A stretch of 64,000 nt of DNA. Origin: a virus. Below the pieces are notes generated by a model. It saw only the letters and a program-made list of their open reading frames with translations, was not told where the DNA came from and ran no database searches. Both the position numbers and the translations under genes were made by a program. Within the stretch, counting starts at the first letter, position 1. The number at the start of each line of letters is the position of its first letter. Where the stretch lies: the IMG/VR virus record IMGVR_UViG_3300032523_001141, positions 55,991 to 119,990 of that record; one strand, given 5' to 3'. Of the stretch, positions 1 through 64,000 are shown one piece after another.

Positions 1-688
1 TAACACTTTGCGGTAGAAGCCCGCGGCGCGATAAGTCCGTCATCATGCCGCCAACGCGGCCAGCAGAAAAACCAGACACATCATTCAGGTCAGCGTCGGG
101 GCCGTATAGATTGCCATACAGCGCGTCTGAAAACTCAGTTAGCGACTCCCCGCTCATTGAGTCTGTCCCGTTAACACTGTCTGAACGGGAAAAGCCTACC
201 TGATTTACAGCGCGCTGGAGTTGAACCGGATCTCCACGCCGCCCAAAAAATAAATCTTCGGAGGCCTGCGGCCCGATCAGCATTTCAGACATCATCATGC
301 CGAACTGACTATTTACAGTCCCAGCAAGATTGTTTAACTGCGCTGCGCCCATCTGACTTAACGGGCTGTTGTCAAACTTGTTACGGATGCCCTTAAACTG
401 CTGGAACATGATTCCGGTGCCGCGATCCCGCGCAGACTGCTCTGCCGTCCGGGACGCCTGCATGTACTTCGAGGACGCCATTTGGTCCATTACGCTTTGA
501 GCCGGAAACTGCTCCGGAATAAAAGCGCCGCCCATAAACTGCTGCAGCATCGGCATGCCGAACTGCGCAAAAGCAAGATCTATTTGCGGGTTTCCGGTCC
601 CGAGCGAGTTAAACATGGGCCGCGGAGTGCCCATTATCGGCTGCTGATTGCCGTAGCCTTGCATCGCTGGGTTAAACGGCTCAGCCAT
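1..688 (-). CDS. Probable tape measure protein, N-terminal part (runs off the window start)
   Basis: Open frame from ATG at 688 (MAEPFNPAMQGYGNQQPIMG...) to the window edge. Met/Gln/Gly-rich and helical-looking. Lies directly downstream of the chaperone pair. Not in the supplied ORF track. Confidence 0.6.
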   Translation of the reverse strand, partial: MAEPFNPAMQGYGNQQPIMGTPRPMFNSLGTGNPQIDLAFAQFGMPMLQQFMGGAFIPEQFPAQSVMDQMASSKYMQASRTAEQSARDRGTGIMFQQFKGIRNKFDNSPLSQMGAAQLNNLAGTVNSQFGMMMSEMLIGPQASEDLFFGRRGDPVQLQRAVNQVGFSRSDSVNGTDSMSGESLTEFSDALYGNLYGPDADLNDVSGFSAGRVGGMMTDLSRRGLLPQSV

Positions 689-690
689 AG

Positions 691-1110
691 TTAACTTCCC
701 GCGTCTTTAATTTCTTCTTCGGCCGGCGGTTGTTGGCTAGCGACCAGAGCCCGATATTGCGCTATTAAATGCCCGTATTTTCCGTCTATTGTATCGTTTT
801 TACTCGACTTTTCCTCGACCTCAATCCACGGGAATATATTAGCCTGGATTTTCTCTAAGGCGGCTGCTGCCCGCGCTTTCATATTTTGCCAGCTATCCGC
901 CTCCAAATTGCTGTGGCTAACGTAAGCTAGCCAGTGATTATGCGCCGCAGCAATTAACTTGCTGTCCTCTTGCCGCGCCATTTCACGAATAATTAAAACG
1001 TGCTTTACGCGCCACTTGCTGTCATAGGGATCGCATTTCGCGTAATCTATAGCGCCCGATGCAGCGGCCCGCACCATTAGCGCAGCGATTCGATCCCTCA
1101 CCAAAAATTT
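691..1110 (-). CDS. Tail assembly chaperone frameshift extension (gpT-like)
   Basis: -1 frame overlapping the end of 1098..2093 at the A AAT TTT heptamer, immediately upstream of the putative tape measure gene. Confidence 0.6.
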   Translation of the reverse strand, partial: KFLVRDRIAALMVRAAASGAIDYAKCDPYDSKWRVKHVLIIREMARQEDSKLIAAAHNHWLAYVSHSNLEADSWQNMKARAAAALEKIQANIFPWIEVEEKSSKNDTIDGKYGHLIAQYRALVASQQPPAEEEIKDAGS

Positions 1111-2093
1111 GGCTCTAGCGCCATGGCCTCCAGTGCTTCGTATAGCCGCTGAAACTGCCGAAACTGATTGCAAACTAATCTTCGTGTAACCTCTATTTTT
1201 AACACGTCCAAAACTACGTAATTCCGCAAACGGGTCAAAGGATCTAACTCTTTATTGTCGGTTTTGTTTGGAAGCTCCACGCTAGCAACGTTTTCCAGTT
1301 CAGGCACGAGCGCGATTACTTTGTCGTCAACTACCACCGCTTCTATTGAACAAGCGAGCCTATACTCGAAAAAGCGCAGGAACCATTCTGTGTCGCTGCC
1401 GAATCCGTCGCGTTTCTGATCCAACAGCATTTGATGGTGGATTTGTCTGTTCTCTTCTGCTAGCATTCCGCGAAACTTAACGTTGTAACGCCCGCCCATA
1501 ATTGAGTAATTTTTATGCATTCGTGCGCCGCCAAGAATGCTGGCCACAAATATCTCTTTATCGACCTCAGTTGGATTACTTTCATATTTTTGCCGCATAT
1601 CCCAGCTGCAACGCGGGCAGAACGGCTCAATAACAGGCGCCAGTAAATTTACGGGCGGCTCGGGTGGTTCAGTCACAATTGGCGGGACGGGCTCCTCTGT
1701 TGCGCTCGCTTTGGTTTCTGCGGCCGCTTCTTGCGTGTCGGCGGATGCTGTCGCGCGGTCGTCAACTATTGCCGGCCCCGCATCCATTTCCGATACTTTC
1801 TCGTATAACTCGCGCATATTCGGCGACATGCCCGCTGTCTTCTTCGCTTTCTCCGCGCGTTCTTGTTCTGCTATAGCTTGTACTTTTGCAGCCGCGAGTT
1901 TCTGCTTTATTAGCTCTACGTCTTTTTCGCTCATGGCGCTGGCGTCTACGTATAGCCCGGGGACTTTACTAGCCGGCGTACGTTCGTGAATACTGGCAAG
2001 CAACTCGCCCATGTTCTCTGGAACTGGATCGCCTAGCTGCCACCCAAATTGCTGCAGCGTCTTTTTCGTCAGTTCCGACATATACTCGGCCAT
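1098..2093 (-). CDS. Tail assembly chaperone (gpG-like) with CxxC
   Basis: 331 aa, SD AAGGAG, ends ...EPNFW*. Position before the tape measure gene is typical. Confidence 0.6.
   Translation of the reverse strand: MAEYMSELTKKTLQQFGWQLGDPVPENMGELLASIHERTPASKVPGLYVDASAMSEKDVELIKQKLAAAKVQAIAEQERAEKAKKTAGMSPNMRELYEKVSEMDAGPAIVDDRATASADTQEAAAETKASATEEPVPPIVTEPPEPPVNLLAPVIEPFCPRCSWDMRQKYESNPTEVDKEIFVASILGGARMHKNYSIMGGRYNVKFRGMLAEENRQIHHQMLLDQKRDGFGSDTEWFLRFFEYRLACSIEAVVVDDKVIALVPELENVASVELPNKTDNKELDPLTRLRNYVVLDVLKIEVTRRLVCNQFRQFQRLYEALEAMALEPNFW
1104..1110 (-). promoter_or_regulatory. -1 ribosomal frameshift slippery heptamer A AAT TTT
   Basis: X XXY YYZ pattern one sense codon before the TGA; the -1 frame stays open to 691. 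Confidence 0.6.
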
Positions 2094-2104
2094 CTTGGCT
2101 CCTT

Positions 2105-4942
2105 TTATTCAATGATCATGTATCCGTCATTAATCGTCTTTGTTTCAGAGTTTTTAAATTTGGGTGTTTTGTAAACGTCTGCCAGGTCGCCGGAGCCTGA
2201 GTTCCTGTCTTTGTCTCTAAATCCAGCGCCAGTTGCCTCGACGATTGTGAACTCTTGTTGCCTAAAAATTGGCTCGTCAAATTTCTTTTTGCCTGGGAAT
2301 GGCCACGACTCCACGCCGTTACCGTCCAGCACAGACTTTTCTTTCCACGTCCCTGTGTTCTGGCCGGCAATGCGCGCATACTGCTGCCAGCGATCCTCGA
2401 ATAACTCAAAGTCAGAATCAACGCGATAATCTTTATCAGACCGAAACGAGAAGCCGGCAATATCGAGTACTGTGTCATTGCCGGCTTGTTTTTCGCCGTA
2501 CCACCTGTTTTCAAGCTTGGACTCGTATTCTTTTCTCGCGTAGTCCGGCAGCTTATTGCGTACGTAATCTGTAATCTTATTTGCCGCTTCCTGCAGCGCT
2601 TGGTGGCACTCGTCCTTACACGGCGCGACGAACATATCGCGACCTGTTACGGTGCCGTACGAATACAAGAACTCAGGCGCCATTAGGCCGCCAGTAGCGT
2701 AAATATCGCCTTCCACATATGTCGTGCCGGCCAGAACGTTTTCCTTGCCCGTAAACAGATTTCCGATTTGCGGCTCGTCAATATCTGCGCGGCTAAAGAA
2801 GTGCGAAATTTGGCCGTCCTTACCAACGTAATGCCGAATGTTATTTGAAACTGTTATTATGTCCGTTTCGCCCTTACCGGCGTCGAGCGTAATTGTTCCG
2901 GGTTTAATCCGACTCTCACCGCCGCCAGACCGTAGGTACACGTTCTGCGATTGCGCTACGACGTTGGAGTCTGGCGCCCGCAATACGATACCGCCAAAAG
3001 AAACCTCGTCTCCAGTTTTCGGACTTGCGAAATCCATAGATTCCGTACTAGCGCGGCTTTCAATAAGCACACCGCCGTTTTTTGTCTGGTCATTACCGGC
3101 CAGAATCATCACGTCTTTTTCGGCTTTTATACGTACGCTCTTCTCGGTGGTGGAGATATCAATTGCGCCGTGGGCTCGGTGTATGATGTCGCGACCGGCC
3201 CACACTTGCGCGTTTTTGCCGGGCTTAAGCCAGACATCGCCCGGGGCTGAGATAATAATGCTGCCGGCACACATGCGAATCTCGGCGCCATAGCCGTCGC
3301 CGATAACAATAGCGCCGTCTTCCAGTAAAGAAATAAACGACTCAGATTGATAAAACTTTTGATTTTTGTACCGGTGATCAATGTCAATGTTTTGGTGCCC
3401 GGGCTCAATTAAATACATTGAGCCCTTAAGCTTTGTGTAATCTGGCACTTGGTGGTTGTACTGTGCGTGCTGAAGCTCGCTTTGCTCCCACGTTTTGTAG
3501 TCTTTGTAGTGCCAATGAAACGGATGCAACCCGACGTAGTTAAATAAGTAACCGTGCAAGTCTAAAATGCCTGCGGCGCGCTGCATGTTCGGTAGGGCGT
3601 CAGTGGCTTCAATATCGCCTGTGATTTTGTGTTCTGGCCCGTCGCCTTCTTTTCCGGCAAATTTATAGTTGTCCTTTGAGTCGCCGACGCCGTTTTCTGG
3701 GCGCCGCATACGCGCGGGTACCGGCAGCAATAAACGCTTGGCCAACGTAATGCCCTTAGCCGACGCAATAAAACGCCGGCCGTCCATTGCCGTATTGTCT
3801 TCAGATAGCCCGATCGGCGGGGAGTCTTCTTGGAAGTCTTGTGTGGGCTTAGGACTTCCCGGATTAGCTGTAACTTTTTCCGTGATTTGCGCGTTAACTA
3901 TTGTTGACTCGTACGGCGCCGGCGGCTCTCCGCCTTTTTCAAGCTTGTAGACCCACCACTCAAGATCTTTTGGCGGGGCTGAAACGACAGTTCGGCCGCC
4001 CTGTCCGTAATAGCCGTAAAACTGCTGTGTTCTGTGAAAAGGCTGGAGATTTTCGTATTTGTTTTCCCAATGCGCGTAATACGGCCGGCCGCCTGAGACC
4101 GCAAACGTATTGTGCTCATATTCCTGAATAATATCTTGTCCGGGATTCAGCGCGCCCATCGCCTCCCACGGATACGGCGAATAACCTTGCGTATCGTTAT
4201 ATTCTGCCTCGTCCATGAACGCGTCACGTTCGTGACCGGCAGTCCACGTTTGCATGTTGTAGCCGCTGACACGTAATAACTGATCGTGATAAAAACCAAA
4301 CACCCCTGTAAACTCATTTACGGCCATCTGGACCATAAAATCGTCAAGTGTGACTTTCAGCCCGGTAGTCGTAATTGCGCCCCACTCGCCGGCCTGTGTA
4401 CCGTCGAAAGGTTTCCAGCAGCTGTAATTAGCAAGCCCGCCGCTATCTACCATGTTAAGATAGCGTTTTTGAGCTTCGTCTACGCGGTTTCTGGAAGCTT
4501 GCGTAATCCAGTCGTGAACAGATTCTCGGCCGACTGTCGCTGGCTCGGGCACTACACCAAAAATAAGCCCGTGCGGTTGCGTATTGTGCCTGTAAGCCAG
4601 CACTAAGGTGCCGGGAACATAGGCTTTAATTTCTACAGCGCCGATAGACGTCTGACTGGTGCCGCCTATTTCAGTGCAGATAATCGGCATTGTCCCGCGC
4701 TCAAACTGCACGCGGTAGCAATTAGCTAACGGTGTGCCGTCTACGATCTCGCCAATGAGCAGCTGGCCGTTGTTGCCAAAGCTTGTGGCGTACGAAGTGT
4801 AACGACTGCGCGGGTCGGCAGTTGGCGTTAAATTACTTTCGTGAGCTGTCGAGCCGCCTTTGCTGCCTGCTACAGTCTCTAAGCGGTGCTCGCGCTCACC
4901 AGAGCCCGGCAAAGGCTCTGCGCGATTTCGTCTATCGAGCAT
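2105..4942 (-). CDS. Baseplate hub/central spike protein (gp5/VgrG-like); start codon uncertain
   Basis: 945 aa. OB-like N-terminal region (YVPGTLVL), then beta-helix-like strands (GAIVIGDGYGAEIRMCAGSIIISAPGDVWL). Tail-module context. Confidence 0.6.
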   Translation of the reverse strand: MLDRRNRAEPLPGSGEREHRLETVAGSKGGSTAHESNLTPTADPRSRYTSYATSFGNNGQLLIGEIVDGTPLANCYRVQFERGTMPIICTEIGGTSQTSIGAVEIKAYVPGTLVLAYRHNTQPHGLIFGVVPEPATVGRESVHDWITQASRNRVDEAQKRYLNMVDSGGLANYSCWKPFDGTQAGEWGAITTTGLKVTLDDFMVQMAVNEFTGVFGFYHDQLLRVSGYNMQTWTAGHERDAFMDEAEYNDTQGYSPYPWEAMGALNPGQDIIQEYEHNTFAVSGGRPYYAHWENKYENLQPFHRTQQFYGYYGQGGRTVVSAPPKDLEWWVYKLEKGGEPPAPYESTIVNAQITEKVTANPGSPKPTQDFQEDSPPIGLSEDNTAMDGRRFIASAKGITLAKRLLLPVPARMRRPENGVGDSKDNYKFAGKEGDGPEHKITGDIEATDALPNMQRAAGILDLHGYLFNYVGLHPFHWHYKDYKTWEQSELQHAQYNHQVPDYTKLKGSMYLIEPGHQNIDIDHRYKNQKFYQSESFISLLEDGAIVIGDGYGAEIRMCAGSIIISAPGDVWLKPGKNAQVWAGRDIIHRAHGAIDISTTEKSVRIKAEKDVMILAGNDQTKNGGVLIESRASTESMDFASPKTGDEVSFGGIVLRAPDSNVVAQSQNVYLRSGGGESRIKPGTITLDAGKGETDIITVSNNIRHYVGKDGQISHFFSRADIDEPQIGNLFTGKENVLAGTTYVEGDIYATGGLMAPEFLYSYGTVTGRDMFVAPCKDECHQALQEAANKITDYVRNKLPDYARKEYESKLENRWYGEKQAGNDTVLDIAGFSFRSDKDYRVDSDFELFEDRWQQYARIAGQNTGTWKEKSVLDGNGVESWPFPGKKKFDEPIFRQQEFTIVEATGAGFRDKDRNSGSGDLADVYKTPKFKNSETKTINDGYMIIE

Positions 4943-5035
4943 TTTACAACCACTAGGGTCAGGTTATGGGCCGAAGCCCCGGGCATTACTGCCCAATACC
5001 ATAAGCGGCGGCTGCGTTTTAAGCAACCGCCGCTC
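4870..5035 (-). ncRNA. Candidate structured RNA/leader between tail tube and spike genes
   Basis: 12-bp hairpin 5004-5034, GGGCA-GUAA-UGCCC (4981-4994), GGGC-UUCG-GCCC (4968-4979), CAGAGCC/GGCUCUG (4900-4920). Confidence 0.4.
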
Positions 5036-5071
5036 TTGGTTTTATTAATTAACGCGTAATTGCTTTTGTAA

Positions 5072-5623
5072 TTAAATCGTCGCCCCGCCGCCGCCTCCAG
5101 CTGCAGTACCGGGGGTCATGCCTGCGGCTGTTTCTTCGTACTTCAGCTCAAGGAAGACCATCTGCACCGTCTCCATGATTATGATATCTTGTGCCGATAC
5201 GCTACCGCCTAGCGCTGTGATCTTCGGGTATTTGAGGGTGTAGGTAATCGTTTTGCTGCCGGCGATCGCACCGCCACCGATAGCGCACCCGCCCTTAGCC
5301 TTAAGTATAATATCTGCACCCGTCGCTGCGCACAAAGGCCCATAGTTATCGATAAACGCTTTAAACGTACCTGAGCCGCCTACGACGCGCTCAAACGTGG
5401 CCGTACCGCGGCGGCGGCCACCGATGTAATAGACGTTTTGTCCAGGGGAGTTCTCCGGGCTGATCTCATAAACAAAGTTGATCGGCCGCTCAATGTTAAA
5501 TTGCACACGCTGTACAATGGCGCCGACAGTGCCGTTAAGGTCCAGCGTGCAATTTTCAGCGGTAAATGCGCCGCCAATTGTCTGGTCTTTGGTTTCAAAA
5601 ATATTTGCTCTATGTGCTGGCAT
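5072..5623 (-). CDS. Tail tube protein
   Basis: 183 aa, beta-rich (VQRVQFNIERPINFVYEI...GTATFERV), directly downstream of the sheath gene. Confidence 0.7.
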   Translation of the reverse strand: MPAHRANIFETKDQTIGGAFTAENCTLDLNGTVGAIVQRVQFNIERPINFVYEISPENSPGQNVYYIGGRRRGTATFERVVGGSGTFKAFIDNYGPLCAATGADIILKAKGGCAIGGGAIAGSKTITYTLKYPKITALGGSVSAQDIIIMETVQMVFLELKYEETAAGMTPGTAAGGGGGATI

Positions 5624-5663
5624 GTTCTAGCTCCGTTGCTTTGTTGTTTGATTCGCCGTTAAA

Positions 5664-8552
5664 TTATACGACCAAGTGAAGTTCAATATTGTTCAACGGC
5701 GCGGGCACGACCAAATCAAGCACGACTTCGATCCGGTCTTTGAGCAGTGGGTGAATACGCAGCACGCGGATTTCGCCGCTTATTAGCTGCGCGCCAAGCT
5801 CTGCTGTGTAACCGCTTGTCGCGAGAAAATCGAGGATTTCGTTAACACGATTCAGGATGTAGTCAACCATTCCTGGCGTGGCGTTTGTGCGGCCGATGTA
5901 CGGGCGCAGACGACGCAGGAACAAGTACGCCAGCGAATCGACGTTACGCCGAATCATCTCTTCTCGGCGGTTGAGGTCAAGGTTATCGGTCGTGAGGCCG
6001 TGCCGCGTGAACGGCGTGCCGTCTCGATCCTCCGTTACGATCCACACGCCAGCTTCGGCCATACGGTTAAGCTGCGTCTCGTTAAACATCTTGTACGAGC
6101 GCGTGTAGTCGTCAAAACCCGCAACTTCAACGTTTGTCATGCCTTGATGCGGTACAACACCGGACACAAGACCCCCGAGCGCGGCCGCCAGATAATATCC
6201 GGGCTGCAGGCGACCGGCGGAACCAACCTGATCAGGCCATATCGCGCAGATACGCCGACTGCCCCAAGCACCAGCTTGCGAGGCAATGTCGTCAGCCATC
6301 TCTGTGCGACTCAGGTTGTGCCAAACTTCAACGCGCTCAGCTTCAGTCACCGGGGCTCCGGTACCTGTGTAAAGCAGCAGCGAGTTTTCAGAGAGCACCT
6401 CGTCAACAACGTATTCGCTGTACGTTGTCTCGCCAAAACCGTTAACAGCAAAACCGTATCGCACGATGTCGCCCGGAACCACGCCGTTTGTAATAAAGTA
6501 GCTGTTGTTCTCTTCTACGAGGAGCAGCGTGAACTGGTCGCCGCTAGCACTGTCGTTATCGCTGACAGTTGCAAGCACTACGTCAGACACATTGCCGGAA
6601 ACGCCGTCGATGGCCGCGCCCTCGCCGACTACGAGCCTTGTCGAATTTGACTGAATGCCGAAGAACCCGGCCTTCCAGTTATTTGCAATCTCGTTCGACT
6701 CGTTATTGATGTGCGCTGCGTATAACGACTGTACCTGCTTGTTGAACGTCATCGGCACGAGGTTATACAGATCGTCGCGACCCTTGAGCCGCTCAAGTAC
6801 CTCGCCCCAGCTGTCCAGATCGTCAGGCTCGCATACGCCCGTGTACTTAACGGCTGTTCCGTTTGAGTTTGAGAGCGCCTTGAAAACGCCCCACTTTAGC
6901 GGGTTATCAGGGTCAAGCTGGCCGGGGATGACGTTAAGGTCGCCGACACTTGAAATAGACTCTACTGTGTCGCACAGATCAGCGACCCATTCGCGGTACT
7001 CAAGGTATAGCTGCCCGCGCGAAACAGGCAACGGCAGCGCTGTGCCGGCGTCCGTCCACTCGGGGTGGAACGCGGTCACGCCAGACTTAACAACAATCTG
7101 AGTAGCTTCCAGCTCGTAATTAACGCCCGAAGTCGTATTTAGCCGGTTCTCGGAAATTTGAATATCGTCTTTGATGAATAGGCTCATGTCCAGACTGGAA
7201 AGCTCCAGCATATCGGCCGGGAGATTGTCGCGAAGGATAAGTTTGTTTACAGCGCCGGCCGTGCTGGCCACGACCGAAACGTACCACTTATCTCCCTTGA
7301 CCATAGTCGTAACCGGCGATGTTCCGTCGATGTCGGCTACGAAAGCAACGCTTACGCCGTACTGACCTACCGGGAAGTAATTACCGGCAGCTGTGCCGGA
7401 GCTCGTTACCTCAAACGGGGCCGCGTAGTCGAGGCCCTTGGTCGTGCGGACGCTCACCTGCGGCGGCGTGTCGCCTTCGCCTGCGCCGGAGATGTAGCCG
7501 CCCTTTACGCACTCTAAAATATACGTGTCGTTGTAATTGCCGGTGTAGTTACCACTGATGTTCGACTTTGCACGAACTTTCGTGAAGTCCTGCCGAATAG
7601 TGATGCTCCACTTCTGCCCGATTACAAAGTTACTAGCAATGATGTCAGCGGCTGCGGCCGAGGCTATGCAACCAGGGCTCGATAGGGCGCTAAATGTAAC
7701 TTTTAACCCACGCGCGCCGATTACAATTTCGTCCCCGATGTTACCGGGGTTTAACTCGGCCACATCGTCAAGGCTGCTAGTCGAGCGCACGCGCATACGC
7801 GTACCTGTGCAACCAGCAACAGACGAATTAATTACTTCAATTGTGTACGTCTCGGTAAGAGCGCCGTCAACAAGGCCGTCATACTCGCTAACATCGATAT
7901 CTAAAATGGCAACGCAATTAACTGGACCAGAGATTTGAGCGCTGTCCAGCACTTCGTTACCGCTCTCCGAATTAAAATCACTCTCGTTGCCGCTGTCCAT
8001 TACTGCGGCGTTAATTACAGAGGCGACCGTCTCGCTGGCAAAACCGGCAACGCTTGTTTCCAAAATTTTCTCTACGCATGTCTCGCCGCTATCGACGACA
8101 CCGCGAAGGCGGACCACGTCACCAATTTTTACATCGCGTTCGTAGAACGCTCCGCTCCGCTCGAATGTTCCGTTCGCCTTAAAATACAACGGCGAGCCGG
8201 CCTCATTTGCCTCGACAGCTTCGACCCAGTTACGCTTACCGGCGACCGCGCGAATAACTGTGTCAGCGCTGGCTGTGGTGTGTTCAAGGTAACGCAGCAG
8301 CGCGTTATCGGCGAACAGTTTAACGTAAGCGCTATCAACCTTGGAGCCAGCCCGACGCTGCGGGTAGGCGTAATTTGTATCAACGGCCGAATTGTAAGCG
8401 CCGAGGCCGGACAGGGCCTTCTCAGACACATCTAAATAGCGATGCAGGATCGCATTCGGGCCGGAAATGTGTGCGCGCAGCGGTTCCGTGATTTCCGTCG
8501 GAACAATAGTGAATTCCTGAAAGACAAGAACCTGCGGTTTTACGTATGCCAT
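5664..8552 (-). CDS. Contractile tail sheath protein
   Basis: Starts MAYVKPQVLVFQE. Sheath-type C-terminus (TRHGLTTD...REEMIRRNVD...IEVVLDLVVPAPLNNIELHLVV). Confidence 0.85.
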   Translation of the reverse strand: MAYVKPQVLVFQEFTIVPTEITEPLRAHISGPNAILHRYLDVSEKALSGLGAYNSAVDTNYAYPQRRAGSKVDSAYVKLFADNALLRYLEHTTASADTVIRAVAGKRNWVEAVEANEAGSPLYFKANGTFERSGAFYERDVKIGDVVRLRGVVDSGETCVEKILETSVAGFASETVASVINAAVMDSGNESDFNSESGNEVLDSAQISGPVNCVAILDIDVSEYDGLVDGALTETYTIEVINSSVAGCTGTRMRVRSTSSLDDVAELNPGNIGDEIVIGARGLKVTFSALSSPGCIASAAAADIIASNFVIGQKWSITIRQDFTKVRAKSNISGNYTGNYNDTYILECVKGGYISGAGEGDTPPQVSVRTTKGLDYAAPFEVTSSGTAAGNYFPVGQYGVSVAFVADIDGTSPVTTMVKGDKWYVSVVASTAGAVNKLILRDNLPADMLELSSLDMSLFIKDDIQISENRLNTTSGVNYELEATQIVVKSGVTAFHPEWTDAGTALPLPVSRGQLYLEYREWVADLCDTVESISSVGDLNVIPGQLDPDNPLKWGVFKALSNSNGTAVKYTGVCEPDDLDSWGEVLERLKGRDDLYNLVPMTFNKQVQSLYAAHINNESNEIANNWKAGFFGIQSNSTRLVVGEGAAIDGVSGNVSDVVLATVSDNDSASGDQFTLLLVEENNSYFITNGVVPGDIVRYGFAVNGFGETTYSEYVVDEVLSENSLLLYTGTGAPVTEAERVEVWHNLSRTEMADDIASQAGAWGSRRICAIWPDQVGSAGRLQPGYYLAAALGGLVSGVVPHQGMTNVEVAGFDDYTRSYKMFNETQLNRMAEAGVWIVTEDRDGTPFTRHGLTTDNLDLNRREEMIRRNVDSLAYLFLRRLRPYIGRTNATPGMVDYILNRVNEILDFLATSGYTAELGAQLISGEIRVLRIHPLLKDRIEVVLDLVVPAPLNNIELHLVV

Positions 8553-8658
8553 ATTAAAGCTCTCCATGCCGTAATGCTGTGGTCGGTGCTCTGGTAATCA
8601 GTATAAGTAACCTGTTACTGCAAAAAAAGCACCTACACAAAGTTTATGAAGTTGGGTT

Positions 8659-9342
8659 CTAGCACGCAAACAATTCAGACGCCTTTAGGACAAACCGCTT
8701 AAGTCGCGGCGCAGCGGGCTGGAGTTCCCAAGACTCCTCGGCCACATATGCTACGGTAACAGGTACGGCATAGCCCTGTACCACCTCTTGCACCTCACCT
8801 ATTCCGCCCACTTCGCTAACAATAAAGCGCATAAACCCCATCTGCTCGCGAATCCATGGGCCGAAGTGCTGTAAAAATTTAACAACTTCAACTGTTAACA
8901 ACTCGGCTTCTAGGCCAGTTAACGCTAAACAGTATAACGTATGACTACCCTCCCACAAACCATGATACTGACTAGAACCGCTAAAAACATTAGCGCCAGC
9001 CTGATCGCCTATCCCGGTTCTTTTCCACGCCCAGCTGCCTCTTTTAATAAGGATAGCGGGACGGTTGTCGGCTTCGTTTGGGAGCCAGCGGGTAATACTT
9101 TCAATAATTATGCTGCTGTTGCTCAGGCCGTTTTCGTCTTTAACCCACGGGCCCTCATCAATAAATTTCTGACGAAGCTGCGGCTCTTCTATGTTATTTG
9201 CGTCGGAGAAGTGCGCGATGAGCAGCTGGCGTAAAAGTCCAGTCACGACGTGCGGGCGCATGCCGTAAGAGCAGAGAGAACTTACGCGCGCAATGCGGTC
9301 TTCCGGGACACGGTCAAGCGGGCAATTATCTTCGTCTGACAT
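8659..9342 (-). CDS. Putative tail completion/terminator protein
   Basis: 227 aa with RPAILIKRG motif, immediately upstream of the sheath gene. Confidence 0.5.
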   Translation of the reverse strand: MSDEDNCPLDRVPEDRIARVSSLCSYGMRPHVVTGLLRQLLIAHFSDANNIEEPQLRQKFIDEGPWVKDENGLSNSSIIIESITRWLPNEADNRPAILIKRGSWAWKRTGIGDQAGANVFSGSSQYHGLWEGSHTLYCLALTGLEAELLTVEVVKFLQHFGPWIREQMGFMRFIVSEVGGIGEVQEVVQGYAVPVTVAYVAEESWELQPAAPRLKRFVLKASELFAC

Positions 9343-9511
9343 TTTGTAGGTAATTCTTTAAAAAATCGTCTGTTTGGGGCTCAAGGCGAATTTTAATTGG
9401 CTCGATAAGTTTTATTGGCTTATCCGCAAATTTTAACGGTTTATCCAATAGCCGAATAGTCTGCTGCAATTTTATTTTATCGTCGTTTGCGTCAGTCATT
9501 AAATTTCCCAA
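9326..9511 (-). CDS. Hypothetical protein
   Basis: 61 aa ORF overlapping both neighbours in operon orientation. Confidence 0.4.
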   Translation of the reverse strand: MGNLMTDANDDKIKLQQTIRLLDKPLKFADKPIKLIEPIKIRLEPQTDDFLKNYLQNVRRR

Positions 9512-10734
9512 AAATTGTTAACTTTGCGTTTTGACGCCGATGACGACGAGGAGCTGCTAGCCGCAGTGGACGAAGAGCCGCTAGAAGAACTGCTAGACAA
9601 ATGCGAAATAACTAGTTCTTTTGTGTCAGGCCCGTACTCGTGATGCTTTTCATACAGCAATACGTGAGGGCCGTAGTTTAAATGCAGCGTTGAAGTCCAG
9701 TCGCCATTTGCGTCTGTAGTTGTGGCGGCTACGGCGAGGTTTCGGGGCGGGAATTGCGGTTCTGACTCGTCAAACGTTTCTTTTTCAAACGCAAACAAGT
9801 ACGCGTCGGCGACGGGGTTGTCTTCAGCCGTGCGGTATCGCAGGTCGCCGCCGTTGTAGCTGGACGTTACCGCGACGCACCCGGTACCTAGAATCGGCAC
9901 GTCTGGGTAATCTGGCTCATCGTGCGCTAACTGTATTGTATACGCTATGTTGGCAAACGGGATTAAACCCATGATGACTTCATAAATAAGCGGCACACCA
10001 CGAATAGCTGCAGCGACTTTTATGTCATCAATTCGCCACCGCTCGTCGGTTTTGTCGTTGATCCAAATATCGCGGTAATTTAATCCCGGGAAACCTATGA
10101 CTCGCGCTGTGACAACTGGATTCTCGCGCGTAGAGCCGCGGAGCTTGTCGTCTGAATCTTCTTGAATAATTTGCGGGCTTAAATCCCAACACTGCATAGC
10201 AAGCGGTGGATGATAACCACCCTCGTAATTTGTGCCGTAGCAGAGCGGGCAGTCGCCATTGGACGCTTCTTGCGTTAGGGTTTCGCGGCATCTTGAGCAG
10301 GGCGTGCCATAACGCAGGATCTTAAGCAGATAGCCGCTTGTCGATACTTTCTGATGCCGCAACGTTTCTTTGCGAATAATCTCGCGCGCGGTAACCCAGT
10401 CGTGTTCCGCTAATTCTCCCCAGCAAGACGCCGGAGCTGAAACGTACTCCCCAGTCGCTGTTGTTAAAATTACGCGATAATGACTAATAATTAAATCGCC
10501 GGCGTCGCGGCGTTTTGCGTCAGTAGCGTAAACGACGTTAGTTACCGGCGCGCCTACTGTACGCCAGTTATGCGCGTCAGGCAGCCCGGTGTCGCTGGTC
10601 TGCAATTGAAATACGTACGGGCCCGGGTCATTAAAACTGGGCTCAAGCTGCCACCAAACGCGCGTAACGCCCCGGATCATGTGATCTACGGAAACGCGCC
10701 TAAACGGGTAAGACTTTTGCAGCGACATAGGCAT
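9499..10734 (-). CDS. Putative neck/head-closure protein with Zn-finger and C-terminal extension
   Basis: CSRC...CPLCYGTNYEGGY motif, neck-region context, poly-Ser near the C-terminus. Confidence 0.5.
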   Translation of the reverse strand: MPMSLQKSYPFRRVSVDHMIRGVTRVWWQLEPSFNDPGPYVFQLQTSDTGLPDAHNWRTVGAPVTNVVYATDAKRRDAGDLIISHYRVILTTATGEYVSAPASCWGELAEHDWVTAREIIRKETLRHQKVSTSGYLLKILRYGTPCSRCRETLTQEASNGDCPLCYGTNYEGGYHPPLAMQCWDLSPQIIQEDSDDKLRGSTRENPVVTARVIGFPGLNYRDIWINDKTDERWRIDDIKVAAAIRGVPLIYEVIMGLIPFANIAYTIQLAHDEPDYPDVPILGTGCVAVTSSYNGGDLRYRTAEDNPVADAYLFAFEKETFDESEPQFPPRNLAVAATTTDANGDWTSTLHLNYGPHVLLYEKHHEYGPDTKELVISHLSSSSSSGSSSTAASSSSSSSASKRKVNNFWEI

Positions 10735-10779
10735 TACCGGCGCAAGCAGTAAAACGTTATTATGACCGCGCTGATAGCT

Positions 10780-10819
10780 AAAAAAAAGGGGTTGCGGTCT
10801 TGGACTACCGGAAACCCCT
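10780..10819 (-). terminator. Intrinsic terminator
   Basis: AGGGGTTTCCGGT...ACCGCAACCCC followed by T8 on the minus strand. Confidence 0.65.
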
Positions 10820-10845
10820 AAGATAACATAGCCGAACGAGCAAGA

Positions 10846-11202
10846 TCAGCAGCCGGCCGGTTGAAGCACTCGGCCGGATACGACGCGAGTACCCGGCTTT
10901 CGGCCGGTGTTCTTGATCTCCACAGCGACGCCGAGACTAATCAAGCGATTTGCCTTATGTGGCTTGAAGATATAGTTATTTCCGATTATTCGGTCGGGAA
11001 GGAACGGATTACGGTCCAACCCTCGGTTACCGTGCGGATGCGCGTCCAGAAACTTTTCCGCAACCTTTTGCCGCAGCGTGTAAAAACGAATCGCCGTCAG
11101 TGGCCGAAGGCCCTGCAGCTCACGACCAAAATTAATACGGGCCCGAATTTCGCGCATCGTAATCGCGCACTCACACAACCAAGGCATGGCGCTCTTTGCC
11201 AT
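10846..11202 (-). CDS. Hypothetical basic protein
   Basis: 118 aa, SD AGGAG 6 nt before ATG, followed by a terminator. Confidence 0.55.
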   Translation of the reverse strand: MAKSAMPWLCECAITMREIRARINFGRELQGLRPLTAIRFYTLRQKVAEKFLDAHPHGNRGLDRNPFLPDRIIGNNYIFKPHKANRLISLGVAVEIKNTGRKPGTRVVSGRVLQPAGC

Positions 11203-11310
11203 TGTCAGCTCCTGTCGGCCTTGAACATGCAGTTATTACGCATAACCGCTCCTTAGGTAAACCGACGCCATAAATTTAGCGCCGGCTTGTCTTGCCGCTT
11301 GGCGCGCAAA

Positions 11311-11387
11311 AAAAAACGCGCCAAAAAACGACATACGCTAACGCAAAATGATAGCTATTTAATATGCCGCTTTTTTGCGCGTTTTTT
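11311..11387. repeat. Imperfect 25-bp inverted repeat (terminator or operator-like)
   Basis: AAAAAACGCGCCAAAAAACGACATA (11311-11335) vs TATGCCGCTTTTTTGCGCGTTTTTT (11363-11387). Confidence 0.6.
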
Positions 11388-11392
11388 AGCTG

Positions 11393-12400
11393 TTAATAAC
11401 GCGAGCGAATACCTGACGAGTATGCGCCGTATTGATATAAAGAGCCCACCTCGCCGTAGCCGCCCTCGAGGTTAATAGACGCCTTTTTACCGCGCACCCA
11501 TTCTCGGTAAGCCTGCCACCGAGCCTGCCCAGCGCGCTCGTAATTGGCTTCTTTATTTTGGTCGCTAATCTGCACCCCAGCCGCTGAGTAATCTAACTGA
11601 TTGCGGCGGTACTGCTCCGCCACCATAAAAAACAAATTAGCGCAAATACCTTCAAGCCAATGATATCTAAACGGAAAATTCTGCGTCGTGAACGTGCCGA
11701 TTGGCGGCGGTACTTCATTCCAATACTGAACAGGCCGCTGGATAGCCAAAGCAATTTCCGCGTCGTCGAACATTAGGTTATCGAGCAGAAAACTCTCGCC
11801 GGGGGCAGAGTCGCGTAGGTGCAGCCTGATTTCAGCTATTGATGGTGGGCCGTCTGGCGTAGCGTTTCCGTGCAAACTACGCGAGATAATTAACGAGAAG
11901 ATATTTGAGAAAACTACGCACGGGGATACTGCCGGGTCTTCACTTACCGTCACTAAAGCAGCTTCGGCGTAGTATATGCCCGGAAACGCCGCCAAGGCCG
12001 CTGTAAGGGCAAACTGCACCTTGCCCACCGCGGCGTCAGTTATTTGCCCGATTAACTCTGTTGGAGCCTGCTGGTTGCCCAGCGAGATCTGTTCTTTTAC
12101 TCGAAGCGTAATCGCGTACCCCGCGACCTGCGCCACCCCCGCGCTAAATCCGACGGTTGTCAGATCTACAGGGTGCCCTGCGTTATCGTGCAATTGCCAG
12201 TCAATTGTTGCGCACTGCCCCTGATTAATGCTGATAGCGCGCATTCGGGTCAAAACGGGCTGGCCGTTAACAGTCGAAACAGGCGCGCTGACGACGTTTT
12301 GTGTAACGGCGGATACCGGGGTAAGCGGCGATGGTGCCAGTTCGTTTACATTGCAGCACGGGGCAGCTGGCGCCGAGCCGGGAGTCGCAATTACGACCAT
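11393..12400 (-). CDS. Putative head-tail adaptor/neck protein with N-terminal beta-sandwich
   Basis: 335 aa. Helical C-terminal domain (EIRLHLRD...FDDAEI...WNEVPP...RNQLDYSAAG). Located after the capsid genes. Confidence 0.55.
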   Translation of the reverse strand: MVVIATPGSAPAAPCCNVNELAPSPLTPVSAVTQNVVSAPVSTVNGQPVLTRMRAISINQGQCATIDWQLHDNAGHPVDLTTVGFSAGVAQVAGYAITLRVKEQISLGNQQAPTELIGQITDAAVGKVQFALTAALAAFPGIYYAEAALVTVSEDPAVSPCVVFSNIFSLIISRSLHGNATPDGPPSIAEIRLHLRDSAPGESFLLDNLMFDDAEIALAIQRPVQYWNEVPPPIGTFTTQNFPFRYHWLEGICANLFFMVAEQYRRNQLDYSAAGVQISDQNKEANYERAGQARWQAYREWVRGKKASINLEGGYGEVGSLYQYGAYSSGIRSRY

Positions 12401-12423
12401 GTTTCACCTCATTGGGGAAAAAT

Positions 12424-12450
12424 AAAAGGCTGACCCGAAGGCCAGCCTTT
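12424..12450 (-). terminator. Intrinsic terminator after capsid operon
   Basis: AAAGGCTGGCC-TTCG-GGTCAGCC-TTTTATTTT, with a cUUCGg tetraloop. Confidence 0.75.
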
Positions 12451-12485
12451 GTATCTTATCACGACGAATCGCAATAATTAAATTG

Positions 12486-12809
12486 TCAATCAAAGCCCGC
12501 CGGCGATGCAGTGCCCAGCGTGTTGCTGGACAGATTGACCTCGTCGATGCTGTTGTCAGCTGTATCGGTAAGGTAAACCGCCGGAGACTTAGTGATAACC
12601 AGGTCTCCGCTATTGAGCGCCTTCTCGAGCGCCTTAAACGCCCGCTGCGAGCCTTTACCGCCGTTGCCAAGCTTAGCTACGAGATCGCCGGGCACAGTGT
12701 ACGTGCCGTTGTCCGCGAGCCGCTTGCCGTGGGCGCCAAGAAAACCAAAGGTCGCTTCCGCGCCTGAGATGTTCTTAACTGTTGTGTATAAACCGGGTAC
12801 AAGTGCCAT
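12486..12809 (-). CDS. Small virion protein (possible head decoration)
   Basis: 107 aa, SD GGAG, in the capsid operon. Confidence 0.5.
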   Translation of the reverse strand: MALVPGLYTTVKNISGAEATFGFLGAHGKRLADNGTYTVPGDLVAKLGNGGKGSQRAFKALEKALNSGDLVITKSPAVYLTDTADNSIDEVNLSSNTLGTASPAGFD

Positions 12810-12828
12810 TGTTCACTCCGTTTGTTAG

Positions 12829-13212
12829 TTAGCCTGCGTCTTGAGCGGCAATCGCCAGCGCGGCCTGCAGACGCAACACCGCGTCAGCGATGTGCGGCTG
12901 CTGGGCCACGACGTCGGCAGCTTGATTAAACGCCGCAACCTTTTCCGAGCCGGCCAGACCGGCAGCGACAAGAACAGCGTCGAGCTGCTCGTTGGCGCTA
13001 GCCAGTTTGGACGTTTCGACCGCGGCGGCCTTTTGCTGCTCTGCCGTATAGAGCACGTGAAGTTTCTGGGCTGCAGCCCACATACCCGAGGCTTCACTTT
13101 CATTACGCGGACGAATGCCGTGCGCTGAAAGCTTCTCGAAGAAGTAGGGCGCCGCCAGCTCGTTTACGAGTACCGCAACGCTCTGATCGGCGGCTTGCTT
13201 AACCTGATCCAT
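12829..13212 (-). CDS. Hypothetical head-associated protein (KxA motifs)
   Basis: 127 aa helical; VKQAA, QKAAA, EKVAA; SD AAGGAG. Confidence 0.6.
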   Translation of the reverse strand: MDQVKQAADQSVAVLVNELAAPYFFEKLSAHGIRPRNESEASGMWAAAQKLHVLYTAEQQKAAAVETSKLASANEQLDAVLVAAGLAGSEKVAAFNQAADVVAQQPHIADAVLRLQAALAIAAQDAG

Positions 13213-13238
13213 GTCATGTGCTCCTTGTTACGTTGTTA

Positions 13239-14168
13239 TCACTTGAAGTCCACGCGAGCGAGACCGTTCGTATGACCGAACGAGCCGCCCTGCGTGTTGT
13301 AGGCGAAGTACTCAAGCATGAACGCCTCACGACGGATATACATCGTGGTGGGCTCGAGCTCGTAGTTCTTGCCGATGAACTTCGGCGACGCGAACATGTA
13401 CATCGTGTCCGTCGGGACAAGACCGGTCTTGATCGTGACGATCCAACGGCAGTTGAGGAAATTGGTTTCCGCCCAGCCGTTCTTGATGATGTCTTGCGAG
13501 AAGTCACCACCCATCTCGTCGCGACCGAACTTGAGGAGCTCCTTGATCGTGAGGTTATTCACGAGGCAGGTTTCAACCTCAAAATGCGACGGCGTACGGG
13601 GCATGATCTTGAGAGCATCAACCAGCGTCTCGCGGGTGATACCACCATAGATTTCCTCGTACTGCACAGCGCCCGAAGCGAGGTTAGTCGCGCCGGGAGT
13701 GTCGCCAAGAACGGCGTTAAGAGCAGCAATAAACTTCGAGTCTTCCTCGGCGAGCATGTCCTTGATCATGTTGTCCGACAGAACCTGTCGGATGTCCATG
13801 ACGTACGTACGCAGCTCGTCGACGTCCTTAACAGCGCGGGGCGACACGATCCGGTCAAACATGACGCGGTAGCGAGGGCCACGGATGTAAAAGTTAATCG
13901 GGAGCGTCGCGAACGGAAGCGACACAGCCGCCGGGGAATCGGGCTCCTTGTCCACAACCTTAACGGGCTTGTCAGTATCAACCTGACGGTCGAGCTCGTC
14001 GTTGGTGATGGTCAGCGGCGGCATAATCCGCCGGTAGAACCCGTCTTCACGCATCTTGGTGCGCGTGAAGTCGTTAACCGCATCAATGGCCTGCTTTTGC
14101 ATGCCGGGGGTGTCGAGCTGCTCAAAGAGAGTCTCGTTAAGCAGCTGGATTTCTTGCTGAGTGGGCAT
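13239..14168 (-). CDS. Major capsid protein (probable HK97 fold)
   Basis: 309 aa, SD GGAGG, strong codon bias, follows protease and scaffold. TKMREDGFYRRIMPP...IKDMLAEEDSKF pattern. Confidence 0.8.
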   Translation of the reverse strand: MPTQQEIQLLNETLFEQLDTPGMQKQAIDAVNDFTRTKMREDGFYRRIMPPLTITNDELDRQVDTDKPVKVVDKEPDSPAAVSLPFATLPINFYIRGPRYRVMFDRIVSPRAVKDVDELRTYVMDIRQVLSDNMIKDMLAEEDSKFIAALNAVLGDTPGATNLASGAVQYEEIYGGITRETLVDALKIMPRTPSHFEVETCLVNNLTIKELLKFGRDEMGGDFSQDIIKNGWAETNFLNCRWIVTIKTGLVPTDTMYMFASPKFIGKNYELEPTTMYIRREAFMLEYFAYNTQGGSFGHTNGLARVDFK

Positions 14169-14207
14169 TGTTGGAACCTCCGTGTTCCGGTGAAGTTAAA
14201 AGGTTAA

Positions 14208-14768
14208 TTATTCCGCAGTGCCGGGGAGATAAGCGCTCCAAAAGGAGAGAGTATCAACGCCGTTGTGGTTGACATGCTTGCCGCTCGATACGACGCCGAC
14301 GACCGGCGTGACGTATACAGTGACAGCAGCGTTCGTAAGAACACCGGCTGTAGCAGCAGAGCCAGAAGAGGTGCCAGTCGGGGCCGTCAGCAGATCGCCG
14401 GGGGCGTACGACAGATTGGCGTTGAACTCAGTCGAGTCAATTTCGTAACCGCCAGTCGCAACTACGCCAGACAACTTACCAGACGGCGAGATTGCCTGAT
14501 GCATAAACCGACCAGACGCAGTTGTGCCCGGGTTGGACACATCGGCATCGGACGAGCCATTCAGCAGGAAGATTGCAACGTCGGTGTTGCGTACGCCGGG
14601 CAGAAAAACTTCTGCGCCGCCGACAACCTCGAGATGCACAACTCGGCCGCGGGGGACTACGAAGCTGACAGTACCCAGCTTAGCCGAGTAGTCGAGCGAC
14701 GCCATGTCGAACCAGCCCTTTTTGATATCAAGGCCATGTTCGAAAGGAAGATCAGGAGAAACAGCCAT
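14208..14768 (-). CDS. Putative capsid decoration/cement protein
   Basis: 186 aa Gly/Thr-rich beta protein (YAPGDLLT) immediately upstream of the major capsid gene. Confidence 0.55.
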   Translation of the reverse strand: MAVSPDLPFEHGLDIKKGWFDMASLDYSAKLGTVSFVVPRGRVVHLEVVGGAEVFLPGVRNTDVAIFLLNGSSDADVSNPGTTASGRFMHQAISPSGKLSGVVATGGYEIDSTEFNANLSYAPGDLLTAPTGTSSGSAATAGVLTNAAVTVYVTPVVGVVSSGKHVNHNGVDTLSFWSAYLPGTAE

Positions 14769-14814
14769 TGTAAGACCTCCGTGTCTTATTGGTGGTGAAG
14801 TAACGTATTAGAAA

Positions 14815-15237
14815 TCAACTCGTGGGCGGATTAAGACCAAGACCTGTGAACAACTTAATGTCACTTGCCCTGAGCTTGCCGTCACGAGCTCCCACGTACG
14901 AGCTTGTGACGCTAGTATTCGGATCGTACCCGGCCGACTTCTGCGTTACCGGCGCACCAATGCGAGCCATTTCGGCGGCATTCTTGTGCGACGCTAACTT
15001 AATGACCAGTTCCATAGCGCGAACTGGATCTTGCAGAGCAGCGGCCAGCGCTTCCTTCTGGTGCGATTCGATGCGCTCGTTTTCAGTGCACGCCTTCACA
15101 GCCTCGGGAATTAACTGAGCAATTTTCTCTTGCTGCGCGTCGCGACTAGCGAGCACCGACGCAGCCTTGCTCATCGCGACATCGGAAAAACCGATGTAGT
15201 CGATGACTTTTTGAACTAACTGATTCGTATCAGGCAT
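14815..15237 (-). CDS. Hypothetical head morphogenesis protein
   Basis: 140 aa helical, SD GGAGG. Confidence 0.6.
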   Translation of the reverse strand: MPDTNQLVQKVIDYIGFSDVAMSKAASVLASRDAQQEKIAQLIPEAVKACTENERIESHQKEALAAALQDPVRAMELVIKLASHKNAAEMARIGAPVTQKSAGYDPNTSVTSSYVGARDGKLRASDIKLFTGLGLNPPTS

Positions 15238-15255
15238 GGAAACCTCCGTTTAAGT

Positions 15256-16536
15256 TCAGCGACCAACGAGTTCGCGCACATGATCTTTCATGATGTCTCG
15301 CAGATGGCGCGACCGCTTGGTGCGAGCCTCTTTGACTTGAAAATTACCGGAACTCTGAAAATTAATAACAGCGTTACCGATCATTTGTAGCTCCCGAGCA
15401 GCCGCCATTTTCGGAGCCATCTCGGGCGCCATTTCAGGGGCCATCTCAGGAGCCATCTCCGGGGCCATCGCCCCTTCGCCACCGCCCTCGGCGGCAAGAC
15501 TCTGAAGCAGCGCTTCAGGCGGAATGCCAAGTTCTTGTAATGCCATCGCCAACTCTTGCAGCGCCTCGTCTTCAGACGGCGGAGCCTGCTCAAGTCCGGG
15601 CTCGCCGCCCGGTGCCGCGCCGCCCATCATTTCTTCAACGCTAACAGCTGGCGCTTCTTCGCCGCCTTCAGCTTCGCCCTCTTCGGCGTGATCTTCGCCT
15701 TCTTCAGCGGCGTCGTCGTCAGCTTGCTTCGCTGTGTAGAACCCAACGAACAGGTCAGCCATCTCGTCAGCTTCGCGCAGGGTGTTCGCGCATACGTCGC
15801 GGACACTGGCCTCGGCCGCAGCCTTATCCAGACCAAGCGCAGCGGCTAACTCGTAGCCAGCCGAAAAAGCGGCAGCCTTGTCGTTATTACGCAGCGCGGC
15901 AAAGTCGGAAGCCTCAAGCTTGCCGTCACGGGGGTCGACGTCGAGCTTGTGTTGGTTGCCCTTTAAATTGCCGCTATTGTCTTTTTTTTCTGTCACCGCT
16001 TCGGCAACGTCTTTTTCAGCCTTTTTAAAAGTAGCTGTTCCGAAGTTGACGAGGTCAGCCAGAATCTCGTTACCAAGATTGCTGCACTTGGTGTGAGCTT
16101 GTTTGAACGATACGTGGCTGTACTTCTCGCCGTCGTTGGTCTTGGCGGGATGCGAGGTGCCTGGGTCGTCTTTCGTACCCTTGTAATCTTTTTCAGCGGA
16201 CGGATCTTCGCCTGTCGCAGCGGCGTTGGTGTTGATGTTTAATTGAACATCGTCCTGACGACCTTCTTGCGACATCTCAGGTGTGTTATCAACAGCGAGG
16301 GCACCCTGCTGTTTCTTAACATCAGCCTCGTACTCAGACGCACGAGCGCCAGTCGTTGCCTTCTGCACATCGTTATCGACGTGCGCGCTGGGGTGCGTCG
16401 ACGCGCCCTGATACCCACCCGGGTCAGCGGGAACCGGCGAGGCCTGCTTAGCAGCCGCGACCTTTTCCGCGTTCTGAGAAATTTCTTCAGCCAGCGCGTT
16501 CAGTTGCGCGAAGAGCGAACGTTGCATCCGTGCCAT
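15256..16536 (-). CDS. Prohead scaffold/core protein
   Basis: Acidic, Ala-rich, many KxA motifs, PEMA repeats. Lies between protease and major capsid gene. SD AAGGAG before MARMQ. Confidence 0.6.
   Translation of the reverse strand: MARMQRSLFAQLNALAEEISQNAEKVAAAKQASPVPADPGGYQGASTHPSAHVDNDVQKATTGARASEYEADVKKQQGALAVDNTPEMSQEGRQDDVQLNINTNAAATGEDPSAEKDYKGTKDDPGTSHPAKTNDGEKYSHVSFKQAHTKCSNLGNEILADLVNFGTATFKKAEKDVAEAVTEKKDNSGNLKGNQHKLDVDPRDGKLEASDFAALRNNDKAAAFSAGYELAAALGLDKAAAEASVRDVCANTLREADEMADLFVGFYTAKQADDDAAEEGEDHAEEGEAEGGEEAPAVSVEEMMGGAAPGGEPGLEQAPPSEDEALQELAMALQELGIPPEALLQSLAAEGGGEGAMAPEMAPEMAPEMAPEMAPKMAAARELQMIGNAVINFQSSGNFQVKEARTKRSRHLRDIMKDHVRELVGR
15404..15468 (-). repeat. Degenerate 12-bp tandem repeat encoding (MAPE)n
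   Basis: MAPEMAPEMAPEMAPEMAPKM in the scaffold protein. Confidence 0.8.
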
Positions 16537-16578
16537 AGTTGTCTCCTTTGTACACCGCACATTTTATGTCGGCGTTTG

Positions 16579-18054
16579 TTACATCACATAATTCTGCATA
16601 ACACAATGCTGTGCTGTCAACCCATCAGCATCATATTTTTTCATGATTTCCGAGAACGCAGCAATTTTATACAGAGCGTAATGACGCGCAAGGGCTTTCA
16701 CTGCCGCACTGCTTGTTTCTGCTTTCTTAGTCATCGATTGAAAATTTGTTTCGTTAATAGCCGCCGGCGTTGCATTACGAATCACAGCCAGATAAGCGCG
16801 CTTTTCAACGGCTTTCGGCAACATGCTTCGCGTAGCTGCAACCCGTTCTGCCCAACTGTGAAGTCGGGCATTTGCTGCATATGCTGGATTATAAGCATTT
16901 TGCTCCAAACTTGAAACAATATCTTGCTCAGCAGCCAACTTTGAAAATATGCCGGGCAGGGCGTCGGTCACGGACGTAACCAATTCTTGTCCAGCGGCCT
17001 TAACAGTGAGGTTTAAAAAGTCCTTAACAGGCAGGATAACGCCCGCATCAGCAAGCGCGCGAAAAGCTTCAGCCAGTTTTACGTTGGCTAGTTCCGCGAT
17101 ATTAATTGTTTCCTGTACAGCCGGCGATTCGGCCAATACTGTCTTAGCCCAATTGCGGCCAAAGTCAGGGGCAGACTCGGCAGAGGCTAGCTTTTCTAGG
17201 GCAATAAGTTGCCCACGGGTATGCGCTGAAACGCCGTCTAAGTCTAAAAACATAGGGGCGGTAACGCCAAGCTGCTCTGCCAACTCAGCGCCGGAAATTA
17301 CGCCGGCGGACGCTGCTTTGAGGCGCCCCGAAATATAGGCAATACGATCGGCTGGGCGGTAAACATGAGAAATGTCAAAGAATCGAGGTTGGGTATTATC
17401 GGCGAATAAAATACTGCCGTCATACGCGCACTTGCCCATGTTGTGTTTTAAACCGCCGGCCTTGCAGTGCCCGCCGTTTTCAATTGAGTCGCAGTACTCC
17501 GCGCGGGTGCGGGCTTTGTTGCCACAATGGCTGCAAACGTCAAACGGAATGGTGCACGCCATAGACACGCCGATATCGTCGCCGTTGGCCAGCTTCTCGA
17601 GTTCTTTATCGGCTAATAACCCGCCGTTGTGGTCAGCCGCTTCTTTTGTCGCGTTGAGCACGCAGACAAGTTCAATGCGCCTCATGGGATCGTGGTACGC
17701 CGAGGCCTTTACGATTCCGTAGCTTTTAGCCGGATTTTTGTTGATATGGTCGCGGTAAAATCTTGCATGCTTAACAAACGTATCGTGATATTTTTCGCAG
17801 CATGCGCGTTTGAAACCGTCACCGTTACGATTGGGGCCGTAATCTTCAGTGGCGCCAATTGCAATTAAGTGCACAGGAACTTCATCTTTTGCGAATTTAA
17901 TGTGCTGCATTTTGTGCACAAATTCTGCGCCAGCCCGCTTTACAAGGTCAAGCTTATCGGCGCCAATAATCCCGCGGCTAGAAATTTTGATAAGCGACGC
18001 AACCGGTTCGCTGAAGTCTTGCGAATTTGGCTGGATAACCTTGATCATGCTCAT
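16579..18054 (-). CDS. Prohead maturation protease with Zn-binding insert
   Basis: NRNGDGF, FYRDH, GVSMACTIPFDVCSHCGN...CDS...C, FFDISHVYRPAD motifs typical of phage prohead serine proteases; lies upstream of scaffold and capsid. Confidence 0.75.
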   Translation of the reverse strand: MSMIKVIQPNSQDFSEPVASLIKISSRGIIGADKLDLVKRAGAEFVHKMQHIKFAKDEVPVHLIAIGATEDYGPNRNGDGFKRACCEKYHDTFVKHARFYRDHINKNPAKSYGIVKASAYHDPMRRIELVCVLNATKEAADHNGGLLADKELEKLANGDDIGVSMACTIPFDVCSHCGNKARTRAEYCDSIENGGHCKAGGLKHNMGKCAYDGSILFADNTQPRFFDISHVYRPADRIAYISGRLKAASAGVISGAELAEQLGVTAPMFLDLDGVSAHTRGQLIALEKLASAESAPDFGRNWAKTVLAESPAVQETINIAELANVKLAEAFRALADAGVILPVKDFLNLTVKAAGQELVTSVTDALPGIFSKLAAEQDIVSSLEQNAYNPAYAANARLHSWAERVAATRSMLPKAVEKRAYLAVIRNATPAAINETNFQSMTKKAETSSAAVKALARHYALYKIAAFSEIMKKYDADGLTAQHCVMQNYVM

Positions 18055-18055
18055 G

Positions 18056-19228
18056 TTATTTTTCCTGCTTTGTTGTTGCGGGAACATTGTTAAACGCGCG
18101 GTCTGTCGCGTTGCCGAGAATCCGCCCAAGAAGATTAGTGATCGCGCTCGCGCCGACGGCGCCCAAGCCGCCGCCACCGACACGCGCAATGCGCCGCCCG
18201 GTAGTGCCCTTTAAATGCGGCTTAACATCTGTTAGTGTTCGCCCGCTGGGTACGCCTTTGTTGTTTCTAATCATCTCATCAAGAATCGCTGCGCGGCGGG
18301 CTTGCTCAGCCGGTGTTCCGCCCGGACTTTGCGTCCGCACAATAGCTTCAGCATCTTGCAATTTTCCAGCTAAGCCTGCGCGCGCGGCTTGAAATTGTTT
18401 AAGTTGTGTATTGTACGCTGCTGCGTCGCCCCGCCACGCTTTGACCTCGTTATTGTATGCCGCTACGGCGTTGTTGTAATCAGTCATTGCCGTTACACTG
18501 CTCGGGTGGCCGTAGATGAAGCCGGGGAGCGTTTCGGGGCTGCGCGGCATAACCGGTGCCGGTCTAAGTCTAGGCGGTACTGCCGGCAGAGCGTCTAAAC
18601 TAGCCGCGATGGGCTGGTTGCGCTGGTTATGCGCCTCAAAAATTTTCTTTAAAACCCCGTATTCGTTTTTTGCTGCCGGACCTGTTTTACCTTTCGTGGC
18701 CTTACCGGCCGCGTCAGCGAGGCGAGCAAGAGAGCCGTGATCCGGCTTAGTGCCGGTTACTCTGTCGTAAAGCCAGCCGCCGGATCGGGCGCCGCCAACA
18801 CCGCCGGCTACGCCGCCCGCGAGCACGGCCGCACCGCCAAGCGGAGTCGAGTTCGGCCCGCCATAAACGCTCCCCGGCGGTTCTTTTTTACCGGCCGTGT
18901 CGGCTGCCGGGGCCGCAGCAGGGTCGGCCTTTGCCGAAAGCATTTCTTTGACTACCGGCGTCAATGCCGCGCCAGCAAATCCACCTAGTCCGCCCGTCAG
19001 CGCGCCGTATAGCGCATTACGCTGTTTCTGCTTTTCTTTGCCCGATGTCCCGAAATAACCGCTAGCGCCGCCGATTCCCGCGCCAATAAGTGGCATGTAC
19101 ATTAACGAACTAATAGCTGATTTAATTAGTCCACTTTCAGCGGCTTCTTTTTGCAAGCCGGCGCTATTGCCGGTAGTCGCATAAACACCGAGAAGGCTAG
19201 CAAATTTTTCAGTTGTCTGCTCGTTCAT
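18056..19228 (-). CDS. Gly/Ala-rich protein with glycine-zipper hydrophobic segments (candidate internal virion protein)
   Basis: GAGIGGASG, GALTGGLGG, AGGVAGGVGG; N-terminal EKFA, QKEAA, IKSA. Confidence 0.6.
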   Translation of the reverse strand: MNEQTTEKFASLLGVYATTGNSAGLQKEAAESGLIKSAISSLMYMPLIGAGIGGASGYFGTSGKEKQKQRNALYGALTGGLGGFAGAALTPVVKEMLSAKADPAAAPAADTAGKKEPPGSVYGGPNSTPLGGAAVLAGGVAGGVGGARSGGWLYDRVTGTKPDHGSLARLADAAGKATKGKTGPAAKNEYGVLKKIFEAHNQRNQPIAASLDALPAVPPRLRPAPVMPRSPETLPGFIYGHPSSVTAMTDYNNAVAAYNNEVKAWRGDAAAYNTQLKQFQAARAGLAGKLQDAEAIVRTQSPGGTPAEQARRAAILDEMIRNNKGVPSGRTLTDVKPHLKGTTGRRIARVGGGGLGAVGASAITNLLGRILGNATDRAFNNVPATTKQEK

Positions 19229-19235
19229 AACGTCC

Positions 19236-20570
19236 TCAAACTAAACCGCGTTGTTTATCTTGTACGTCAATGAGGTTACGCGTCCGCTCGGCCTTAATTT
19301 TTTCAAGCTCTAACAGTTGCTTTATGTCAAAATCAGCAAGCTGCCCGGCCTCGAGTCGTTTTCGCAAAAGAGCCTGCACGGTTGCGGACGAATCCATGAA
19401 ACTAGGAGCGACCTCAGCCAATTCATTAAACGCATTTGCAACCTCCCTAGGGTCGTGGCCTGAAATAACAGGATCGTTAGTTACCAAATCAGCCAGCACG
19501 CCCTGCGCCCGAATATTGCGCAGCTTCCGGTCATGGTCTGGATCTGTGATGTCTTTAAATGCCTCATTGCGCATTTCATCTGGTGATTTAATGTAGCTGT
19601 TAGCGCCCTGCCACATCGTCTCACCCAGTGCACGCGTTGCCGAAACCGGGCCGGTCGGGTATCCCGACAACGCGTCAGCTTTTTTTAGTTCGACTGGTTC
19701 CTCGGCGGGGTTTCGCAGAATCGAACCTGTTGTAACAACTATTTCCGCTTTCTTCTCTTTAGGCGGCGGGCTGGCAGCGTTAAATTTGCCCTGATACTCC
19801 TTGTATGCAGCCAGTTTTTCAAGAACTGTCTGCACAGTGGTGTACGGGCCGTTGTCGCCGAAGTGGTGTTTGCCGGTGGCGGCTTGTTTATTCAGCCATG
19901 GGTAAACTTCCGCAAGCTTTTTGAGCACTGATACGCCTTCGTCGCCAAGTCGCAGCTCAGTCTCCCGAACAGCGTCGCCAAAACTCATATTGCCCGGCGA
20001 CCGAAAATACGTCGTAAGCTCGTCCATCGCGACCGCGGCTTTGCTGTACGCCACGGTAGCAACACGGCGAATTTCTTCTGTCGCACGCTTTTCTGCTACC
20101 TTGCGGCTTTGCTCGCGCATGACCGCAGCGTGCTCGTCTCTCGGTGGCGGCGTAAACGTCTTTTCCGGAAGCGGCAGAAGCGCAGCAGCCGCTTTTTCCA
20201 TAGTCGCTTTTCGGCGGGCTAAAAACCCGGACGGCGACACCGCGTACTCAGTTGAGATAGCCGTGTCCCGAATAATCTCGCCCGAGGTTTTTACGGCTTT
20301 CGGATAAAGCGCGTCAATAATTGTGTCTACATCGGCAAGCTTGAAGTCAGCTGATTTTTCACTAACTGTTTCACCGAGCTCGCGTTGTTTAGTGGTGCGG
20401 CCTGTGTTGTAGGCATGCACCATAAGGTTTACGTAATTAGCGGGAAAATTCTCCGCTGCCGCGACTTTTATAATCGCGTCGTTAGGTTCCGCGCCGTCAT
20501 TCACGAGCGCGGCGGCCTTTTCAATAGCCGAGAGCAGTTTTGTCTCGGCGTCTTTGCTTAAAGGACGCAT
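19236..20570 (-). CDS. Hypothetical virion/core protein (KxA motifs)
   Basis: 444 aa helical; EKAAA, EKSA, NKQAA, KKAD. Confidence 0.65.
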   Translation of the reverse strand: MRPLSKDAETKLLSAIEKAAALVNDGAEPNDAIIKVAAAENFPANYVNLMVHAYNTGRTTKQRELGETVSEKSADFKLADVDTIIDALYPKAVKTSGEIIRDTAISTEYAVSPSGFLARRKATMEKAAAALLPLPEKTFTPPPRDEHAAVMREQSRKVAEKRATEEIRRVATVAYSKAAVAMDELTTYFRSPGNMSFGDAVRETELRLGDEGVSVLKKLAEVYPWLNKQAATGKHHFGDNGPYTTVQTVLEKLAAYKEYQGKFNAASPPPKEKKAEIVVTTGSILRNPAEEPVELKKADALSGYPTGPVSATRALGETMWQGANSYIKSPDEMRNEAFKDITDPDHDRKLRNIRAQGVLADLVTNDPVISGHDPREVANAFNELAEVAPSFMDSSATVQALLRKRLEAGQLADFDIKQLLELEKIKAERTRNLIDVQDKQRGLV

Positions 20571-20573
20571 TCG

Positions 20574-21503
20574 TTATTCTCCCGGGAACTTTAAGTTCTC
20601 AAGCATCTTTTGATTTTCGAGCTTGCCGCCAGCCGCCACAATCATTAATTCGTCACTGCGCAATTCTGCGGCGTTATTATCAAATGGTACCATTTTATCC
20701 CCCTCGGAATCCAGCTTTGTCCCAATTTTGAACGGCAGATGACTAAGCATAGCGCCAATATTTTGAACAATACTAATTTGAGACTTTTCGGTGTTTTCCG
20801 TGGTCCGCTCAATTTCAACGTACTTAACGTACGACTCGAGGAGCGGAAGCTGGGTGTGTGTGTTAATTGGAACCGTAAGCGCGGCAACGGCGGCTTTATG
20901 TCGCATAGAATTAATGGCCGAGGTCTGGAAAAACTCAGAAACCTCGTTGGCATTTTGCGGCTTATGGATATTTGTGAACTTACCGATAAGCGCGTCGAGA
21001 ACGTAAACACCGCCTTGGTAGCCAAACATTTTCCACAGCAGGTCGTATTGGCGCTCGGTCAGCCCGCGGGAAACGGCGTCTGCCATTACAACGTTTACGA
21101 TATAATTGCCATTATGCAGCTTTCCGCGCACATCAAAAAACACGGCAGCGTATGCGGCAATTACGTCCGGCTCGCAACCCACTTTTTCGGCAATTTCCTC
21201 GTCAGACGCGCCGGCCAGAATGTAAGCCTCGATAGCCCAACGTGTCGGGGCCTTTTCTTCTGCCCAAACTGAATGCGCCCAGAATAACCCACGGTCTAAA
21301 CGCACTAAGGCGTATACAGCGTGTGGTTTATTTGCAGCCATAGCGTGACGACGCTTTAGCCGCACAATGCGCCGAATCCACTCAAAACCATCGGAGCCGT
21401 CAACGGCTTTGGACGGCTTTGGGCCACCAGCGTCAATTTGCACAGCCCGCAGCCAACGCCAGTTCGGCGCGCGTAGGGGATTGTCGCGTAAGGCGGTCAG
21501 CAT
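20574..21503 (-). CDS. Hypothetical protein with HTH-like segment
   Basis: GASDEEIAEKVGCEPDVIAAY resembles a helix-turn-helix. Confidence 0.55.
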   Translation of the reverse strand: MLTALRDNPLRAPNWRWLRAVQIDAGGPKPSKAVDGSDGFEWIRRIVRLKRRHAMAANKPHAVYALVRLDRGLFWAHSVWAEEKAPTRWAIEAYILAGASDEEIAEKVGCEPDVIAAYAAVFFDVRGKLHNGNYIVNVVMADAVSRGLTERQYDLLWKMFGYQGGVYVLDALIGKFTNIHKPQNANEVSEFFQTSAINSMRHKAAVAALTVPINTHTQLPLLESYVKYVEIERTTENTEKSQISIVQNIGAMLSHLPFKIGTKLDSEGDKMVPFDNNAAELRSDELMIVAAGGKLENQKMLENLKFPGE

Positions 21504-21544
21504 GTAAAACTTTCTTAGCCGTATTGGTCGCAATTACCAGGCTA

Positions 21545-22597
21545 TCACGGCGAGTTTTGGTCAACAAACCCGAAACAGACTGTGCAGTAATATTCGCTGA
21601 CGGTGTAGTTAAACTTCACGCTAGTCATTGTGCCGTCGATTCGAATAATGTTGAACCCTTCTGCGCCAGTAAATTGTGTGTACTGAGTAGCGCCTACGGG
21701 ATTTTGATATGTCGTTTCGCCGCCTGACTCCCAGATTGGCGTAAACGGTTTTGGCGCGCCATTCTCGTCGAGTACCTGTACTGGGACCCCCGTGCCGGGA
21801 TTACCGACACTAGCAAAAGCAACTAGGGCGTCTGTGACGGGCGAACTAAACGTCGCAGTAAATACCCCGGTCTGCGTGTTTCCAATTTGCTTGCCGCTGC
21901 TTGGTACGCCGTAGTCTGCCGGGAAAGTGCCGGGGTTGTACATGCCGCTGTGCTCGAACATCCCGCCACCACTTTGGGTAATTGCGACTGTGATGGCGTT
22001 CTGCCCGATTCCAGACGCCGTGGTGGAATCTATGCTCAGCATTCTCATCCACTTGAAACCAGAGTCGCCAGTACACGAAGAGTCATCGCAAGTCGCTAAC
22101 GGGTTGTAATTGTCGGCGGCTGGGTTCGTGCAGCCATAGACGCATGGAATACATGAGCCGTCGTCACACGTTGCGCTTGGGTTGTAGTTTGTGGCTGTGT
22201 TATCCGTGCAGCCATTAACACACGGAGGGCAAACCTGCTCAGCCGTAAATGGCGCCGGCCAATTTACCAACCACGGCCGGGTCGCATAACTATACGCTCT
22301 GGCGAGTTCTGCGCCTTCGTTCGTGTAAAGCCACACGCCTGTTATGTAGCGAACCGTTTCATCTCCGTAAACATATGTCTCACGGCCATACGGCGCGTAG
22401 TTAATAGGAGAGAGAGTGCGCTCACCAGCAACCCAGCCGGTCATTTTGACGGGGGCAGTTGCCTCCGAGCAACACGAATCGCCGCGACAAAACACCAACT
22501 TATCGCCTATAAACACGCGTGCAACATCGTCATCGCCTATTTTAATAGACGTGATGTTGGTGCTGCCTATGTATGTATCGCTGTCTACTATTGGCAT
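21545..22597 (-). CDS. Putative fibre/adhesin with Cys-rich GCTxxxAxNYNPxATCDDxSC repeats
   Basis: Two tandem Cys-rich repeats; N-terminal IKIGDDDVARVFIGDKLV motif seen in phage fibres. Confidence 0.6.
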   Translation of the reverse strand: MPIVDSDTYIGSTNITSIKIGDDDVARVFIGDKLVFCRGDSCCSEATAPVKMTGWVAGERTLSPINYAPYGRETYVYGDETVRYITGVWLYTNEGAELARAYSYATRPWLVNWPAPFTAEQVCPPCVNGCTDNTATNYNPSATCDDGSCIPCVYGCTNPAADNYNPLATCDDSSCTGDSGFKWMRMLSIDSTTASGIGQNAITVAITQSGGGMFEHSGMYNPGTFPADYGVPSSGKQIGNTQTGVFTATFSSPVTDALVAFASVGNPGTGVPVQVLDENGAPKPFTPIWESGGETTYQNPVGATQYTQFTGAEGFNIIRIDGTMTSVKFNYTVSEYYCTVCFGFVDQNSP

Positions 22598-22602
22598 AGC
22601 GA

Positions 22603-23538
22603 TTACTCGGCAACAATGTAGTACACAGTTGCCGGATCTTTAGTCGCCAATGCGTTATAGCCGGCCTGGGTAATTTTGACGATGTTTGTAAGCACTGTCC
22701 CGCCTGTAAGCCCGGTAATGTCGCTCTCTACGTAGTTGTTTGCTCCGCCGCCGCCAATCTCTACCGCCGTGTTGTCTGCAAGTCCGGCGTACAGTTTATT
22801 CTCGTCTTCGTCGTACAGCATCTCACCCGGCTGCACGTTGATCGGCGTCAGATTTATTTCGCTGACAATCTCGCGGCGGCGGCGTGGAAAATGCAACGCG
22901 CGGAATACGCGCGTAAAAATTTCACCCGGCTCGGCGCTAATTTCGAGGTACGTGAAATAAGCCTTATCGCTAACATCGGTATCCACATCGGCGTGAAAAC
23001 CGATGCGGTACGCGCCAGCAGAAAGCCGCTCGTTTTCAAGCACAATTGTGTCGACAAGGTCGGAGGGGTCGGGGCTACTGCCTACAAACAATTCGTGCGT
23101 AATAGTTTCTGCAACTGGGTCATACGTCACGCGCGCTGTGTAAGTAATGTCAACTGTGAGTGTGTATTCTGAATACACGACGCTTTCTGCAACTTGCCCC
23201 ATCACGCGCGGATTGCCGCAATTGTACTGAACGGCAATACGTGACGTGTCATCGTCCCAACTCCAGTACGGCTCAGCGTCGGCTTTGAAAAAACAAATGC
23301 CGTGATCGGGGCAGGCCTCATCCTCGTCCCCGTCGCTAATGTTGCTGTGCACAAACGTGTAAACGACTACGACAGTTGTTTCGCCACCGATGTCATAGTT
23401 CGTGCGAATAGGGTACAGCGCATTTTCCGCGTCGCCAGAGAACCACATGCCGGTAGAGTCAAAACCAAACGCTAAGTTTGCGTCTGGGAACGTATCAAGC
23501 CACGCTGGCTGTGTCTGCAGATTGCTAGAAACACTCAT
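22603..23538 (-). CDS. Putative fibre protein with lectin-like domain
   Basis: Acidic beta-sandwich, PGEMLYD...KLYAG motif, C-terminal ITQAGYNALATKDPATVYYI fibre motif. Confidence 0.55.
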   Translation of the reverse strand: MSVSSNLQTQPAWLDTFPDANLAFGFDSTGMWFSGDAENALYPIRTNYDIGGETTVVVVYTFVHSNISDGDEDEACPDHGICFFKADAEPYWSWDDDTSRIAVQYNCGNPRVMGQVAESVVYSEYTLTVDITYTARVTYDPVAETITHELFVGSSPDPSDLVDTIVLENERLSAGAYRIGFHADVDTDVSDKAYFTYLEISAEPGEIFTRVFRALHFPRRRREIVSEINLTPINVQPGEMLYDEDENKLYAGLADNTAVEIGGGGANNYVESDITGLTGGTVLTNIVKITQAGYNALATKDPATVYYIVAE

Positions 23539-23561
23539 GCTATTTCTCCAGTATGTGGTAT

Positions 23562-23981
23562 TTACCGAAGCATCGGCGTTTCGACGGTGACAGTCAGCAC
23601 AAAGTTCTTGCTGCCGCTACCGTTCGGTTTGATTCGCAGGTACAAAAAACGCTGCGGGAGCGTAGGTGTTCCGTCGCGGTTAAGGTAGGCAACATTAACA
23701 TCACTATTTTCAGCAATAGCCACGACGTCTTGATCAGAAACTACGTCGGCAAAATCCGAAAGACTTAAAACGTGAAAAGCCTCAGCGGGCAATGTACTGT
23801 TCGGCGCTGTCTCTTGGCTGCTGGAATACAGATCGGCTTCAAACTTGTTGTCAGCGCCGTTTAGTTGAACAAGCGCGTATCCGCGCAAAATTGCTCGGTG
23901 CGGCATCTTTACCGGCACAACTGTTTCAGTGCCGCTTGCTGCTGTAAATGTAGTAGTGCCCGCCCAAATAGTGCCAGCCAT
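23562..23981 (-). CDS. Hypothetical beta-rich virion protein
   Basis: 139 aa, SD AGGTG. Confidence 0.55.
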   Translation of the reverse strand: MAGTIWAGTTTFTAASGTETVVPVKMPHRAILRGYALVQLNGADNKFEADLYSSSQETAPNSTLPAEAFHVLSLSDFADVVSDQDVVAIAENSDVNVAYLNRDGTPTLPQRFLYLRIKPNGSGSKNFVLTVTVETPMLR

Positions 23982-23991
23982 TTTTCACCTA

Positions 23992-26406
23992 TTAAGAGTT
24001 AGCTACAGCGCTCAGGTCGATATCCTGCGCGCTATTGTCCGGGTTCGGGTCGATTGTCTTCTGCTTCAGGAAGAGAATAACATCGCCGAGCATTTCAAAC
24101 GCGTTACGAAGCGAGTCTTCAAGTTCGGGCATGTCGCTCTTGCCATAGCGGTCAGCAAATCGATCTCCGTGCCAGTAGAACATAAACAAGATGCGGCCAA
24201 GCTTATCTAACCCCTTGGTTAAGTCGCCCATGTAGCGATCCACAAGCGAGTCGTCACGCACGGCACGTAACATGCTGCCGATCATAGCCGTATCAAATAC
24301 TTCTTTTTGACCAGACTGCGCCGCGTCAAGAACGCGTTGCAGTTCTTGATCAGTTCCGGAGCCCAGCACGCCCTTATCGTACATTGGGTTTGGATTGTAA
24401 ACGCTGCGGTCCGTATTAAGAGCAAGCATGTCGGGAACTGGTACGCCCTGATCAATACCGAGTTGCGTGGGCACATTTGTACCCATGACAAACTCGCCGC
24501 CCATTACCGGTGACGGCATAGTGGGCGCACTGGGCGCGCCGTTAATCATCATCGGGCCGCCATACGGGTCAGCAGCTAGCTTAAGCCGGCAGGAGAACTT
24601 ACGGGACGAAGCAGCTCGCGTCAAAATCTCGCGGGCGGCGTCTTCTCGCAGGTGGTGCTCAACAAGCAGATTAACTAGCGCTTGTTTTTCGGAAAGTTTC
24701 TTTTCGCCATTTATCTCGACTTCCGTGCCGTTATGTGTTACCTCCAACGAAGCCGTTTTGCTCATTAAGCAAAGCTGCGCGTCAATAAGATTTCCGGGCA
24801 TGAGAGCTGGCGGGTCGCTTTCGCCGCAACCGCAAGCGCCTTGGTCGTCGGCAGACTCGGCGTCGTCTTCACCCTTGCTGACTTTGAGCAACTTGTAGCC
24901 TTCGGGGACAAAGATGTCGCCCATGCTTGAACGCAGGCTGCCGCCCTTTTTGCCGTTAAGGTGGATGCGCACGCCGTCGCGCCATTTATCGTAATTTAGT
25001 GGGTCGGTGTAGCAGCACGGCGAAATGTGCCCCTTGGGCGGGAATTTCGAGTGATCTTCAAGATGCGCCTCGTAACTTGTCGTGCCGTACTCCGACTCGC
25101 CGTACTCGCGGATAACGCGGAACGGAACTGTCGCGTCGCCGCGCTTGCAGATCGCCATGTGGCGGCCAGACTTGGACACGCTATTGGCTTCTGGCAGTGC
25201 GTCAAACCACTTGTCAAACTCTTCGCCTTCAATTCGGGCTAGGGCGAACACTTGATCCGCGCGGGTATTAATCCAGTCCGGTTTGCCGTCTACGCGAACT
25301 ACGGTAATAAAGTCTGTGCGCTTGGACGCGCCCATCGGATAAGCGGCTACGTAGCAGCGTTCAATGTCACCCGGCTTAACGAGGATGTCGTACAGCCCGC
25401 TTTGAGTGGGGTTGAAAAGCTTCTTATCTACTTGGATATGATACGGAATTGCCACGTTATCGCGGTCGCGCTGATCGTCGATAAGAATACCGTCGTTTAG
25501 AAGTTTTTCTTGATCTTCTTCTGTGTGTCCGGGGGGCAGCATCGTTTGGATCGTTACGTCCATAGTTACGATCTTTAAGCCCTTGAGAGCCTTTGGCTTC
25601 TCAGGCGCCTCTGACACAATGCTGGCGATTTTTGGCGCGTTTTCACGAATCTTGGCCGCGTCAATGGCTTCTTTAATAATATTGAGCCCGTGAAACTGCT
25701 CAATAGCCGACGCTAGTTGCGGCGCGCGCTGACAAGCCTTAACGAGGAAGTCGAGCGTCTCAAGCCGGGCCGACTTCAAAAAAGTACCCAGGTCGAGGCT
25801 CACGCTGATTTCTTGAAATGCGGCGGTGGTGTTCAGCGTTGCAGCTTTTGCAAACGCCGGCATGGCTTCTGTGATCATTTCTTTAAGCGTCGGGTTTGCC
25901 GAGCCGAACTTAGACGGCGAGCGGCTAAGCTGCGTAAAGTCAGGCTGCCGTTGGCCAAGCCGAGAAAGGCTGCGGTCGACGCCGTGGCCGAGAATACCGG
26001 GTTTTCGGTTAATGAGATAATTAATCCAATTTTCTTTGAGCGGTACAAACATGTCCTGATTTTTCAGGTACAGCAGTTCGTGACCCTTTAAGTCGCCGTT
26101 TAAAAAGAACATAGGCGCGTACAGCCACATCGTCCCGAGCTTAAACGCAAAAACACCAACAGCCTTGGTATTTTCGTTATTGCGGTCGAGAAGCTGAAAG
26201 CCGACTTCGTGGTCAAGTAGGCCGGGAGCTTTGTCTTGCAGGTAAGCGTGAGCTAAGTTGCTAAATGCCTGCTCAAACGGGGTGTCGTCACCATTGCCGC
26301 CTAACGCCGCGTACTTAACATTCGAGCGGGAGTATTGCCCCAACTTCTCAAGTTGTTGCTTCCAAGCGGGTTTGTTACTTTTTTTGTTGTACACAGCCAC
26401 CTCCAT
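23992..26406 (-). CDS. Large hypothetical protein (KxA motifs); true start may be GTG at 26394
   Basis: 804 aa; VKYAA, AKAAT, SKTAS, LKLAA; GGAGG precedes GTG 26394. Confidence 0.65.
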   Translation of the reverse strand: MEVAVYNKKSNKPAWKQQLEKLGQYSRSNVKYAALGGNGDDTPFEQAFSNLAHAYLQDKAPGLLDHEVGFQLLDRNNENTKAVGVFAFKLGTMWLYAPMFFLNGDLKGHELLYLKNQDMFVPLKENWINYLINRKPGILGHGVDRSLSRLGQRQPDFTQLSRSPSKFGSANPTLKEMITEAMPAFAKAATLNTTAAFQEISVSLDLGTFLKSARLETLDFLVKACQRAPQLASAIEQFHGLNIIKEAIDAAKIRENAPKIASIVSEAPEKPKALKGLKIVTMDVTIQTMLPPGHTEEDQEKLLNDGILIDDQRDRDNVAIPYHIQVDKKLFNPTQSGLYDILVKPGDIERCYVAAYPMGASKRTDFITVVRVDGKPDWINTRADQVFALARIEGEEFDKWFDALPEANSVSKSGRHMAICKRGDATVPFRVIREYGESEYGTTSYEAHLEDHSKFPPKGHISPCCYTDPLNYDKWRDGVRIHLNGKKGGSLRSSMGDIFVPEGYKLLKVSKGEDDAESADDQGACGCGESDPPALMPGNLIDAQLCLMSKTASLEVTHNGTEVEINGEKKLSEKQALVNLLVEHHLREDAAREILTRAASSRKFSCRLKLAADPYGGPMMINGAPSAPTMPSPVMGGEFVMGTNVPTQLGIDQGVPVPDMLALNTDRSVYNPNPMYDKGVLGSGTDQELQRVLDAAQSGQKEVFDTAMIGSMLRAVRDDSLVDRYMGDLTKGLDKLGRILFMFYWHGDRFADRYGKSDMPELEDSLRNAFEMLGDVILFLKQKTIDPNPDNSAQDIDLSAVANS

Positions 26407-26475
26407 GCGGCATTTGCGCTATTCGGAAACAGATAACTGATAATTTACCTGTATTTGACTTTGCGATCCACTGTT

Positions 26476-28356
26476 TTATGGTTGCGATTGCCATCCGGCA
26501 GTCGCGCCGGACAGGCCAAACGTCTCTCCACGAGCCAAAGTAGGCACAAAACTGCTACCAGCCGTGTCGCTCACGCCGCCGCGATGAGTAGCATTTAATA
26601 AGCTTTTTTGCTGATACGAGCCCATCATGCGCGTCATCCAGTCCGGGTCTGTAGCAACGCTTGCCATACCCCGCACCATCTCTGGCTCAAAAGGTGGCGG
26701 CTCTTTGTGGGCTTCAATGTCTTTGATGCCGTATTTGTCAAAGTTGTCTAAAACAGATTTGCCAATTTTAGTGCCAATTGAGTAATGCAGCACCGGCTTT
26801 TCTAAATAATGTCCAGTTAGGCTTTTTGGGTTACCGTGTACGCTCCCGGTTCTCGGCTGCCATGACCGCTCCAGCATAGAATACGGCACAATATCGTCTG
26901 GCACATAATCGCCGTATTCGTCGGTCAACCGGACATGATTAATGAGTCCGCGAGATAACAATTCAATGTTACGCCGATGTCCAGTGATTCCGCTATTACC
27001 TAGTACTTGCCTCATAGCCTGTACGAAATAACGGCGGCCCTCTCCGACTCCTTTGTATTTGACTATTTCGGCCGGGCTGGGCATACCCTCTGACAACACG
27101 TCACCGGCTTCAAGTACATCGCCTTTTTTCACCTTAAGCGCCACGTCTGTCGGCACGTAATGTTCTTTTCCGGCAACAATCACGTAATGGCCGCCTTGTG
27201 GCGCCAGCCGAATATCTTGCACTGCACCGTCTAATTGAGAGTGGGTGGCGCCACTGGGGTATTTTTCCGGCACCTGCACTAAAGCATTAAGCGCTTTAAA
27301 TCCAGAAATAGCGCCAGCTCCGCCTACGCCGCCAGAGTGCTTAGAAGAAATCTGGCTTTGTGTAACTGGCTCAGCTAATGCTTGGGCGGCGGCAATTCCA
27401 ACATAATCACCAATCGGCGGTAACCGGTTCTTTTCGCGGTATCCGACATCCTTAGAGTACACACCGCCGTCGGCTGGCCCGCCTACTGCGGGGCTACGCA
27501 CTAGTATGTCTTTAATGTCAAGTTGCTTTAGGTCTTTTAATATTTTTGGCGTAAGCACCGTGTTCCGTTTGTACGGCCCGGAGGCTCTGGCCAGTAGCGC
27601 ACCTTCGTTGTCTACATCGTCAACGTCCGACGGAAAGCCGCGATTATCGGCGCCGGCCAGTAACTCAGGCTGATCCTCATCATCAGACGTGACGAGCAAC
27701 CTGTGATTCATTTGCGTTAACTGTTTGGCAAAAAATCCAGCGTCAGACGTCGCAGTTTTTAAGTCCATCAAACCTTTGCGCGTGCCGAACGCCCCAGCAA
27801 AATACTCCACCGGACGCAAGCCCTGACTGTAGCCGTGCATCACCGGAATTGGAATTGGTTGGTTGCGATGATCTACGTACTGCATGTCGGCGCCAAGAAT
27901 GCTATTAAGCTGAAATTTATTTCCCTTAACGCCAGACGACACTTGATGAAAGAGCGGGTTATCTTGCTCTTCAGCGTCTTTGTAAACAATGTCGATAAGT
28001 TCTTTTTGAGCCTGCGACGATAACTCAAGTATTTTAAGGTTCCGAGATTTGTCGTCGAGGCTAGCGTCGCTCAGCACGCCGCGCAGCTTTTGTTTAATTT
28101 CTTGTTGCTTTTTTTGCGCAACAATCGACGTGGTGATGGCGTCTAAACCGACGGACATACCGTTTGTCGTGTACGCAGTTTCAGCGCCGATATCTTGCAT
28201 CTGCTTCATGACCTCGCGGTACTTGTCTGGGTACCGCGTGGCCAGATCAGTAGCGAGTCCAGTCACGTTTTTCTTCGTCAGGACGCGATTGTAGTCTCGC
28301 ATGTCCGCGGGAAGCGCGCTATTTATCAGAAGTTGTCCAAGCGTTGTTTTTAACAT
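26476..28356 (-). CDS. rpoC: Phage RNA polymerase beta' C-terminal subunit
   Basis: Bridge helix GTRKGLMDLKTATSDAGFFAKQL; trigger loop GIAAAQALAEPVTQSQISSKHSGG; HRRNIELLSR clamp motif. Confidence 0.9.
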   Translation of the reverse strand: MLKTTLGQLLINSALPADMRDYNRVLTKKNVTGLATDLATRYPDKYREVMKQMQDIGAETAYTTNGMSVGLDAITTSIVAQKKQQEIKQKLRGVLSDASLDDKSRNLKILELSSQAQKELIDIVYKDAEEQDNPLFHQVSSGVKGNKFQLNSILGADMQYVDHRNQPIPIPVMHGYSQGLRPVEYFAGAFGTRKGLMDLKTATSDAGFFAKQLTQMNHRLLVTSDDEDQPELLAGADNRGFPSDVDDVDNEGALLARASGPYKRNTVLTPKILKDLKQLDIKDILVRSPAVGGPADGGVYSKDVGYREKNRLPPIGDYVGIAAAQALAEPVTQSQISSKHSGGVGGAGAISGFKALNALVQVPEKYPSGATHSQLDGAVQDIRLAPQGGHYVIVAGKEHYVPTDVALKVKKGDVLEAGDVLSEGMPSPAEIVKYKGVGEGRRYFVQAMRQVLGNSGITGHRRNIELLSRGLINHVRLTDEYGDYVPDDIVPYSMLERSWQPRTGSVHGNPKSLTGHYLEKPVLHYSIGTKIGKSVLDNFDKYGIKDIEAHKEPPPFEPEMVRGMASVATDPDWMTRMMGSYQQKSLLNATHRGGVSDTAGSSFVPTLARGETFGLSGATAGWQSQP

Positions 28357-28357
28357 T

Positions 28358-28600
28358 TCACAACAAGCTCTTTGTTTCTTCTATTGATTTTGGCTTAACG
28401 TCGTGTACTGTTGTAACTTTATCAAAACCTAACGCTTTAAGAACGGCAGCAAAATTACTGTCGCCCGCCTGCGCCGTTACAATCGCGCCGTTATCGACTT
28501 CTACCGCTACGTACAGAATATTTCCAAAACGATCTTCAACGATAACGCTATGCGCGTCAGTAACACTTGGTTGAAGATAGTGCTGCGTTTTAACGAGCAT
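28358..28600 (-). CDS. Hypothetical protein between RNAP genes
   Basis: 80 aa, tightly coupled to both neighbours. Confidence 0.55.
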   Translation of the reverse strand: MLVKTQHYLQPSVTDAHSVIVEDRFGNILYVAVEVDNGAIVTAQAGDSNFAAVLKALGFDKVTTVHDVKPKSIEETKSLL

Positions 28601-29300
28601 TCCGCATCAAGCTCCTGTACAGCGCTGAAGCTGCGGCTGCTGAAACTTGTAAGTTAATTTGCTGCGCTTCTGTACGCGCAACCGGGTCACCGATATACGA
28701 AGCCGATTTCGTCGAGTCGTCAACCTGCCACCAAGCGGCTTTCTCGGGCGGGATCGGGGCTACTGCGCCGCCGTTTTGCGTGGGGTCTTGCCCGGCGTAC
28801 ACATCCGGCGGCAATTGCCCACCGGCGGAGGGATCGGCTGCGGCCGTAGGCGCGTTAGCAGCGCCCGGCAAAGCTGACTCAACTGACGGCGCGCTGGTCG
28901 AGCCCGGCGGGAGAACAATCGCCTCAGGCGGTAATTGCACGCCCATTGCATTCATGATCGCCGTAAGCTGCTGCTGCATGTTGTACATGCGGTAATCAAT
29001 CATTTGCATCATTTGTTCCGGCTTAAGTTTTTGCTGCGCGCCAGCAGGTGCGGCGGCGGGGGCCGGAGCAGGAGCCGGTGCGGGGGCAGGGGCCGGTGCG
29101 GGGGCGCCAGCGCCCATACCCATGTCCATAGGAGCAGCGGCCATCGCGGCCATCGGGTCAGCGCCCATAGCAGCCGGATCCATCGGGGGCGCTCCCATAC
29201 CGCCCATGGCGGCAGGATCAGCCGAAGGTGGTGGTACGGCGGCAGCTTTTTGCATGGTCGCGCGGGCAAGGCGCAAAAGTTCGTAATTGATCATGGACAT
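28590..29300 (-). CDS. Pro/Ala/Met-rich protein (KxA motifs) between RNAP genes
   Basis: 236 aa, SD AAGGAG, (PA)n tract, QKAAA, EKAAW, TKSAS. Confidence 0.65.
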   Translation of the reverse strand: MSMINYELLRLARATMQKAAAVPPPSADPAAMGGMGAPPMDPAAMGADPMAAMAAAPMDMGMGAGAPAPAPAPAPAPAPAPAAAPAGAQQKLKPEQMMQMIDYRMYNMQQQLTAIMNAMGVQLPPEAIVLPPGSTSAPSVESALPGAANAPTAAADPSAGGQLPPDVYAGQDPTQNGGAVAPIPPEKAAWWQVDDSTKSASYIGDPVARTEAQQINLQVSAAAASALYRSLMRNAR

Positions 29301-29323
29301 GAAAATCTCCTTGTTTGGTGGCC

Positions 29324-32300
29324 CTAATCATTCTCCACAATATGTACCGGCGTGTCGACCTCAATATCACCACGCCGATAAGCGGCAATGGCATCTTTGG
29401 CGGATTTAAAGACTCGCGCGGGCGACTTCTTGTTAATCCGGTTGGAAGCAACATACAGGCCAGATTGTAATTCAGCTACTGGGGTGTAATGACCCTTAAA
29501 CGTTGACGCCGCAAATAAATTACGACTTGGCAGCATTTTTTCAGCGGCTTCTCGGCCGGCTGCGTCAGTGCTAGGCACATGGAATTGCATGGCGTCGCCA
29601 TCGAAGTCAGCGCCGAAACCATTGGTTACAAGCGGGCTCACTTCCATTGTTTTGTTTTTAGTAAGACGCGGATAAAACGCCATTATGCCGTAACGGTGCA
29701 GTACCGGCGCGCGATTAATAATAATTGGCCGAGAATTCATTTGCTGGTTTAATTCACCGCGGGCCATATTGTTTTTGTCGTCAAACGACTTAATTGCTTC
29801 CATGCGCGGTAACCCCCGACGCACCAGCCCGCGCACAATAAACGGCTTATAAATTTCCCACGCTTTTTCTTCGGGGAGGGCAACCTGATCCATATCCAAA
29901 TCAGGATTAGGCGTAATTACAGCTCGACCAACAAGATCCACAGTTGAACTAAGAAGTTTGCGCTGCACAGTGCCGTACTTTGGCGAGCTTCCAAAAATCT
30001 GCGATAAAAAGCCGCGCACTCGTCGCTCGACGTTCTTGGCCTGCACAGGGTCGCCCATGCCCGTGACGCCCTTCATTGCGTCGTATAGTCCCAGGCGTTC
30101 GTTGCCGACTTCAGTAAATACGCCAGCAGAATCTTTTAATACAGAGTTTGCGTCGAGCAGTTCTTTGTACAGATAATTTGCGTCGGCAACGAGCGGTAGT
30201 TTTTTCTGCCCCATCGTCGAGACGGGCCGGAACGCTGGCGGTATTACCGGCATCTTGGTCAGCATCCACTCCTCGGGATGTGTGCCAGTCTTTTCTGAAG
30301 TTTTTAAAAACGCTAGTTTTCGAACGGCGGCATCCCGCGCGACCTTGCGGCCGGACTGAATATCTTGACGCGCCTGCTCTATAGCTTTAGGCACATTAAT
30401 ACGCTTTAGCGCGTTCTTAATAGCCATTGGGCCGGTTTCGTCATTAAGCTTCTCTTGTCCGGCTAAGATATCTCTGAACTTTTTCTCGGTAAGCCCAAGA
30501 GTGCGCCTAATCGGTTCTTCCATAACCGGATTTGGCATAGGCTCGTGCAGAGTGATCTTAGCCCAACGATTACCGTTATGGCCGCCAGTAAGCCCTTCGT
30601 CAAAAAGCCCGCCGGTCTTGGGGCGCAGGCCAGATTTCCAATCAACTGTATCGGCGTTCTGTATTTCGCGGTCGCCCGTAAGCTTGTCAATTTCTTTGTC
30701 AGTCAACGCCATGATGTGCGTCTTTGTGCCTTCGCGGACGGTGGTAATACCTGCACCCCGAAGCTGCTCAACAAATTTTGTGTAAACTTGCGGAATCTTT
30801 GGAAGCGGCGGCGTATAGCCCGCCATTACCTGCGACCAATATTCTGGATTAGCTTGCCCGCGCACCATTTTGGCGTCGCGAATAACCTGCCCAGCGCCGT
30901 GCGAAAGCAAAGCACCCAGATCGAGCATGCCGATGCGCTTAGCGCCTTCAGGCCCGCCCTTGGCTGGCGTGCCTTCAGCCGTGTATCCGCCAGTAGACCG
31001 GCCCTGCGCTTTGCTTTCGCTCGTGTGGTGCAATTTCATGAAGAAACGATTACCAGTAAGCACGCCTTTAATTTTGCGCCCAGTCTCGGGGTCAGTAACG
31101 TCCTCGAGATCCGTAAGTTGATGTTTTCGTAATTCTGCTTTTGCAAAAGCAATAAGATCAGTCTGGTCGTCAAAGTCTTTAATCTTGAACGGCTGCCCAG
31201 TTTTTTCAGCTACTTTACCGAGCGCTGCTTCTACGATCTGAGACGGATTAATTCGGCTGGCTAAACCGAGCGGGCTGACAAGCACCTCTATTGGCCGGCC
31301 TTGCGCATCCTGCGGCATTTGATCGTCAGCAATAATGCCAGCCACGACGCCCTTGTCGCCGAAGCGCCCGGTGAGTTTGTCGCCTACTTCCATCTGCGCT
31401 TTGCTTTTAACAATTGCGCTGTACCCCTTTTTTGTTTTAGCGATGTCAGTGACGACGCCCGGGGAGTGGTGATCCCAAGTAACAGAGTCATTAGTGAAGT
31501 TAGCCGACTTGCCGCGAAACACCTGCCCGTATGTGGTTTCCCGCGCTTTGCTCACGAGAATAAGCGGGTCGCCGTACGTGACAACAGCGCCTTTTTTGAT
31601 TACGCCATTATCGTCAAAGTTATCTAAAGTTTTTTTGTCATACTCACTTGGGAACAAGCTAACAAATTTCTTCTTGTCTATGTGCGTGTTGTCGTCCGCG
31701 TCGGCTTCGTGCTGATACATGTGCTCAGATGTCAGGCGCTTTGCTGCAGACTCAGATATCACCACTGAGTCGTCGTACACAAGCCCGCGGAACGGCAAGT
31801 AACCTACGCGCATATTTAAACCAAGCGCCGCAGTGCCGTTCTTGTCTGTAAAATTTGACTGCGCAATAAGCTGGCCGGGTTTAACTGTATCGCCGGGTTT
31901 TACAGCTGCTGTTTGTGTCCAGAAAGTTTTTCGATTAAACGGCGCGTCATTGTAAAGCTCAACTGTTTTTTGCTCACCGTCTTTGTTGCGTAAAACAATC
32001 TCGTCTGGCGTAACAGATACAACCTGCGAAAGTTCGTCGGCGTATGCGGCACCCATGCTCTTGCCCATATCGTCTTCGTACGAGCGCGATGGATCGTCGG
32101 CGATAGCTGATTGAATAAACGGCGATTCAGCGTTGACAAGGGGCAGCGCCTGCGTAAACATGCGCGAACCCATGATAACGCGGTGACCTTTCATCATGGA
32201 TTTGAGCGGCACCATATTAGACAACATCGAGAAAGACGCATCCATATTTGGAGCCATGTACTGCGCTTGATCGCGCGGAATGTATTTCATTTTGCCGTTA

Positions 32301-33772
32301 ACAATTGCGGCCACGGTTGGGAGGTCGCTTTTATCCTCGCCCGGGAACACAAGCGGCATATCAGCAATGTCCTGCGGCGACTTGTACTCAAGCTCGCCTG
32401 TCTTCAGATTCTTCACTTTCATGTATATTTTGCCATCAGAGCCTTTTACAGCACCGCGGGCGAACCGCATGTCTACACCTACTTTTCCAGACTCCGGCGT
32501 GCGGAGATAATCTACAAACCCGAAGTGACTCGGCTGCACGCTGCGCGATTCTTGCGGCACGGCGTCAAGCGAGCTAATGCCACCTTCGCCTAATCTGGTA
32601 ACCCGCGTTTGATGGTCGTAAATTTCCGCCGGATTAATTTCTTCGAGACTAGACCCGAGACCGCTACCAATAAGCGCAGCCACAATCGCTTTATTAAACG
32701 CACCAGTCGGTACATGATCGAGTGTTTTCTTCGCCGTGGCTTTCCATAGCAGTTGCCGCAGCATGGCCCTATCTTTTGAGAAGCGTTCAGCAATTAAATC
32801 TTCAGGGCCAAGGACTTGTTGAAAAGCCATGCTGTCGCGGTCGTCTGATTCGGTCTCTTTCCGGTTTACGGCAATCAGCTTCTTCGTGATCTTGAGGATG
32901 GCGTCAGGCGTTAAATTTTTGATAGGCTCGCCAAGCGTGCGCTTTGTCACCTCGGGATCCATCTCCATTTTTAAAAACTCGTCGGCGATGGCTTTTTGTT
33001 TTCCTGGGGCGTCAATGCCGGGTATGGCTTTGTAGACAAGCCGGCTATACAGCTTGTCGAGCGTGCCGGCGTCGCCCTTTTCCATATTCACAGCGGTGAG
33101 CTCGTTGCCCCACGCCTTGCGAATATCTTGCTCTGAAGTGCCTAGCGCTTTAAGCAGCGGCATAAGCGGAATCTGCGCTTGGCCAATATTGATCTTGAAT
33201 ACGCCCGTTTTAGGGTCAAGATAATATCGGTGCATTCGGCCTTTTCCGGGAAGCACATTTACATGCGCTTCAAGTTCGCCGTTGTCTTTTTCGCGGGTGT
33301 ATACGCCCGGGCGAAGTCGCATCTGATGGGCCAGCGTGTACTCCACGCCATTATGCACAAACGTACCAGCGTCGGTCATATACGGCACATTAGCCAACGT
33401 TGACCGCTTTTGCGCAATAACCGCGCCTGTTTTGTTGTCCGTTAGATTCCACGTACCGCGCAATTTTCGCGCGAGGGAGCCGTGAGAGAGCACAGCCTGC
33501 TTGTGATCTTTTTTCGTAAAACGCTCGGGGCCTTCGTAACCTACCTCGCCAAGGCTGAGCGTATACAGATCGTTCTGGACAGGTTTAATACCGCGGGCTT
33601 GAGTCGCCGCAGTATCAAAAATATCTTCTCGAGTAAAAACGGGCTCGAACGGCGCTACGCCAATTGCAGACTGCTGCGATTGCTGAAAGATATTTTGGCG
33701 TAACGCGTTAACGTCGCCAAATTCTCGGGCTTGCGGCCCTAAGATCGAGTTTGACTGTTCGGGAAGTGGCAT
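29324..33772 (-). CDS. rpoBC: Phage RNA polymerase beta fused to the catalytic N-terminal half of beta'
   Basis: Beta motifs RTPESGKVG, GDKLTGRFGDKGVV, SPLGLASRINPSQ, MKLHH. Then beta' motifs PVIPPAFRP, NRAPVLHR, GADFDGDAM (DFDGD at 29594-29608). Confidence 0.93.
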   Translation of the reverse strand: MPLPEQSNSILGPQAREFGDVNALRQNIFQQSQQSAIGVAPFEPVFTREDIFDTAATQARGIKPVQNDLYTLSLGEVGYEGPERFTKKDHKQAVLSHGSLARKLRGTWNLTDNKTGAVIAQKRSTLANVPYMTDAGTFVHNGVEYTLAHQMRLRPGVYTREKDNGELEAHVNVLPGKGRMHRYYLDPKTGVFKINIGQAQIPLMPLLKALGTSEQDIRKAWGNELTAVNMEKGDAGTLDKLYSRLVYKAIPGIDAPGKQKAIADEFLKMEMDPEVTKRTLGEPIKNLTPDAILKITKKLIAVNRKETESDDRDSMAFQQVLGPEDLIAERFSKDRAMLRQLLWKATAKKTLDHVPTGAFNKAIVAALIGSGLGSSLEEINPAEIYDHQTRVTRLGEGGISSLDAVPQESRSVQPSHFGFVDYLRTPESGKVGVDMRFARGAVKGSDGKIYMKVKNLKTGELEYKSPQDIADMPLVFPGEDKSDLPTVAAIVNGKMKYIPRDQAQYMAPNMDASFSMLSNMVPLKSMMKGHRVIMGSRMFTQALPLVNAESPFIQSAIADDPSRSYEDDMGKSMGAAYADELSQVVSVTPDEIVLRNKDGEQKTVELYNDAPFNRKTFWTQTAAVKPGDTVKPGQLIAQSNFTDKNGTAALGLNMRVGYLPFRGLVYDDSVVISESAAKRLTSEHMYQHEADADDNTHIDKKKFVSLFPSEYDKKTLDNFDDNGVIKKGAVVTYGDPLILVSKARETTYGQVFRGKSANFTNDSVTWDHHSPGVVTDIAKTKKGYSAIVKSKAQMEVGDKLTGRFGDKGVVAGIIADDQMPQDAQGRPIEVLVSPLGLASRINPSQIVEAALGKVAEKTGQPFKIKDFDDQTDLIAFAKAELRKHQLTDLEDVTDPETGRKIKGVLTGNRFFMKLHHTSESKAQGRSTGGYTAEGTPAKGGPEGAKRIGMLDLGALLSHGAGQVIRDAKMVRGQANPEYWSQVMAGYTPPLPKIPQVYTKFVEQLRGAGITTVREGTKTHIMALTDKEIDKLTGDREIQNADTVDWKSGLRPKTGGLFDEGLTGGHNGNRWAKITLHEPMPNPVMEEPIRRTLGLTEKKFRDILAGQEKLNDETGPMAIKNALKRINVPKAIEQARQDIQSGRKVARDAAVRKLAFLKTSEKTGTHPEEWMLTKMPVIPPAFRPVSTMGQKKLPLVADANYLYKELLDANSVLKDSAGVFTEVGNERLGLYDAMKGVTGMGDPVQAKNVERRVRGFLSQIFGSSPKYGTVQRKLLSSTVDLVGRAVITPNPDLDMDQVALPEEKAWEIYKPFIVRGLVRRGLPRMEAIKSFDDKNNMARGELNQQMNSRPIIINRAPVLHRYGIMAFYPRLTKNKTMEVSPLVTNGFGADFDGDAMQFHVPSTDAAGREAAEKMLPSRNLFAASTFKGHYTPVAELQSGLYVASNRINKKSPARVFKSAKDAIAAYRRGDIEVDTPVHIVEND

Positions 33773-33789
33773 AGTAGCGGCTCATCGAG

Positions 33790-34755
33790 TTAGTCAGCGA
33801 TTTGCTTAATAGCCGCAATTTGTTCCGGGTCAACATAAATTGGCGCTGCCCCGGCAATGCGCGCTCGTGCTTTCTGTGCACGCGATACAGCCTTATCTCG
33901 GCTGCGTTCACGCGTCCAGTCGTATGTCATTTTCCCAGACAGCGCGCCAAGCCCAAGCGTCGACATTACGTACGCATTCCAAACAGCCGGATACTGCCGC
34001 ATAATGTCAAACGGAAGCTTGGCCAGGGCGGTGCCGCCGGCCGCCGCGGCCGGCATTACAGCTTTTGCGGCGCCAGAAACCGCGGTAAGCGGGCCTGAAA
34101 ATGTGCTACCGATAGCAGTTAAAAGCGGATTATCGGCTTGCTTTGTAACTTCGGCAAATTTATTAAACGCCGCATCAAGCGCAGCGGCTTTACGCCCGAT
34201 TAACGCGCGCTGATATTCTTTCTTTGCGGCGTCAACTTGGTCGTTCAGTTCGTCTTTTTTCTTTTGAGCTATAATAGCATTCATAAGCGACGAACCGCCG
34301 TAAATGCCGAGGCCGGTGGTCGCGACTAGCGCGGCGGCTCGGGCCGCACCGCGGTCGGCTGGATTGCTCAATACTTTATTGAGCAAATTACCGGGGGCGC
34401 TGCTAATAGTCTCTAAAATACCTGCTTCGGCGATCTTCTCGTCCTCGTCGATTGACTTAGAGCCCGGGCCAAACTTTGTGTATTTTTGTTTTGGCTTATT
34501 TATTCCGCTGAGTAAGTGATACAGCTTTGCGCCGCCCAGCCCTAGCCCCGCACCGGCAAGCGTGTACTTCAACAGGTCGGGTCCAAGCACCGCGGCCGAG
34601 GCGGCGTCCGACTTCGCTGCCGCGCGGGCGGCGATAGCGGCGGCGTTTTGCTCAGTAGCGCCATTCGGCATTGAGCCGCCCAAGGCGTAATCAAGCCCCG
34701 AACTCAGCGGGTCTGTAACGTATTGAGTGAGCCAGCTAGCTTTTTTTGTTGTCAT
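33790..34755 (-). CDS. Gly/Ala-rich membrane-like protein (KxA motifs)
   Basis: GAGLGLGGAKLY, GLGIYGG, GLGALSG; TKKAS, EKIA, RKAAA, TKQAD. Confidence 0.65.
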   Translation of the reverse strand: MTTKKASWLTQYVTDPLSSGLDYALGGSMPNGATEQNAAAIAARAAAKSDAASAAVLGPDLLKYTLAGAGLGLGGAKLYHLLSGINKPKQKYTKFGPGSKSIDEDEKIAEAGILETISSAPGNLLNKVLSNPADRGAARAAALVATTGLGIYGGSSLMNAIIAQKKKDELNDQVDAAKKEYQRALIGRKAAALDAAFNKFAEVTKQADNPLLTAIGSTFSGPLTAVSGAAKAVMPAAAAGGTALAKLPFDIMRQYPAVWNAYVMSTLGLGALSGKMTYDWTRERSRDKAVSRAQKARARIAGAAPIYVDPEQIAAIKQIAD

Positions 34756-35105
34756 TATTGCACCTTTGGCGGCAACATGCCGTAAACTTGCGCCCACTCT
34801 ACCCAGACACGAAAATGCTTATGTTCGTCGTCCCAGTTGTCGTTGCGGCGTTGAAGTAAGTACCATCCATTAACTATTTTATCGTTTACGTCGTCAAATT
34901 CCGCTTTCTGCGCCGGATCCCATAATTCAAACATTTTGCTCTTAAAATCGAGGCGGAGATCGATATTCTCCATCTCTTCTTTTTTAAGATCGGGCGGCAG
35001 CGCATTTCCGCGGACAGGGTACCCGTCCACTGTTCCGGGCCAGTGCAGACGTTCGCCGCCATGCGACTCGCCACCGGTTTCGCCATAGTATTTTTTAAGG
35101 CTCAC
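34755..35105 (-). CDS. Hypothetical protein
   Basis: 116 aa, translationally coupled to neighbours. Confidence 0.6.
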   Translation of the reverse strand: MSLKKYYGETGGESHGGERLHWPGTVDGYPVRGNALPPDLKKEEMENIDLRLDFKSKMFELWDPAQKAEFDDVNDKIVNGWYLLQRRNDNWDDEHKHFRVWVEWAQVYGMLPPKVQ

Positions 35106-35107
35106 GA

Positions 35108-35521
35108 CTACCCACGCCCCAGCCGGTACTGCCGAACCTTTTTACGATTTTTAGCTTTATCCGCATAAAGCTTGTAGGTTGCGGCTAATTCTTGCGCTTT
35201 AAGCTCGTCGTCATCTAGTGCTGGCTCAAGCATTTTGGCGGTACCGTAACCAAGCCCCGCGCCACCAATAATTGACCCGGCGATCGGGACGGCCGTGATC
35301 ATCTGGAGAGCACCCGCTAAGGTTTTACCGGCACCGACGATCATGCCCGCCGCCGTCCCGCCGCCAATAGTCACGGGCGAGAGTTTAACTAACTCTGTAG
35401 CCCGTTTATTAAAACTAGCGACTTGATCCAGCCGCGCGTCGAGCTCGGCGCCAGTCAGCTTTTCTTCGGCGCATCGGGTCAAAAACCCGAGCTTAAACCC
35501 ATCCTGCGCTGTAATATCCAT
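35108..35521 (-). CDS. Glycine-zipper protein (GFKLGFL...NKRA)
   Basis: 137 aa with IGGAGLGYG segment. Confidence 0.6.
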   Translation of the reverse strand: MDITAQDGFKLGFLTRCAEEKLTGAELDARLDQVASFNKRATELVKLSPVTIGGGTAAGMIVGAGKTLAGALQMITAVPIAGSIIGGAGLGYGTAKMLEPALDDDELKAQELAATYKLYADKAKNRKKVRQYRLGRG

Positions 35522-36021
35522 CAGAAGTCTCCGGGGAGGATGAGCTTCTTTTTACCAGATTGCCCCGAAAAAACAGAAAAGTCAGGTGATACATGCTTGC
35601 CGGTATCCCGACCTACAGGCAGAGAAGGGGGCAGGGCGGTTGAGAAATTCCCAGACGAGGACAGCGAAACAGCACTTTTACGGTTTGGCCGGTGACGCAT
35701 AAACCACGCGTCGACTTTCGGGTCTGTCCTGTCGCCTTGATTTTTAGCGTCACGCGCGCACTCGGCCATCATGTCAACGCCCTGCTGTAAATCCATGCGG
35801 TCGTGGGAGAGCCACCGCTTGCCGGGGTTCTTAACCATCATCTCGCGCAGCTGTTTCGCTTCAGCACTAAGCGCGGTGGCACGCTCCAAAAACTCCCGGC
35901 GGGTTAGCACGAAGAACTCGCCCGTCTGCTCGTCGTGCAGACACACAAAGCCGTTTTGCGCGTAAAATTTAAGTCCGCGGTACGTGTAGCACTTACCAAT
36001 CACATCCTTGCGGTCAGCCAT
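35521..36021 (-). CDS. Hypothetical protein
   Basis: 166 aa, SD GAGG. Confidence 0.6.
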   Translation of the reverse strand: MADRKDVIGKCYTYRGLKFYAQNGFVCLHDEQTGEFFVLTRREFLERATALSAEAKQLREMMVKNPGKRWLSHDRMDLQQGVDMMAECARDAKNQGDRTDPKVDAWFMRHRPNRKSAVSLSSSGNFSTALPPSLPVGRDTGKHVSPDFSVFSGQSGKKKLILPGDF

Positions 36022-36028
36022 GATGTCC

Positions 36029-36367
36029 TCATTTATTTACCGGAATTGTGCATGTACCAGATACGCAATTATCAGGTAACGCGCGTTGCTGTAATTTCAT
36101 AACCGGCGCCAGTTTTGACTCAGCGTTTACTTTGCCGTCTTTCGGTTCGCAATCCGGGCAGTCCGTCCAGTGCAGATCGTCACCTGTGCGGATTCTACCC
36201 GTACCTTTACATCTTGTGCAGTCCTTTGTGTCGACTAATACTTTTGGCGGAATTGCGTCAGGAAGGAAAGAAACATAAGCAGCCTCTGCAGCGACCATGC
36301 CGACACAATCTTTTTTGGGCGATTCGGCATACGTCACCGGGGCTAAAAGCATAAGCCACTCAAACAT
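36029..36367 (-). CDS. Small protein with CxxCxGxG...CxxC zinc finger
   Basis: CTRCKGTG...CPDC; hydrophobic N-terminus; C-terminal CVSGTC. Confidence 0.6.
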   Translation of the reverse strand: MFEWLMLLAPVTYAESPKKDCVGMVAAEAAYVSFLPDAIPPKVLVDTKDCTRCKGTGRIRTGDDLHWTDCPDCEPKDGKVNAESKLAPVMKLQQRALPDNCVSGTCTIPVNK

Positions 36368-36394
36368 GTGAACTACTCCAAATCAGACGTGTAT

Positions 36395-37420
36395 TTAAAT
36401 ATTGCCTAACGAGCCATAATGCGGTAGTTTTTTACGCGGCCAACCGTTTACGCCAGAAATCGCCACCATGTATCGGTTTTTGATATCAGACCATTTTGCC
36501 CAAAACGCGCCAATTGGAATATCGAAGGCCGTGCCTAAAATCCTGCGGCCACCTTCATTCCACGCGCCCCAACTATTTTGGACTAATATAAGCGGCTCGC
36601 CGTAAAGTTTAATAGTCTCGGGTCGGTCGTCCGCGGCCAGATAAGCAAGCGCGTGCGCCCAGCTCCCGCTGCGCTTAGACACGCCATTAGCGTCGCGCTG
36701 GTCCGAAAAGCCCTCACTACCGCAAGAACTTACGCAATAACCGTTAGCGAGTAAGTCACGCAAGACTTCGTATGTCTCGACCTCGGTAATTGTTTGTACG
36801 CGGTGGTCTTTGCCTACTGCAAGCCAAGAGGTTGGCGGAGTGCGGGAGCCATAGAGCCCAGCGTTACGCGAACTGTATTGCGTAAAATCAACGTTAATCT
36901 CGTCGTATTTTTTACGCAGCCAGAGGCCACTCTCGTTTAGCGCTACTTGAGCAGCTTCGGCGCAGCTCCAGCCGTCGCCACCGTGCCGGCGCCAGTTATA
37001 AAACGCTTCTGTGCTTAACACGCCGTTTAAACGCGCTGTGTCGCTAACTTCTGGCGGGCCTTCAAGCCGCTCTGATTTTGGATCAGGAACGCCGCAAGTA
37101 ATATCGCAGCACATGGTGCCGAGACACGCGTTTCGCGTCGACCAACTTACACAGTCACCGCGGCCCTGCGCTCCGCCCGGTAGGCAGTCTGGATAAATTT
37201 TTAAGATCTCGAGGAAGGGCGCAGAAAGTTTTCCTTTGCCCGTCTCCTCGAGCCTATATGCGGAGCACGCCATAGCCCCATCCGGAATACCGCCCGCACT
37301 TTTAATTTGCGCGCGCAATGCTTCCGCAGCTTCGGGGTTGCTGTAAGCGCCCACGAAACCTGTCTGATATGCCTTTGCAACGTCAAAGACGCTGTCAAAG
37401 AATTGCTCTTTATCGGCCAT
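36395..37420 (-). CDS. Papain-like (C1) cysteine peptidase
   Basis: QGRGDCVSW (oxyanion Gln, catalytic Cys), WAHAL (His), VQNSWG (Asn). Confidence 0.8.
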   Translation of the reverse strand: MADKEQFFDSVFDVAKAYQTGFVGAYSNPEAAEALRAQIKSAGGIPDGAMACSAYRLEETGKGKLSAPFLEILKIYPDCLPGGAQGRGDCVSWSTRNACLGTMCCDITCGVPDPKSERLEGPPEVSDTARLNGVLSTEAFYNWRRHGGDGWSCAEAAQVALNESGLWLRKKYDEINVDFTQYSSRNAGLYGSRTPPTSWLAVGKDHRVQTITEVETYEVLRDLLANGYCVSSCGSEGFSDQRDANGVSKRSGSWAHALAYLAADDRPETIKLYGEPLILVQNSWGAWNEGGRRILGTAFDIPIGAFWAKWSDIKNRYMVAISGVNGWPRKKLPHYGSLGNI

Positions 37421-37437
37421 GGCGTGCTCCAGCTAGT

Positions 37438-37944
37438 TCACTCAGCCGACTCAGGCTCGACTACTGCCTCAGGCTCGACTACTGTGTTGGTATCGACCAC
37501 GACTTGCGTTGCCGCTTCGTGTGTCTCGCCGACAAGCGTTACCCCGAAAAACCCGGGCTGCGTCGGGGCAACCGTATCAACGGCAACAAACGTTACCGTG
37601 GCGGGCTCCGACGAATTGCCGGCGTCATCGACGTCGACAAGCGTTAAAACAACATTCGAATCTTGCGGCACAGAGATTACGCCGAGCTCAACTGAATCAC
37701 CGGCGTACGACGTCGAACCCTTCGATTCGCCGTTTACGGTTACCGTTACAACACGCGACACGACATCCCCATCAACGGGGGCGCCGGCGGAAACTTTATA
37801 TGAAAGCATATCTGCCATTTGGTTACTCCTAAGTTGAACCACCCTCAAACCAACTGGTGTACTTGTGGACAACGCTAGCGCGCGCCACATTGAATACACC
37901 AACAAAACAACGCCTAAAATTACAAACGCCAAAAAACTAATCAT
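37438..37944 (-). CDS. Membrane-anchored Ig/FN3-like protein (possible internal start at 37818)
   Basis: N-terminal TM helix; VDVDDAGNSSEP...DTVAPTQP Ig-like signature. Confidence 0.6.
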   Translation of the reverse strand: MISFLAFVILGVVLLVYSMWRALALSTSTPVGLRVVQLRSNQMADMLSYKVSAGAPVDGDVVSRVVTVTVNGESKGSTSYAGDSVELGVISVPQDSNVVLTLVDVDDAGNSSEPATVTFVAVDTVAPTQPGFFGVTLVGETHEAATQVVVDTNTVVEPEAVVEPESAE

Positions 37945-37946
37945 TG

Positions 37947-38417
37947 TTACTTTTTCTCAGCTGGTGCCGATTTGGTCACCGCAGAATCAGCAATGATATC
38001 GCAAGCTGTTACCAACTTTTTAACCGTGTCTGGGTTTAGCTGCACGACCTCTTCGGTACCCATTTGCGCTTTAATCACGTCATTAATCGCAACGTCAAGC
38101 CCAGGGTACTTATTTACTTGATCTACGGCTAGTTTTAATGTGTTTGCGTGCAGTACCGCAAAACGCTCTGTTGTATTTACTAGTTTGCCGTTATCTCGCG
38201 CTACCACGGTCTTTAAACCAATATAAATGCTTTGTACCCGAGCGCGATCGGCGTCGGTGGCGTTTTGCAGCAGCTTTACGATAGTCGGATCGGTAACGAC
38301 AACGTGGTCCGGCGCAACAACAGGCGGCTTAACAGGAAATTTAATGTCTGCTAGGCCGTTCGGGAATACGAACGACAGCAACAGCAAAAGTCCAAGAAAC
38401 CAAACTACTTTTTTCAT
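37947..38417 (-). CDS. Secreted or membrane-anchored hypothetical protein
   Basis: MKK plus hydrophobic signal, Pro-rich linker, helical domain. Confidence 0.6.
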   Translation of the reverse strand: MKKVVWFLGLLLLLSFVFPNGLADIKFPVKPPVVAPDHVVVTDPTIVKLLQNATDADRARVQSIYIGLKTVVARDNGKLVNTTERFAVLHANTLKLAVDQVNKYPGLDVAINDVIKAQMGTEEVVQLNPDTVKKLVTACDIIADSAVTKSAPAEKK

Positions 38418-38701
38418 ACAACACCCTTAGACGGTTGTTGGTACTCGACAATTACGCGAAGCAGCGTTGTGCACGCAGTTACGCCATCTTCGCAGCCTTC
38501 CGCGGCCAGCCGATCACGCAGCTCTGTGACAGATTTAATATCCGCTACGAGAGAAACAGCAATTGACGGTTTAACCTTCGGGGCTGAATCGTTAAAAAAA
38601 GCGGGAACAGCCAGCTTGACGAGAGGCGCTAGTTGTTTGACGTACGTCAAAACTAGCGTAAACAAAAATAATCCGGCTAAAACGCCTTGAAACAAACTCA
38701 T
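38414..38701 (-). CDS. Small membrane protein
   Basis: N-terminal TM helix, 95 aa. Confidence 0.55.
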   Translation of the reverse strand: MSLFQGVLAGLFLFTLVLTYVKQLAPLVKLAVPAFFNDSAPKVKPSIAVSLVADIKSVTELRDRLAAEGCEDGVTACTTLLRVIVEYQQPSKGVV

Positions 38702-38736
38702 AGTAACGCTCCGTTTATTGAGATACGAGTATTTTA

Positions 38737-39552
38737 TCAGAACTGCGGCACAAGCCTATATGGTTTTCCATTAATTAAAATTGTGCCGCTAACGTCTACA
38801 ACGCCCTTGTTCTTTTTTTGTGTGTTTTTACTGACTTTACCGTAAAGTTTTACCATCTCGTCGATGTCGCCTTTTTGCGGCTTGGTGACAGTTGGGTCGT
38901 AGTAGGGCGCCATTAAGTTACCACGGCCAAGGTGCTCTAAACCAAGCGCGTGTCCAAGTTCGTGGCAGGTAACGGCTACTGCCATGTCAAAAGTCCACTC
39001 CTCCGCTTCGTCGTACATCTGGTCAAGCTGCATGTTTGCCGTAACACCGCACGGCAGCTCGCTCCACGCGAGCGTGCCGCCGCGGTCGTCTAGGTTCACG
39101 CCGCGGCCTTTCCCAGACCGCGCGTGGATGTTTGCGTGATTAACGTCGTCTACACGCACGGGCTCGATAGCGCACACATTAGCCCACTGCATAATAGCCG
39201 CGTCAAACGCCAGCGTAGCCTGCACATCAGTAATGCCGGGCAGCACTAATTTAGAGTGATACGTAATGTTTTTATGCGGCCATTTACACACGTTATCTTT
39301 GCTCGTGATATTAAAGTCTGGCAAACCACAGCGGTGGCGGGCCATGACGTGCGCCGTACGCGGGCCCACAATGCCGGTCGGCTCAAGGCCGTGAAAATTC
39401 TGATACTCACGAACAACGGCTTCTAATGACTTGCCGCTAATTTTTTTAATTTGCGCCCACGACTGGCTACCGAAGTAACCAAGCTTCTGCAGCCGCTTGA
39501 GTATCTCTGTTGCTGATAAAACGTTTTTTTGTTCTGATTTTGATTTTGCCAT
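38737..39552 (-). CDS. Matrixin (M10/MMP-like) metalloprotease with PG-binding-like prodomain
   Basis: LQKLGY...YQNFHGLEPTGIVG, cysteine switch RCGLPD, HELGHALGLEH, Met-turn LMAP. Confidence 0.85.
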   Translation of the reverse strand: MAKSKSEQKNVLSATEILKRLQKLGYFGSQSWAQIKKISGKSLEAVVREYQNFHGLEPTGIVGPRTAHVMARHRCGLPDFNITSKDNVCKWPHKNITYHSKLVLPGITDVQATLAFDAAIMQWANVCAIEPVRVDDVNHANIHARSGKGRGVNLDDRGGTLAWSELPCGVTANMQLDQMYDEAEEWTFDMAVAVTCHELGHALGLEHLGRGNLMAPYYDPTVTKPQKGDIDEMVKLYGKVSKNTQKKNKGVVDVSGTILINGKPYRLVPQF

Positions 39553-39576
39553 GATTTGCTTCCTTGCAAGTGTTAT

Positions 39577-39984
39577 TCATGCGGCACCTTCTTGCGCCGC
39601 CAATTGCAAAATTTCTGATAGCTCTTCGTCAGAAGCGTTTTCTGAGGCGTCCAGCAGAGCATCAAATAACACGTTTTTGCCGCAGTCTGGTTTGCCGCAA
39701 GTTTCTTGCCACAGCGCGTCTAGTTTTCTACGCAGCCGAATTGTGCGTAAGCGCGGAAGCGTCCGAGCATTGCGCAACCAGTTAACAATCTTTGCGTCAG
39801 AATTTCGATTGCGGCACGCTATGATAACCTGCACGATAATCGAAATTGCCATTAAGATCAGCATAGGATCGAATCGAGCCAGCCCGTCAGCGCGAAAAGA
39901 AAGCTCACTTAAAAGACTTTCCCTTGCTCGCCGCAAAACCTGACTCGATTCGATCCTAGCGATTAACGGATCGTTAGTAGGCAC
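39577..39984 (-). CDS. Membrane protein
   Basis: FDPMLILMAISIIVQVIIAC TM segment; GTG start overlaps the upstream stop. Confidence 0.55.
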   Translation of the reverse strand: MPTNDPLIARIESSQVLRRARESLLSELSFRADGLARFDPMLILMAISIIVQVIIACRNRNSDAKIVNWLRNARTLPRLRTIRLRRKLDALWQETCGKPDCGKNVLFDALLDASENASDEELSEILQLAAQEGAA

Positions 39985-40357
39985 TGTCCGCACGCATACG
40001 CTCAACAAGCAGCGTTTCCGCGTAGCGGTATTGCGCTTGAATAGCTTCCTTTTTCACAGCCTCGCGGCCGCCTAAGTATTTCCACACAATAAAGCCGTTA
40101 ACGCTAATTGTGCCCGCGGCGGCAATAAGCGCCGTAACAGCCTTTGTGACTTCTTGTGCGTTGTTCGAATCAAGCCAACCAACTACTGTAGCGGCAGTAA
40201 TTAAATTTATGGCCACTGAGCTCACCATCGAAACAAATTCGGGTGTAACCCAATTTTTGTTATCTACTACGTCAGTAGCGGCGTTATTTAATACGCGCAG
40301 CTCGGCACGAAGGGCGTCAACGGGCTGCTTACTAACAGATGTTTTCTTTGTAGTCAT
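39974..40357 (-). CDS. Holin-like two-TM protein
   Basis: WVTPEF followed by two TM helices; SD AAGGAG. Confidence 0.5.
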   Translation of the reverse strand: MTTKKTSVSKQPVDALRAELRVLNNAATDVVDNKNWVTPEFVSMVSSVAINLITAATVVGWLDSNNAQEVTKAVTALIAAAGTISVNGFIVWKYLGGREAVKKEAIQAQYRYAETLLVERMRADSAY

Positions 40358-40431
40358 GTAAATAAATCTCCTTGTAGCTGATATTCTCGCTAATCGACAT
40401 GCGCAACGCAAGACGCTGTTTAATTATATTG

Positions 40432-41472
40432 TCACCGCATACCAAAAAGCGGCGGTACAACAGCGTGTAACATGCCAGCCCACAACCCGGCATCTTGGAT
40501 TTTTTCTTGGGCCATAGGGGTTAAACCAGCTAAAGCTCCGAGCGTCCGCCCAGCGATGTTCGCCGTGGCTAAACCAACGCCCGCAGAAACCAAACCGGTA
40601 ATAACAGTAGCCGGGCTAATAATAGAAGACCGGGCCTGTGTAGAAAGCCCTGTCATTAAGCCGGTAGTGGCAGCAGCTACCGCGGGGCTCGTGTGCGGTA
40701 CGATACCCGCCTGACTGTAACCTTTGCTAGCGTCAGACCAGACAGCGCGGTTAAACGCGTCTACAGGGATGGTCGGAGCGTATAACCCAGTGTTGCCTTG
40801 CGTTTTATCGGCGCCAAAAAAATTCGCTTTTTTTCCGGGGACAGGCGGTTGCTCGTTTGGAAGCTTAGCGTTGTTGCTGGTTACCCAAGAGTTTAAATAA
40901 CCCGTACCCGGCAGCTGCCGCCGAATTTCTCCGGCGTTTAACGCTCCGTAACCTAATCCAATTAAACCGCCGGCAATACCTAACGGTTTTCGTAATTGCC
41001 CGGGCTCTAAAAAACGTTCTGGAAACAACTGCTCGGCTAACGTGCCGGCGCCGTAACCAATTCCGCCAAGAAGCAGGCTCGACACAATAGCGTTTGATAG
41101 AGGGGTCGGCCCGCCGAGGGCCGTATTTGCTGTGTTCCAGCCAGCGCCGATAGTTTTCGTCATACTGGCTTGCTTAATTAAAACACTATGCGTGCTGTCC
41201 GGGGTTGTTTGCGTAAACAAAATTGGCACGCCGGCGTGGAGCGTATTTGCGTACGCTTCTTTTACGCGATTTGACAGTCGGTTTGGCGTATGTACAAATA
41301 TTTCATTTTTCTCAGGTTGCCAGCTAATTGTTGCAATAGCCAAAATGCCGGTCTCGCTGGCTACCTTGTTATGCATTAACTGTAACGCGCACGCTGTCGG
41401 CAAGAGAGCCTGCACGCGCGCAGGAACTTGCTGCCACTCCGCGAGCGTAAGTTGTGTCGGTGGAATACTCAT
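40432..41472 (-). CDS. Glycine-zipper membrane-like protein (KxA motifs)
   Basis: LLGGIGYGAG, AGVGLATA; NKVAS, IKQAS, KKAN; ATGA overlap with the upstream gene. Confidence 0.65.
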   Translation of the reverse strand: MSIPPTQLTLAEWQQVPARVQALLPTACALQLMHNKVASETGILAIATISWQPEKNEIFVHTPNRLSNRVKEAYANTLHAGVPILFTQTTPDSTHSVLIKQASMTKTIGAGWNTANTALGGPTPLSNAIVSSLLLGGIGYGAGTLAEQLFPERFLEPGQLRKPLGIAGGLIGLGYGALNAGEIRRQLPGTGYLNSWVTSNNAKLPNEQPPVPGKKANFFGADKTQGNTGLYAPTIPVDAFNRAVWSDASKGYSQAGIVPHTSPAVAAATTGLMTGLSTQARSSIISPATVITGLVSAGVGLATANIAGRTLGALAGLTPMAQEKIQDAGLWAGMLHAVVPPLFGMR

Positions 41473-41801
41473 GACAGAAACGCTCGCCAAAGTTGCACTA
41501 CAAATAAACAAGACATAACAACCCAAATAAAAATGCCGCACACATACGCGATGTTGAGCCACGGTAACTTTGCAAGCTCTTTTTTTAGTTTTGTTATTGG
41601 GATACGTTGCAAAATTATCAAGGCGCGGATGTAGTTTACGAACTGAAGATTGCTTGGGCGGATTGCGGGAATTTCTGGTTCCGGTGGTGTTGGTGGTGTT
41701 GGTGCCGGCACAGGTTCTGGTAAAGGCGCGGGTGCCGGATCAGGCTCTACCTTTTTTGGCGTAAACCAATCTATGATTTTTGTTATGACAGGGGCGGCCA
41801 T
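41469..41801 (-). CDS. Pro-rich protein with C-terminal TM
   Basis: 110 aa. Confidence 0.55.
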   Translation of the reverse strand: MAAPVITKIIDWFTPKKVEPDPAPAPLPEPVPAPTPPTPPEPEIPAIRPSNLQFVNYIRALIILQRIPITKLKKELAKLPWLNIAYVCGIFIWVVMSCLFVVQLWRAFLS

Positions 41802-41802
41802 T

Positions 41803-43737
41803 TTATGACAACGCAGCGAGTACGTTGCCTCCGTGACGGTTAATCATCTGCGTCGCGAAACCGGGCTGTTTAGGAGCCTCACCGCGAGCTAGTGCCATAT
41901 TTTGCTGATGCCGGTAAGCCGGGTCTAGTGTTTTGCGCCAGCTTTCAGTATTTGCCTGCATATGCAGTTGATTGTCGCCTCTATTTTTTACGGTCATTAG
42001 ATGCTTTACGAAATTACGCCACACAGATTCATCTTTGCTGTAAGCGACAGGCGTAGCTTTAAGTTGCGCTAGATACGGCTCAGCTTCTGCTGCTTTTGCG
42101 CGCACCTTTACGTCAGGCGGAATAATAGTCGGGTCGGCGTGGAACTTGAATTTAGTGGGGTCATGCGTGACGCCCATGTGATGCGGCAGCGGGTCGTCCA
42201 CGTACCACTCATTCGGGGCCTTGAGCATTAATTCGCGTAAGATAGCATTCTTTTGATCGTATCTTTTAGCGTCAGAATGCTCTTTGGCGGCACGCAGCTG
42301 CAAAATAATTGCGGGTGTTTTATTTACCGTTTCTTTTTGCTCTTTGTGCGTATAGTAGGCGGGCTCTGTTTGCAGATAATCCTTGGCAATTTCTTTGGCG
42401 ATTTGATCATTGTCGGTATGTTCTCGCTCATCTTCGACTCCCGTAGCTAATTGTTTAGGTGAGAATTTACTGTCGGGGATATTGTCCGCCGTAACGCTCG
42501 GAAGAATATCGGCAGCTGTCTTTTTAGCGGCGTTAGCAATAATATGCTGCAAGGCCGCGAGTCGGCCGGCGGCGACACTTGGCGCCATAAAGTTTTTGTG
42601 GCCTGCCATCATTTCCGCTGCTGCGGACGGGTTGTACATCTTGCGCTGGGCTGCGTCCCACTTATCAAGATTTTTTCGTCGCAACTTATTAAGAATGTCC
42701 ACCGCGACAAAATGAGTGCGAGACCCCGCAAAATTGCGCTGTTTTTCTTGACGATGTTTTTCGCTCCACGCATTGTCTACCGGGGCTACTGGCAATACAC
42801 GCGGATTTGTCGCTTTTATGCCGGTCTCTTCTTCAAGTTCGCGAATCGCCGCTTGCCCGGGATCTTCACCGGGATCTATACCGCCCCCCGGAACAGCAAA
42901 AGATTTGTCTGTATTCCAAATTCCGCCGTAAATGCGGCCTTTAGGGTCGTGCGCGTAAACCTCTACTCGTTCGCGCCACGGTAATTTGTCGGCCGGCGTA
43001 TCCCACGGCGCGCCTTCGTGCGCTGCAGTCTTGCGCGTGCTGCAACAACCAAACTTTTTACAAACACATGTCGCGGGGCAGGTGCACGTTCCAGAACAAC
43101 TGCAGTCGTAAGTTGTTTTATCGTCAGATGCGGCTTTTAGCTCGCCGCGACCAGACGCAGCATCAAATTTGCTTACGGCATTATTACCAAGAACTCGGCG
43201 GCGGCGGCAAGCAACTGTAATGTGAAACGCGTGGTCGCCGTTCGGTAACGGTGATAGGCCGTAACTTTTGCGGAGCGCGGTCAGCGCGGGGCTAACAACT
43301 TGCACAGCCCAGACGCGGCTAATACCGTCTACGTTGCTGACTGGTATTTCCTTTACAGGCCCGAGCCCGTAGTTGAACATTTGCCCGCGTTCATTAATCT
43401 TGTCCGCACCGATAGCCGCTACCTCATCGGCCGTAAGCACCGAGATATGCGCATTTAACGCGTCTTCAGCCACCCCGGGGACGTTCATTAGGCCTGCAAT
43501 CGGGAGCTCAGCGCCGGGCGCGGTTAACGCCGAAAACAGACCGCGCACGAAAGCGTTCGGCACTGACAGCAGCAGCCAGCCGCTTTTAGACAGGTACAGG
43601 CGGCCGGCAAGATGATAGTTTGTAGCGGCAGTTTTGCAATTAAGCGCTACACAGCCGTGCGCGTGTCCGCGCGCGTAGAAAACTTCCTGCAGTTCAGGAG
43701 ATAGCGGCTGTAAAAAAGATATACCATCCATACTCAC
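41803..43737 (-). CDS. Polyvalent protein: 2H phosphoesterase + Cys-rich segment + NUDIX hydrolase + DUF5661-like + unknown domains
   Basis: HISV/HITV 2H motifs; CSCSGTCTCPATCVCKKFGCC; complete Nudix box GGIDPGEDPGQAAIRELEEETG; GVEDEREHT...AKEIAKD...YY. Confidence 0.8.
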   Translation of the reverse strand: MSMDGISFLQPLSPELQEVFYARGHAHGCVALNCKTAATNYHLAGRLYLSKSGWLLLSVPNAFVRGLFSALTAPGAELPIAGLMNVPGVAEDALNAHISVLTADEVAAIGADKINERGQMFNYGLGPVKEIPVSNVDGISRVWAVQVVSPALTALRKSYGLSPLPNGDHAFHITVACRRRRVLGNNAVSKFDAASGRGELKAASDDKTTYDCSCSGTCTCPATCVCKKFGCCSTRKTAAHEGAPWDTPADKLPWRERVEVYAHDPKGRIYGGIWNTDKSFAVPGGGIDPGEDPGQAAIRELEEETGIKATNPRVLPVAPVDNAWSEKHRQEKQRNFAGSRTHFVAVDILNKLRRKNLDKWDAAQRKMYNPSAAAEMMAGHKNFMAPSVAAGRLAALQHIIANAAKKTAADILPSVTADNIPDSKFSPKQLATGVEDEREHTDNDQIAKEIAKDYLQTEPAYYTHKEQKETVNKTPAIILQLRAAKEHSDAKRYDQKNAILRELMLKAPNEWYVDDPLPHHMGVTHDPTKFKFHADPTIIPPDVKVRAKAAEAEPYLAQLKATPVAYSKDESVWRNFVKHLMTVKNRGDNQLHMQANTESWRKTLDPAYRHQQNMALARGEAPKQPGFATQMINRHGGNVLAALS

Positions 43738-43742
43738 TCCAG

Positions 43743-43814
43743 CTGCCCGACTAGGATTTGAACCTAGAACCTAAGCATTAACAGTGCTCCGCGCTACCGT
43801 TGCGCCATCGGGCA
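43743..43814 (-). tRNA. tRNA-Asn (GTT), CCA not encoded
   Basis: Acceptor TGCCCGA/TCGGGCA, anticodon arm GAGCA-CTGTTAA-TGCTT, T arm CTAGG-TTCAAAT-CCTAG. Confidence 0.92.
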
Positions 43815-43817
43815 GAA

Positions 43818-44000
43818 TTAAGCAGCTGTATTGTTCCGGGTGCTGTAATTAAAATCGTGCGTTTGGATGTCTTTGGATTGGCTACTAACGTCCGCACTGG
43901 CTGCAAAAAGCAAACCCAGCGCGCAAACAGCGGCTAAAAACCACGCTAAAAGGCTAAGCCGGTAGCGCTGATCAATCGTCATTGTTGCGGAGTGTGTCAT
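43818..44000 (-). CDS. Small membrane protein
   Basis: 60 aa with one TM helix. Confidence 0.45.
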   Translation of the reverse strand: MTHSATMTIDQRYRLSLLAWFLAAVCALGLLFAASADVSSQSKDIQTHDFNYSTRNNTAA

Positions 44001-44322
44001 CGCGATCTCGCTCGTGGTGAATAATTACTTTAATTCCAGCGCCAGACAAGATAGAAATTAAAATGTCAGTAACGGTTGATCCGCCCATGCCAGCTAATAC
44101 GCATATCCCAATCAAGCCACTTACATTTTCGGCGTTTCGGTAGTTTTGATACCACAAAAGTGCGACGGCTAAGCCGAGAAACCCGGCGTTTAACATCGCG
44201 CTTATTAACGCCAGTTTAGAGAGTTTTCGAGCGAAACGCAAAAATGTCGCTAGCCCGGCGAAAGCCGCTACACCGAACGCGCTGGCAAATACAGCTAGCG
44301 AATGAGAATATTCGTCTAACAC
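43972..44322 (-). CDS. Holin-like three-TM protein
   Basis: Three hydrophobic helices, LAGMGG motif. GTG start at 44322 preferred over the ATG at 44418, which lies inside a structured RNA. Confidence 0.55.
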   Translation of the reverse strand: MLDEYSHSLAVFASAFGVAAFAGLATFLRFARKLSKLALISAMLNAGFLGLAVALLWYQNYRNAENVSGLIGICVLAGMGGSTVTDILISILSGAGIKVIIHHERDRDDTLRNNDD

Positions 44323-44362
44323 GTTGCTACCTAGTAAGTTATGTAAAATTTGTGTGTGTATT

Positions 44363-44582
44363 TGTTGTAAGCTCCTGTGATCCCCTCCACAGGCCCGGAC
44401 CTCGTCGAAACGAGGCATGCAATGACTTTCTAAGGCGTAAACTCAACCTCGTGCGGCATTCATTGCTCCACCAACCGTGAGCGCGGCCAAAGCCTGACCA
44501 CGGATTCCTGTCAGCCCGTAAAACATCCCTGTTGTACGAACTGCTTCCCTAACCAGTCGGCCACCACGACTAACTTACAACA
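44363..44582 (-). ncRNA. Candidate ~220-nt multi-hairpin non-coding RNA
   Basis: 11-bp terminal stem enclosing at least five hairpins, one with a UUCG loop. Confidence 0.5.
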
Positions 44583-44601
44583 TGTCAAGTTTAACAGAAA
44601 T

Positions 44602-45606
44602 TTACAAAATTTTTGCGGCAATCAAACAGCCCCTGGCAACTGCGTGAAGCGGATCCGCTGCATGCCTAACTTCTTTAACGGCCAGCGGAAACCCATTTGC
44701 AGCCAATTTTTCGGCAAGTAATTTAACAAAACCCGCAGCTTTTGATGTTCCGCCCGCTACGGCAATAGGTAGCGGAGCTTTGAACTTCGGTAGCAACTTG
44801 TGCCCGGTTAGCGCCGCGGCAAGTTGCTTTGTGGTGTAGTCAATCAGCCGTTCGTAATACGCCGACACAGCAGCCAAAATGTGATTTTCGTTTGGCTCGC
44901 CTACTTGAAACACGCCGTGCTCTTTTTCCGCCTGCACAACGCTATCCGGCTCGTTAACAGCTACGGCCGACATTCGATCAACCCAGTCGCCGGATTTGGT
45001 TGTCGAAAACATTACAGTAGGCTCGCCGCTAAGCATTACGCAGACATTTACCATACCGGCACCAAAAGATAAGCCAATACCGGTGTAATCGTCGTTTTCA
45101 AATTCTGAGTAGCACAGCGCCTCAGCTTCGTTAATAGCCCGCGCAAGATAGCCGGCCCCGGCCAAAATAAGCTTAACGACGTCTTCGTGGTACCCGACGT
45201 CAAAATCCGTGTCTTCTTGATCTACAGGCTGCGCCGGAATACAGAACACGATCTTTTCGTCCGCCTCGTCGGCTTTACCCACGACTTCTTGCAGAATAAA
45301 AGCTAGTATGCGTTTTGCGTCTTTTTCTTTAGGGCTAACAACTCCGCGATACATCGGACGTTTGGCCGAGTCATTGCGCTCAACGGCTTTCTCGATTGCG
45401 TCCTGCCCGAGCAGAATAAAGGTACCGTCCTCGTCTTTTACAAATATTTTGCCGGCGAGCCCCTTTTCAATCATTTTGGTAGCGACTGGCGTGGTTGGCT
45501 TAATTGCGTAAAACGCGTCGCGAAAGTCTTTGTAGTCCACGTTTCCCTCTGCGCCGTCTTTCGCGAGGACAATGAACGATGTACCAACGTCTAAACCTTT
45601 TGCCAT
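44602..45606 (-). CDS. Actin-fold ATPase (MreB/FtsA/MamK-like)
   Basis: Phosphate-1 GLDVGTS, connect INEAEA, phosphate-2 GLSFGAG, adenosine VAGGTS, terminal DPLHAVARG. Confidence 0.85.
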   Translation of the reverse strand: MAKGLDVGTSFIVLAKDGAEGNVDYKDFRDAFYAIKPTTPVATKMIEKGLAGKIFVKDEDGTFILLGQDAIEKAVERNDSAKRPMYRGVVSPKEKDAKRILAFILQEVVGKADEADEKIVFCIPAQPVDQEDTDFDVGYHEDVVKLILAGAGYLARAINEAEALCYSEFENDDYTGIGLSFGAGMVNVCVMLSGEPTVMFSTTKSGDWVDRMSAVAVNEPDSVVQAEKEHGVFQVGEPNENHILAAVSAYYERLIDYTTKQLAAALTGHKLLPKFKAPLPIAVAGGTSKAAGFVKLLAEKLAANGFPLAVKEVRHAADPLHAVARGCLIAAKIL

Positions 45607-45607
45607 A

Positions 45608-45916
45608 TTATTTGCCCTTTAACTGAGCGAGTTTAGAAACCGAGGTTTGAATATCATCCTGTGTTGTCGTAGTTTTGCCAATAGCGGTATCTTGCATTTT
45701 AGCTAAACCGTCCGTCCGAATTGTCGTTACGTATTTAGTGTCGTCAATGTTTACAGCTGCTTTTATTGCTGCTGAAGTTTTAGCAGCCTTTAGAAAGCTA
45801 GCGGGCTGTTGTGTATTAGATTGCAACGCGCCAGCTATTTTGTCTACGCGCCCAACAAGATAACCAGCGACAAAACTACCCAAAATGCCTAAAAATACGA
45901 TAAGGTTTATTGTCAT
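45608..45916 (-). CDS. Small N-terminally membrane-anchored protein upstream of the actin-like gene
   Basis: TM helix, then ...SVSKLAQLKGK; stop 1 nt from the ATPase start. Confidence 0.6.
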   Translation of the reverse strand: MTINLIVFLGILGSFVAGYLVGRVDKIAGALQSNTQQPASFLKAAKTSAAIKAAVNIDDTKYVTTIRTDGLAKMQDTAIGKTTTTQDDIQTSVSKLAQLKGK

Positions 45917-46539
45917 GGTTTAGACCATCCTTTGTGGTTTTTTCGCGAGCCTCGATGCACGCAGCACATGTGAGCGTGATCTAAGTTATTTTTGCGACAA
46001 AACGCTCTTAAATTGTGCACAGTCTTTGAGTTACCAGCAGGATCTAAAAATTTAAAAGTTTTGGCTTGCTGGGCTTGCGCCATAGCTGCACCAAGTCTTT
46101 GTGGTTGCCCTCTGCGGTCATAGACAAACGCGTGAATGCCGGCGCATGCGGCCGCCGACTTCTTACCGCCAAGTGAGCCCCATTGGCGCCGCTCATCTGT
46201 TGTCGCGTATATGCGGCCGCCAATATTGCGGTTTATGCAGATCGCGGGCCCGACGTGACTAGCCTCTAAAGCTTCTCTAATTAACGTATTTTCCCGTTCA
46301 GCAAGTCGCCGTAAACTAGTGCGAGAAACAGCCCGATATTCTGCGTGCAGCACGACTTTTAAGGCGTCTGCCTGATATTCGGCGTTTTTTGCGTCGTTGT
46401 ACTGCGCGAACGTAACCAATGAGCCAAAATACTCAACGTCCGCTGCAGGGGTCACGTCGGTTATGCGTGACCCGTAGTAAAATTTGTAATCCAGTGCGGG
46501 ATACAAAATAACGTAAACATAATGCCAGCGCTTTTCCAT
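45913..46539 (-). CDS. GIY-YIG-like (Seg-type) homing endonuclease with NUMOD-like C-terminus
   Basis: YVYVI...YYGSR...YFGS...E...INRN; C-terminal NLRAFCRKNNL...HKGW. Confidence 0.65.
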   Translation of the reverse strand: MEKRWHYVYVILYPALDYKFYYGSRITDVTPAADVEYFGSLVTFAQYNDAKNAEYQADALKVVLHAEYRAVSRTSLRRLAERENTLIREALEASHVGPAICINRNIGGRIYATTDERRQWGSLGGKKSAAACAGIHAFVYDRRGQPQRLGAAMAQAQQAKTFKFLDPAGNSKTVHNLRAFCRKNNLDHAHMCCVHRGSRKNHKGWSKP

Positions 46540-46606
46540 ACACTGAGTCCTTTCAGTGCTGTAGGCGCGGCTAGGCCAAACTAACCGCTAGTATTAATTT
46601 AACCTT

Positions 46607-47062
46607 TTACGGGGCGGTTTCAGAAGCTAATTTGGCGTCCAGTATTAGTAATTCAGGCGCCCAAATGGCTGCTGGGTCTACAGCGCCGGGCGCAAACACG
46701 GGCAACGTCTCAGTAATAGACTGCCGAGATTTAATGTTGTCTAGAACTGTTTGACTGGCGTCGCCGACAAACTCCGGCAAGTCATCAATCCATATGTCAA
46801 TTTTTATGTTGCGCGCTTCGGCGACAGCGCGCTTTGGCTTGTGATTGGAAAAAATAGTGCCGAGGATAAGTTCTGCCGTTTGCGCGCCAATAACGTCGGC
46901 GAGCTGGGCATGGTTCTCTGGCGTATCGTGTCGCGCAGTGATAACCCACACACGATGACCCCGCATAACGCAGAGCCGAACAAAAAGCCGCCAAAACTCA
47001 ATATCAGCCGTAAACGTGCAGTCAAAATCAAGAGCAATAACCAGCGTCCTATGCGGCGTCAT
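46607..47062 (-). CDS. HAD-superfamily phosphatase
   Basis: IALDFDCTF, VITAR, K, IWIDD motifs. Confidence 0.75.
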   Translation of the reverse strand: MTPHRTLVIALDFDCTFTADIEFWRLFVRLCVMRGHRVWVITARHDTPENHAQLADVIGAQTAELILGTIFSNHKPKRAVAEARNIKIDIWIDDLPEFVGDASQTVLDNIKSRQSITETLPVFAPGAVDPAAIWAPELLILDAKLASETAP

Positions 47063-48042
47063 TTTTTAGGCTCGTATTCCAAGTTGTCCATATACCGAGA
47101 GATAATGCGCGCTACATCGTCAACCTCGATCATAAACATGCACTGCGCAATCCATTGCCCGTCTTCAAGCATGACGGGCGACAGGCATAAGCTCTTATCT
47201 TTGTCGTCGCCGTCGCCTAATGGGATAACGCGACTTTTCCAGCAGCCGCCTTGATCGCAGCAAGGCAGCATGCCGCACGTGTGTAAAAATTGCTGGTCCG
47301 GCCCTTGCTCCCAGTGTGCCGGTTCACGGCCACCGGCAATGACAATACTCGCGCGAGACTTGCGATTAAATCGGGGGTGCGGCGGGACAGCATACGATAA
47401 ATGCATAGGAAAGCTAACGCCGCTGATAACCCCGAAACTATGATAAACAAGACGAATAAGCTGCCGCGTGTCCGTCTTTCCGATCATGTTAATTACGTTT
47501 TTGCCGACTAGCGTTGGATGAATGTGTTCGTTTGCACCTACCTGCACGAACCATACGTCAAGGAATTTGTCCACAAGTTCTTGATACCGATAAAACGCCC
47601 AAGCTTTAGCGGTAAAATCTTGTTTGTGTCCCGCGTTGATTATCCAATACGGCACGTCTCGCCCAACAATCTCGTGTACCGCAGACAGCCAAGATTGCTC
47701 AACGGCTGTAATGTTAATTAAACTGTGAAACCGTGTCGGTTTAATTGTCACGCCAAGGCGCTCGGCTAAGAACTCTCCGAAGGCTGTCGAAAACCTTACC
47801 GGATGCGTGTTGCTGCGGTGAATAGCAGGATAATCGCACCGCATCACTGTGACCTCTGGATCTGCGTCATCCAGCGGCGTGATAAATTTGCAGCCGTCAA
47901 ATATCTCGCGCGCGGGTGTGCGCACATCAGTAATAAACTTGCCCGGATTGGATTCGTGCAAGCTCGCGATGGCATACATCAGCATCACAATATCACCGGG
48001 ACTTTGGTGATTTTTTAGAATCAGTTTTTGCGGCGTTGTCAT
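47059..48042 (-). CDS. Glycosyltransferase family 9-like
   Basis: SPGDIVM, FVQVG, NMIGKTDTRQLIRLV, GVSFPMHL. Confidence 0.75.
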   Translation of the reverse strand: MTTPQKLILKNHQSPGDIVMLMYAIASLHESNPGKFITDVRTPAREIFDGCKFITPLDDADPEVTVMRCDYPAIHRSNTHPVRFSTAFGEFLAERLGVTIKPTRFHSLINITAVEQSWLSAVHEIVGRDVPYWIINAGHKQDFTAKAWAFYRYQELVDKFLDVWFVQVGANEHIHPTLVGKNVINMIGKTDTRQLIRLVYHSFGVISGVSFPMHLSYAVPPHPRFNRKSRASIVIAGGREPAHWEQGPDQQFLHTCGMLPCCDQGGCWKSRVIPLGDGDDKDKSLCLSPVMLEDGQWIAQCMFMIEVDDVARIISRYMDNLEYEPKK

Positions 48043-48043
48043 G

Positions 48044-49555
48044 TTAACGCGTAAGTACTACCTGATGTCCGGCAAATAAAATACGCCACCCATTGTTCAG
48101 CAGCCACGGCACGGCTTTAGCGCCCTTGCCACTGCACTTCGCGCCTTCGTACAGCGTGTCGTCAAATACAATCAGACCCCCGGGCGCTACCTTATCAGCG
48201 CAGAGCTGCGCTTCCGCGAGGCCGTGCTCTTCATGGCCGGCGAGGTATGTGTCCATGCTGTCGAGATAGAACAGATCTACTGGCTCATCTATTTCTTGCA
48301 GCGCGACCAGCGAGTCGGCGCACTTGGTTGTGACTGCGTGGAGGTTATTGCAAATACGGGCGGCATACGCGCTGTGCTCAAGGCTTAAATCGATGCTGAG
48401 CAGCCGGCCTTTTAGGCGTTGCGCAAATAACCCGAATAAAAACGTCGAGTACCCGGCGCCGGCCCAGTCGTTGTCAGAACGTATACAGCCCGTCTCTACC
48501 ATGACGGGTGGGCGACAACGGGCGACCAAATGGTCGAAGATCAGGCCAAAACTCAAGTGGCGGTCGACAAGCACTTTGGGCGCGTGCGCCACGCCTACTA
48601 CGCCGCCATTGCACTTTTTTGTGCAAAGCTGCAGCTGTACATCATGCGCCTGATTTTCTTCAATCCAGCGCGGCGGGGCGAGCATAAGCTGCGCTGCTTG
48701 CGCCACGTACTCCGCAGTAATCTCAGGCTGCGGCACAGTGTTGTACACATGCGCGCTGGCCGTATTTAATTCAACCTGATTGCGGACAATGTTTACGCAA
48801 TTTTTGCGCGGAATAGCGTAATTTGCCGGATTGTGGCCGAACCACACGCCCAACGACGGCGCGTCAATCATGCCGGCCAGATGATACGGACCGCTATCTA
48901 CGCCAATCACTAAATCGGCAAGGCCGATCAGCCCAACAAGCGCGTCGAGGCCGATAAGTTTACGCTCGTAATGATACAAGATGTTCCGTGAGCGCGCAGA
49001 GTGAAACCACGATGTTCTGTGATCCCAATCTAGAAAGATAACTGAGCCGGTCGTGTTTGACAGCAAGATGCGCGCGATGTCGCTGGCCATGTCCGGCGAC
49101 ATGTTTTTCTCCGACGACGACGTGTTGCCCTGCGAGTGAATTAACGTAATCGGGCGCTGCAGATCGGCCACAATTGGCGCCACACGTTCGGAGTAAGATT
49201 TAAACGCCAGCAAGTCGCGATTTTCAAGATACTCGTCCCAAAGCTCAGTGGTGGCTTTGACGCGCGGGGGCATCGGCAAACTGCAAAAATTTCGCCGGAT
49301 TTTATTCTCAACCAAAAAGTCATCCGGACCTAACGCGCGGTGTCGGTTAGGCTCGTACCACGGATGCGGGCGAGCCGTCCCGTTCTCTGTGGTTAGTTGC
49401 GTCGGAACGCCGACGGCCTCGAAGACCGCGCGTTTGTTTTTTGCGCACACAACCACCAGATCAACGCCGCGGCGTCGATACAGCAGCACTTGGTGCGCAA
49501 AATTTGCGCAATCTCCGAGGCCGTGATGAAACGCTACGTAAAATGGCTCAGACAT
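48044..49555 (-). CDS. GT9 glycosyltransferase fused to class I SAM methyltransferase
   Basis: HGLGD, ADLVIGVDSGPYHLA; then VETG, DLFYLDS, PGGLIVFDD, GKG. Confidence 0.8.
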   Translation of the reverse strand: MSEPFYVAFHHGLGDCANFAHQVLLYRRRGVDLVVVCAKNKRAVFEAVGVPTQLTTENGTARPHPWYEPNRHRALGPDDFLVENKIRRNFCSLPMPPRVKATTELWDEYLENRDLLAFKSYSERVAPIVADLQRPITLIHSQGNTSSSEKNMSPDMASDIARILLSNTTGSVIFLDWDHRTSWFHSARSRNILYHYERKLIGLDALVGLIGLADLVIGVDSGPYHLAGMIDAPSLGVWFGHNPANYAIPRKNCVNIVRNQVELNTASAHVYNTVPQPEITAEYVAQAAQLMLAPPRWIEENQAHDVQLQLCTKKCNGGVVGVAHAPKVLVDRHLSFGLIFDHLVARCRPPVMVETGCIRSDNDWAGAGYSTFLFGLFAQRLKGRLLSIDLSLEHSAYAARICNNLHAVTTKCADSLVALQEIDEPVDLFYLDSMDTYLAGHEEHGLAEAQLCADKVAPGGLIVFDDTLYEGAKCSGKGAKAVPWLLNNGWRILFAGHQVVLTR

Positions 49556-49557
49556 GT

Positions 49558-49893
49558 TTACAGCGCGTCAGGGTCGAGTGCGCCGACAGCCGCGCCCGAA
49601 AAGATCCGCACTGTGTACTGTTCACCGTTTACCTGCACGCCATCCTTAGTAGAAATGATCGCGCTTTTAGTAATTTCCATAGCACGCGTCAAAGTAATCA
49701 GCTGCTCATTGAACGCTTTTTGCAGAAGAGCTAGTAACAGGCCTTCTGGCGCTGCTGTCTCGGGATTGCCGAAGTTTGAGCCGCTACCAGTTTCAGACGG
49801 GCGGTACGTTAACTCCGCTGCGGCGCCAGTTCCGGCAATAGCCGCGTTTCCGCCGAACAACGTTGTGATATCTACGATATAGTCCATAGCCAT
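49558..49893 (-). CDS. Hypothetical protein
   Basis: 111 aa, SD AAGGAG. Confidence 0.6.
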   Translation of the reverse strand: MAMDYIVDITTLFGGNAAIAGTGAAAELTYRPSETGSGSNFGNPETAAPEGLLLALLQKAFNEQLITLTRAMEITKSAIISTKDGVQVNGEQYTVRIFSGAAVGALDPDAL

Positions 49894-49954
49894 AAAAAAG
49901 CTCCTTTAAAGGTACAATCAATTTACAAACACACAGAAAATAACGCAACCTATG

Positions 49955-50041
49955 CGGATGGGGAGGGATTCAAACCCCCGGAACAAGTTAAAGTTCGTCT
50001 GTTTTCAAGACCGGCGCATTAAACCACTCTGCCACCCATCC
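49955..50041 (-). tRNA. tRNA-Ser (TGA), with mismatched anticodon stem
   Basis: Acceptor GGATGGG/CCCATCC, D arm GCAGAGTGGTTTAATGC, loop CTTGAAA, long variable arm, T loop TTTGAAT. Confidence 0.8.
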
Positions 50042-50052
50042 AAGTTAAACAG

Positions 50053-50191
50053 GCTGGACCGTTGGCAGCAGGACCGCTCGCGTCCTGCTTGTGCTCGTGT
50101 TGCGTAGGGGCGAAAGGGGCGGTCGGACACCGTTAGAACCCAGCAACCAACGTCCGGCACAGCGGCTTATCCGACGCCGTGCAATTCCAGC
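50053..50191 (-). ncRNA. Candidate ~140-nt structured RNA upstream of tRNA-Ser
   Basis: Nested stems GCTGGA/TCCAGC, GCACGGCG/CGCTGTGC, CGTTGG/CCAACG, AGCAGGAC/GTCCTGCT. Confidence 0.45.
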
Positions 50192-50298
50192 TGTATGTGT
50201 ACAGCCGGAACCAACAAGAATCACTCGCGCGCGCCGCCAAAATTAGGGAGATGCGTCGCACTACGCGCCATCCTTGTTGCTCTCCTGAAACTCCTTAA

Positions 50299-50769
50299 TC
50301 AAGCAAGAATTCGTTTAATTCGATCTAAATCTTGCCGGCTGTCCTCGATTTGTTTTTCCAAAAATATCTCAATCCATTTCAGGTCTGCTGCCGTAAGCCC
50401 GACTGGCTGAGGACCGCCGTCAGCTGTAGTCAGCGTAACTACCGGTACGCTATCTAACGAGGCAATTAAAGCTGTGTAATTCTCTACGACCTCTGTTTCT
50501 ATTAGCAGCGCGTATGACATAGTGTACTCAATGTTTTCATACACCGGGAAGGCCTTGGAGCCGAGCGATAGCGAGGCTCCAAGGCCTAATAATAGGTCTT
50601 GAAACTGCTTTACGTGCTCGAGCTCGCTCTTGGCCTGCTCAAACAAAAACTCGCTGTACTCTTGCGCGTGCAAACCAATAACAGCGCTAGCGTGGTAAAG
50701 ATAAAAACCTAAATGCTTGCGTTCTTGCTCAAGGGCGTCGTTTAACTTCTGCAGTAACTCGACTGACAT
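50299..50769 (-). CDS. Ferritin-like (bacterioferritin-type) protein
   Basis: LNDALEQE...Y...ELEH...LLIETEVVENY...E four-helix di-iron pattern. Confidence 0.75.
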   Translation of the reverse strand: MSVELLQKLNDALEQERKHLGFYLYHASAVIGLHAQEYSEFLFEQAKSELEHVKQFQDLLLGLGASLSLGSKAFPVYENIEYTMSYALLIETEVVENYTALIASLDSVPVVTLTTADGGPQPVGLTAADLKWIEIFLEKQIEDSRQDLDRIKRILA

Positions 50770-50853
50770 GGTTACCTCGGGGCGGCGGCGTGGTTGTGCC
50801 AGGCAATCTTTACAGAGCGCCAAGTGTAACGACACTTACACAAGTGTGCAATA

Positions 50854-51585
50854 CTAGAGGCGGTTCAAAATCTGAGTAATTAGCGGATGGCGCACAACGT
50901 CACTGTTGGCGAACTCCATCATGCCTACCCCGTCTAATTCCTGCAGTTTTTTCTGCACTTCACTTAACGCACAATAATCGTAATGCGCTTTATTAAATAT
51001 ATCGCTTTGTTCAGGATCGCCCGTCACGATTACTTTGGTATTCTCGCCAAAACGGCTGAGAAACAGCTTTAATTGCGTGTACGTCGCGTTCTGCGCTTCG
51101 TCAAAGATACAGACGGCGTCGTGAAACGTGCGGCCACGCATGTAGCACAACGGTGCCAGCATAATTGAGCGGTTAACGAACTCCCGGGCGGCGGATTGCT
51201 TGCCTAGAAGCAAATCCATTGTGTCGTAAAGCGGCTGCATGTACGGGTTTACTTTGTCGCCAAACGTGCCCGGAAGAAAGCCAAGTTTCTCGCCGGCCTC
51301 GACGATAGGTCGCGTAAGCACGATCTTGTTACGCGTGCCCGCGAGAATCTCATTAATGGCGTACGCCATTGCCAGAAACGTTTTGCCGGAGCCAGCTGAG
51401 CCGAGCAAAAACGTAATGTGATTTTTCTCAATTAACTTTAGCGCCTCATGCTGCGCTTTAGTGCGCGGCTTAACTTCTATCGGCGCAATAATAGCTTGCT
51501 GCGTTTTTTCTTTTTTTTCTTGTCGTGTAGTTTTTCGTTGCGCGCTGCGGGTCGATTTGTACGCTGATCGTTTGGGCTTAACCAT
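50854..51585 (-). CDS. phoH: PhoH-family ATPase
   Basis: GSAGSGKT, LGFLPG, YMRGRTF, DEAQN, GDPEQSD, VVRH. Confidence 0.92.
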   Translation of the reverse strand: MVKPKRSAYKSTRSAQRKTTRQEKKEKTQQAIIAPIEVKPRTKAQHEALKLIEKNHITFLLGSAGSGKTFLAMAYAINEILAGTRNKIVLTRPIVEAGEKLGFLPGTFGDKVNPYMQPLYDTMDLLLGKQSAAREFVNRSIMLAPLCYMRGRTFHDAVCIFDEAQNATYTQLKLFLSRFGENTKVIVTGDPEQSDIFNKAHYDYCALSEVQKKLQELDGVGMMEFANSDVVRHPLITQILNRL

Positions 51586-51625
51586 AAAACGTCCTTGTTC
51601 TAAGTATTAGCTATTGCGCGATACA

Positions 51626-54478
51626 TTACCGCACTTTCGGTGGCGTTGCCGGTTTTGCTGGCGCGGCGAGGGAGGTCGGCTGGCGACGAGCGTTGATGGC
51701 CGCCTGCTTTATTGCCTGCTGCTTAAAACTGTGGTCCCACCAAGCCTTCATGCCAGCAGCGTCCAGCGTAGCGGGGTTCTGCATATGACTGGGCTTTTTG
51801 GCAGGAGTGCCAGTGGCTACGCTCGTCGCCGGGCGGGGAGCTGCCTTAAACGGTGACGGCGCTGGCGCTGGCGTTAAAGACGGCGGGTCAATATCGGTGG
51901 ACGGAAGCACCCTTGGGCGCGCGACGGTCGGCTGTAGAGGCGCCGGGCGCAAATAATTGTGCCGCGCCCCGACGGTTGTTTGAAATGGCGTCATCTTTTT
52001 CCCGGGCTGCACTGAGCCTTTATTAACGTAAAGGTTGTACAACTGCTGGTCAGTAGCTTTTGGGTTATAGGCTATTCCGTGCTGTTTAAACGCCGCTTCC
52101 GCATAAGCGCGGTCAAATGGTGTCTTACTAAACTGCGGCTGCGCCGGTTGTTGCGGGGCGGCTTGAGGCGGACACACGCCGCCCGGGCACGCAACCTGCA
52201 CTGCTTTTTTCTCAATCTTTTTCTTCTTTTTCTTGCCGCCAATCGGGCGGCAGGAGTCGTTGCTGTAAGGCTTCTTGCCCGGCACAGGCTCGTAACCAGA
52301 CCAGCAACGCGCAGCTTTACGCATAACGTGCAGGCTAGTTTTTTTCCAGCCGCGGTTGGCTAGCTGCTGCGCTTCAAATTTAGCGCGTTCTGGTGTGCCG
52401 GGAGCGCCAAAGTAACGCGCACTCCATGTTCCGGGTTTAGCTGCTTCGGGAGAAAGTCCGAGCGTGCGGGCGGCGAAAGTATCCCACCCAGGTTCTTGTA
52501 ACCGCTCTTTTGCCAACGTATTAAAATTTTGATTTACGTGTTGGGCAGCGTTGTTATACATGTAATTAGGATCCTCTGAATCAGCCATAAACTTTTCAGC
52601 CGTTGCGCTAAAGTTAGCGTAAGGCCCAACTTCTTCACGCACTTTTGCAAGCTCTGCTTTAGCTGCGTCTGGGCCTTGCTTAGAAGCCGCTTCAAGCCTG
52701 CCGCGGATATCAGCTTCGTTAGGTGCTTTGCCGCCGAGCGCGCCAATTACACTTCCAATACCGCTGTTAGCAGCCTCAGCCGCTTCTTGGCCAAACAAGC
52801 CGCCACTAGCGCCGGCTAACCCCGCCGCGCCAATACCGAGCGCCCCCAGTAACATACCGGCTCCGCTGCCGCCTAACACTCCGAGAAGCGCTAACGGTAC
52901 GCCAATGGCAAAAGCCATCTGCCCGGCAGTTCCTAAACCTTCCCACATCTGAGTAATTTGCCCAAACTCGCGCGGACTGTTGGCGCCGGCCCCGCCTGTG
53001 GCATCGTTAACAAAATTGCCGAGCGCAGGCTGCATATATTCTTTTTCAAACGCTTGCGCCTCTGGCGTCTTTTCGCCTCTTGCAAACGCGGCGGCAGCTG
53101 TTTGCGTCGGCGCGTCAAGGTTTAACGTGCTAGCGTAATCAGTGATAAGCGTTTCGCGCGCTTTCGGGTCCGTTGTAGTTTTAAGCTTAGCCTGCAGGTC
53201 AGTAGCCGCGGCGGTTTGCTGCTCTGGCGTAAGTTGCGGCTTATCAGCAACTGGAGCCGCTGTACCGGCACCTGTAGCAGCTACGCCGCCCGCACCACCA
53301 GCGGCATAAGGCAGGCGCTCTTTGTCCGCCGCCGGTGCCGCTGTGGGTGGTGTAGCCGGCGGCGGCACTACCGGTTTTGGATTAGCGCCAACAGCGTCAA
53401 CTGCTAGCGTATTAAACTGCGCTTGCAGCTCGGGGCTAAGTTTTGCGACATCATCCATCGAACTAATGTTATTATTGGCTAAGAACGTTTCAAATTGGCT
53501 TGGCGGCTTATCAGCAACTGGAGCCGCGGTACCAGCACCTGTTGCAGCTACGCCGCCCGGACCACCCGCGGCGTAAGGCAGCCGCTCTTTATTTGCAATC
53601 GGAGCTGCGGAGGCGGGCAGCGGTGATGGCGCTAAATCTGCCTGCGGCTGATTAGAGCCTGGAAAAATATAGTTACCAACCGCGCGGGAAACATCGGCGG
53701 TGGCGTTCAACGCCGTCGGCATCGGGAACATTAGGGTGCCAGCAACTGGATTTGATGTTAACGGTACTCCTGTATTTTCTTCAATTTGTTGTGCGCCTTG
53801 ATGCAATGCAAAGTTGCCCGTGCCCACGTAGCCCATGTTAGGGCCGGCAGTTCCAGTTAAACGCCGCCATCGATCAAAAATAGCTTTAGCCGGATTTCCG
53901 CCAGCAGCGGCAGGGGCAGGAGCAGGCGCCGAAGGCGCTGGCACACCGCCTGCAGCCGGAACAGGCGCAGGAGCAGAAGCCGGCGCTGGAGTTGGAGCGG
54001 GTTTGGGCGCGGGCGCTGGAGTTGGCGCTATCTTTGGCGCCGGTGCCTGCGCGTTTGGAGAGTTATACAGTAATTTATTAAGAGCCTCTGGGTCGCCACT
54101 CTTTCGCGCGGCGTCAATAGCTGCGCGCTGTTTAGGAGAAATCAAAGGAACGTTCGGAAACCGAAGCGCTGGTTTTGCCGTTGTCGCGGCAGCGTCAACA
54201 ACTGGCGCTGCAGCATTAACGACAGGTGTTACGGCCTTTGCTGCTGGCTTTGCGGCTGTTGCGGCTGCATCAACAACTGGCGTTACAGCTTTAGCCGCAG
54301 GCTTTGCTGCGCCTCTGAAAGCTGTAACTGCGTTTCCCGCAAGAGTTCCAAGCGCGGCCAAGGCATTAGCAGATTGTTTTACAGTGTCCAGTTTATCTGC
54401 GCGGGCCAGCGCCAAATTAACTAAAGCTTTTGCGTATTCGCGATGCAGGATCTCAGTCGCTAATTTCTTCTGCGCCAT
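51626..54478 (-). CDS. Large Ala/Pro-rich modular protein with TM segments and CWxGY module
   Basis: ~950 aa; VKQSA, RKAA, EKKA linkers; CWSGYEPVPGKKPYSNDSC; glycine-zipper helices. Confidence 0.7.
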   Translation of the reverse strand: MAQKKLATEILHREYAKALVNLALARADKLDTVKQSANALAALGTLAGNAVTAFRGAAKPAAKAVTPVVDAAATAAKPAAKAVTPVVNAAAPVVDAAATTAKPALRFPNVPLISPKQRAAIDAARKSGDPEALNKLLYNSPNAQAPAPKIAPTPAPAPKPAPTPAPASAPAPVPAAGGVPAPSAPAPAPAAAGGNPAKAIFDRWRRLTGTAGPNMGYVGTGNFALHQGAQQIEENTGVPLTSNPVAGTLMFPMPTALNATADVSRAVGNYIFPGSNQPQADLAPSPLPASAAPIANKERLPYAAGGPGGVAATGAGTAAPVADKPPSQFETFLANNNISSMDDVAKLSPELQAQFNTLAVDAVGANPKPVVPPPATPPTAAPAADKERLPYAAGGAGGVAATGAGTAAPVADKPQLTPEQQTAAATDLQAKLKTTTDPKARETLITDYASTLNLDAPTQTAAAAFARGEKTPEAQAFEKEYMQPALGNFVNDATGGAGANSPREFGQITQMWEGLGTAGQMAFAIGVPLALLGVLGGSGAGMLLGALGIGAAGLAGASGGLFGQEAAEAANSGIGSVIGALGGKAPNEADIRGRLEAASKQGPDAAKAELAKVREEVGPYANFSATAEKFMADSEDPNYMYNNAAQHVNQNFNTLAKERLQEPGWDTFAARTLGLSPEAAKPGTWSARYFGAPGTPERAKFEAQQLANRGWKKTSLHVMRKAARCWSGYEPVPGKKPYSNDSCRPIGGKKKKKKIEKKAVQVACPGGVCPPQAAPQQPAQPQFSKTPFDRAYAEAAFKQHGIAYNPKATDQQLYNLYVNKGSVQPGKKMTPFQTTVGARHNYLRPAPLQPTVARPRVLPSTDIDPPSLTPAPAPSPFKAAPRPATSVATGTPAKKPSHMQNPATLDAAGMKAWWDHSFKQQAIKQAAINARRQPTSLAAPAKPATPPKVR
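53238..53590 (-). repeat. 86-bp intragenic direct repeat (two copies)
   Basis: 53238-53323 and 53505-53590 both encode KERLPYAAGG(P/A)GGVAATGAGTAAPVADKP. Confidence 0.85.
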
Positions 54479-54869
54479 TTGGTACATCCTTGTCTGGCTG
54501 GCCAGCACGAACGACGTCCTTGTCGCTGTGGTGCGTGCTGAACTCAAACATCATCGACTCTTCAAGCCCATGAAACTTGTGCCACATTCCCGGCGGAATA
54601 TGGAAGGCCATATCAGGCGTCAGTATCAACTGTGCGGCGGCGTTTACGTCTTCGTCCCATCCGTAGGTTAAAAGCACTTTGCCGCGCTCTAGATACATCA
54701 CCTCGTCTTTAACTTTGTGGTAGTGAAAGCTGCACTCTTTGCTTTTTTCAATAAACAGCTTTTTGCCGCAATAGCGCCCGTTCCAAATCCAATCTTCGTA
54801 GCCCCACTTCTTTTCAACGTATACGCGTTGCTCAGCGTTAACTACAAACCGTTTTTGGTTGACGCCCAC
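54453..54869 (-). CDS. Cupin-domain protein
   Basis: KKWGYE, SFHYHKVKDE, IPPGMWHKF. Confidence 0.8.
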   Translation of the reverse strand: MGVNQKRFVVNAEQRVYVEKKWGYEDWIWNGRYCGKKLFIEKSKECSFHYHKVKDEVMYLERGKVLLTYGWDEDVNAAAQLILTPDMAFHIPPGMWHKFHGLEESMMFEFSTHHSDKDVVRAGQPDKDVPNGAEEISD

Positions 54870-54976
54870 GATATGGCTCCTCAGTACAAGTATACAGAAA
54901 ATGACGTACGCGACGTATTACAGCACAAAAAAGCAATTTAGAAAATAGCAAACAACGTAAAACACCGCATACCAAT

Positions 54977-55009
54977 AAAAAACCGCAGAAGTTTTGCTTC
55001 TGCGGTTTT
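54977..55009 (-). terminator. Intrinsic terminator
   Basis: Perfect stem AAAACCGCAGAAG/CTTCTGCGGTTTT with T-tail on the minus strand. Confidence 0.75.
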
Positions 55010-55036
55010 CGTTGTGTCAGCGCTAGTTTAAACGCG

Positions 55037-55507
55037 TCAGACTTGGCCGGGCATTTTTGATTTGCCGTCAAGCGAGCCTGCGTCGCCAAGCTCTTCAACA
55101 GGGTTACTCTTTTTTGGCTTAAATGAGTCAACAAGCCTGAAGCTTTGCGGTGCTTTTGGATTCAAATCTGGATATTGATTGCCTGCGGGCAATTGTCCGC
55201 TGACTACCGGCTTTGCGGCTAAAAGCTTTGCCAGTTCTGGGCCAGCAGCGTAGCCGCCAGCGCCGCCAGCAAGAGCGGCAAGAATAGCCGGCATATAGGA
55301 GCCGTCGCCGCGCTCTTCGTCTTCCTTTGAGCGCATAAGCTTCTGGATCCCCATCGCGCCAAGGCCGGCTGCCGTAGCGCCACCAGCAGCGCCCATAACT
55401 TCCGGCGTCATGTACTGCGACAGAGCCGAAAAGTCAGGAAGCATGCTTTCGCCTGCGGCGATCTTTTGCGTAAACCGGCGTAAAACCTGTACGTCTTTAG
55501 CACTCAT
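55037..55507 (-). CDS. Glycine-zipper protein (QKIAA)
   Basis: GAAGGATAAGLG and ALAGGAGG helices. Confidence 0.65.
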   Translation of the reverse strand: MSAKDVQVLRRFTQKIAAGESMLPDFSALSQYMTPEVMGAAGGATAAGLGAMGIQKLMRSKEDEERGDGSYMPAILAALAGGAGGYAAGPELAKLLAAKPVVSGQLPAGNQYPDLNPKAPQSFRLVDSFKPKKSNPVEELGDAGSLDGKSKMPGQV

Positions 55508-55673
55508 AATAATACTCCAATTGGTCGGTAACTGGTTTAATTCTAACTATTTGCGGGACTAACCGCAACGCCCGCCTTCGCAGCAGGTCTCTAAAATCAT
55601 ATGGCATTTTGGGCAGACTAATTTGCCCCTAATTTCAATAGCTTTTACGCAACACAGCGGGCACATAACAACC

Positions 55674-56204
55674 TCACTTTTCGCTGCAGCGAAAAACCAC
55701 GGAATATCGGTGCCCCGGAACCGGCAAAATAGAGTGCAACCAAATATACCGAATTTCCCCGCGTATCTGCACTAAGCTTCTTCGCGGGAGCTCCACGTCA
55801 AACGTAATATTTTCTCGTTCAAACCGCATGATCGCGGCAGACTCAAGGCTCAGTACCGTAATTATGGCGCCAGAGTTTTTACTGTCAACGTGGGGCTGAA
55901 TAGTTTGGCCGTGCTCGTATTCGTTAATTGACACAGAGTCGGGCTTAGTGAGCAGTAGGTTGTGCGCCAACAGCCGCTCTGAGTAATCGTCCAAATAGTC
56001 GGGCACGTACTTAGCCTGCATAAACGAATTGTACGGAATGTTCGAGCCAAAGCGTTGAACGTTCGAGCGGCCAGCGGTTTTTAATTGCTTTTTGCGCTCG
56101 GTGTTATTGAGCGTAGCGATAAGCGCAGCTTCTTCTTCTACCGTAATAAAATCTGCGTAGAGGCTTATCCCGATGTTTTCGCGTCCTGTGACAAGTTGCT
56201 GCAT
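55674..56204 (-). CDS. AlkB-like 2OG-Fe(II) oxygenase
   Basis: INEY, HVD, LSL, WLHSI, RYSVVFR. Confidence 0.85.
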   Translation of the reverse strand: MQQLVTGRENIGISLYADFITVEEEAALIATLNNTERKKQLKTAGRSNVQRFGSNIPYNSFMQAKYVPDYLDDYSERLLAHNLLLTKPDSVSINEYEHGQTIQPHVDSKNSGAIITVLSLESAAIMRFERENITFDVELPRRSLVQIRGEIRYIWLHSILPVPGHRYSVVFRCSEK

Positions 56205-56320
56205 GCGGTCACCTCAGTGCTTCCAGCTTTGTACTTGGGAATGTACGGGCAGTTTTTACATTTGTGTCCGCAACACCGGCCGTACTTCAAAAGCTGTTCG
56301 GCAGTGAGCGGTTTTGTCAT
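56165..56320 (-). CDS. Small Cys-rich protein (DUF5522-like)
   Basis: 51 aa MTKPLTAEQLLKYGRCCGHKCKNCPY...; ATGA overlap with the upstream gene; below the ORF-track cutoff. Confidence 0.65.
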   Translation of the reverse strand: MTKPLTAEQLLKYGRCCGHKCKNCPYIPKYKAGSTEVTACSNLSQDAKTSG

Positions 56321-56565
56321 TTTTTAAATTTGACCACAAGATACGTTCCAAGAAATGCGCCGGCGGCTAGCGGTAGGATATAAACTGGATTTCTTGAGTA
56401 CGTCATGACGCCAAGCGCGGCCAACGTATAAATTCCCGAAGTCATGGTTGCCGCCACGACCGGCTGCCTATTGTTTACAGCAATAATATACCATGCGTAG
56501 AGTACATCAATTACAACGTACACGCAAAAAATAGTAAACGCAGTCTGCAGGTCAAAGTCTTTCAT
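56317..56565 (-). CDS. Small three-TM membrane protein
   Basis: 82 aa hydrophobic; GAFLGTYLVV. Confidence 0.6.
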   Translation of the reverse strand: MKDFDLQTAFTIFCVYVVIDVLYAWYIIAVNNRQPVVAATMTSGIYTLAALGVMTYSRNPVYILPLAAGAFLGTYLVVKFKK

Positions 56566-56909
56566 AGTACAGACTGCATAAAACTACGTTCGTACGCCGA
56601 ATACACCTCGCTGTACGCGACGCCCCACGCCGGGTCATGCGCAAGTTTATTGAACAGCTCATCGGTGGGGGCAGCGTCCAGCATGTGGTTCCACGCCCGC
56701 GCGTGCGCCCACTCGTGGACTAGCACGTCCATGGCGCGGGCCTCGTCCAGCGAGGTGTCAATTTGAATAAGAAATTTTTTACCTTGTTTCCAACAACGGC
56801 CTTCAAGTCTTTTATTTAACTTTATGCGGCGGACTGATATGGGGTATGCGGGCGGGACCGCCGCCCGAAGCGCCTTAATCAGGTTTTTGTAAGTCTTGAA
56901 ATTGGCCAT
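56562..56909 (-). CDS. Zincin-like (SprT/ImmA-like) metalloprotein
   Basis: GRC...IQID...LVHEWAH...HDPAWG. Confidence 0.7.
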   Translation of the reverse strand: MANFKTYKNLIKALRAAVPPAYPISVRRIKLNKRLEGRCWKQGKKFLIQIDTSLDEARAMDVLVHEWAHARAWNHMLDAAPTDELFNKLAHDPAWGVAYSEVYSAYERSFMQSVL

Positions 56910-57003
56910 TCCTTGGCTCCTTATCCCGCAGCCTTTGCGGTTAGTCAGTGTCGCACAGTATGTACTTTGGGGGTAGAGCTATTTTACGGAAACGGCCTCC
57001 TTC

Positions 57004-60000
57004 TCAGTCGTCAGCATTAGGGTCTGAACCGACTAGGAAATCTCGGAGCTTTTCGTAAGTTGTCCGCTTATCGTCTGGCTCGTCTTTAAATTCTTTTTCA
57101 GCTATTACTTTGTGTTTCTTTGGCGAAAGGTATTTTTGATACGCCAACCCCGGGATTGGCGTGCCAACATATAATCGGGGGGCGCGATTTCCAAACGTCA
57201 TGCTTGTGCCCGGAATAATTTTTTTCAGTGTGAGGCTAGGCCCGCCAAGTGATAAATTAAGCGCCATATTCTCGTTTACTGGAAAACGTTTGTACCAACG
57301 AAAACCAGCCTGCTTGCCGAACGCCACAAGTTCTGCGCTGCATTTACATCGCCATTTGCGTAGTGATTTGTTAATGCGCGAGTCAGGATCGTTAGCGGTA
57401 CTGGCGCCGGTGTTCACCCGCTTCATGCCGCACATGCGGGAACAAAACGAATTCTGCCGATCTGCCCGTTCGCCGGTCGGTTTGCTTTCTGTAACAGGCG
57501 CTTTTAAATTTCCCCCGGTTGCGCGCTCGTAACTTTTTCGGCCCTTTTCATTAAGACCGCCCTCTTCGTTCTTGCCCGCTGAGCGCTGCCAAGCCGGCGT
57601 TCCGCCGGCTTCTTTTTGATTTTTGCCCTCTGCTGTATCCGCAAAACACTCGTCGTCGCTGTCTAAATCTTCGGGGTCCGGGGGCAGTGAAAGCTGCATG
57701 CTGGTAAGCGCAGCTAATGCTTCATTACCCGCAGCGCGTTTGCCAAACTCAAGCGCGGCTGTCTTTTTAGTGCCCATCTCGCGCAGCAACTCTCGGAAAC
57801 GTTCGTTGAGCTTTTCTTTTTCGTTAGATAGTCTTTCCAAGATCTCGTCTCCTGTGCGTTCGCGGCGGTGGCCCATTAGCTTGCCCAGCCAGCTCGGCTC
57901 TTCTGACTTTGAGATAAACCGCTGCACACGTACGTCTTTAAGTTCTTCTGGTAAATCGTCGTGGCTGTCAAAGCGCAGACCACGGCCACGCGCCTGCTGT
58001 GTGCGGCTTTCATGCCAATGCGGGTCCAAGAGCTGAATCAAGTTAGTGCCCTTTGTAGACAAGCCTTCGGCGCCAGCAGGGCCAATTAACAGTGCGCGGA
58101 GCTTGCCGGCGTTATAATCCGAAAGCGCCCTCTGTCGCGCTTTCATTGGGACGCCGCCGTGAAACACGCCGTACGGCACATTAAATTTATCTAGTGCTGC
58201 GGCATAAGGCTCTACACCTGCGCCAATATGATTTGAGTAAATAATCGCTTTTTTGCGCGGATCAGAGTCGAGCATTTCTTGTAACTTGGAATAGGCGTTT
58301 TGAAGCTTTCCAGACTGCTGAAATGACTTAAATGCGTCGTTATCTTGGCGGAATGGCCGAGTGCTCACCGAGTTCTGCCGCAAGCCAGTTAAAAAGCTAT
58401 TGAGCTTTGCCAACTCGTCTTTGCTCAGCGGAAACTCGCGGTCTAGTTTCCAGAGAAAACCCGGCGGAATCTTTGTACGCAGCGCTTTCTGAATCTTCTG
58501 CTGCGAACCAGACATCGGGACTTCAATCTTCTCTTCGTTGACGTTCACGCCCTCAGGAGTTTTGCTGGCTTGGTAATCAACGCGACCCTCAAGCAAGCTG
58601 CGCAACTCCGCCTCGTTTTTAATAACAGGCTTTACGCCGGGCTTTACACCGCCAAGAAAATTAAACAAACCCGGGTGCACGGTCTTGTAACCAATAAACT
58701 TCTTCTCAAACTCTTGCGGGGAAATATTCTTTCGCGCAACAATCGAAATAAGATTAGCAAGGTCCGTCGGCGAGTTCGTGATGGGCGAGCCGGTCAGCAG
58801 TAAGACGCGCTTGGCTTGGTTAGCAGCCTCGCGGGCAGCTTGAGCCGCAGATCCCCCGGGGTTTCTAAGCCTGTGCGCTTCGTCCATAATGAGCGTCTGC
58901 GGAGCGCCCTTAAACTTCTTGCCCATTCCAAGCGCTGTATAGCTCAAGATCTCGGGGCTTGAGCCGGTCGTGAATTTCTCGACTTCTTTCTGGAAGTTCC
59001 CCCGCAAACTTGCCGGGGCTACGATTCCATAGTCGTCCTGATATTTCTTTTTAGCAGCTTCGGCAGCAGCAAGGGCCGAGAGAGATTTTCCAGAACCTAA
59101 CCCGTGATACAAAATCATCCGCGGGTTTTCGTCGTTTACGGCATCTTGAATGCGCTCTTGATGCGGCTGAAGATTAACTTCGGGAAGCAGAGCGGATTGC
59201 TTGGTTAGCTCGCCAAACCGCTTGCGTAATGATTCTTTGTCAGCAAACTGTTCGATGTTTTTCATATGATCGACCAGCTTCACAATATGCGCTTTTGTTG
59301 GCGTAACGTCATTCGGAACAGCCCAGCCAAGATTAGGGTCTGTTGCTGGTGGCGGTGAATACTTATCAGATGCGTATTCGTAAACGTGGCCCTCGGGGAG
59401 CAGCTCGTTGTCTTTGTGGATAAGAAGCTTTGGATTCTCACCACCCACAACAGCCATACCGCGGCGATCCTTAGCCAAAGCGTATAGCGCAGCCCAATTT
59501 ATATTGTCAGCCCCGTAAACTCCCGCGCCACCCATGTTCGGCTGAGTGGCTTTGAGCGACGTTAAGCCGGGCGTAGTTGAGCCGTGGTAGAACGTCTTTT
59601 GCGCCGCCACTTTCTCTGCTACATACTTCTGCATAGCTTTTGTTTTGTATGTATCAAGCATCTCGTCTACTGCACCATTTCGCGGCTCGTTAGTGACCAA
59701 TTTCGCAGGGTCGATTCCCCAATTACGTAACGCCCAGCCGCGCCTTGGAGTTGGGTTTTTAGCAAATGGCTTACCATGGCGCGCTTTAAAACTCAGCCAA
59801 CGCTTAATCTGCCGGGTGTCTTCCTCAGGAATCCTACGGCCAGACGAATACCGCTTGTACCACTGCGCCCAGCCCTTTGGGTCGTGCTCTGACACCCATT
59901 CGGGCTTCCATTCGCCCAGACTAGCTAACCTTGGCCCTTGGCCCCTGTACAGCGAGTCATACACGCCCAGAGCTTCAAGCTGTTCGGGTGTGTAATCAGG

Positions 60001-60039
60001 CTGGAACTTGGCCGCGGTGTCAGTGGGTTGTTCATCCAT
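57004..60039 (-). CDS. Polyvalent protein: GWxQWY domain + ART-like domain + SNF2-type helicase + DUF6321-like + DUF4236-like
   Basis: DPKGWAQWYKRY; FYHGS...GVY; HGLGSGKS, DEAH, TGSP, QARGRGLR; WQRSAGKNEEGGLN...SFCSRM; GFRWYKR. Confidence 0.8.
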   Translation of the reverse strand: MDEQPTDTAAKFQPDYTPEQLEALGVYDSLYRGQGPRLASLGEWKPEWVSEHDPKGWAQWYKRYSSGRRIPEEDTRQIKRWLSFKARHGKPFAKNPTPRRGWALRNWGIDPAKLVTNEPRNGAVDEMLDTYKTKAMQKYVAEKVAAQKTFYHGSTTPGLTSLKATQPNMGGAGVYGADNINWAALYALAKDRRGMAVVGGENPKLLIHKDNELLPEGHVYEYASDKYSPPPATDPNLGWAVPNDVTPTKAHIVKLVDHMKNIEQFADKESLRKRFGELTKQSALLPEVNLQPHQERIQDAVNDENPRMILYHGLGSGKSLSALAAAEAAKKKYQDDYGIVAPASLRGNFQKEVEKFTTGSSPEILSYTALGMGKKFKGAPQTLIMDEAHRLRNPGGSAAQAAREAANQAKRVLLLTGSPITNSPTDLANLISIVARKNISPQEFEKKFIGYKTVHPGLFNFLGGVKPGVKPVIKNEAELRSLLEGRVDYQASKTPEGVNVNEEKIEVPMSGSQQKIQKALRTKIPPGFLWKLDREFPLSKDELAKLNSFLTGLRQNSVSTRPFRQDNDAFKSFQQSGKLQNAYSKLQEMLDSDPRKKAIIYSNHIGAGVEPYAAALDKFNVPYGVFHGGVPMKARQRALSDYNAGKLRALLIGPAGAEGLSTKGTNLIQLLDPHWHESRTQQARGRGLRFDSHDDLPEELKDVRVQRFISKSEEPSWLGKLMGHRRERTGDEILERLSNEKEKLNERFRELLREMGTKKTAALEFGKRAAGNEALAALTSMQLSLPPDPEDLDSDDECFADTAEGKNQKEAGGTPAWQRSAGKNEEGGLNEKGRKSYERATGGNLKAPVTESKPTGERADRQNSFCSRMCGMKRVNTGASTANDPDSRINKSLRKWRCKCSAELVAFGKQAGFRWYKRFPVNENMALNLSLGGPSLTLKKIIPGTSMTFGNRAPRLYVGTPIPGLAYQKYLSPKKHKVIAEKEFKDEPDDKRTTYEKLRDFLVGSDPNADD

Positions 60040-60048
60040 TGCCCGGCC

Positions 60049-60297
60049 CTAAAACAGTTTCTTTATTGCCTTGTAAACTGCAAATATACCAAATCCGGCC
60101 GAAACTAACCCAAGATAGCGCGGCCACGTATAAACCCCGGTAAACCAGTGCACGCCTAAAAAAACAGCTAAACAGCCAATAAGTACAGCCATCCATAAAT
60201 TAAGCCAATACACGCTAAATGATAAAACCAGCGCCAACGGGCCGCACAGGTGGGTAAAAATAAATAACCATACAACTAACAGGGCAAGGCTTTCCAT
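60049..60297 (-). CDS. Small membrane protein
   Basis: 82 aa, three hydrophobic helices. Confidence 0.6.
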   Translation of the reverse strand: MESLALLVVWLFIFTHLCGPLALVLSFSVYWLNLWMAVLIGCLAVFLGVHWFTGVYTWPRYLGLVSAGFGIFAVYKAIKKLF

Positions 60298-60301
60298 AAG
60301 T

Positions 60302-61135
60302 CTATTTTTCTAGTGTGTGAAGGTGGGGGCTCAGCGTTAACCGACTTTGAATGCTGAGCTCATGCAACTCGATTTGCGAGTTAATCCAGTCATAATACAG
60401 GCTCACGCGCGTATGGCCGGATTCTGTATGATACCGGCTGTCTGGTTTTTTTCCGATATCACACATGACAAACGAGTGAATGCCGGCTAGTTTGTTACCG
60501 AGAAAAAGGCCGCCGCCTGAGTCTCCTGAGCAAATTAAATACTCAAGCTCAGTTCGGTTTTGCTGGCTAGGGGTAAGAATAAGCGCAGGGCCGCGGGCTA
60601 GCTCTATTTTATTGCTGCCCGCGCGCCGTTTTTCGTCATCAGCGTTTGGGCCCGTTAAGAATGTGCCGTTTGAGCCATAGCCGGCCAAGCTGCAAATCTG
60701 GTCTTGCTCGTCAAAGTCTTTATAGAGTTCTGGATAAAACGCTAATTTCATATCATCGGCGATATAGCACAGCGCTATGTCGTGCAGGCCCAAAATTTGA
60801 GGCTCTGGCGTATAGTCTGCGTGAATAATCTGCTTTGCAACCGCGACCGTACGGCCGTCGTCAAACATTAGTACCGCTTCGTCGGCTTCATAAAGCACGT
60901 GCGCGGCTGTAATTGCCCAATTGGGCCGTATGAGCACCGCAGACGCAAAAGCCGTCGTGCGGCCATTTTTGCGGGGATAGATAGCCCGCAAACGAGCGAC
61001 GCAATTAAATTTTGCGCCATAAGCAAGATATTTAGTATCTGGAGTGTTGGGGTCGCGGGTGCCTGAGTAACTTGGGGCTGGTAGAAGAAGCGTAATACCC
61101 AAAATTAAAGATAGCAATAGATTGACGCGTCGCAT
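60302..61135 (-). CDS. Secreted trypsin-like serine protease
   Basis: Signal peptide; TAAHV, HDIAL, GDSGGG catalytic triad; SD AAGGAGG. Confidence 0.9.
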   Translation of the reverse strand: MRRVNLLLSLILGITLLLPAPSYSGTRDPNTPDTKYLAYGAKFNCVARLRAIYPRKNGRTTAFASAVLIRPNWAITAAHVLYEADEAVLMFDDGRTVAVAKQIIHADYTPEPQILGLHDIALCYIADDMKLAFYPELYKDFDEQDQICSLAGYGSNGTFLTGPNADDEKRRAGSNKIELARGPALILTPSQQNRTELEYLICSGDSGGGLFLGNKLAGIHSFVMCDIGKKPDSRYHTESGHTRVSLYYDWINSQIELHELSIQSRLTLSPHLHTLEK

Positions 61136-61229
61136 GTTCGCCTCCTTGCGGCTGAGTGCTGCGTTATAAAATGTGCATAGTATCCCCCGGCGTTAACTCA
61201 TAGTTTATCGAAAAGAGGCGCGATGGCTG

Positions 61230-62513
61230 CTATTTGTGTTTAAGCTCTAATTGCGGCGCACCAGCTTCATTCATAAACTGCATGCTTTTTGGTTCTGTAA
61301 ACCTAAACCGCTGGCTTACCCACGGATGCTCTTCAGTAAGCACGTTGTCCCAGAAAAGCCGGCCGAGCAAGCTGCCAATAAAAGACGTATTTGTTTGGTC
61401 TTTTGAATAGCCGGGCAGCTCTGCTTGCGCGCCATACCACTTTGGATTCAAAACTTTTCGGCCGGTGATCGCGTCCCAGATGTATTTCTTCTCGTTAGAA
61501 GTTGGCGTAACGTCCCACCGATCAAGCACGCGGCCTTCAAGATTTTTACCGTCTGGCTTTGTCGCAAGCAGCTGATCGCCAAGCAGCGTACTAGAACCAA
61601 ACAAGCCAAAATCTGATGTAGTGACTCCGCTAGAGCCGCTATTCATATTGGCTATAGAACTTTGTGGAGACACCAGCATTTCATTCCTATGTTGCATTGA
61701 TGCGCCGTGCTCGTCTTTGGTTTTCCACGGCAAATTGGTTGGCATAAACAAATTATTCAAGCGCCGCAGATAATCCGGTGACTTCTCGTTAAGCGAGTAA
61801 TAGTCTGGGCCTTTGCCGCCTTTATTTTTCTGCCAGTAATCTGCCCCCGCGTCACTATGCACGCCAAAAGACCGCCGAGTAAGTTCACGGCGCGATTGCA
61901 CAACGTCGTCAAGTACATCTTTGTTCCCGCCCAACGCTGGCAAAAGTGCCTTGAGCTCTTCGGGGTCGTAGGCCGGCTTGTCTGCAAAAAACGCGCGACC
62001 AAATTGCGCAAAAGATTTAGGCGTTAAATCAGCGCTGCCGTACCCAGCCGGAATTTTAACGTTAGAGATATACCGACGCGCGCGGTCACCGACAACATTT
62101 GCGCCCACGCCACCGATTGCCGCGCCCGTAAGAATACGCCGCAATGCTGTCGGCAACTTTTTCTTGTCTTTAGGCGTCGGAGAAAGCATGTCATAAAGCG
62201 CGCCACCACCAGCTCCCGCAGCAGCTCCAAGCAGAATATCCTTGGTATGCACGCCCGGCAGCTGCGCTTTAATGCTCTGCCAGTCTGCAGCTTTTAAAAG
62301 TTTCTTGCGCTGCTGGTCTTCCTGATGCCGTTTATACAGCAGCATTAAGCCCAGTGCGCCGACGCCTGCAAGCGGCACGCCAGCAGCCAAATAACCCTTT
62401 GGGATATTGGAGTATGGCGTGTACGTGTTCGTAAACCCCGGCTCAGTGTTTGCACTTAGCGTGGGGTCTGTCTGTGCAATTTGTGCCGCGTCGTCAACGG
62501 TGAAGTCTGCCAT
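61230..62513 (-). CDS. Glycine-zipper modular protein (LKAAD linker)
   Basis: 427 aa; GAAAGAGGGALY, GAAIGGVG. Confidence 0.65.
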   Translation of the reverse strand: MADFTVDDAAQIAQTDPTLSANTEPGFTNTYTPYSNIPKGYLAAGVPLAGVGALGLMLLYKRHQEDQQRKKLLKAADWQSIKAQLPGVHTKDILLGAAAGAGGGALYDMLSPTPKDKKKLPTALRRILTGAAIGGVGANVVGDRARRYISNVKIPAGYGSADLTPKSFAQFGRAFFADKPAYDPEELKALLPALGGNKDVLDDVVQSRRELTRRSFGVHSDAGADYWQKNKGGKGPDYYSLNEKSPDYLRRLNNLFMPTNLPWKTKDEHGASMQHRNEMLVSPQSSIANMNSGSSGVTTSDFGLFGSSTLLGDQLLATKPDGKNLEGRVLDRWDVTPTSNEKKYIWDAITGRKVLNPKWYGAQAELPGYSKDQTNTSFIGSLLGRLFWDNVLTEEHPWVSQRFRFTEPKSMQFMNEAGAPQLELKHK

Positions 62514-62545
62514 GAAAAAAGCTTCCTAATGTGTGAGCCGCTTTT

Positions 62546-63991
62546 TCAGCCTTCTTCGTCGCTACCGTCTTGTTTCTTTTTCTTCTTCTTGCTCATAAGG
62601 TGATACGCCAGCGCGGATAACCCAGCAGCGCCAAGCCCAGCACCGCCAATTGCGCCCCACGGCAAGTCAGCTAAACCAGCCATAGCGCTTGGCGCGTCAG
62701 CTTTAGGGGCGTCAGCTTTAGGGGCGTCAGCTTTAGGGGCGTCAGCTTTAGGGGCGTCAGCTTTAGGGGCGGCGGGTTTGGTGCCACGTGGGAATGGCGT
62801 CATACCCGGCTTATCGGGGCCGGTAAAAAGCTCAGGGCCGAGCGTGCTGGCCGCATAAGCGCCCTCGCCTATTGCTTTACCGGCGCTAAGCCGCGCGTTG
62901 TTTACCGCAGATGCGCCCGAGCTTATTGCGTTACCGGCACTACTCGCAGCACTACGGCCGGCGTTAAGTAACGACGCCAGCAGCGTGAGTTTTTCCGGAA
63001 CAAGGTCGAGTTTCTGCCCCCCGACTGGCGGCATTCGCGACGGTGCTTGCCCGGGCGCATACTCAGAAGCGTACGGCGACATTTTTGCCGGCATTTGATC
63101 TAGCAGATTAGATCGCACCGGCCGACTCGAGGACGGCGCAACATTACCTGTTAAATTCTCTAAATCATATGCGACCTTCCAGCCAAACGCGTAAGCGCTT
63201 TTTTGGCCAGAGTTATGAATGTCTTTTTCAGCGTGCTCGGTCTCTTCGGTAGCTTCTACGCCGCCGTTAGCTTTTGAAATAGCCTCGTCGGCGTCCATGG
63301 CTTGCATCGGGCCAGTTTGATACACGCCGCGGTCATAATTCTTGTACATGCCCGAATCACACGGAACGCACTTGCTCTTAGCTTCTTTTTTGGCTTTTTC
63401 CTTGTATTCGCTGTCGCTGCTGTTAAATAGCTCGGCGCTCGGCTTCTCGCCCGCAGCTTCAGCCCGCATCAGCGCGTTGTTAAAGCTCTCGTGGTCGGGC
63501 AGCTTCTTTTTAGTCTCGTCTTTTGGGGCCCGTTCGTAGAAGTCCACGCGGTTTGCGACCTTGCGGCCAAAATTAGCCGCGCCAGATTTCACAGGAAGCC
63601 GAGGAGGCGGCGGAGGAGGCATAGCCGGCGAAGGGTTGCCCGCACCAGCACGACGCGCGGCAAATTCCCGAAATTGCGGACCCATGACCTGCTGCAGTTC
63701 TTGAGGAGTACCGCCGCCAGCGTTAAGACGAGCTCGCATAGCCGAGTCCGCGTTTTGTTGCGTTGCGCGGGTGACCACGGGAGCTCGACTAGTCGGCAGA
63801 GTATATCCTAGGCCAGCGTCATTCATGCGCTTCATTTCAGCCATTTCAGTTGGCGTTAATTTGGGTGGCGTCGCAGGAGTGGCCGCAGGAGTGGCCGCAG
63901 GAGTGGCCGCAGGAGTGGCCGCAGGAGGTTTGGGCGCAAGAGGTTTGGGCGCAAGAGGTTTGGGCGGAGCAGGCATAGGCGGAGCAGGCAT
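62546..63991 (-). CDS. Pro/Ala-rich modular protein with C-terminal TM and poly-Lys (start may lie beyond the window)
   Basis: KSGAANFGRKVA and KSAYAFGWKVA linkers; PKADA, PAAT and PKPLA repeats. Confidence 0.65.
   Translation of the reverse strand: MPAPPMPAPPKPLAPKPLAPKPPAATPAATPAATPAATPATPPKLTPTEMAEMKRMNDAGLGYTLPTSRAPVVTRATQQNADSAMRARLNAGGGTPQELQQVMGPQFREFAARRAGAGNPSPAMPPPPPPRLPVKSGAANFGRKVANRVDFYERAPKDETKKKLPDHESFNNALMRAEAAGEKPSAELFNSSDSEYKEKAKKEAKSKCVPCDSGMYKNYDRGVYQTGPMQAMDADEAISKANGGVEATEETEHAEKDIHNSGQKSAYAFGWKVAYDLENLTGNVAPSSSRPVRSNLLDQMPAKMSPYASEYAPGQAPSRMPPVGGQKLDLVPEKLTLLASLLNAGRSAASSAGNAISSGASAVNNARLSAGKAIGEGAYAASTLGPELFTGPDKPGMTPFPRGTKPAAPKADAPKADAPKADAPKADAPKADAPSAMAGLADLPWGAIGGAGLGAAGLSALAYHLMSKKKKKKQDGSDEEG
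62694..62770 (-). repeat. 15-bp tandem repeat x5 encoding PKADA
   Basis: GCGTCAGCTTTAGGG repeated five times. Confidence 0.9.
63873..63990 (-). repeat. 12-bp (PAAT) x4 and 15-bp (PKPLA/MPAPP) tandem repeats
   Basis: GCAGGAGTGGCC x4, then GAGGTTTGGGCGCAA-type units. Confidence 0.85.
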
Positions 63992-64000
63992 TTTCGGGAC

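Follow-up and report, generated by a model that had tools for sequence, protein, structure and literature searches.

A K-x-A motif concentrated in the head-assembly block of a large phage from an uncultured clade and its probable link to prohead proteolysis

The head-assembly block

The window analysed here, a stretch of 64,000 nucleotides with 66 ORFs, is part of a phage of about 200 kb from a large uncultured clade, and all its genes lie on the minus strand. Per-ORF scans covered the contig of 119,990 bp with 116 ORFs. As gene starts were first-start heuristics, N-terminal positions may move by a few residues. From its upstream edge downward, the head-assembly block runs through 23992-26406, 19236-20570, 18056-19228, 16579-18054, 15256-16560, 14815-15237, 13239-14168 and 12829-13212 (Table 1). 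In Salmonella phage Arash, the capsid gene matches the annotated major capsid protein (28% identity, E 2e-24), and it is found at 63 IMG/VR loci with 55-100% identity; the Arash protein carries K-E-A at residues 26-28.

Other members of the block are less readily named. The label 'scaffold' for 15256-16560 comes from gene position only, and searches of Pfam and PHROG matched no family. The head-core-like protein 19236-20570 gave a poor Atlas model (pLDDT 0.49) and no match in phage records, and the model of 23992-26406 (pLDDT 51.6) returned no clear match in a fold search.

Table 1. Features of the head-assembly block and of one candidate outside it. Expected counts of K-x-A are from the per-ORF test over the whole contig; columns are alignment columns that retain K-x-A.
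Position	Strand	Feature	K-x-A sites or role	Expected	Conservation
12829..13212	minus	127 aa, Ala-rich, downstream of capsid gene	4, all K-x-A-[AS]	1.5	Residue-61 site: K 0.95, A 0.98; flanks on the +4 to +6 side 0.02-0.12
13239..14168	minus	Major capsid protein, 309 aa (tblastn)
14088..14096	minus	K25-Q-A27, the capsid protein's only K-x-A	Candidate site, removal of 27-residue N-terminal peptide		K 0.96, A 0.96; K-x-A in 45/47 orthologs
14815..15237	minus	Head-module protein, 140 aa	6	1.5 (q 0.046)	5 columns in at least 60% of 40 orthologs
15256..16560	minus	Scaffold-like protein, 434 aa, directly downstream of protease gene	9	4.8	9 columns in at least 60% of 45 orthologs, residues 33, 38 and 246 among them
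16579..18054	minus	Protease-like protein, 491 aa	15	5.3 (BH q 0.02)
17260..18054	minus	N-terminal 265 residues, candidate catalytic domain			Invariant columns (see text)
17311..17319	minus	K246-A-A248 in protease-like linker, then Ser	Candidate self-cleavage site		K 0.96, A 1.00 in 45 orthologs; K-x-A in 43/45
18056..19228	minus	Variable head-module protein, 390 aa	At residues 8, 27, 36		Ortholog in only 7/63 loci
19236..20570	minus	Head-core-like protein, 444 aa	14	4.7 (q 0.012)	9 columns in at least 60% of 45 orthologs; residue-35 site in 45/45
23992..26406	minus	Conserved protein, 804 aa, upstream edge of module	9	4.7 (p 0.038)	7 columns in at least 60% of 26 orthologs
28590..29300	minus	236-aa Pro/Ala/Met-rich protein between two RNA-polymerase genes			Conserved N-terminus
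29241..29249	minus	K18-A-A20 of ORF 28590-29300			Residues 18-20: K-x-A in 9/11 distinct orthologs, K-E-S in 2/11

The protease-like protein

The gene 16579-18054 is followed closely by those of the scaffold-like and capsid proteins. Its product is modelled (pLDDT 70.8) as an N-terminal domain of about residues 1-240, a disordered linker and a helical C-terminal half. The best fold match of the N-terminal domain is the prohead protease of T4, gp21 (5jbl_C; rmsd 3.8, 134 aligned residues), with a Z of 6.2, in the range that the tool calls middling; the next match has Z 3.3, and herpesvirus proteases of the assemblin fold appear in lower rows (Z 2.1-3.3). Foldseek gave a probability of 0.97 with an E of 0.16. 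No Pfam family and no PDB sequence was matched, and hhalign against T4 gp21 returned a probability of 0.4, so that the assignment as a protease is weak. The domain does match phrog_2774 (PHROG 2774; E 4e-12), and its profile reached 3,449 cluster representatives at E<=0.001. Among 12 sequences of 43-86% identity, H62, H103, S111, S164 and the loop G73-N-R-N-G-D79 are invariant. In relatives, inteins sit near residues 72-74, 102-107 and 165-169.

K-x-A is enriched locally

The first-pass annotation had quoted peptide strings carrying K-x-A, and all 18 of them occur in minus-strand ORFs at the genes it named. It took the motif for a window-wide code. Over the 66 ORFs, K-x-A occurs 158 times against 137.2 expected (z 2.0) and K-x-A-[AS] 52 times against 25.6 (z 5.4). 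This excess over composition lies in six head-module ORFs on the minus strand (12829-13212, 14815-15237, 15256-16560, 16579-18054, 19236-20570 and 23992-26406), with 57 K-x-A against 22.6 expected (z 8.0) and 26 K-x-A-[AS] against 4.4 (z 10.6), a set picked post hoc with the counts already seen. The remaining 60 ORFs show no excess of K-x-A (101 against 115.2, z -1.5) or of K-x-A-[AS] (26 against 20.8, z 1.1). The motif is local to head-module proteins and is not a window-wide code.

Unbiased tests of the enrichment are the per-ORF false discovery rate and replication in other genomes. Across the contig, 3 of the 116 ORFs pass BH q<0.05, namely 16579-18054, 19236-20570 and 14815-15237, all in the head module, and head-module ORFs take six of the top seven ranks.

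The signal is specific. When 400 a-x-b pairs were scanned on five head ORFs, K-x-A (48 against 17.8, z 8.2, family-wise p<0.0005) was the only significant pair, the runner-up reaching z 3.6. Pairs at gaps of 1, 3 and 4 gave no enriched pattern in the same ORFs, and neither did other spacings or the reverse order (KA, K..A, K...A, A.K). The excess survives block shuffles of 8-40 residues (z 7.8-8.8), under which head ORFs hold 39 sites with a middle residue other than Ala against about 15 expected. All eight Lys/Ala codon combinations are in use, and a check for paralogy among the head proteins found none that accounts for the motif.

An F-G prefix, also proposed earlier, did not hold up (FG[KRW] 10 against 6.4 expected, z 1.4). 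Placement near N-termini is at chance level genome-wide (K-x-A within the first 40 residues in 29 of 116 ORFs against 23.8 expected, p 0.13); it does hold in the head block, for 8 of 10 consecutive ORFs between 12829 and 20570 and for 23992-26406.

Motif shape, conservation and replication

The extended motif is [L/F]-[E/V/T/I]-K-x-A-[A/S], with L/F preferred at -2, E at -1, and A (35%) or S (16%) at +3. Orthologs keep K and A while the flanks vary. Within K-x-A, K scores 0.70 for conservation against 0.56 for K elsewhere (Mann-Whitney p 0.005) and A scores 0.75 against 0.58 (p 2e-5), the orthologs not being independent samples; the flanks score 0.44-0.54. In all, 48 K-x-A columns are retained in at least 60% of orthologs. 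Conserved sites of the protease-like protein include K246-A-A248, located in a segment (223-271) with pLDDT<50, and residues 39, 53, 95, 137 and 154, inside the folded N-terminal domain; as modelled, access of a protease to conserved sites in this domain or in predicted helices is uncertain.

The enrichment in these gene families recurs in relatives. Of 15 divergent loci queried, 13 had at least three orthologs (25-49% identity), and K-x-A was the top pair in 13/13 (z 5.5-11.3). In three relatives scanned whole (G003, G004 and G005; 49-69% GC) the same gene families head the ranking: the protease ortholog leads among the 225 ORFs of G004 and the 277 of G003, and the top four, and six of the top seven, of the 201 ORFs of G005 (224 kb, 69% GC) are orthologs of the same genes. 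Orthologs of 23992-26406 take sixth place in G005 and second in G003. Among 19 CDS tested in Arash, K-x-A is enriched in gp220, gp222, gp223 and gp225. Run on T4 gp67/68/21/22 as a positive control, the 400-pair scan put I-x-E (z 4.2) and L-x-E (z 3.9) at the top, and I/L-x-E is the known motif of T4 gp21.

Discussion

We argue that K-x-A is probably the recognition motif of a prohead protease acting on the head block, likely cut before A/S, with 16579-18054 as the candidate protease. We infer cleavage at K-x-A, the enzyme responsible and the bond cut alike. The N-terminal domain of 16579-18054 would be a prohead maturation protease of T4-gp21/assemblin-like fold; it would recognize Lys in P3 and Ala in P1 and cleave ahead of a small residue, Ala or Ser, in P1'. 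The capsid protein would lose about 27 residues, the protease would split itself from its own C-terminal half at K246-A-A248, and the core and scaffold proteins would be chopped at many sites, allowing them to leave or rearrange in the head. What stands of the first-pass reading of K-x-A as a prohead-protease signal is borne by the head-block enrichment, the conservation, the capsid and linker sites and the T4 control.

Its wider form, in which K-x-A marks many internal head proteins across the window for packaging and maturation, including about 12 unrelated ORFs and proteins encoded far outside the head operon, is quite unlikely; the lack of excess in the 60 non-head ORFs and the chance-level placement near N-termini speak against it. 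The two RNA-polymerase subunits (1482 and 626 residues) have no K-x-A-[AS], and 33790-34755 and 55037-55507, with 2 and 1 usable orthologs, are unsupported. Outside the head block, the sequences yielded a single candidate substrate, 28590-29300, where a conserved N-terminal helix (N-x-E-L-L-R-L-A-R) precedes K-x-A/S and a variable low-complexity region. A broader code would also be favoured by two K-x-A-enriched G005 ORFs without homologs in our contig, 210933-214577 (23 against 11.8, q 0.04) and 175018-177171 (17 against 9.1, q 0.13), and by the many proteins, RNA polymerase included, that Arash packages according to the part of PMC10585845 available.

Could the motif be conserved and yet uncleaved? 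It could be a structural or interaction motif of head-core proteins, such as a helix-surface contact in core/scaffold packing or in binding the capsid interior. Many sites do lie in predicted helices, in the C-terminal half of 16579-18054, and the proteins are Ala-rich. Moreover, the accessible text of PMC10585845 gives 80-100% sequence coverage in Arash virions for the K-x-A-rich gp220, gp223 and gp225, and 85% for gp222; this proteome, the sole one for a cultured relative, gives coverage and no peptides, and the high coverage means that at least some copies are uncut or that the sample held unprocessed material. On the other hand, an i/i+2 pair has no helical periodicity, K..A and K...A are unenriched, some sites fall in the disordered linker (246-248), others at the very N-terminal end of proteins (residues 5-8) and one close to the start of the capsid protein, and the true cleavage motif of T4 leaves the same statistical signature. 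We regard an uncleaved motif as unlikely. A different protease cutting after Lys, either a host enzyme or the trypsin-like 60302-61135 (Pfam Trypsin, E 4e-16), is very unlikely. Lys is, with Ala, the most conserved position, but no homolog of 60302-61135 was found in 5/5 relatives that are 90-100% complete, and blastp found none in G005, though the motif persists in them. Arg is no substitute (R-x-A occurs 8 times in five head ORFs), unlike trypsin-type specificity, and an invariant Ala two residues on suits a P3/P1 reading better. Chance or Lys/Ala composition would fit the modest window-wide z and the genome-wide three-position scan (K-x-A-A family-wise p 0.14), but local-composition controls leave z 8 in head ORFs and the excess recurs across genomes of 49-69% GC. 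The 400-pair scan, the block shuffles and the replication in G003, G004 and G005 rule it out for the head module, and its probability is next to nil.

A head-block protease reading K-x-A would have several partial counterparts. The N-terminal domain is homologous to that of gp100 of Mycobacterium phage Pleione (Bixzunavirus; 26% identity, E 1e-6), which is also located between portal and capsid genes. Pleione gp100 differs in having 1369 aa with the domain at its head, and carries no annotation beyond hypothetical protein. In gp100+gp101, K-x-A again leads the pair scan (17 against 8.3), but its excess there falls short of significance (z 3.3, family-wise p 0.38).

Maturation sites of herpesvirus assemblin are (V/L/I)-x-A, cut before S. 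As in our motif, the P1 residue is Ala and the P1' residue Ser/Ala, whereas P3 is hydrophobic there and Lys here; the assemblin-fold matches of 16579-18054 are weak.

Like our phage, phiKZ and SPN3US are large and encode virion RNA polymerase within the structural region. Their proteases, phiKZ gp175 and SPN3US gp245, recognize S/A/G-x-E or A-x-E, the latter with Val in P4 and Ser in P1'. According to the portion of PMC10052503 available, giant-phage proteases act on several motif copies per propeptide, on short and long N-terminal propeptides and on themselves, features that are predicted here. A small P1' residue is preferred in both. In contrast, their motif is Ala/Glu rather than Lys/Ala, the capsid N-terminal peptide of SPN3US exceeds 100 residues whereas 27 are predicted here, and in our phage nothing points to many substrates beyond the head block.

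The parallel with T4 extends to gene order. T4 gp21 sites, L/I-x-E, lie in gp22, gp67, gp68, gp23, gp24 and internal proteins. Here P1 is Ala and P3 Lys, where T4 has Glu and Leu/Ile; sequence similarity was not found by hhalign or Pfam, and the putative protease is fused to a helical C-terminal half of roughly 250 residues. Nevertheless, both phages share the order core proteins, protease, scaffold and capsid, both have a P3-x-P1 style motif that is dense in core/scaffold proteins and also present in the protease itself, the pair scan gives the same signature in both, and gp21 is the best fold match of the candidate catalytic domain.

Genomic context of the window

The window covers bases 55991-119990 of a single virus contig of 119,990 bp, and every long ORF in it is encoded by the minus strand. 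Relatives of the capsid protein (13239-14168) at 55-100% identity were found at 63 IMG/VR loci, many of them on contigs of 190-235 kb, which suggests that our contig probably represents only part of a phage genome of about 200 kb. With the same protein, the major capsid protein annotated in Salmonella phage Arash shares 28% identity; Arash is a cultured relative for which virion mass spectra already exist. Among relatives with a 55-75% identical capsid protein (loci L002-L064 and genomes G001-G005), GC content ranges from 49% to 69%, and only 26 of the 201 ORFs of one of them, G005, have a blastp homolog in our contig.

Few window genes could be named by PHROG and Pfam, and no family from either library was found for the head-module proteins, save that 16579-18054 matches phrog_2774, of 'unknown function', as its only PHROG. 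The two RNA-polymerase-like genes lie within the structural region and carry no K-x-A-[AS]; PMC10585845 reports the Arash homologs of both as abundant in virions. The NUDIX/2H fusion has four K-x-A-[AS] sites, and its G005 homolog corresponds to the 2H part only.

Features of the window, with the library match on which each name is based
Feature	Coordinates	Strand	Basis
Tail sheath	5664-8567	minus	PHROG/Pfam
Head-module ORF	12829-13212	minus	
Major capsid protein	13239-14168		
Head-module ORF	14815-15237	minus	
Head-module ORF, scaffold-like	15256-16560	minus	
Head-module ORF, protease-like, 491 aa	16579-18054	minus	
Head-module ORF	19236-20570	minus	
Head-module ORF	23992-26406	minus	
RNA-polymerase beta/beta'-like gene	26476-28356	minus	PHROG/Pfam
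RNA-polymerase beta/beta'-like gene	29324-33772	minus	PHROG/Pfam
NUDIX/2H phosphoesterase fusion, 644 aa	41803-43737	minus	2H part, PF22547
Volactin, actin-like protein	44602-45606	minus	Pfam PF25216, full-length match, E 4e-63
Glycosyltransferase-9 and methyltransferase fusion	48044-49555	minus	phrog_24975
Cysteine-dioxygenase-like protein	54453-54869	minus	phrog_7851, E 5e-38
Trypsin-family serine protease	60302-61135	minus	Pfam Trypsin, E 4e-16
PhoH		minus	PHROG/Pfam
Helicase		minus	PHROG/Pfam

K-x-A is enriched in the head-module proteins

The first-pass annotation had proposed that K-x-A is a cleavage and packaging code of a prohead protease used throughout the window. Every string that it quoted is present in its named ORF. 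When K-x-A counts were tested against per-ORF shuffles, the enrichment was upheld in the six head-module ORFs, a set selected after the counts were seen (K-x-A: 57 vs 22.6 expected, z 8.0; K-x-A-[AS]: 26 vs 4.4, z 10.6), but not in the other 60 window ORFs (101 vs 115.2, z -1.5; 26 vs 20.8, z 1.1). Over all 66 ORFs the figures are 158 vs 137.2 for K-x-A (z 2.0) and 52 vs 25.6 for K-x-A-[AS] (z 5.4). The K-x-A-[AS] sites are clustered in the head module, with tail genes almost free of them, and 57 of the 169 lysines in the six head ORFs fall within K-x-A, compared with 101 of 1038 in the remaining ORFs. Lysine is specific among the 20 possible first-position residues for the K-x-A-[AS] excess, and the spacing is specific too. 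When each of the 116 ORFs of the contig was tested for K-x-A, three reached a BH q below 0.05, and head genes made up six of the top seven.

Across the genome, K-x-A falls near the N-terminus no more often than chance would give (in 29 of 116 ORFs, against 23.8; p 0.13, with gene starts called heuristically), and a large group of proteins from outside the head operon with such an N-terminal site was not found. Since the 60 non-head ORFs show no excess either, the idea of a window-wide code has to be abandoned, and the F-G prefix suggested ahead of the motif is not significant.

That the excess in the head module could come from composition, nucleotide sequence or gene duplication was considered. 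Among all 400 a-x-b residue pairs in five head ORFs, K-x-A is the sole significant pair, with no other near it (48 vs 17.8, z 8.2, family-wise p<0.0005), and gaps of 1, 3 and 4 gave no enriched pattern. The z value stays at about 8 under shuffles confined to blocks of 8-40 residues, and removing K-A-A still leaves 39 sites vs about 15. All eight of the eight Lys/Ala codon pairs are in use, which places the signal at the protein level, and paralogy among the head proteins is ruled out as its source, as none was found. Pairs containing Glu are not enriched (E-x-A: 119 vs 124) and none is among the top pairs of the 400-pair scan. As a positive control, the same pair scan on T4 gp67, gp68, gp21 and gp22 ranked I-x-E first and L-x-E second, and I/L-x-E is the established motif of gp21.

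In a three-position scan of the whole contig, dominated by poly-Ser and Pro/Ala repeats, K-x-A-A ranked fourth with a family-wise p of 0.14; a conservation-island scan with hard thresholds placed K-x-A at the top, yet in only 4 of 43 islands. The poly-serine signal of the contig's proteome is itself extreme (SSS: 222 vs 20.6 expected; S-x-S-S: 196 vs 20.4), and Pro/Ala repeats are also frequent (P-x-P-A: 41 vs 14.8).

Conservation and recurrence of the motif in relatives

In alignments of 40-45 distinct orthologs, Lys and Ala of the motif reach 0.9-1.0 identity at many sites, with the middle residue and the flanks at 0.1-0.3. For the 48 sites considered in five proteins, conservation inside K-x-A is 0.70 for Lys and 0.75 for Ala vs 0.56 and 0.58 for other Lys and Ala residues (Mann-Whitney p 0.005 and 2e-5, respectively), and the flanks fall under the protein mean. 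Across seven families, 48 K-x-A columns are retained in at least 60% of orthologs. The site logo reads Leu or Phe at -2, Glu (26%, 3.6-fold) or Val/Thr/Ile at -1, K-x-A, and then Ala (35%) or Ser (16%). The capsid protein has exactly one K-x-A, K25-Q-A27, retained in 45 of 47 orthologs, and that of Arash has K-E-A at residues 26-28. In the protease-like protein, K246-A-A248 followed by Ser is found in 43 of 45 orthologs, within a linker segment of pLDDT<50.

Of 15 divergent loci queried, 13 had at least three orthologs, and in all 13 K-x-A is the top pair (z 5.5-11.3) in proteins that are 25-49% identical to those of the window and share common ancestry with them. We also ranked every coding-strand ORF by K-x-A in three relatives fetched whole. 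In G005 (224 kb, 69% GC, 201 ORFs), orthologs of the six head genes take the first four places and six of the first seven. In G004 (225 ORFs) and G003 (277 ORFs), where no ORF passes FDR, the protease ortholog ranks first, followed by the ortholog of 19236-20570 and that of 23992-26406, respectively. In Arash, 4 of 19 CDS near the capsid gene are enriched: gp220 (10 vs 3.1 expected), gp225 (7 vs 1.8), gp223 (8 vs 3.0) and gp222 (7 vs 3.2). The last is a 491-aa homolog of 16579-18054 with 37% identity.

The protease candidate

The AlphaFold model of 16579-18054 (pLDDT 70.8) consists of an N-terminal alpha/beta domain, a disordered segment (residues 223-271) and a C-terminal half that is helical. 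Its top VIA-align match is T4 gp21 (5jbl_C; Z 6.2, under the tool's caution line of 8; rmsd 3.8 over 134 of 166 residues), the next row having Z 3.3 and several herpesvirus proteases Z 2.1-3.3. Likewise, T4 gp21 is the only high-probability match in Foldseek (0.90-0.97), but with E values of 0.16-0.31. Sequence methods were blank: no Pfam family was matched at E<=0.01, searching the PDB with a profile of the protease alignment yielded one spurious match and nothing real, and hhalign to T4 gp21 returned a probability of 0.4. The protein is thus not placed in any named protease family. Four residues, H62, H103, S111 and S164, do not vary among 12 sequences and are candidates for the catalytic His and Ser.

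Gene order is consistent with a prohead protease. The genes after it are 15256-16560, 14815-15237, 14208-14768 and then that of the capsid protein, and in Arash gp222 has the same position, upstream of gp226. A homologous domain is found at the head of gp100 of Mycobacterium phage Pleione, between the portal and capsid genes; there, K-x-A is the top pair, although not significant. The domain profile covers 3,449 cluster representatives. Many of the homologs are 600-1300 aa long, owing to one to three inteins (Hint, Intein_splicing, LAGLIDADG). Such matches, some under Pfam cut-offs, were found in all seven long members scanned (P0121, P0138, P0140, P0172, P0241, P0262 and P0266), with three insertion points that adjoin the invariant motifs and lie, in the numbering of 16579-18054, near residues 72-74, 102-107 and 165-169. 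Inteins usually occupy functionally critical motifs, and their placement here fits an enzyme. As for the trypsin-like ORF 60302-61135, its homolog is absent from five near-complete relatives in which the motif is kept.

Candidate substrates and unplaced ORFs

The suggestion that distant proteins carry the motif survives for one candidate, 28590-29300; the claim for many proteins does not, their N-terminal sites being at chance. In 28590-29300, a conserved N-terminal helix precedes a site at residues 18-20, which reads K-x-A in nine and K-E-S in two of 11 distinct sequences; a variable low-complexity region comes next, and from its sequence it looks like the only candidate for an extra substrate outside the head block. 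Orthologs of 33790-34755 and 55037-55507 are too few in number to support these as further substrates. Two large G005 ORFs that have no blastp homolog in our contig, 210933-214577 (1214 aa; K-x-A 23 vs 11.8) and 175018-177171 (717 aa; 17 vs 9.1), are possible further targets of the protease in that phage.

For the head-module ORF 19236-20570, there was no match in phage records and no usable Atlas match. That 23992-26406 is the portal is not established by any match: it has none in phage records or the Atlas, its 884 homologs include none with a name, its model is poor (pLDDT 51.6; BFVD matches at TM of about 0.08), and a wide VIA search returned only small-domain or helical matches with Z<=5.7.

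Proposed reading

Prohead proteases read short motifs, and to our knowledge the mapped motifs of large myoviruses all end in Glu. By analogy with L/I-x-E↓ of T4 and A-x-E↓ of phage SPN3US, Lys would be P3, Ala P1, and the following Ala or Ser P1'. We infer the cut, the enzyme and the bond alike. The herpesvirus maturation site, (V/L/I)-x-A↓S, is a parallel. In the SPN3US site, P4 is Val and P1' is Ser according to PMC10052503. The Arash virion proteomics, whose figures are of coverage only, has K-x-A-rich proteins with high sequence coverage, which argues that cleavage there is, at the least, not complete, or that unprocessed protein was in the preparation.

Our joint proposal, which we hold tentatively and consider rather doubtful as a whole, is that K-x-A↓(A/S) would be a class of specificity not described before among assemblin-fold prohead proteases, with a herpesvirus-like Ala↓Ser scissile pair but Lys at P3. 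The unannotated and very large protease family would span a widespread clade of ~200-kb environmental phages, Arash and possibly Bixzunavirus mycobacteriophages, and in some members the motif behind a short N-terminal helix would also load and trim extra cargo (28590-29300 and the two large unrelated G005 ORFs). In the literature covered, which excludes most subscription journals, we found no K-x-A motif described for a prohead protease, and the top matches on prohead-protease motifs list, by title and abstract, motifs of the Glu type only. As a protease signal, Lys-x-Ala would be a new specificity, and the protease family to which it is tied has no name in current libraries. It would make the mature ends predictable for capsid, scaffold and core proteins of hundreds of uncultured ~200-kb phages, and would link phage and herpesvirus maturation sites at the level of the scissile bond.

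Comparison with known systems

Compared with the motif systems of T4 (L/I-x-E), phiKZ and SPN3US (S/A/G-x-E), the conserved residue here is Ala instead of Glu at the presumed P1. The T4 arrangement of a capsid-targeting peptide and cleavage site on distant proteins has no counterpart here beyond the single candidate. The systems share these features: a short motif is enriched over composition in head-core proteins only, its positions are conserved while the flanks diverge, and sites are located near the capsid N-terminus and inside the protease-like protein. From the assemblin-fold proteases (T4 gp21, HK97 gp4 and those of herpesviruses), 16579-18054 differs in that its sequence matches neither gp21 nor any curated protease family, but it resembles them in that its gene adjoins scaffold-like and capsid genes.

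Follow-up and report, generated by a model that had tools for sequence, protein, structure and literature searches.

The window analysed here, a stretch of 64,000 nucleotides (positions 55,991 to 119,990 of IMG/VR virus record IMGVR_UViG_3300032523_001141), encodes a protein of 1011 aa (P0001; 57004..60039, minus strand, stop codon included) that is built from five modules, with a short signal of the form K-x-A or K-x-S directly before each module. The modules are shuffled among relatives of the protein, the signal is under selection at the protein level, and the same signal doubles as an N-terminal leader on stand-alone proteins encoded nearby, a use that goes beyond what an earlier note on this DNA, made from its letters alone, had seen. 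The protein is read here, with the case about evenly poised, as a polyvalent, probably packaged cargo string carrying a portable processing or targeting signal. The phage belongs to an uncultured myovirus lineage of ~200 kb with its own multisubunit RNA polymerase (RNAP).

The open reading frame is found exactly as the earlier note had given it, and the strings quoted there all occur in the claimed order and near the claimed coordinates. Module A spans residues 1-145, module B, with an ADP-ribosyltransferase (ART) fold, 146-279, the SNF2 ATPase 284-758, the DUF6321 module 812-906 and the DUF4236-like module 912-1011, an order of domains that the note had right. From the N-terminus, the strings are GWAQWYKRY (residues 56-64), EKVAA (142-146, about nt 59605-59613), YHGS and GVY (151-154 and 173-175), TKQSA (279-283, nt 59191-59202), KKTAA/FGKRAA (758-770, nt 57730-57765), an acidic spacer (about 785-800), QKEA (808-811) and FGKQA (907-911, nt 57307-57321). 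Homologs of the protein number 501 at E<=0.001 among 8000 candidates scored; the best 120 of the 501 are 618-1745 aa long, and many lie on contigs of about 200 kb.

Module A (59605..60039, minus strand) is all-helical, its last helix ending in the AF2 model at K143-V-A145 (junction 1), and harbours the motifs PRLASL..W..W, GRR..D.RQIKRW, RH, NPTPRR and NW. It has no match in Pfam at E<=10 and none in a profile search of the PDB. For its model (pLDDT 88.8), the structure search ranked the mimivirus R596 C-terminal domain first (Z 5.5, rmsd 6.0, 106 aligned), with the runner-up at only Z 3.4. In relatives, module A is also found alone, as well as C-terminal to an RNAP-beta N-terminal fragment, to which it is joined via K-x-A-A.

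Module B (59203..59604, minus strand) had been called ART-like in the earlier note, and the call is upheld by an AF2 model at pLDDT 95.1, by structure matches that are mostly ARTs and by an H-Y-E motif (H152 in YHGS, Y175 in GVY, E221 in YVYEY). Nearly all of the best 50 structure matches listed are ADP-ribosyltransferase-fold proteins. Alignment with VIA-align gave Z 7.9 for the TreX ART toxin (rmsd 3.5, 94 aligned), 6.5 for the Tpt1-type 9ld3, 5.5 for a diphtheria-toxin homolog, 5.4 for pertussis toxin, 5.2 for Arr and 4.9 for PARP1; 9 chains reached Z of at least 5, all values being below 8. Foldseek returned no match at E<=0.001, though its top rows were ARTs. The likeness to H-Y-E ARTs (PARP, diphtheria toxin, Arr, Tpt1/KptA) and to the Rhs ART toxin TreX is one of fold (Z 4.9-7.9), and like the H-Y-E clade module B has YHGS, GVY and Y-E-Y in the right order; unlike that clade, it lies outside sequence families at curated thresholds and comprises about 135 residues. 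The Pfam family ART-PolyVal (PF18760) scored sub-threshold against it (15.4 bits, E 0.033, cut-off 31.2 bits) and matched 10 of 18 module B family members at E<=1, the best at 0.0013 and none reported above the cut-off. Judging from the order of the motifs and the offset in PARP1, H152, Y175 and E221 are the probable equivalents of the catalytic residues; the PARP1 alignment starts at residue 856, setting H862 opposite H152 if the first residues align gap-free. Among 42 unique sequences of the module B family, the His is conserved in 40, the Tyr in 37 (Phe in 3) and the Glu in 36, the last being replaced in 5 and gapped in one more. Module B represents a small, unannotated ART-fold family, with 24 representatives among 1.84 billion at E<=0.001, and is a candidate ADP-ribosyltransferase. 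Partner domains in relatives of the protein include NUDIX, PAP2, P-loop kinases and DUF4269. In relatives the ART-fold module keeps company with NUDIX, PAP2, 2H phosphoesterase and P-loop kinase domains, which suggests a part in NAD+/ADP-ribose or RNA-end chemistry as infection begins. NUDIX and the ART-like module share one polypeptide in 9 of the 22 relatives scanned, and this co-occurrence is the ground for a possible writer/eraser link between them; no established role as an eraser of ADP-ribosylation on proteins is known for NUDIX.

The SNF2-type ATPase module (57766..59190, minus strand) displays motif I as GLGSGKS, motif II as DEAH and motif VI as QQARGRGLR. It scores 40.6 bits against Pfam SNF2-rel_dom (cut-off 24.9) and 46.2 bits against Helicase_C (cut-off 23.5), is also matched by ResIII and reaches 5e-42 against phrog_62. 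Across homologs the core retains 60-85% identity. Behind it, between junctions 3 and 4, a spacer with the acidic run is read from the sequence (57616..57729, minus strand, residues 771-808), for which family searches (Pfam, phrog) gave no match. Module D (57322..57606, minus strand) is basic, with the Cys pairs FCSRMC ... WRCKC, and matches DUF6321 (PF19846) at 75 bits (cut-off 28.5, 7e-21, profile positions 1-72 of 72), or at 8e-23 when searched alone against Pfam. Stretches related to it occur in cyanophage and pelagiphage records under the labels 'virion protein' and 'putative structural protein'. Module E (57007..57306, minus strand) has a conserved, charged C-terminal tail. Its score against DUF4236 (PF14020) is 18.5 bits in the whole protein and 23.1 bits alone (E 1e-4, profile positions 1-54 of 55), under the cut-off of 27, so that it is named 'DUF4236-like' only. 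It is usually the final module in homologs, HSPs over q909-1011 ending at the homolog C-terminus.

Module boundaries coincide with K-x-A/S. The earlier claim of K-x-A punctuation stands with regard to position and conservation at the boundaries, but the bare triplet is not more frequent than chance, with 7 observed in the protein against 8.2 expected from composition, and 684 in 120 family proteins against a shuffled mean of 943. Two of the 7, at K377 and K596, fall within the SNF2 core and mark no boundary. Internal BLAST-HSP edges (348, from 268 HSPs) fall within 12 residues of K143, K280, K759, K767, K809 or K909 in 250 cases, the windows around these six sites making up 13.2% of the protein length, and in no case near K377 or K596. 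Most other edges cluster at q230-239 and q860-869, where HSPs extend into the C-terminal tail of a preceding module, which is similar. Domain swaps at the junctions, which the note had proposed as a check, are seen in homologs: among 119 of them modules are missing, stand in another order (B before A in P0047-P0049) or are split by foreign inserts. The refined signal is K-x-A/S directly before each module, often in the form [F/W]-[G/A]-x(0,1)-K-x-A or K-T-A-A.

Junction 2 (K280-Q-S-A283; 59191..59202, minus strand) stands directly before LLPEVNLQPHQ. Counted across homologs, which here and at the other junctions are not independent events, all 104 unique contexts of the SNF2 module have Lys at position -4 and Ala or Ser at -2, as do all 126 once IMG/VR loci are added, whatever lies upstream. 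Junction 3 is bipartite (K759-T-A-A762 ... F765-G-K767-R-A-A770; 57730..57765, minus strand); KTAAxxFG(E)KxA recurs behind the SNF2 module in homologs, before unrelated downstream modules, and in 13 aligned proteins A762 and G766 are invariant, with K759, A761 and A770 nearly so. Junction 4 (K809-E-A811; 57607..57615, minus strand) precedes GGTPAWQRSAGK; of 30 unique contexts, 28 have K-x-A/S no more than 12 residues ahead of the DUF6321 anchor, and the other two have K-x-G. At junction 5 (F907-G-K909-Q-A911; 57307..57321, minus strand) K909 and A911 are invariant, and before FRWYK of module E Lys at -4 and Ala or Ser at -2 hold in 43 of 43 unique contexts (45 of 45 with IMG/VR loci), again whatever lies upstream. 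For modules A and B, the signal goes with having something upstream. It precedes module B in 32 of 33 internal contexts versus only 7 of 13 N-terminal ones. With a window of 12 residues, module A has it in 71 of 104 internal contexts but in just 24 of 99 at the N-terminus; in many of the internal contexts that lack it, AWAKxA stands 13-20 residues upstream. In 23 distinct junction DNAs, codons vary synonymously at the Lys (AAA 12, AAG 11) and the Ala (GCT, GCC, GCG), which indicates selection at the protein level and not on a DNA recombination site.

FG-x-K-x-A also opens stand-alone, single-module proteins encoded nearby, which start with the pattern M..F.FG.K[ILV]A. A leader of 7-20 residues is kept on unrelated stand-alone proteins, including membrane-segment proteins, and in one related locus (L042) two overlapping genes divide the string between them, the second opening with the leader. 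FG.K.A is found 35 times in 604 unique neighbouring ORFs versus 2.7 in shuffles (maximum 7), and within the first 30 residues in 7 of these ORFs versus 0.2 in shuffles. The record to which the window belongs contains KTAA 7 times, where 1.4 would be expected, a count reached by 0 of 200 shuffles, and three of the 7 sit at domain boundaries of the NUDIX/2H protein at 41803-43737. The sister protein in the window bears the 2H-SAK domain named in PMC5512222.

According to the cargo-string reading, five independently folding modules are joined head to tail, each behind a short portable signal that may mark proteins for head incorporation and/or endoproteolytic release. Once ejected along with the DNA and set free, the SNF2 motor would take part in early transcription alongside the virion RNA polymerase, and the ART-fold enzyme would use NAD+ to modify either a host or a nucleic-acid target. 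By analogy, the role of the signal would parallel that of the N-terminal propeptides of T4 internal proteins and SPN3US head proteins. T4 internal proteins and Alt have a capsid-targeting leader, T4 internal proteins having N-terminal propeptides; cleavage motifs of SPN3US-type head proteins end in Glu, and SPN3US shows kinship with phiKZ. Passages of PMC10052503 describe a prohead protease of SPN3US that trims off N-terminal propeptides at a motif, in some cases with several cuts, a virion RNAP that is an internal head protein, and head-internal cargo whose propeptides end in a short consensus and which is ejected into the host. Like the internal head proteins of T4 and of SPN3US, several proteins here have in common a short motif at an N-terminal leader, a likeness of sequence pattern only. 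Unlike in SPN3US, the signature here is K-x-A/S and occurs not only at N-termini but also between entire enzymatic modules. SPN3US has a known head-maturation enzyme, whereas no such protease was recognised in the 5 records searched here.

The combination of SWI2/SNF2 and ART domains in polyvalent proteins of phages and conjugative elements (Iyer, Burroughs, Anand, de Souza, Aravind 2017, PMC5512222), which the earlier note had invoked as precedent, is confirmed in passages of that paper, where delivery with the invading DNA is proposed, along with proteolytic processing of some members (P1 DdrB). As in the polyvalent proteins covered by these passages, several unrelated, mostly enzymatic domains share a polypeptide whose architecture is highly variable among relatives; unlike in those proteins, MPTase-PolyVal, DNA methylase and other hallmark PolyVal domains are all below threshold here. 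A short conserved signal before every module, doubling as a leader, does not appear in the same passages. Should the tag prove to be a genuine signal for processing or packaging, it would allow injected proteins of a large, abundant group of uncultured phages to be listed from sequence only, would explain how takeover enzymes are swapped as cassettes, and might offer a portable means of loading phage heads with foreign proteins.

Somewhat less probable is a polyprotein strategy as in RNA viruses, where FG-x-K-x-A / K-x-A would tag each injected cargo unit and an unrecognised dedicated protease would release the units. The tagged cargo would then comprise enzymes, membrane-active proteins and even a virion RNA polymerase fragment, with units fused, split and shuffled between genes, and the tag would define a whole cargo set readable straight from sequence in a widespread, uncultured, ~200-kb lineage. 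In 5 records (4 near-complete relatives plus the window's record) no Peptidase_S78 was found, with the control positive in 4 of 14 genomes, and no ClpP, with the control positive in 13 of 14. The S77 search also gave 0 of 5, but its control matched nowhere, making it uninformative, and Mu-like_Pro gave one sub-threshold match; divergent proteases could escape such searches.

It is rather unlikely that the protein is an uncut multidomain polyvalent enzyme in which K-x-A acts as a cap or linker at the N-terminal edge of a module, for folding or spacing. K-x-A is kept with only three residues before the SNF2 module (MSEK-QA...), and may thus simply belong to the SNF2 fold, and K143-V-A145 lies at the end of a long helix in the model of module A, with no obviously exposed loop. 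Many polyvalent proteins are described without junction motifs, the word 'linker' being absent from PMC5512222. However, one short signature before five unrelated folds is hard to derive from folding needs, and such a role would have to accommodate both the dropping of the signal when module A or B opens a protein and its persistence as a leader on unrelated stand-alone proteins.

Less likely again is that the signal is a site for the neighbouring trypsin-fold serine protease (60302..61135, minus strand; TAAH, DIAL, GDSGG), which would be packaged or meet the cargo outside the cytoplasm (e.g. in the periplasm during ejection) and cut after the small residue of K-x-A/S. This candidate processing enzyme matches Pfam Trypsin at 4e-16 and has intact motifs for the catalytic triad; among solved structures, elastase and PR3 are closest to it. 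In the alignments with these, I190 and S214-F215-V/L216 appear as in enzymes preferring a small P1, which suggests a fitting specificity. Of 37 related loci, 31 have an ortholog, in most cases right before the SNF2 gene on its upstream side, and each of the 5 records searched holds a single copy. Against this, the Sec-like N-terminal signal and the conserved mature start GTRDPNTPD, which follows a hydrophobic N-terminus in the orthologs (16 rows read, from an alignment of 23 plus the window's own), argue for export and place the enzyme, which is the one clearly recognisable protease conserved in the lineage, beyond the cytoplasm and apart from where proheads assemble. In record G002, which is complete, it lies about 60 kb from the SNF2 locus. 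A second candidate processing enzyme is a 115-aa HExxHxxxxxH protein (56562..56909, minus strand), SprT-like at sub-threshold level (Pfam E 0.0031, 17.8 bits, cut-off 25.6) and without a match in a PDB sequence search; 24 of 37 loci carry an ortholog of it downstream of the SNF2 gene.

PDB sequence matches of the SNF2 module include Rad26, Rad54, vaccinia VETF-s (2.9e-4) and NPH-I (3.6e-3), and a stand-alone homolog, Gp217 of Salmonella phage Arash (OQ632216.1; 34% identity over residues 285-755), is encoded directly after the RNAP beta-prime gene. These matches, together with the fact that only the SNF2 core is conserved family-wide, would suit a gene that is mainly a transcription factor, its core an RNAP accessory like RapA or poxvirus NPH-I/VETF and its other modules lineage-specific accretions without a common delivery logic, but this is very improbable, as the shared junction and leader signal and the clustering with other leader-bearing proteins are left unexplained, the poxvirus matches are no better than Rad26 or Rad54, and such a role is compatible with the cargo string and does not exclude it. 

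The SNF2 motor and module A are linked to the RNAP of the phage in a way that suggests a bacterial-virus counterpart of the transcription helpers packaged in poxvirus virions. The cargo-string reading is favoured by the virion labels of DUF6321 relatives, by the joining of module A to an RNAP-beta fragment in relatives and by virion mass spectrometry of Arash, which, in passages of PMC10585845, detected Gp217 and the RNAP subunits Gp206, Gp216 and Gp10 among 116 proteins, the authors cautioning there that abundant enzymes may contaminate virion preparations. Arash is a distant, cultured relative of the window's phage that also shares a related RNAP beta-prime and structural and tail genes. Its Gp217 is a bare SNF2 module of 472 aa, without modules A, B, D and E or the junction signal, and starts exactly at the end of junction 2, at the residue aligned to 285.

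The open reading frame at 57004–60039 (minus strand) is present as claimed in the earlier note and encodes 1011 residues, with all of the peptide strings quoted there found in the same order and at close coordinates. SNF2-rel_dom, Helicase_C and DUF6321 exceed their Pfam cut-offs, while the proposed DUF4236 domain stands as a weak match to the C-terminal module E, its score falling below the cut-off of 27 both in context (18.5 bits) and with the module taken alone (23.1 bits). No library returned a family name for residues 1–283 at standard thresholds, and across the whole protein NCBIfam gave just SNF2 fragments, far under cut-off. At E<=0.001, a word-index search that scored 8000 candidates retrieved 501 homologs. 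Of these, 120 were listed; they span 618–1745 residues, harbor an SNF2 core 60–85% identical and derive in many cases from contigs of ~200 kb. BLAST against the other 119 demonstrated five blocks, namely A (~3–145), B (146–280), SNF2 (280–770), D (~809–905) and E (909–1011), the presence or absence of which is independent across homologs. Domain swaps, anticipated in the earlier note, do occur: in three relatives (P0047–P0049) the order is changed, with B placed ahead of A, and in homologs blocks are also split apart by foreign inserts hundreds of residues long. The architecture is very probably a modular, polyvalent one, and its separable modules are held in a string and exchanged among relatives at fixed points.

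These points largely coincide with K-x-A sites, in agreement with the boundaries first proposed. When HSP edges internal to both proteins were counted, 250 of 348 lay <=12 residues from K143, K280, K759, K767, K809 or K909, whereas the windows around these six sites amount to 13.2% of the length; the two K-x-A sites within SNF2 (K377 and K596) had no edge near them. Most of the remaining edges are clustered at q230–239 and q860–869, where alignments carry on into the C-terminal tail of the preceding module, which is similar whatever that module is. Each module was then anchored on its initial conserved residues and the unique contexts were tallied; the tallies given here and below contain related sequences and do not represent independent events. 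The SNF2 module is preceded by Lys at −4 and Ala or Ser at −2 in 104/104 contexts (126/126 with IMG/VR loci added). The sequence upstream of this junction varies: it may be module A or B, some unrelated module, or a short N-terminal leader. The signal likewise stands ahead of module E in 43/43 contexts (45/45 with the IMG/VR loci) and ahead of module D in 28 of 30, both exceptions being K-x-G. The junction following SNF2 is bipartite, K-T-A-A-x-x-F-G-(E)-K-x-A, after which any of various modules may be found. The signal accompanies module B in 32 of 33 cases where the module is internal, in contrast to 7 of 13 where it starts the protein. For module A, within a 12-residue window, it precedes 71 of 104 internal copies as against 24 of 99 N-terminal ones, and many of the internal misses have AWAKxA slightly farther upstream. 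The N-terminus of the studied protein itself keeps T-A-A-K-F-Q-P-D-Y-T-P but contains Asp in place of the Lys of junction copies.

At the level of sequence, the module exchange points are shown to bear a peptide signal, apparently under selection, and the junction is likely to be a selected functional signal. A recombination signal in the DNA is ruled out by synonymous variation, with Lys encoded by AAA in 12 and AAG in 11 of 23 distinct junction DNAs and the Ala/Ser codons also varying synonymously; selection therefore acts on the peptide rather than on a DNA crossover site. Generic K-x-A enrichment was rejected, with 7 sites against 8.2 expected in the studied protein (2 of the 7 inside the SNF2 core), 684 across the 120 proteins of the family against 943, which is fewer, and 254 against 223 in the ORFs of the record, as was enrichment of the loose pattern [FWYLM][GA].{0,1}K.[AS] in the same ORFs (26 against 23.8).

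The more specific forms of the signal recur in other proteins. In 604 unique ORFs, FG.K.A turns up 35 times, compared with a mean of 2.7 in shuffled sequences (maximum 7 in 100 shuffles), and lies within the first 30 residues of 7 ORFs compared with 0.2. Across the 37 related IMG/VR loci, [FWY][GAT].{0,1}K.A yields 96 matches in 77 unique contexts; some form the N-termini of otherwise unrelated adjacent ORFs, several with glycine-rich, membrane-like segments, and others lie at internal junctions, e.g., WNCKCSSAxEFGxKLA after DUF6321. Stand-alone module-A proteins of 177–188 residues start with M-x(2-8)-F-G-x-K-[ILV]-A-[AS], followed by the module. At one locus (L042) the string is divided into a 727-residue SNF2-plus-E gene and an overlapping 300-residue gene with the leader at its start and module A at its end. 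The signal is shown to head stand-alone proteins coded nearby as well. KTAA is found 7 times in the record of the window against 1.4 expected, with none of 200 shuffles reaching as many. Three of the seven (residues 35, 236 and 406) lie between the 2H-SAK, NUDIX and weakly matched DUF5661 regions of another multidomain protein (41803–43737, minus strand), the second being preceded by a Cys-rich stretch. The modules of this protein are mixed with modules A and D in P0152 and similar relatives.

Other signal-bearing ORFs in the window are found at 55037–55507 (minus strand), with RRFTQKIAAGE near the N-terminus, and at 62546–63991 (minus strand), with two FG.KVA sites. Both belong to a block in which the proteins are rich in Ala and Pro, of low complexity, and have glycine-rich segments resembling membrane ones; 51626–54547 and 61230–62513 (both minus strand) are part of it too. 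The block contains a fivefold KADAP repeat and a ANKERLPYAAGG...VADKP unit occurring twice, with FG.K.A or FT.K.A signals in some members, and its proteins look like ejection or membrane-active proteins.

Module A contains 26 invariant columns in 23 sequences of 45–78% identity, and its predicted model is all-helical (pLDDT 88.8). Pfam gave nothing at E<=10, Foldseek nothing at E<=0.001 and a profile search no match to a PDB sequence; the one VIA match standing out was the C-terminal domain of mimivirus R596 (Z 5.5, rmsd 6.0), and the ESM Atlas returned solely unnamed viral clusters (score 0.90), so that across these five resources no convincing known relative was found. The module occurs alone, with NUDIX and DUF6321, and at the C-terminus of ~490-residue proteins whose first 300 residues match residues 41–334 of the RNA polymerase (RNAP) beta/beta-prime protein encoded by the studied phage. 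In these relatives an N-terminal fragment of RNAP beta is a separate protein ending in module A, the two being linked by K-[SRE]-A-A.

Among 1.84 billion proteins, an exhaustive phmmer search with module B (residues 146–280) found just 24 representatives at E<=0.001, mostly embedded in proteins of 1000–2300 residues. The AF2 model, built from an alignment of 18 members, has a mean pLDDT of 95.1. Foldseek gave no match to it at E<=0.001, its first rows nonetheless being TreX, Arr and PARP1. An independent fold search returned 9 chains at Z>=5, including TreX (Z 7.9, rmsd 3.5, 94 residues aligned), a Tpt1-type enzyme (9ld3; Z 6.5, rmsd 2.5, 75 aligned), SAIP (Z 5.8), a diphtheria-toxin homolog (Z 5.5), pertussis toxin S1 (Z 5.4) and Arr (Z 5.2). 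These values are modest, and a Z below 8 can stem from a common arrangement. Next come PARPs, with Z near 4.9, and nearly all of the best 50 rows are ART-fold proteins. YHGS, GVY and Y-V-Y-E-Y supply H152, Y175 and E221; among 42 unique family sequences His is present in 40, Tyr in 37 (Phe in 3) and Glu in 36. Matches to Pfam ART-PolyVal stayed below threshold, both for the studied module (E 0.033) and for the 10 members out of 18 that gave one (best 0.0013); 1 member matched PARP and 2 matched DUF3990. The ART-like assignment of the earlier note holds, because of the uniform list of fold matches and the motifs rather than the Z values, and module B is accepted, on the strength of its model, as a predicted ART fold with an H-Y-E signature that belongs to no curated family. 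Among 22 relatives scanned, the neighbouring domains include NUDIX in 9, PAP2 in 6 and an AAA_18/AAA_33-type P-loop kinase in 11; the co-occurrence with NUDIX is the sole basis on which an ART/NUDIX writer/eraser pair might be suggested. In a 254-aa protein (P0121), a module A tail and a module B 92% identical to that of the window are followed without a break by a histone H3 resembling those of eukaryotes, which matches Pfam Histone (3.2e-21) with its N-terminal tail and its fold. The protein might stem from a chimeric assembly, or a phage of the studied lineage might genuinely have captured the histone. Separately, part of a pre-ejectosome protein of cyanophage A4 (PDB 9k3a, chain B) matches the ART-fold model at Z 4.5, a hint that ART-like domains may occur in ejection proteins of other phages.

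With regard to an enzyme that might cut at the junctions, orthologs of a trypsin-fold serine protease (60302–61135, minus strand) are found at 31 of the 37 related loci, in most cases immediately upstream of the SNF2 gene; contig ends truncate several of the 37. Each of five records contains exactly one trypsin-family gene. The closest solved relatives of the protease are elastase and PR3, with which it appears to share residues favouring small P1 side chains, as would fit a cut after Ala or Ser. A hydrophobic, Sec-like N-terminus ends in an A-x-A-type stretch and gives way to a mature start, GTRDPNTPD, that is conserved (23 orthologs aligned, 16 rows read). This predicts export from the cytoplasm and counts against the trypsin-fold protease as the processing enzyme. 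Complex prediction with its residues 24–277 and junction residues 735–830 gave a score of 0.05 (mark 0.32) and no verdict. The second candidate, a 115-residue HExxHxxxxxH protein (56562–56909, minus strand) with a sub-cut-off SprT-like match (E 0.0031), lies downstream in 24 of the 37 loci; NCBIfam matched neither candidate. The head-maturation families S78, Mu-like_Pro and ClpP gave nothing above cut-off in the five records, with one sub-threshold match for Mu-like_Pro; S77 gave nothing either, a result that carries no weight since its control matched nowhere.

Capsid-targeting leaders are known from T4, which also packages the ART Alt. In phage SPN3US, the prohead protease strips N-terminal propeptides at a motif, sometimes by repeated cutting, and the proteins inside the head include the virion RNAP (PMC10052503). 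Virion mass spectrometry of Salmonella phage Arash detected the SNF2 homolog Gp217 together with RNAP Gp206 and Gp216 and sigma Gp10, Gp206 ranking as the most abundant by spectra; its authors caution that abundant enzymes may co-purify with virions (PMC10585845). Packaging of the studied protein is indirectly supported, because the Arash SNF2 homolog and RNAP were detected in virions, and is given a slight edge, while for proteolysis at the junction the balance is even. DUF6321 relatives are annotated as virion or structural in the cyanophage S-SCSM1 and pelagiphage HTVC115P records. In parallel to the SPN3US and T4 cases, the signal would send proteins to the head and/or direct their endoproteolytic release; following ejection, the SNF2 motor could plausibly aid the phage RNAP. 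The ART-fold enzyme, for its part, would draw on NAD+ to modify a host or nucleic-acid target.

The studied protein fits the architectural definition of polyvalent proteins and would work alike, but none of their hallmark domains reaches curated thresholds in it, and it has in addition a conserved signal between modules and in leaders, which was not found in the available text of Iyer et al. (2017) or in the other open-access and bioRxiv literature searched. The same searches returned just the SPN3US and T4 work on cleavage motifs of phage polyproteins and ejection proteins, and no paper on DUF6321. In logic the protein is similar to the processed internal head proteins of giant phages; however, the motif differs and is placed between whole enzymes, and no head protease was recognised in the five records searched.

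The virus record comprises 119,990 bases (estimated 59% complete), of which the window is the final 64 kb; relatives with direct terminal repeats measure 198–204 kb. It codes for a large terminase, a baseplate wedge protein and a sheath-like protein, in addition to RNAP beta fused to the N-terminal part of beta-prime in a single protein (29324–33772, minus strand, 1482 aa) and the C-terminal remainder of beta-prime (26476–28356, minus strand, 626 aa), and because of these genes the phage is read as a large, myovirus-like one with its own multisubunit RNAP. PhoH, a volactin-type actin and two tRNAs are also present. The closest cultured relatives are remote, the SNF2 core of Arash being 34% identical, with RNAP, structural and tail genes likewise in common, and that of Pseudanabaena phage PA-SR01 30% identical. 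BLAST with the head proteins of both did not identify a major capsid protein in the studied record, and the PA-SR01 paper holds no virion mass spectrometry bearing on its helicase. In a 271-aa protein (38737–39552, minus strand), possibly a lysis or entry enzyme, a peptidoglycan-binding domain is found together with a metalloprotease domain of the matrixin (M10) type. The actin-like protein (44602–45606, minus strand, 334 aa) matches Pfam Volactin end to end (4e-63) and has orthologs in 3 of the 37 related loci. The PA-SR01 helicase (7722–9518, plus strand, of its locus, L002) is an SNF2 protein encoded within the head gene cluster, with a 93-residue N-terminal extension containing two strings, RRNFLK and RRQFLK, that resemble twin-arginine signals.
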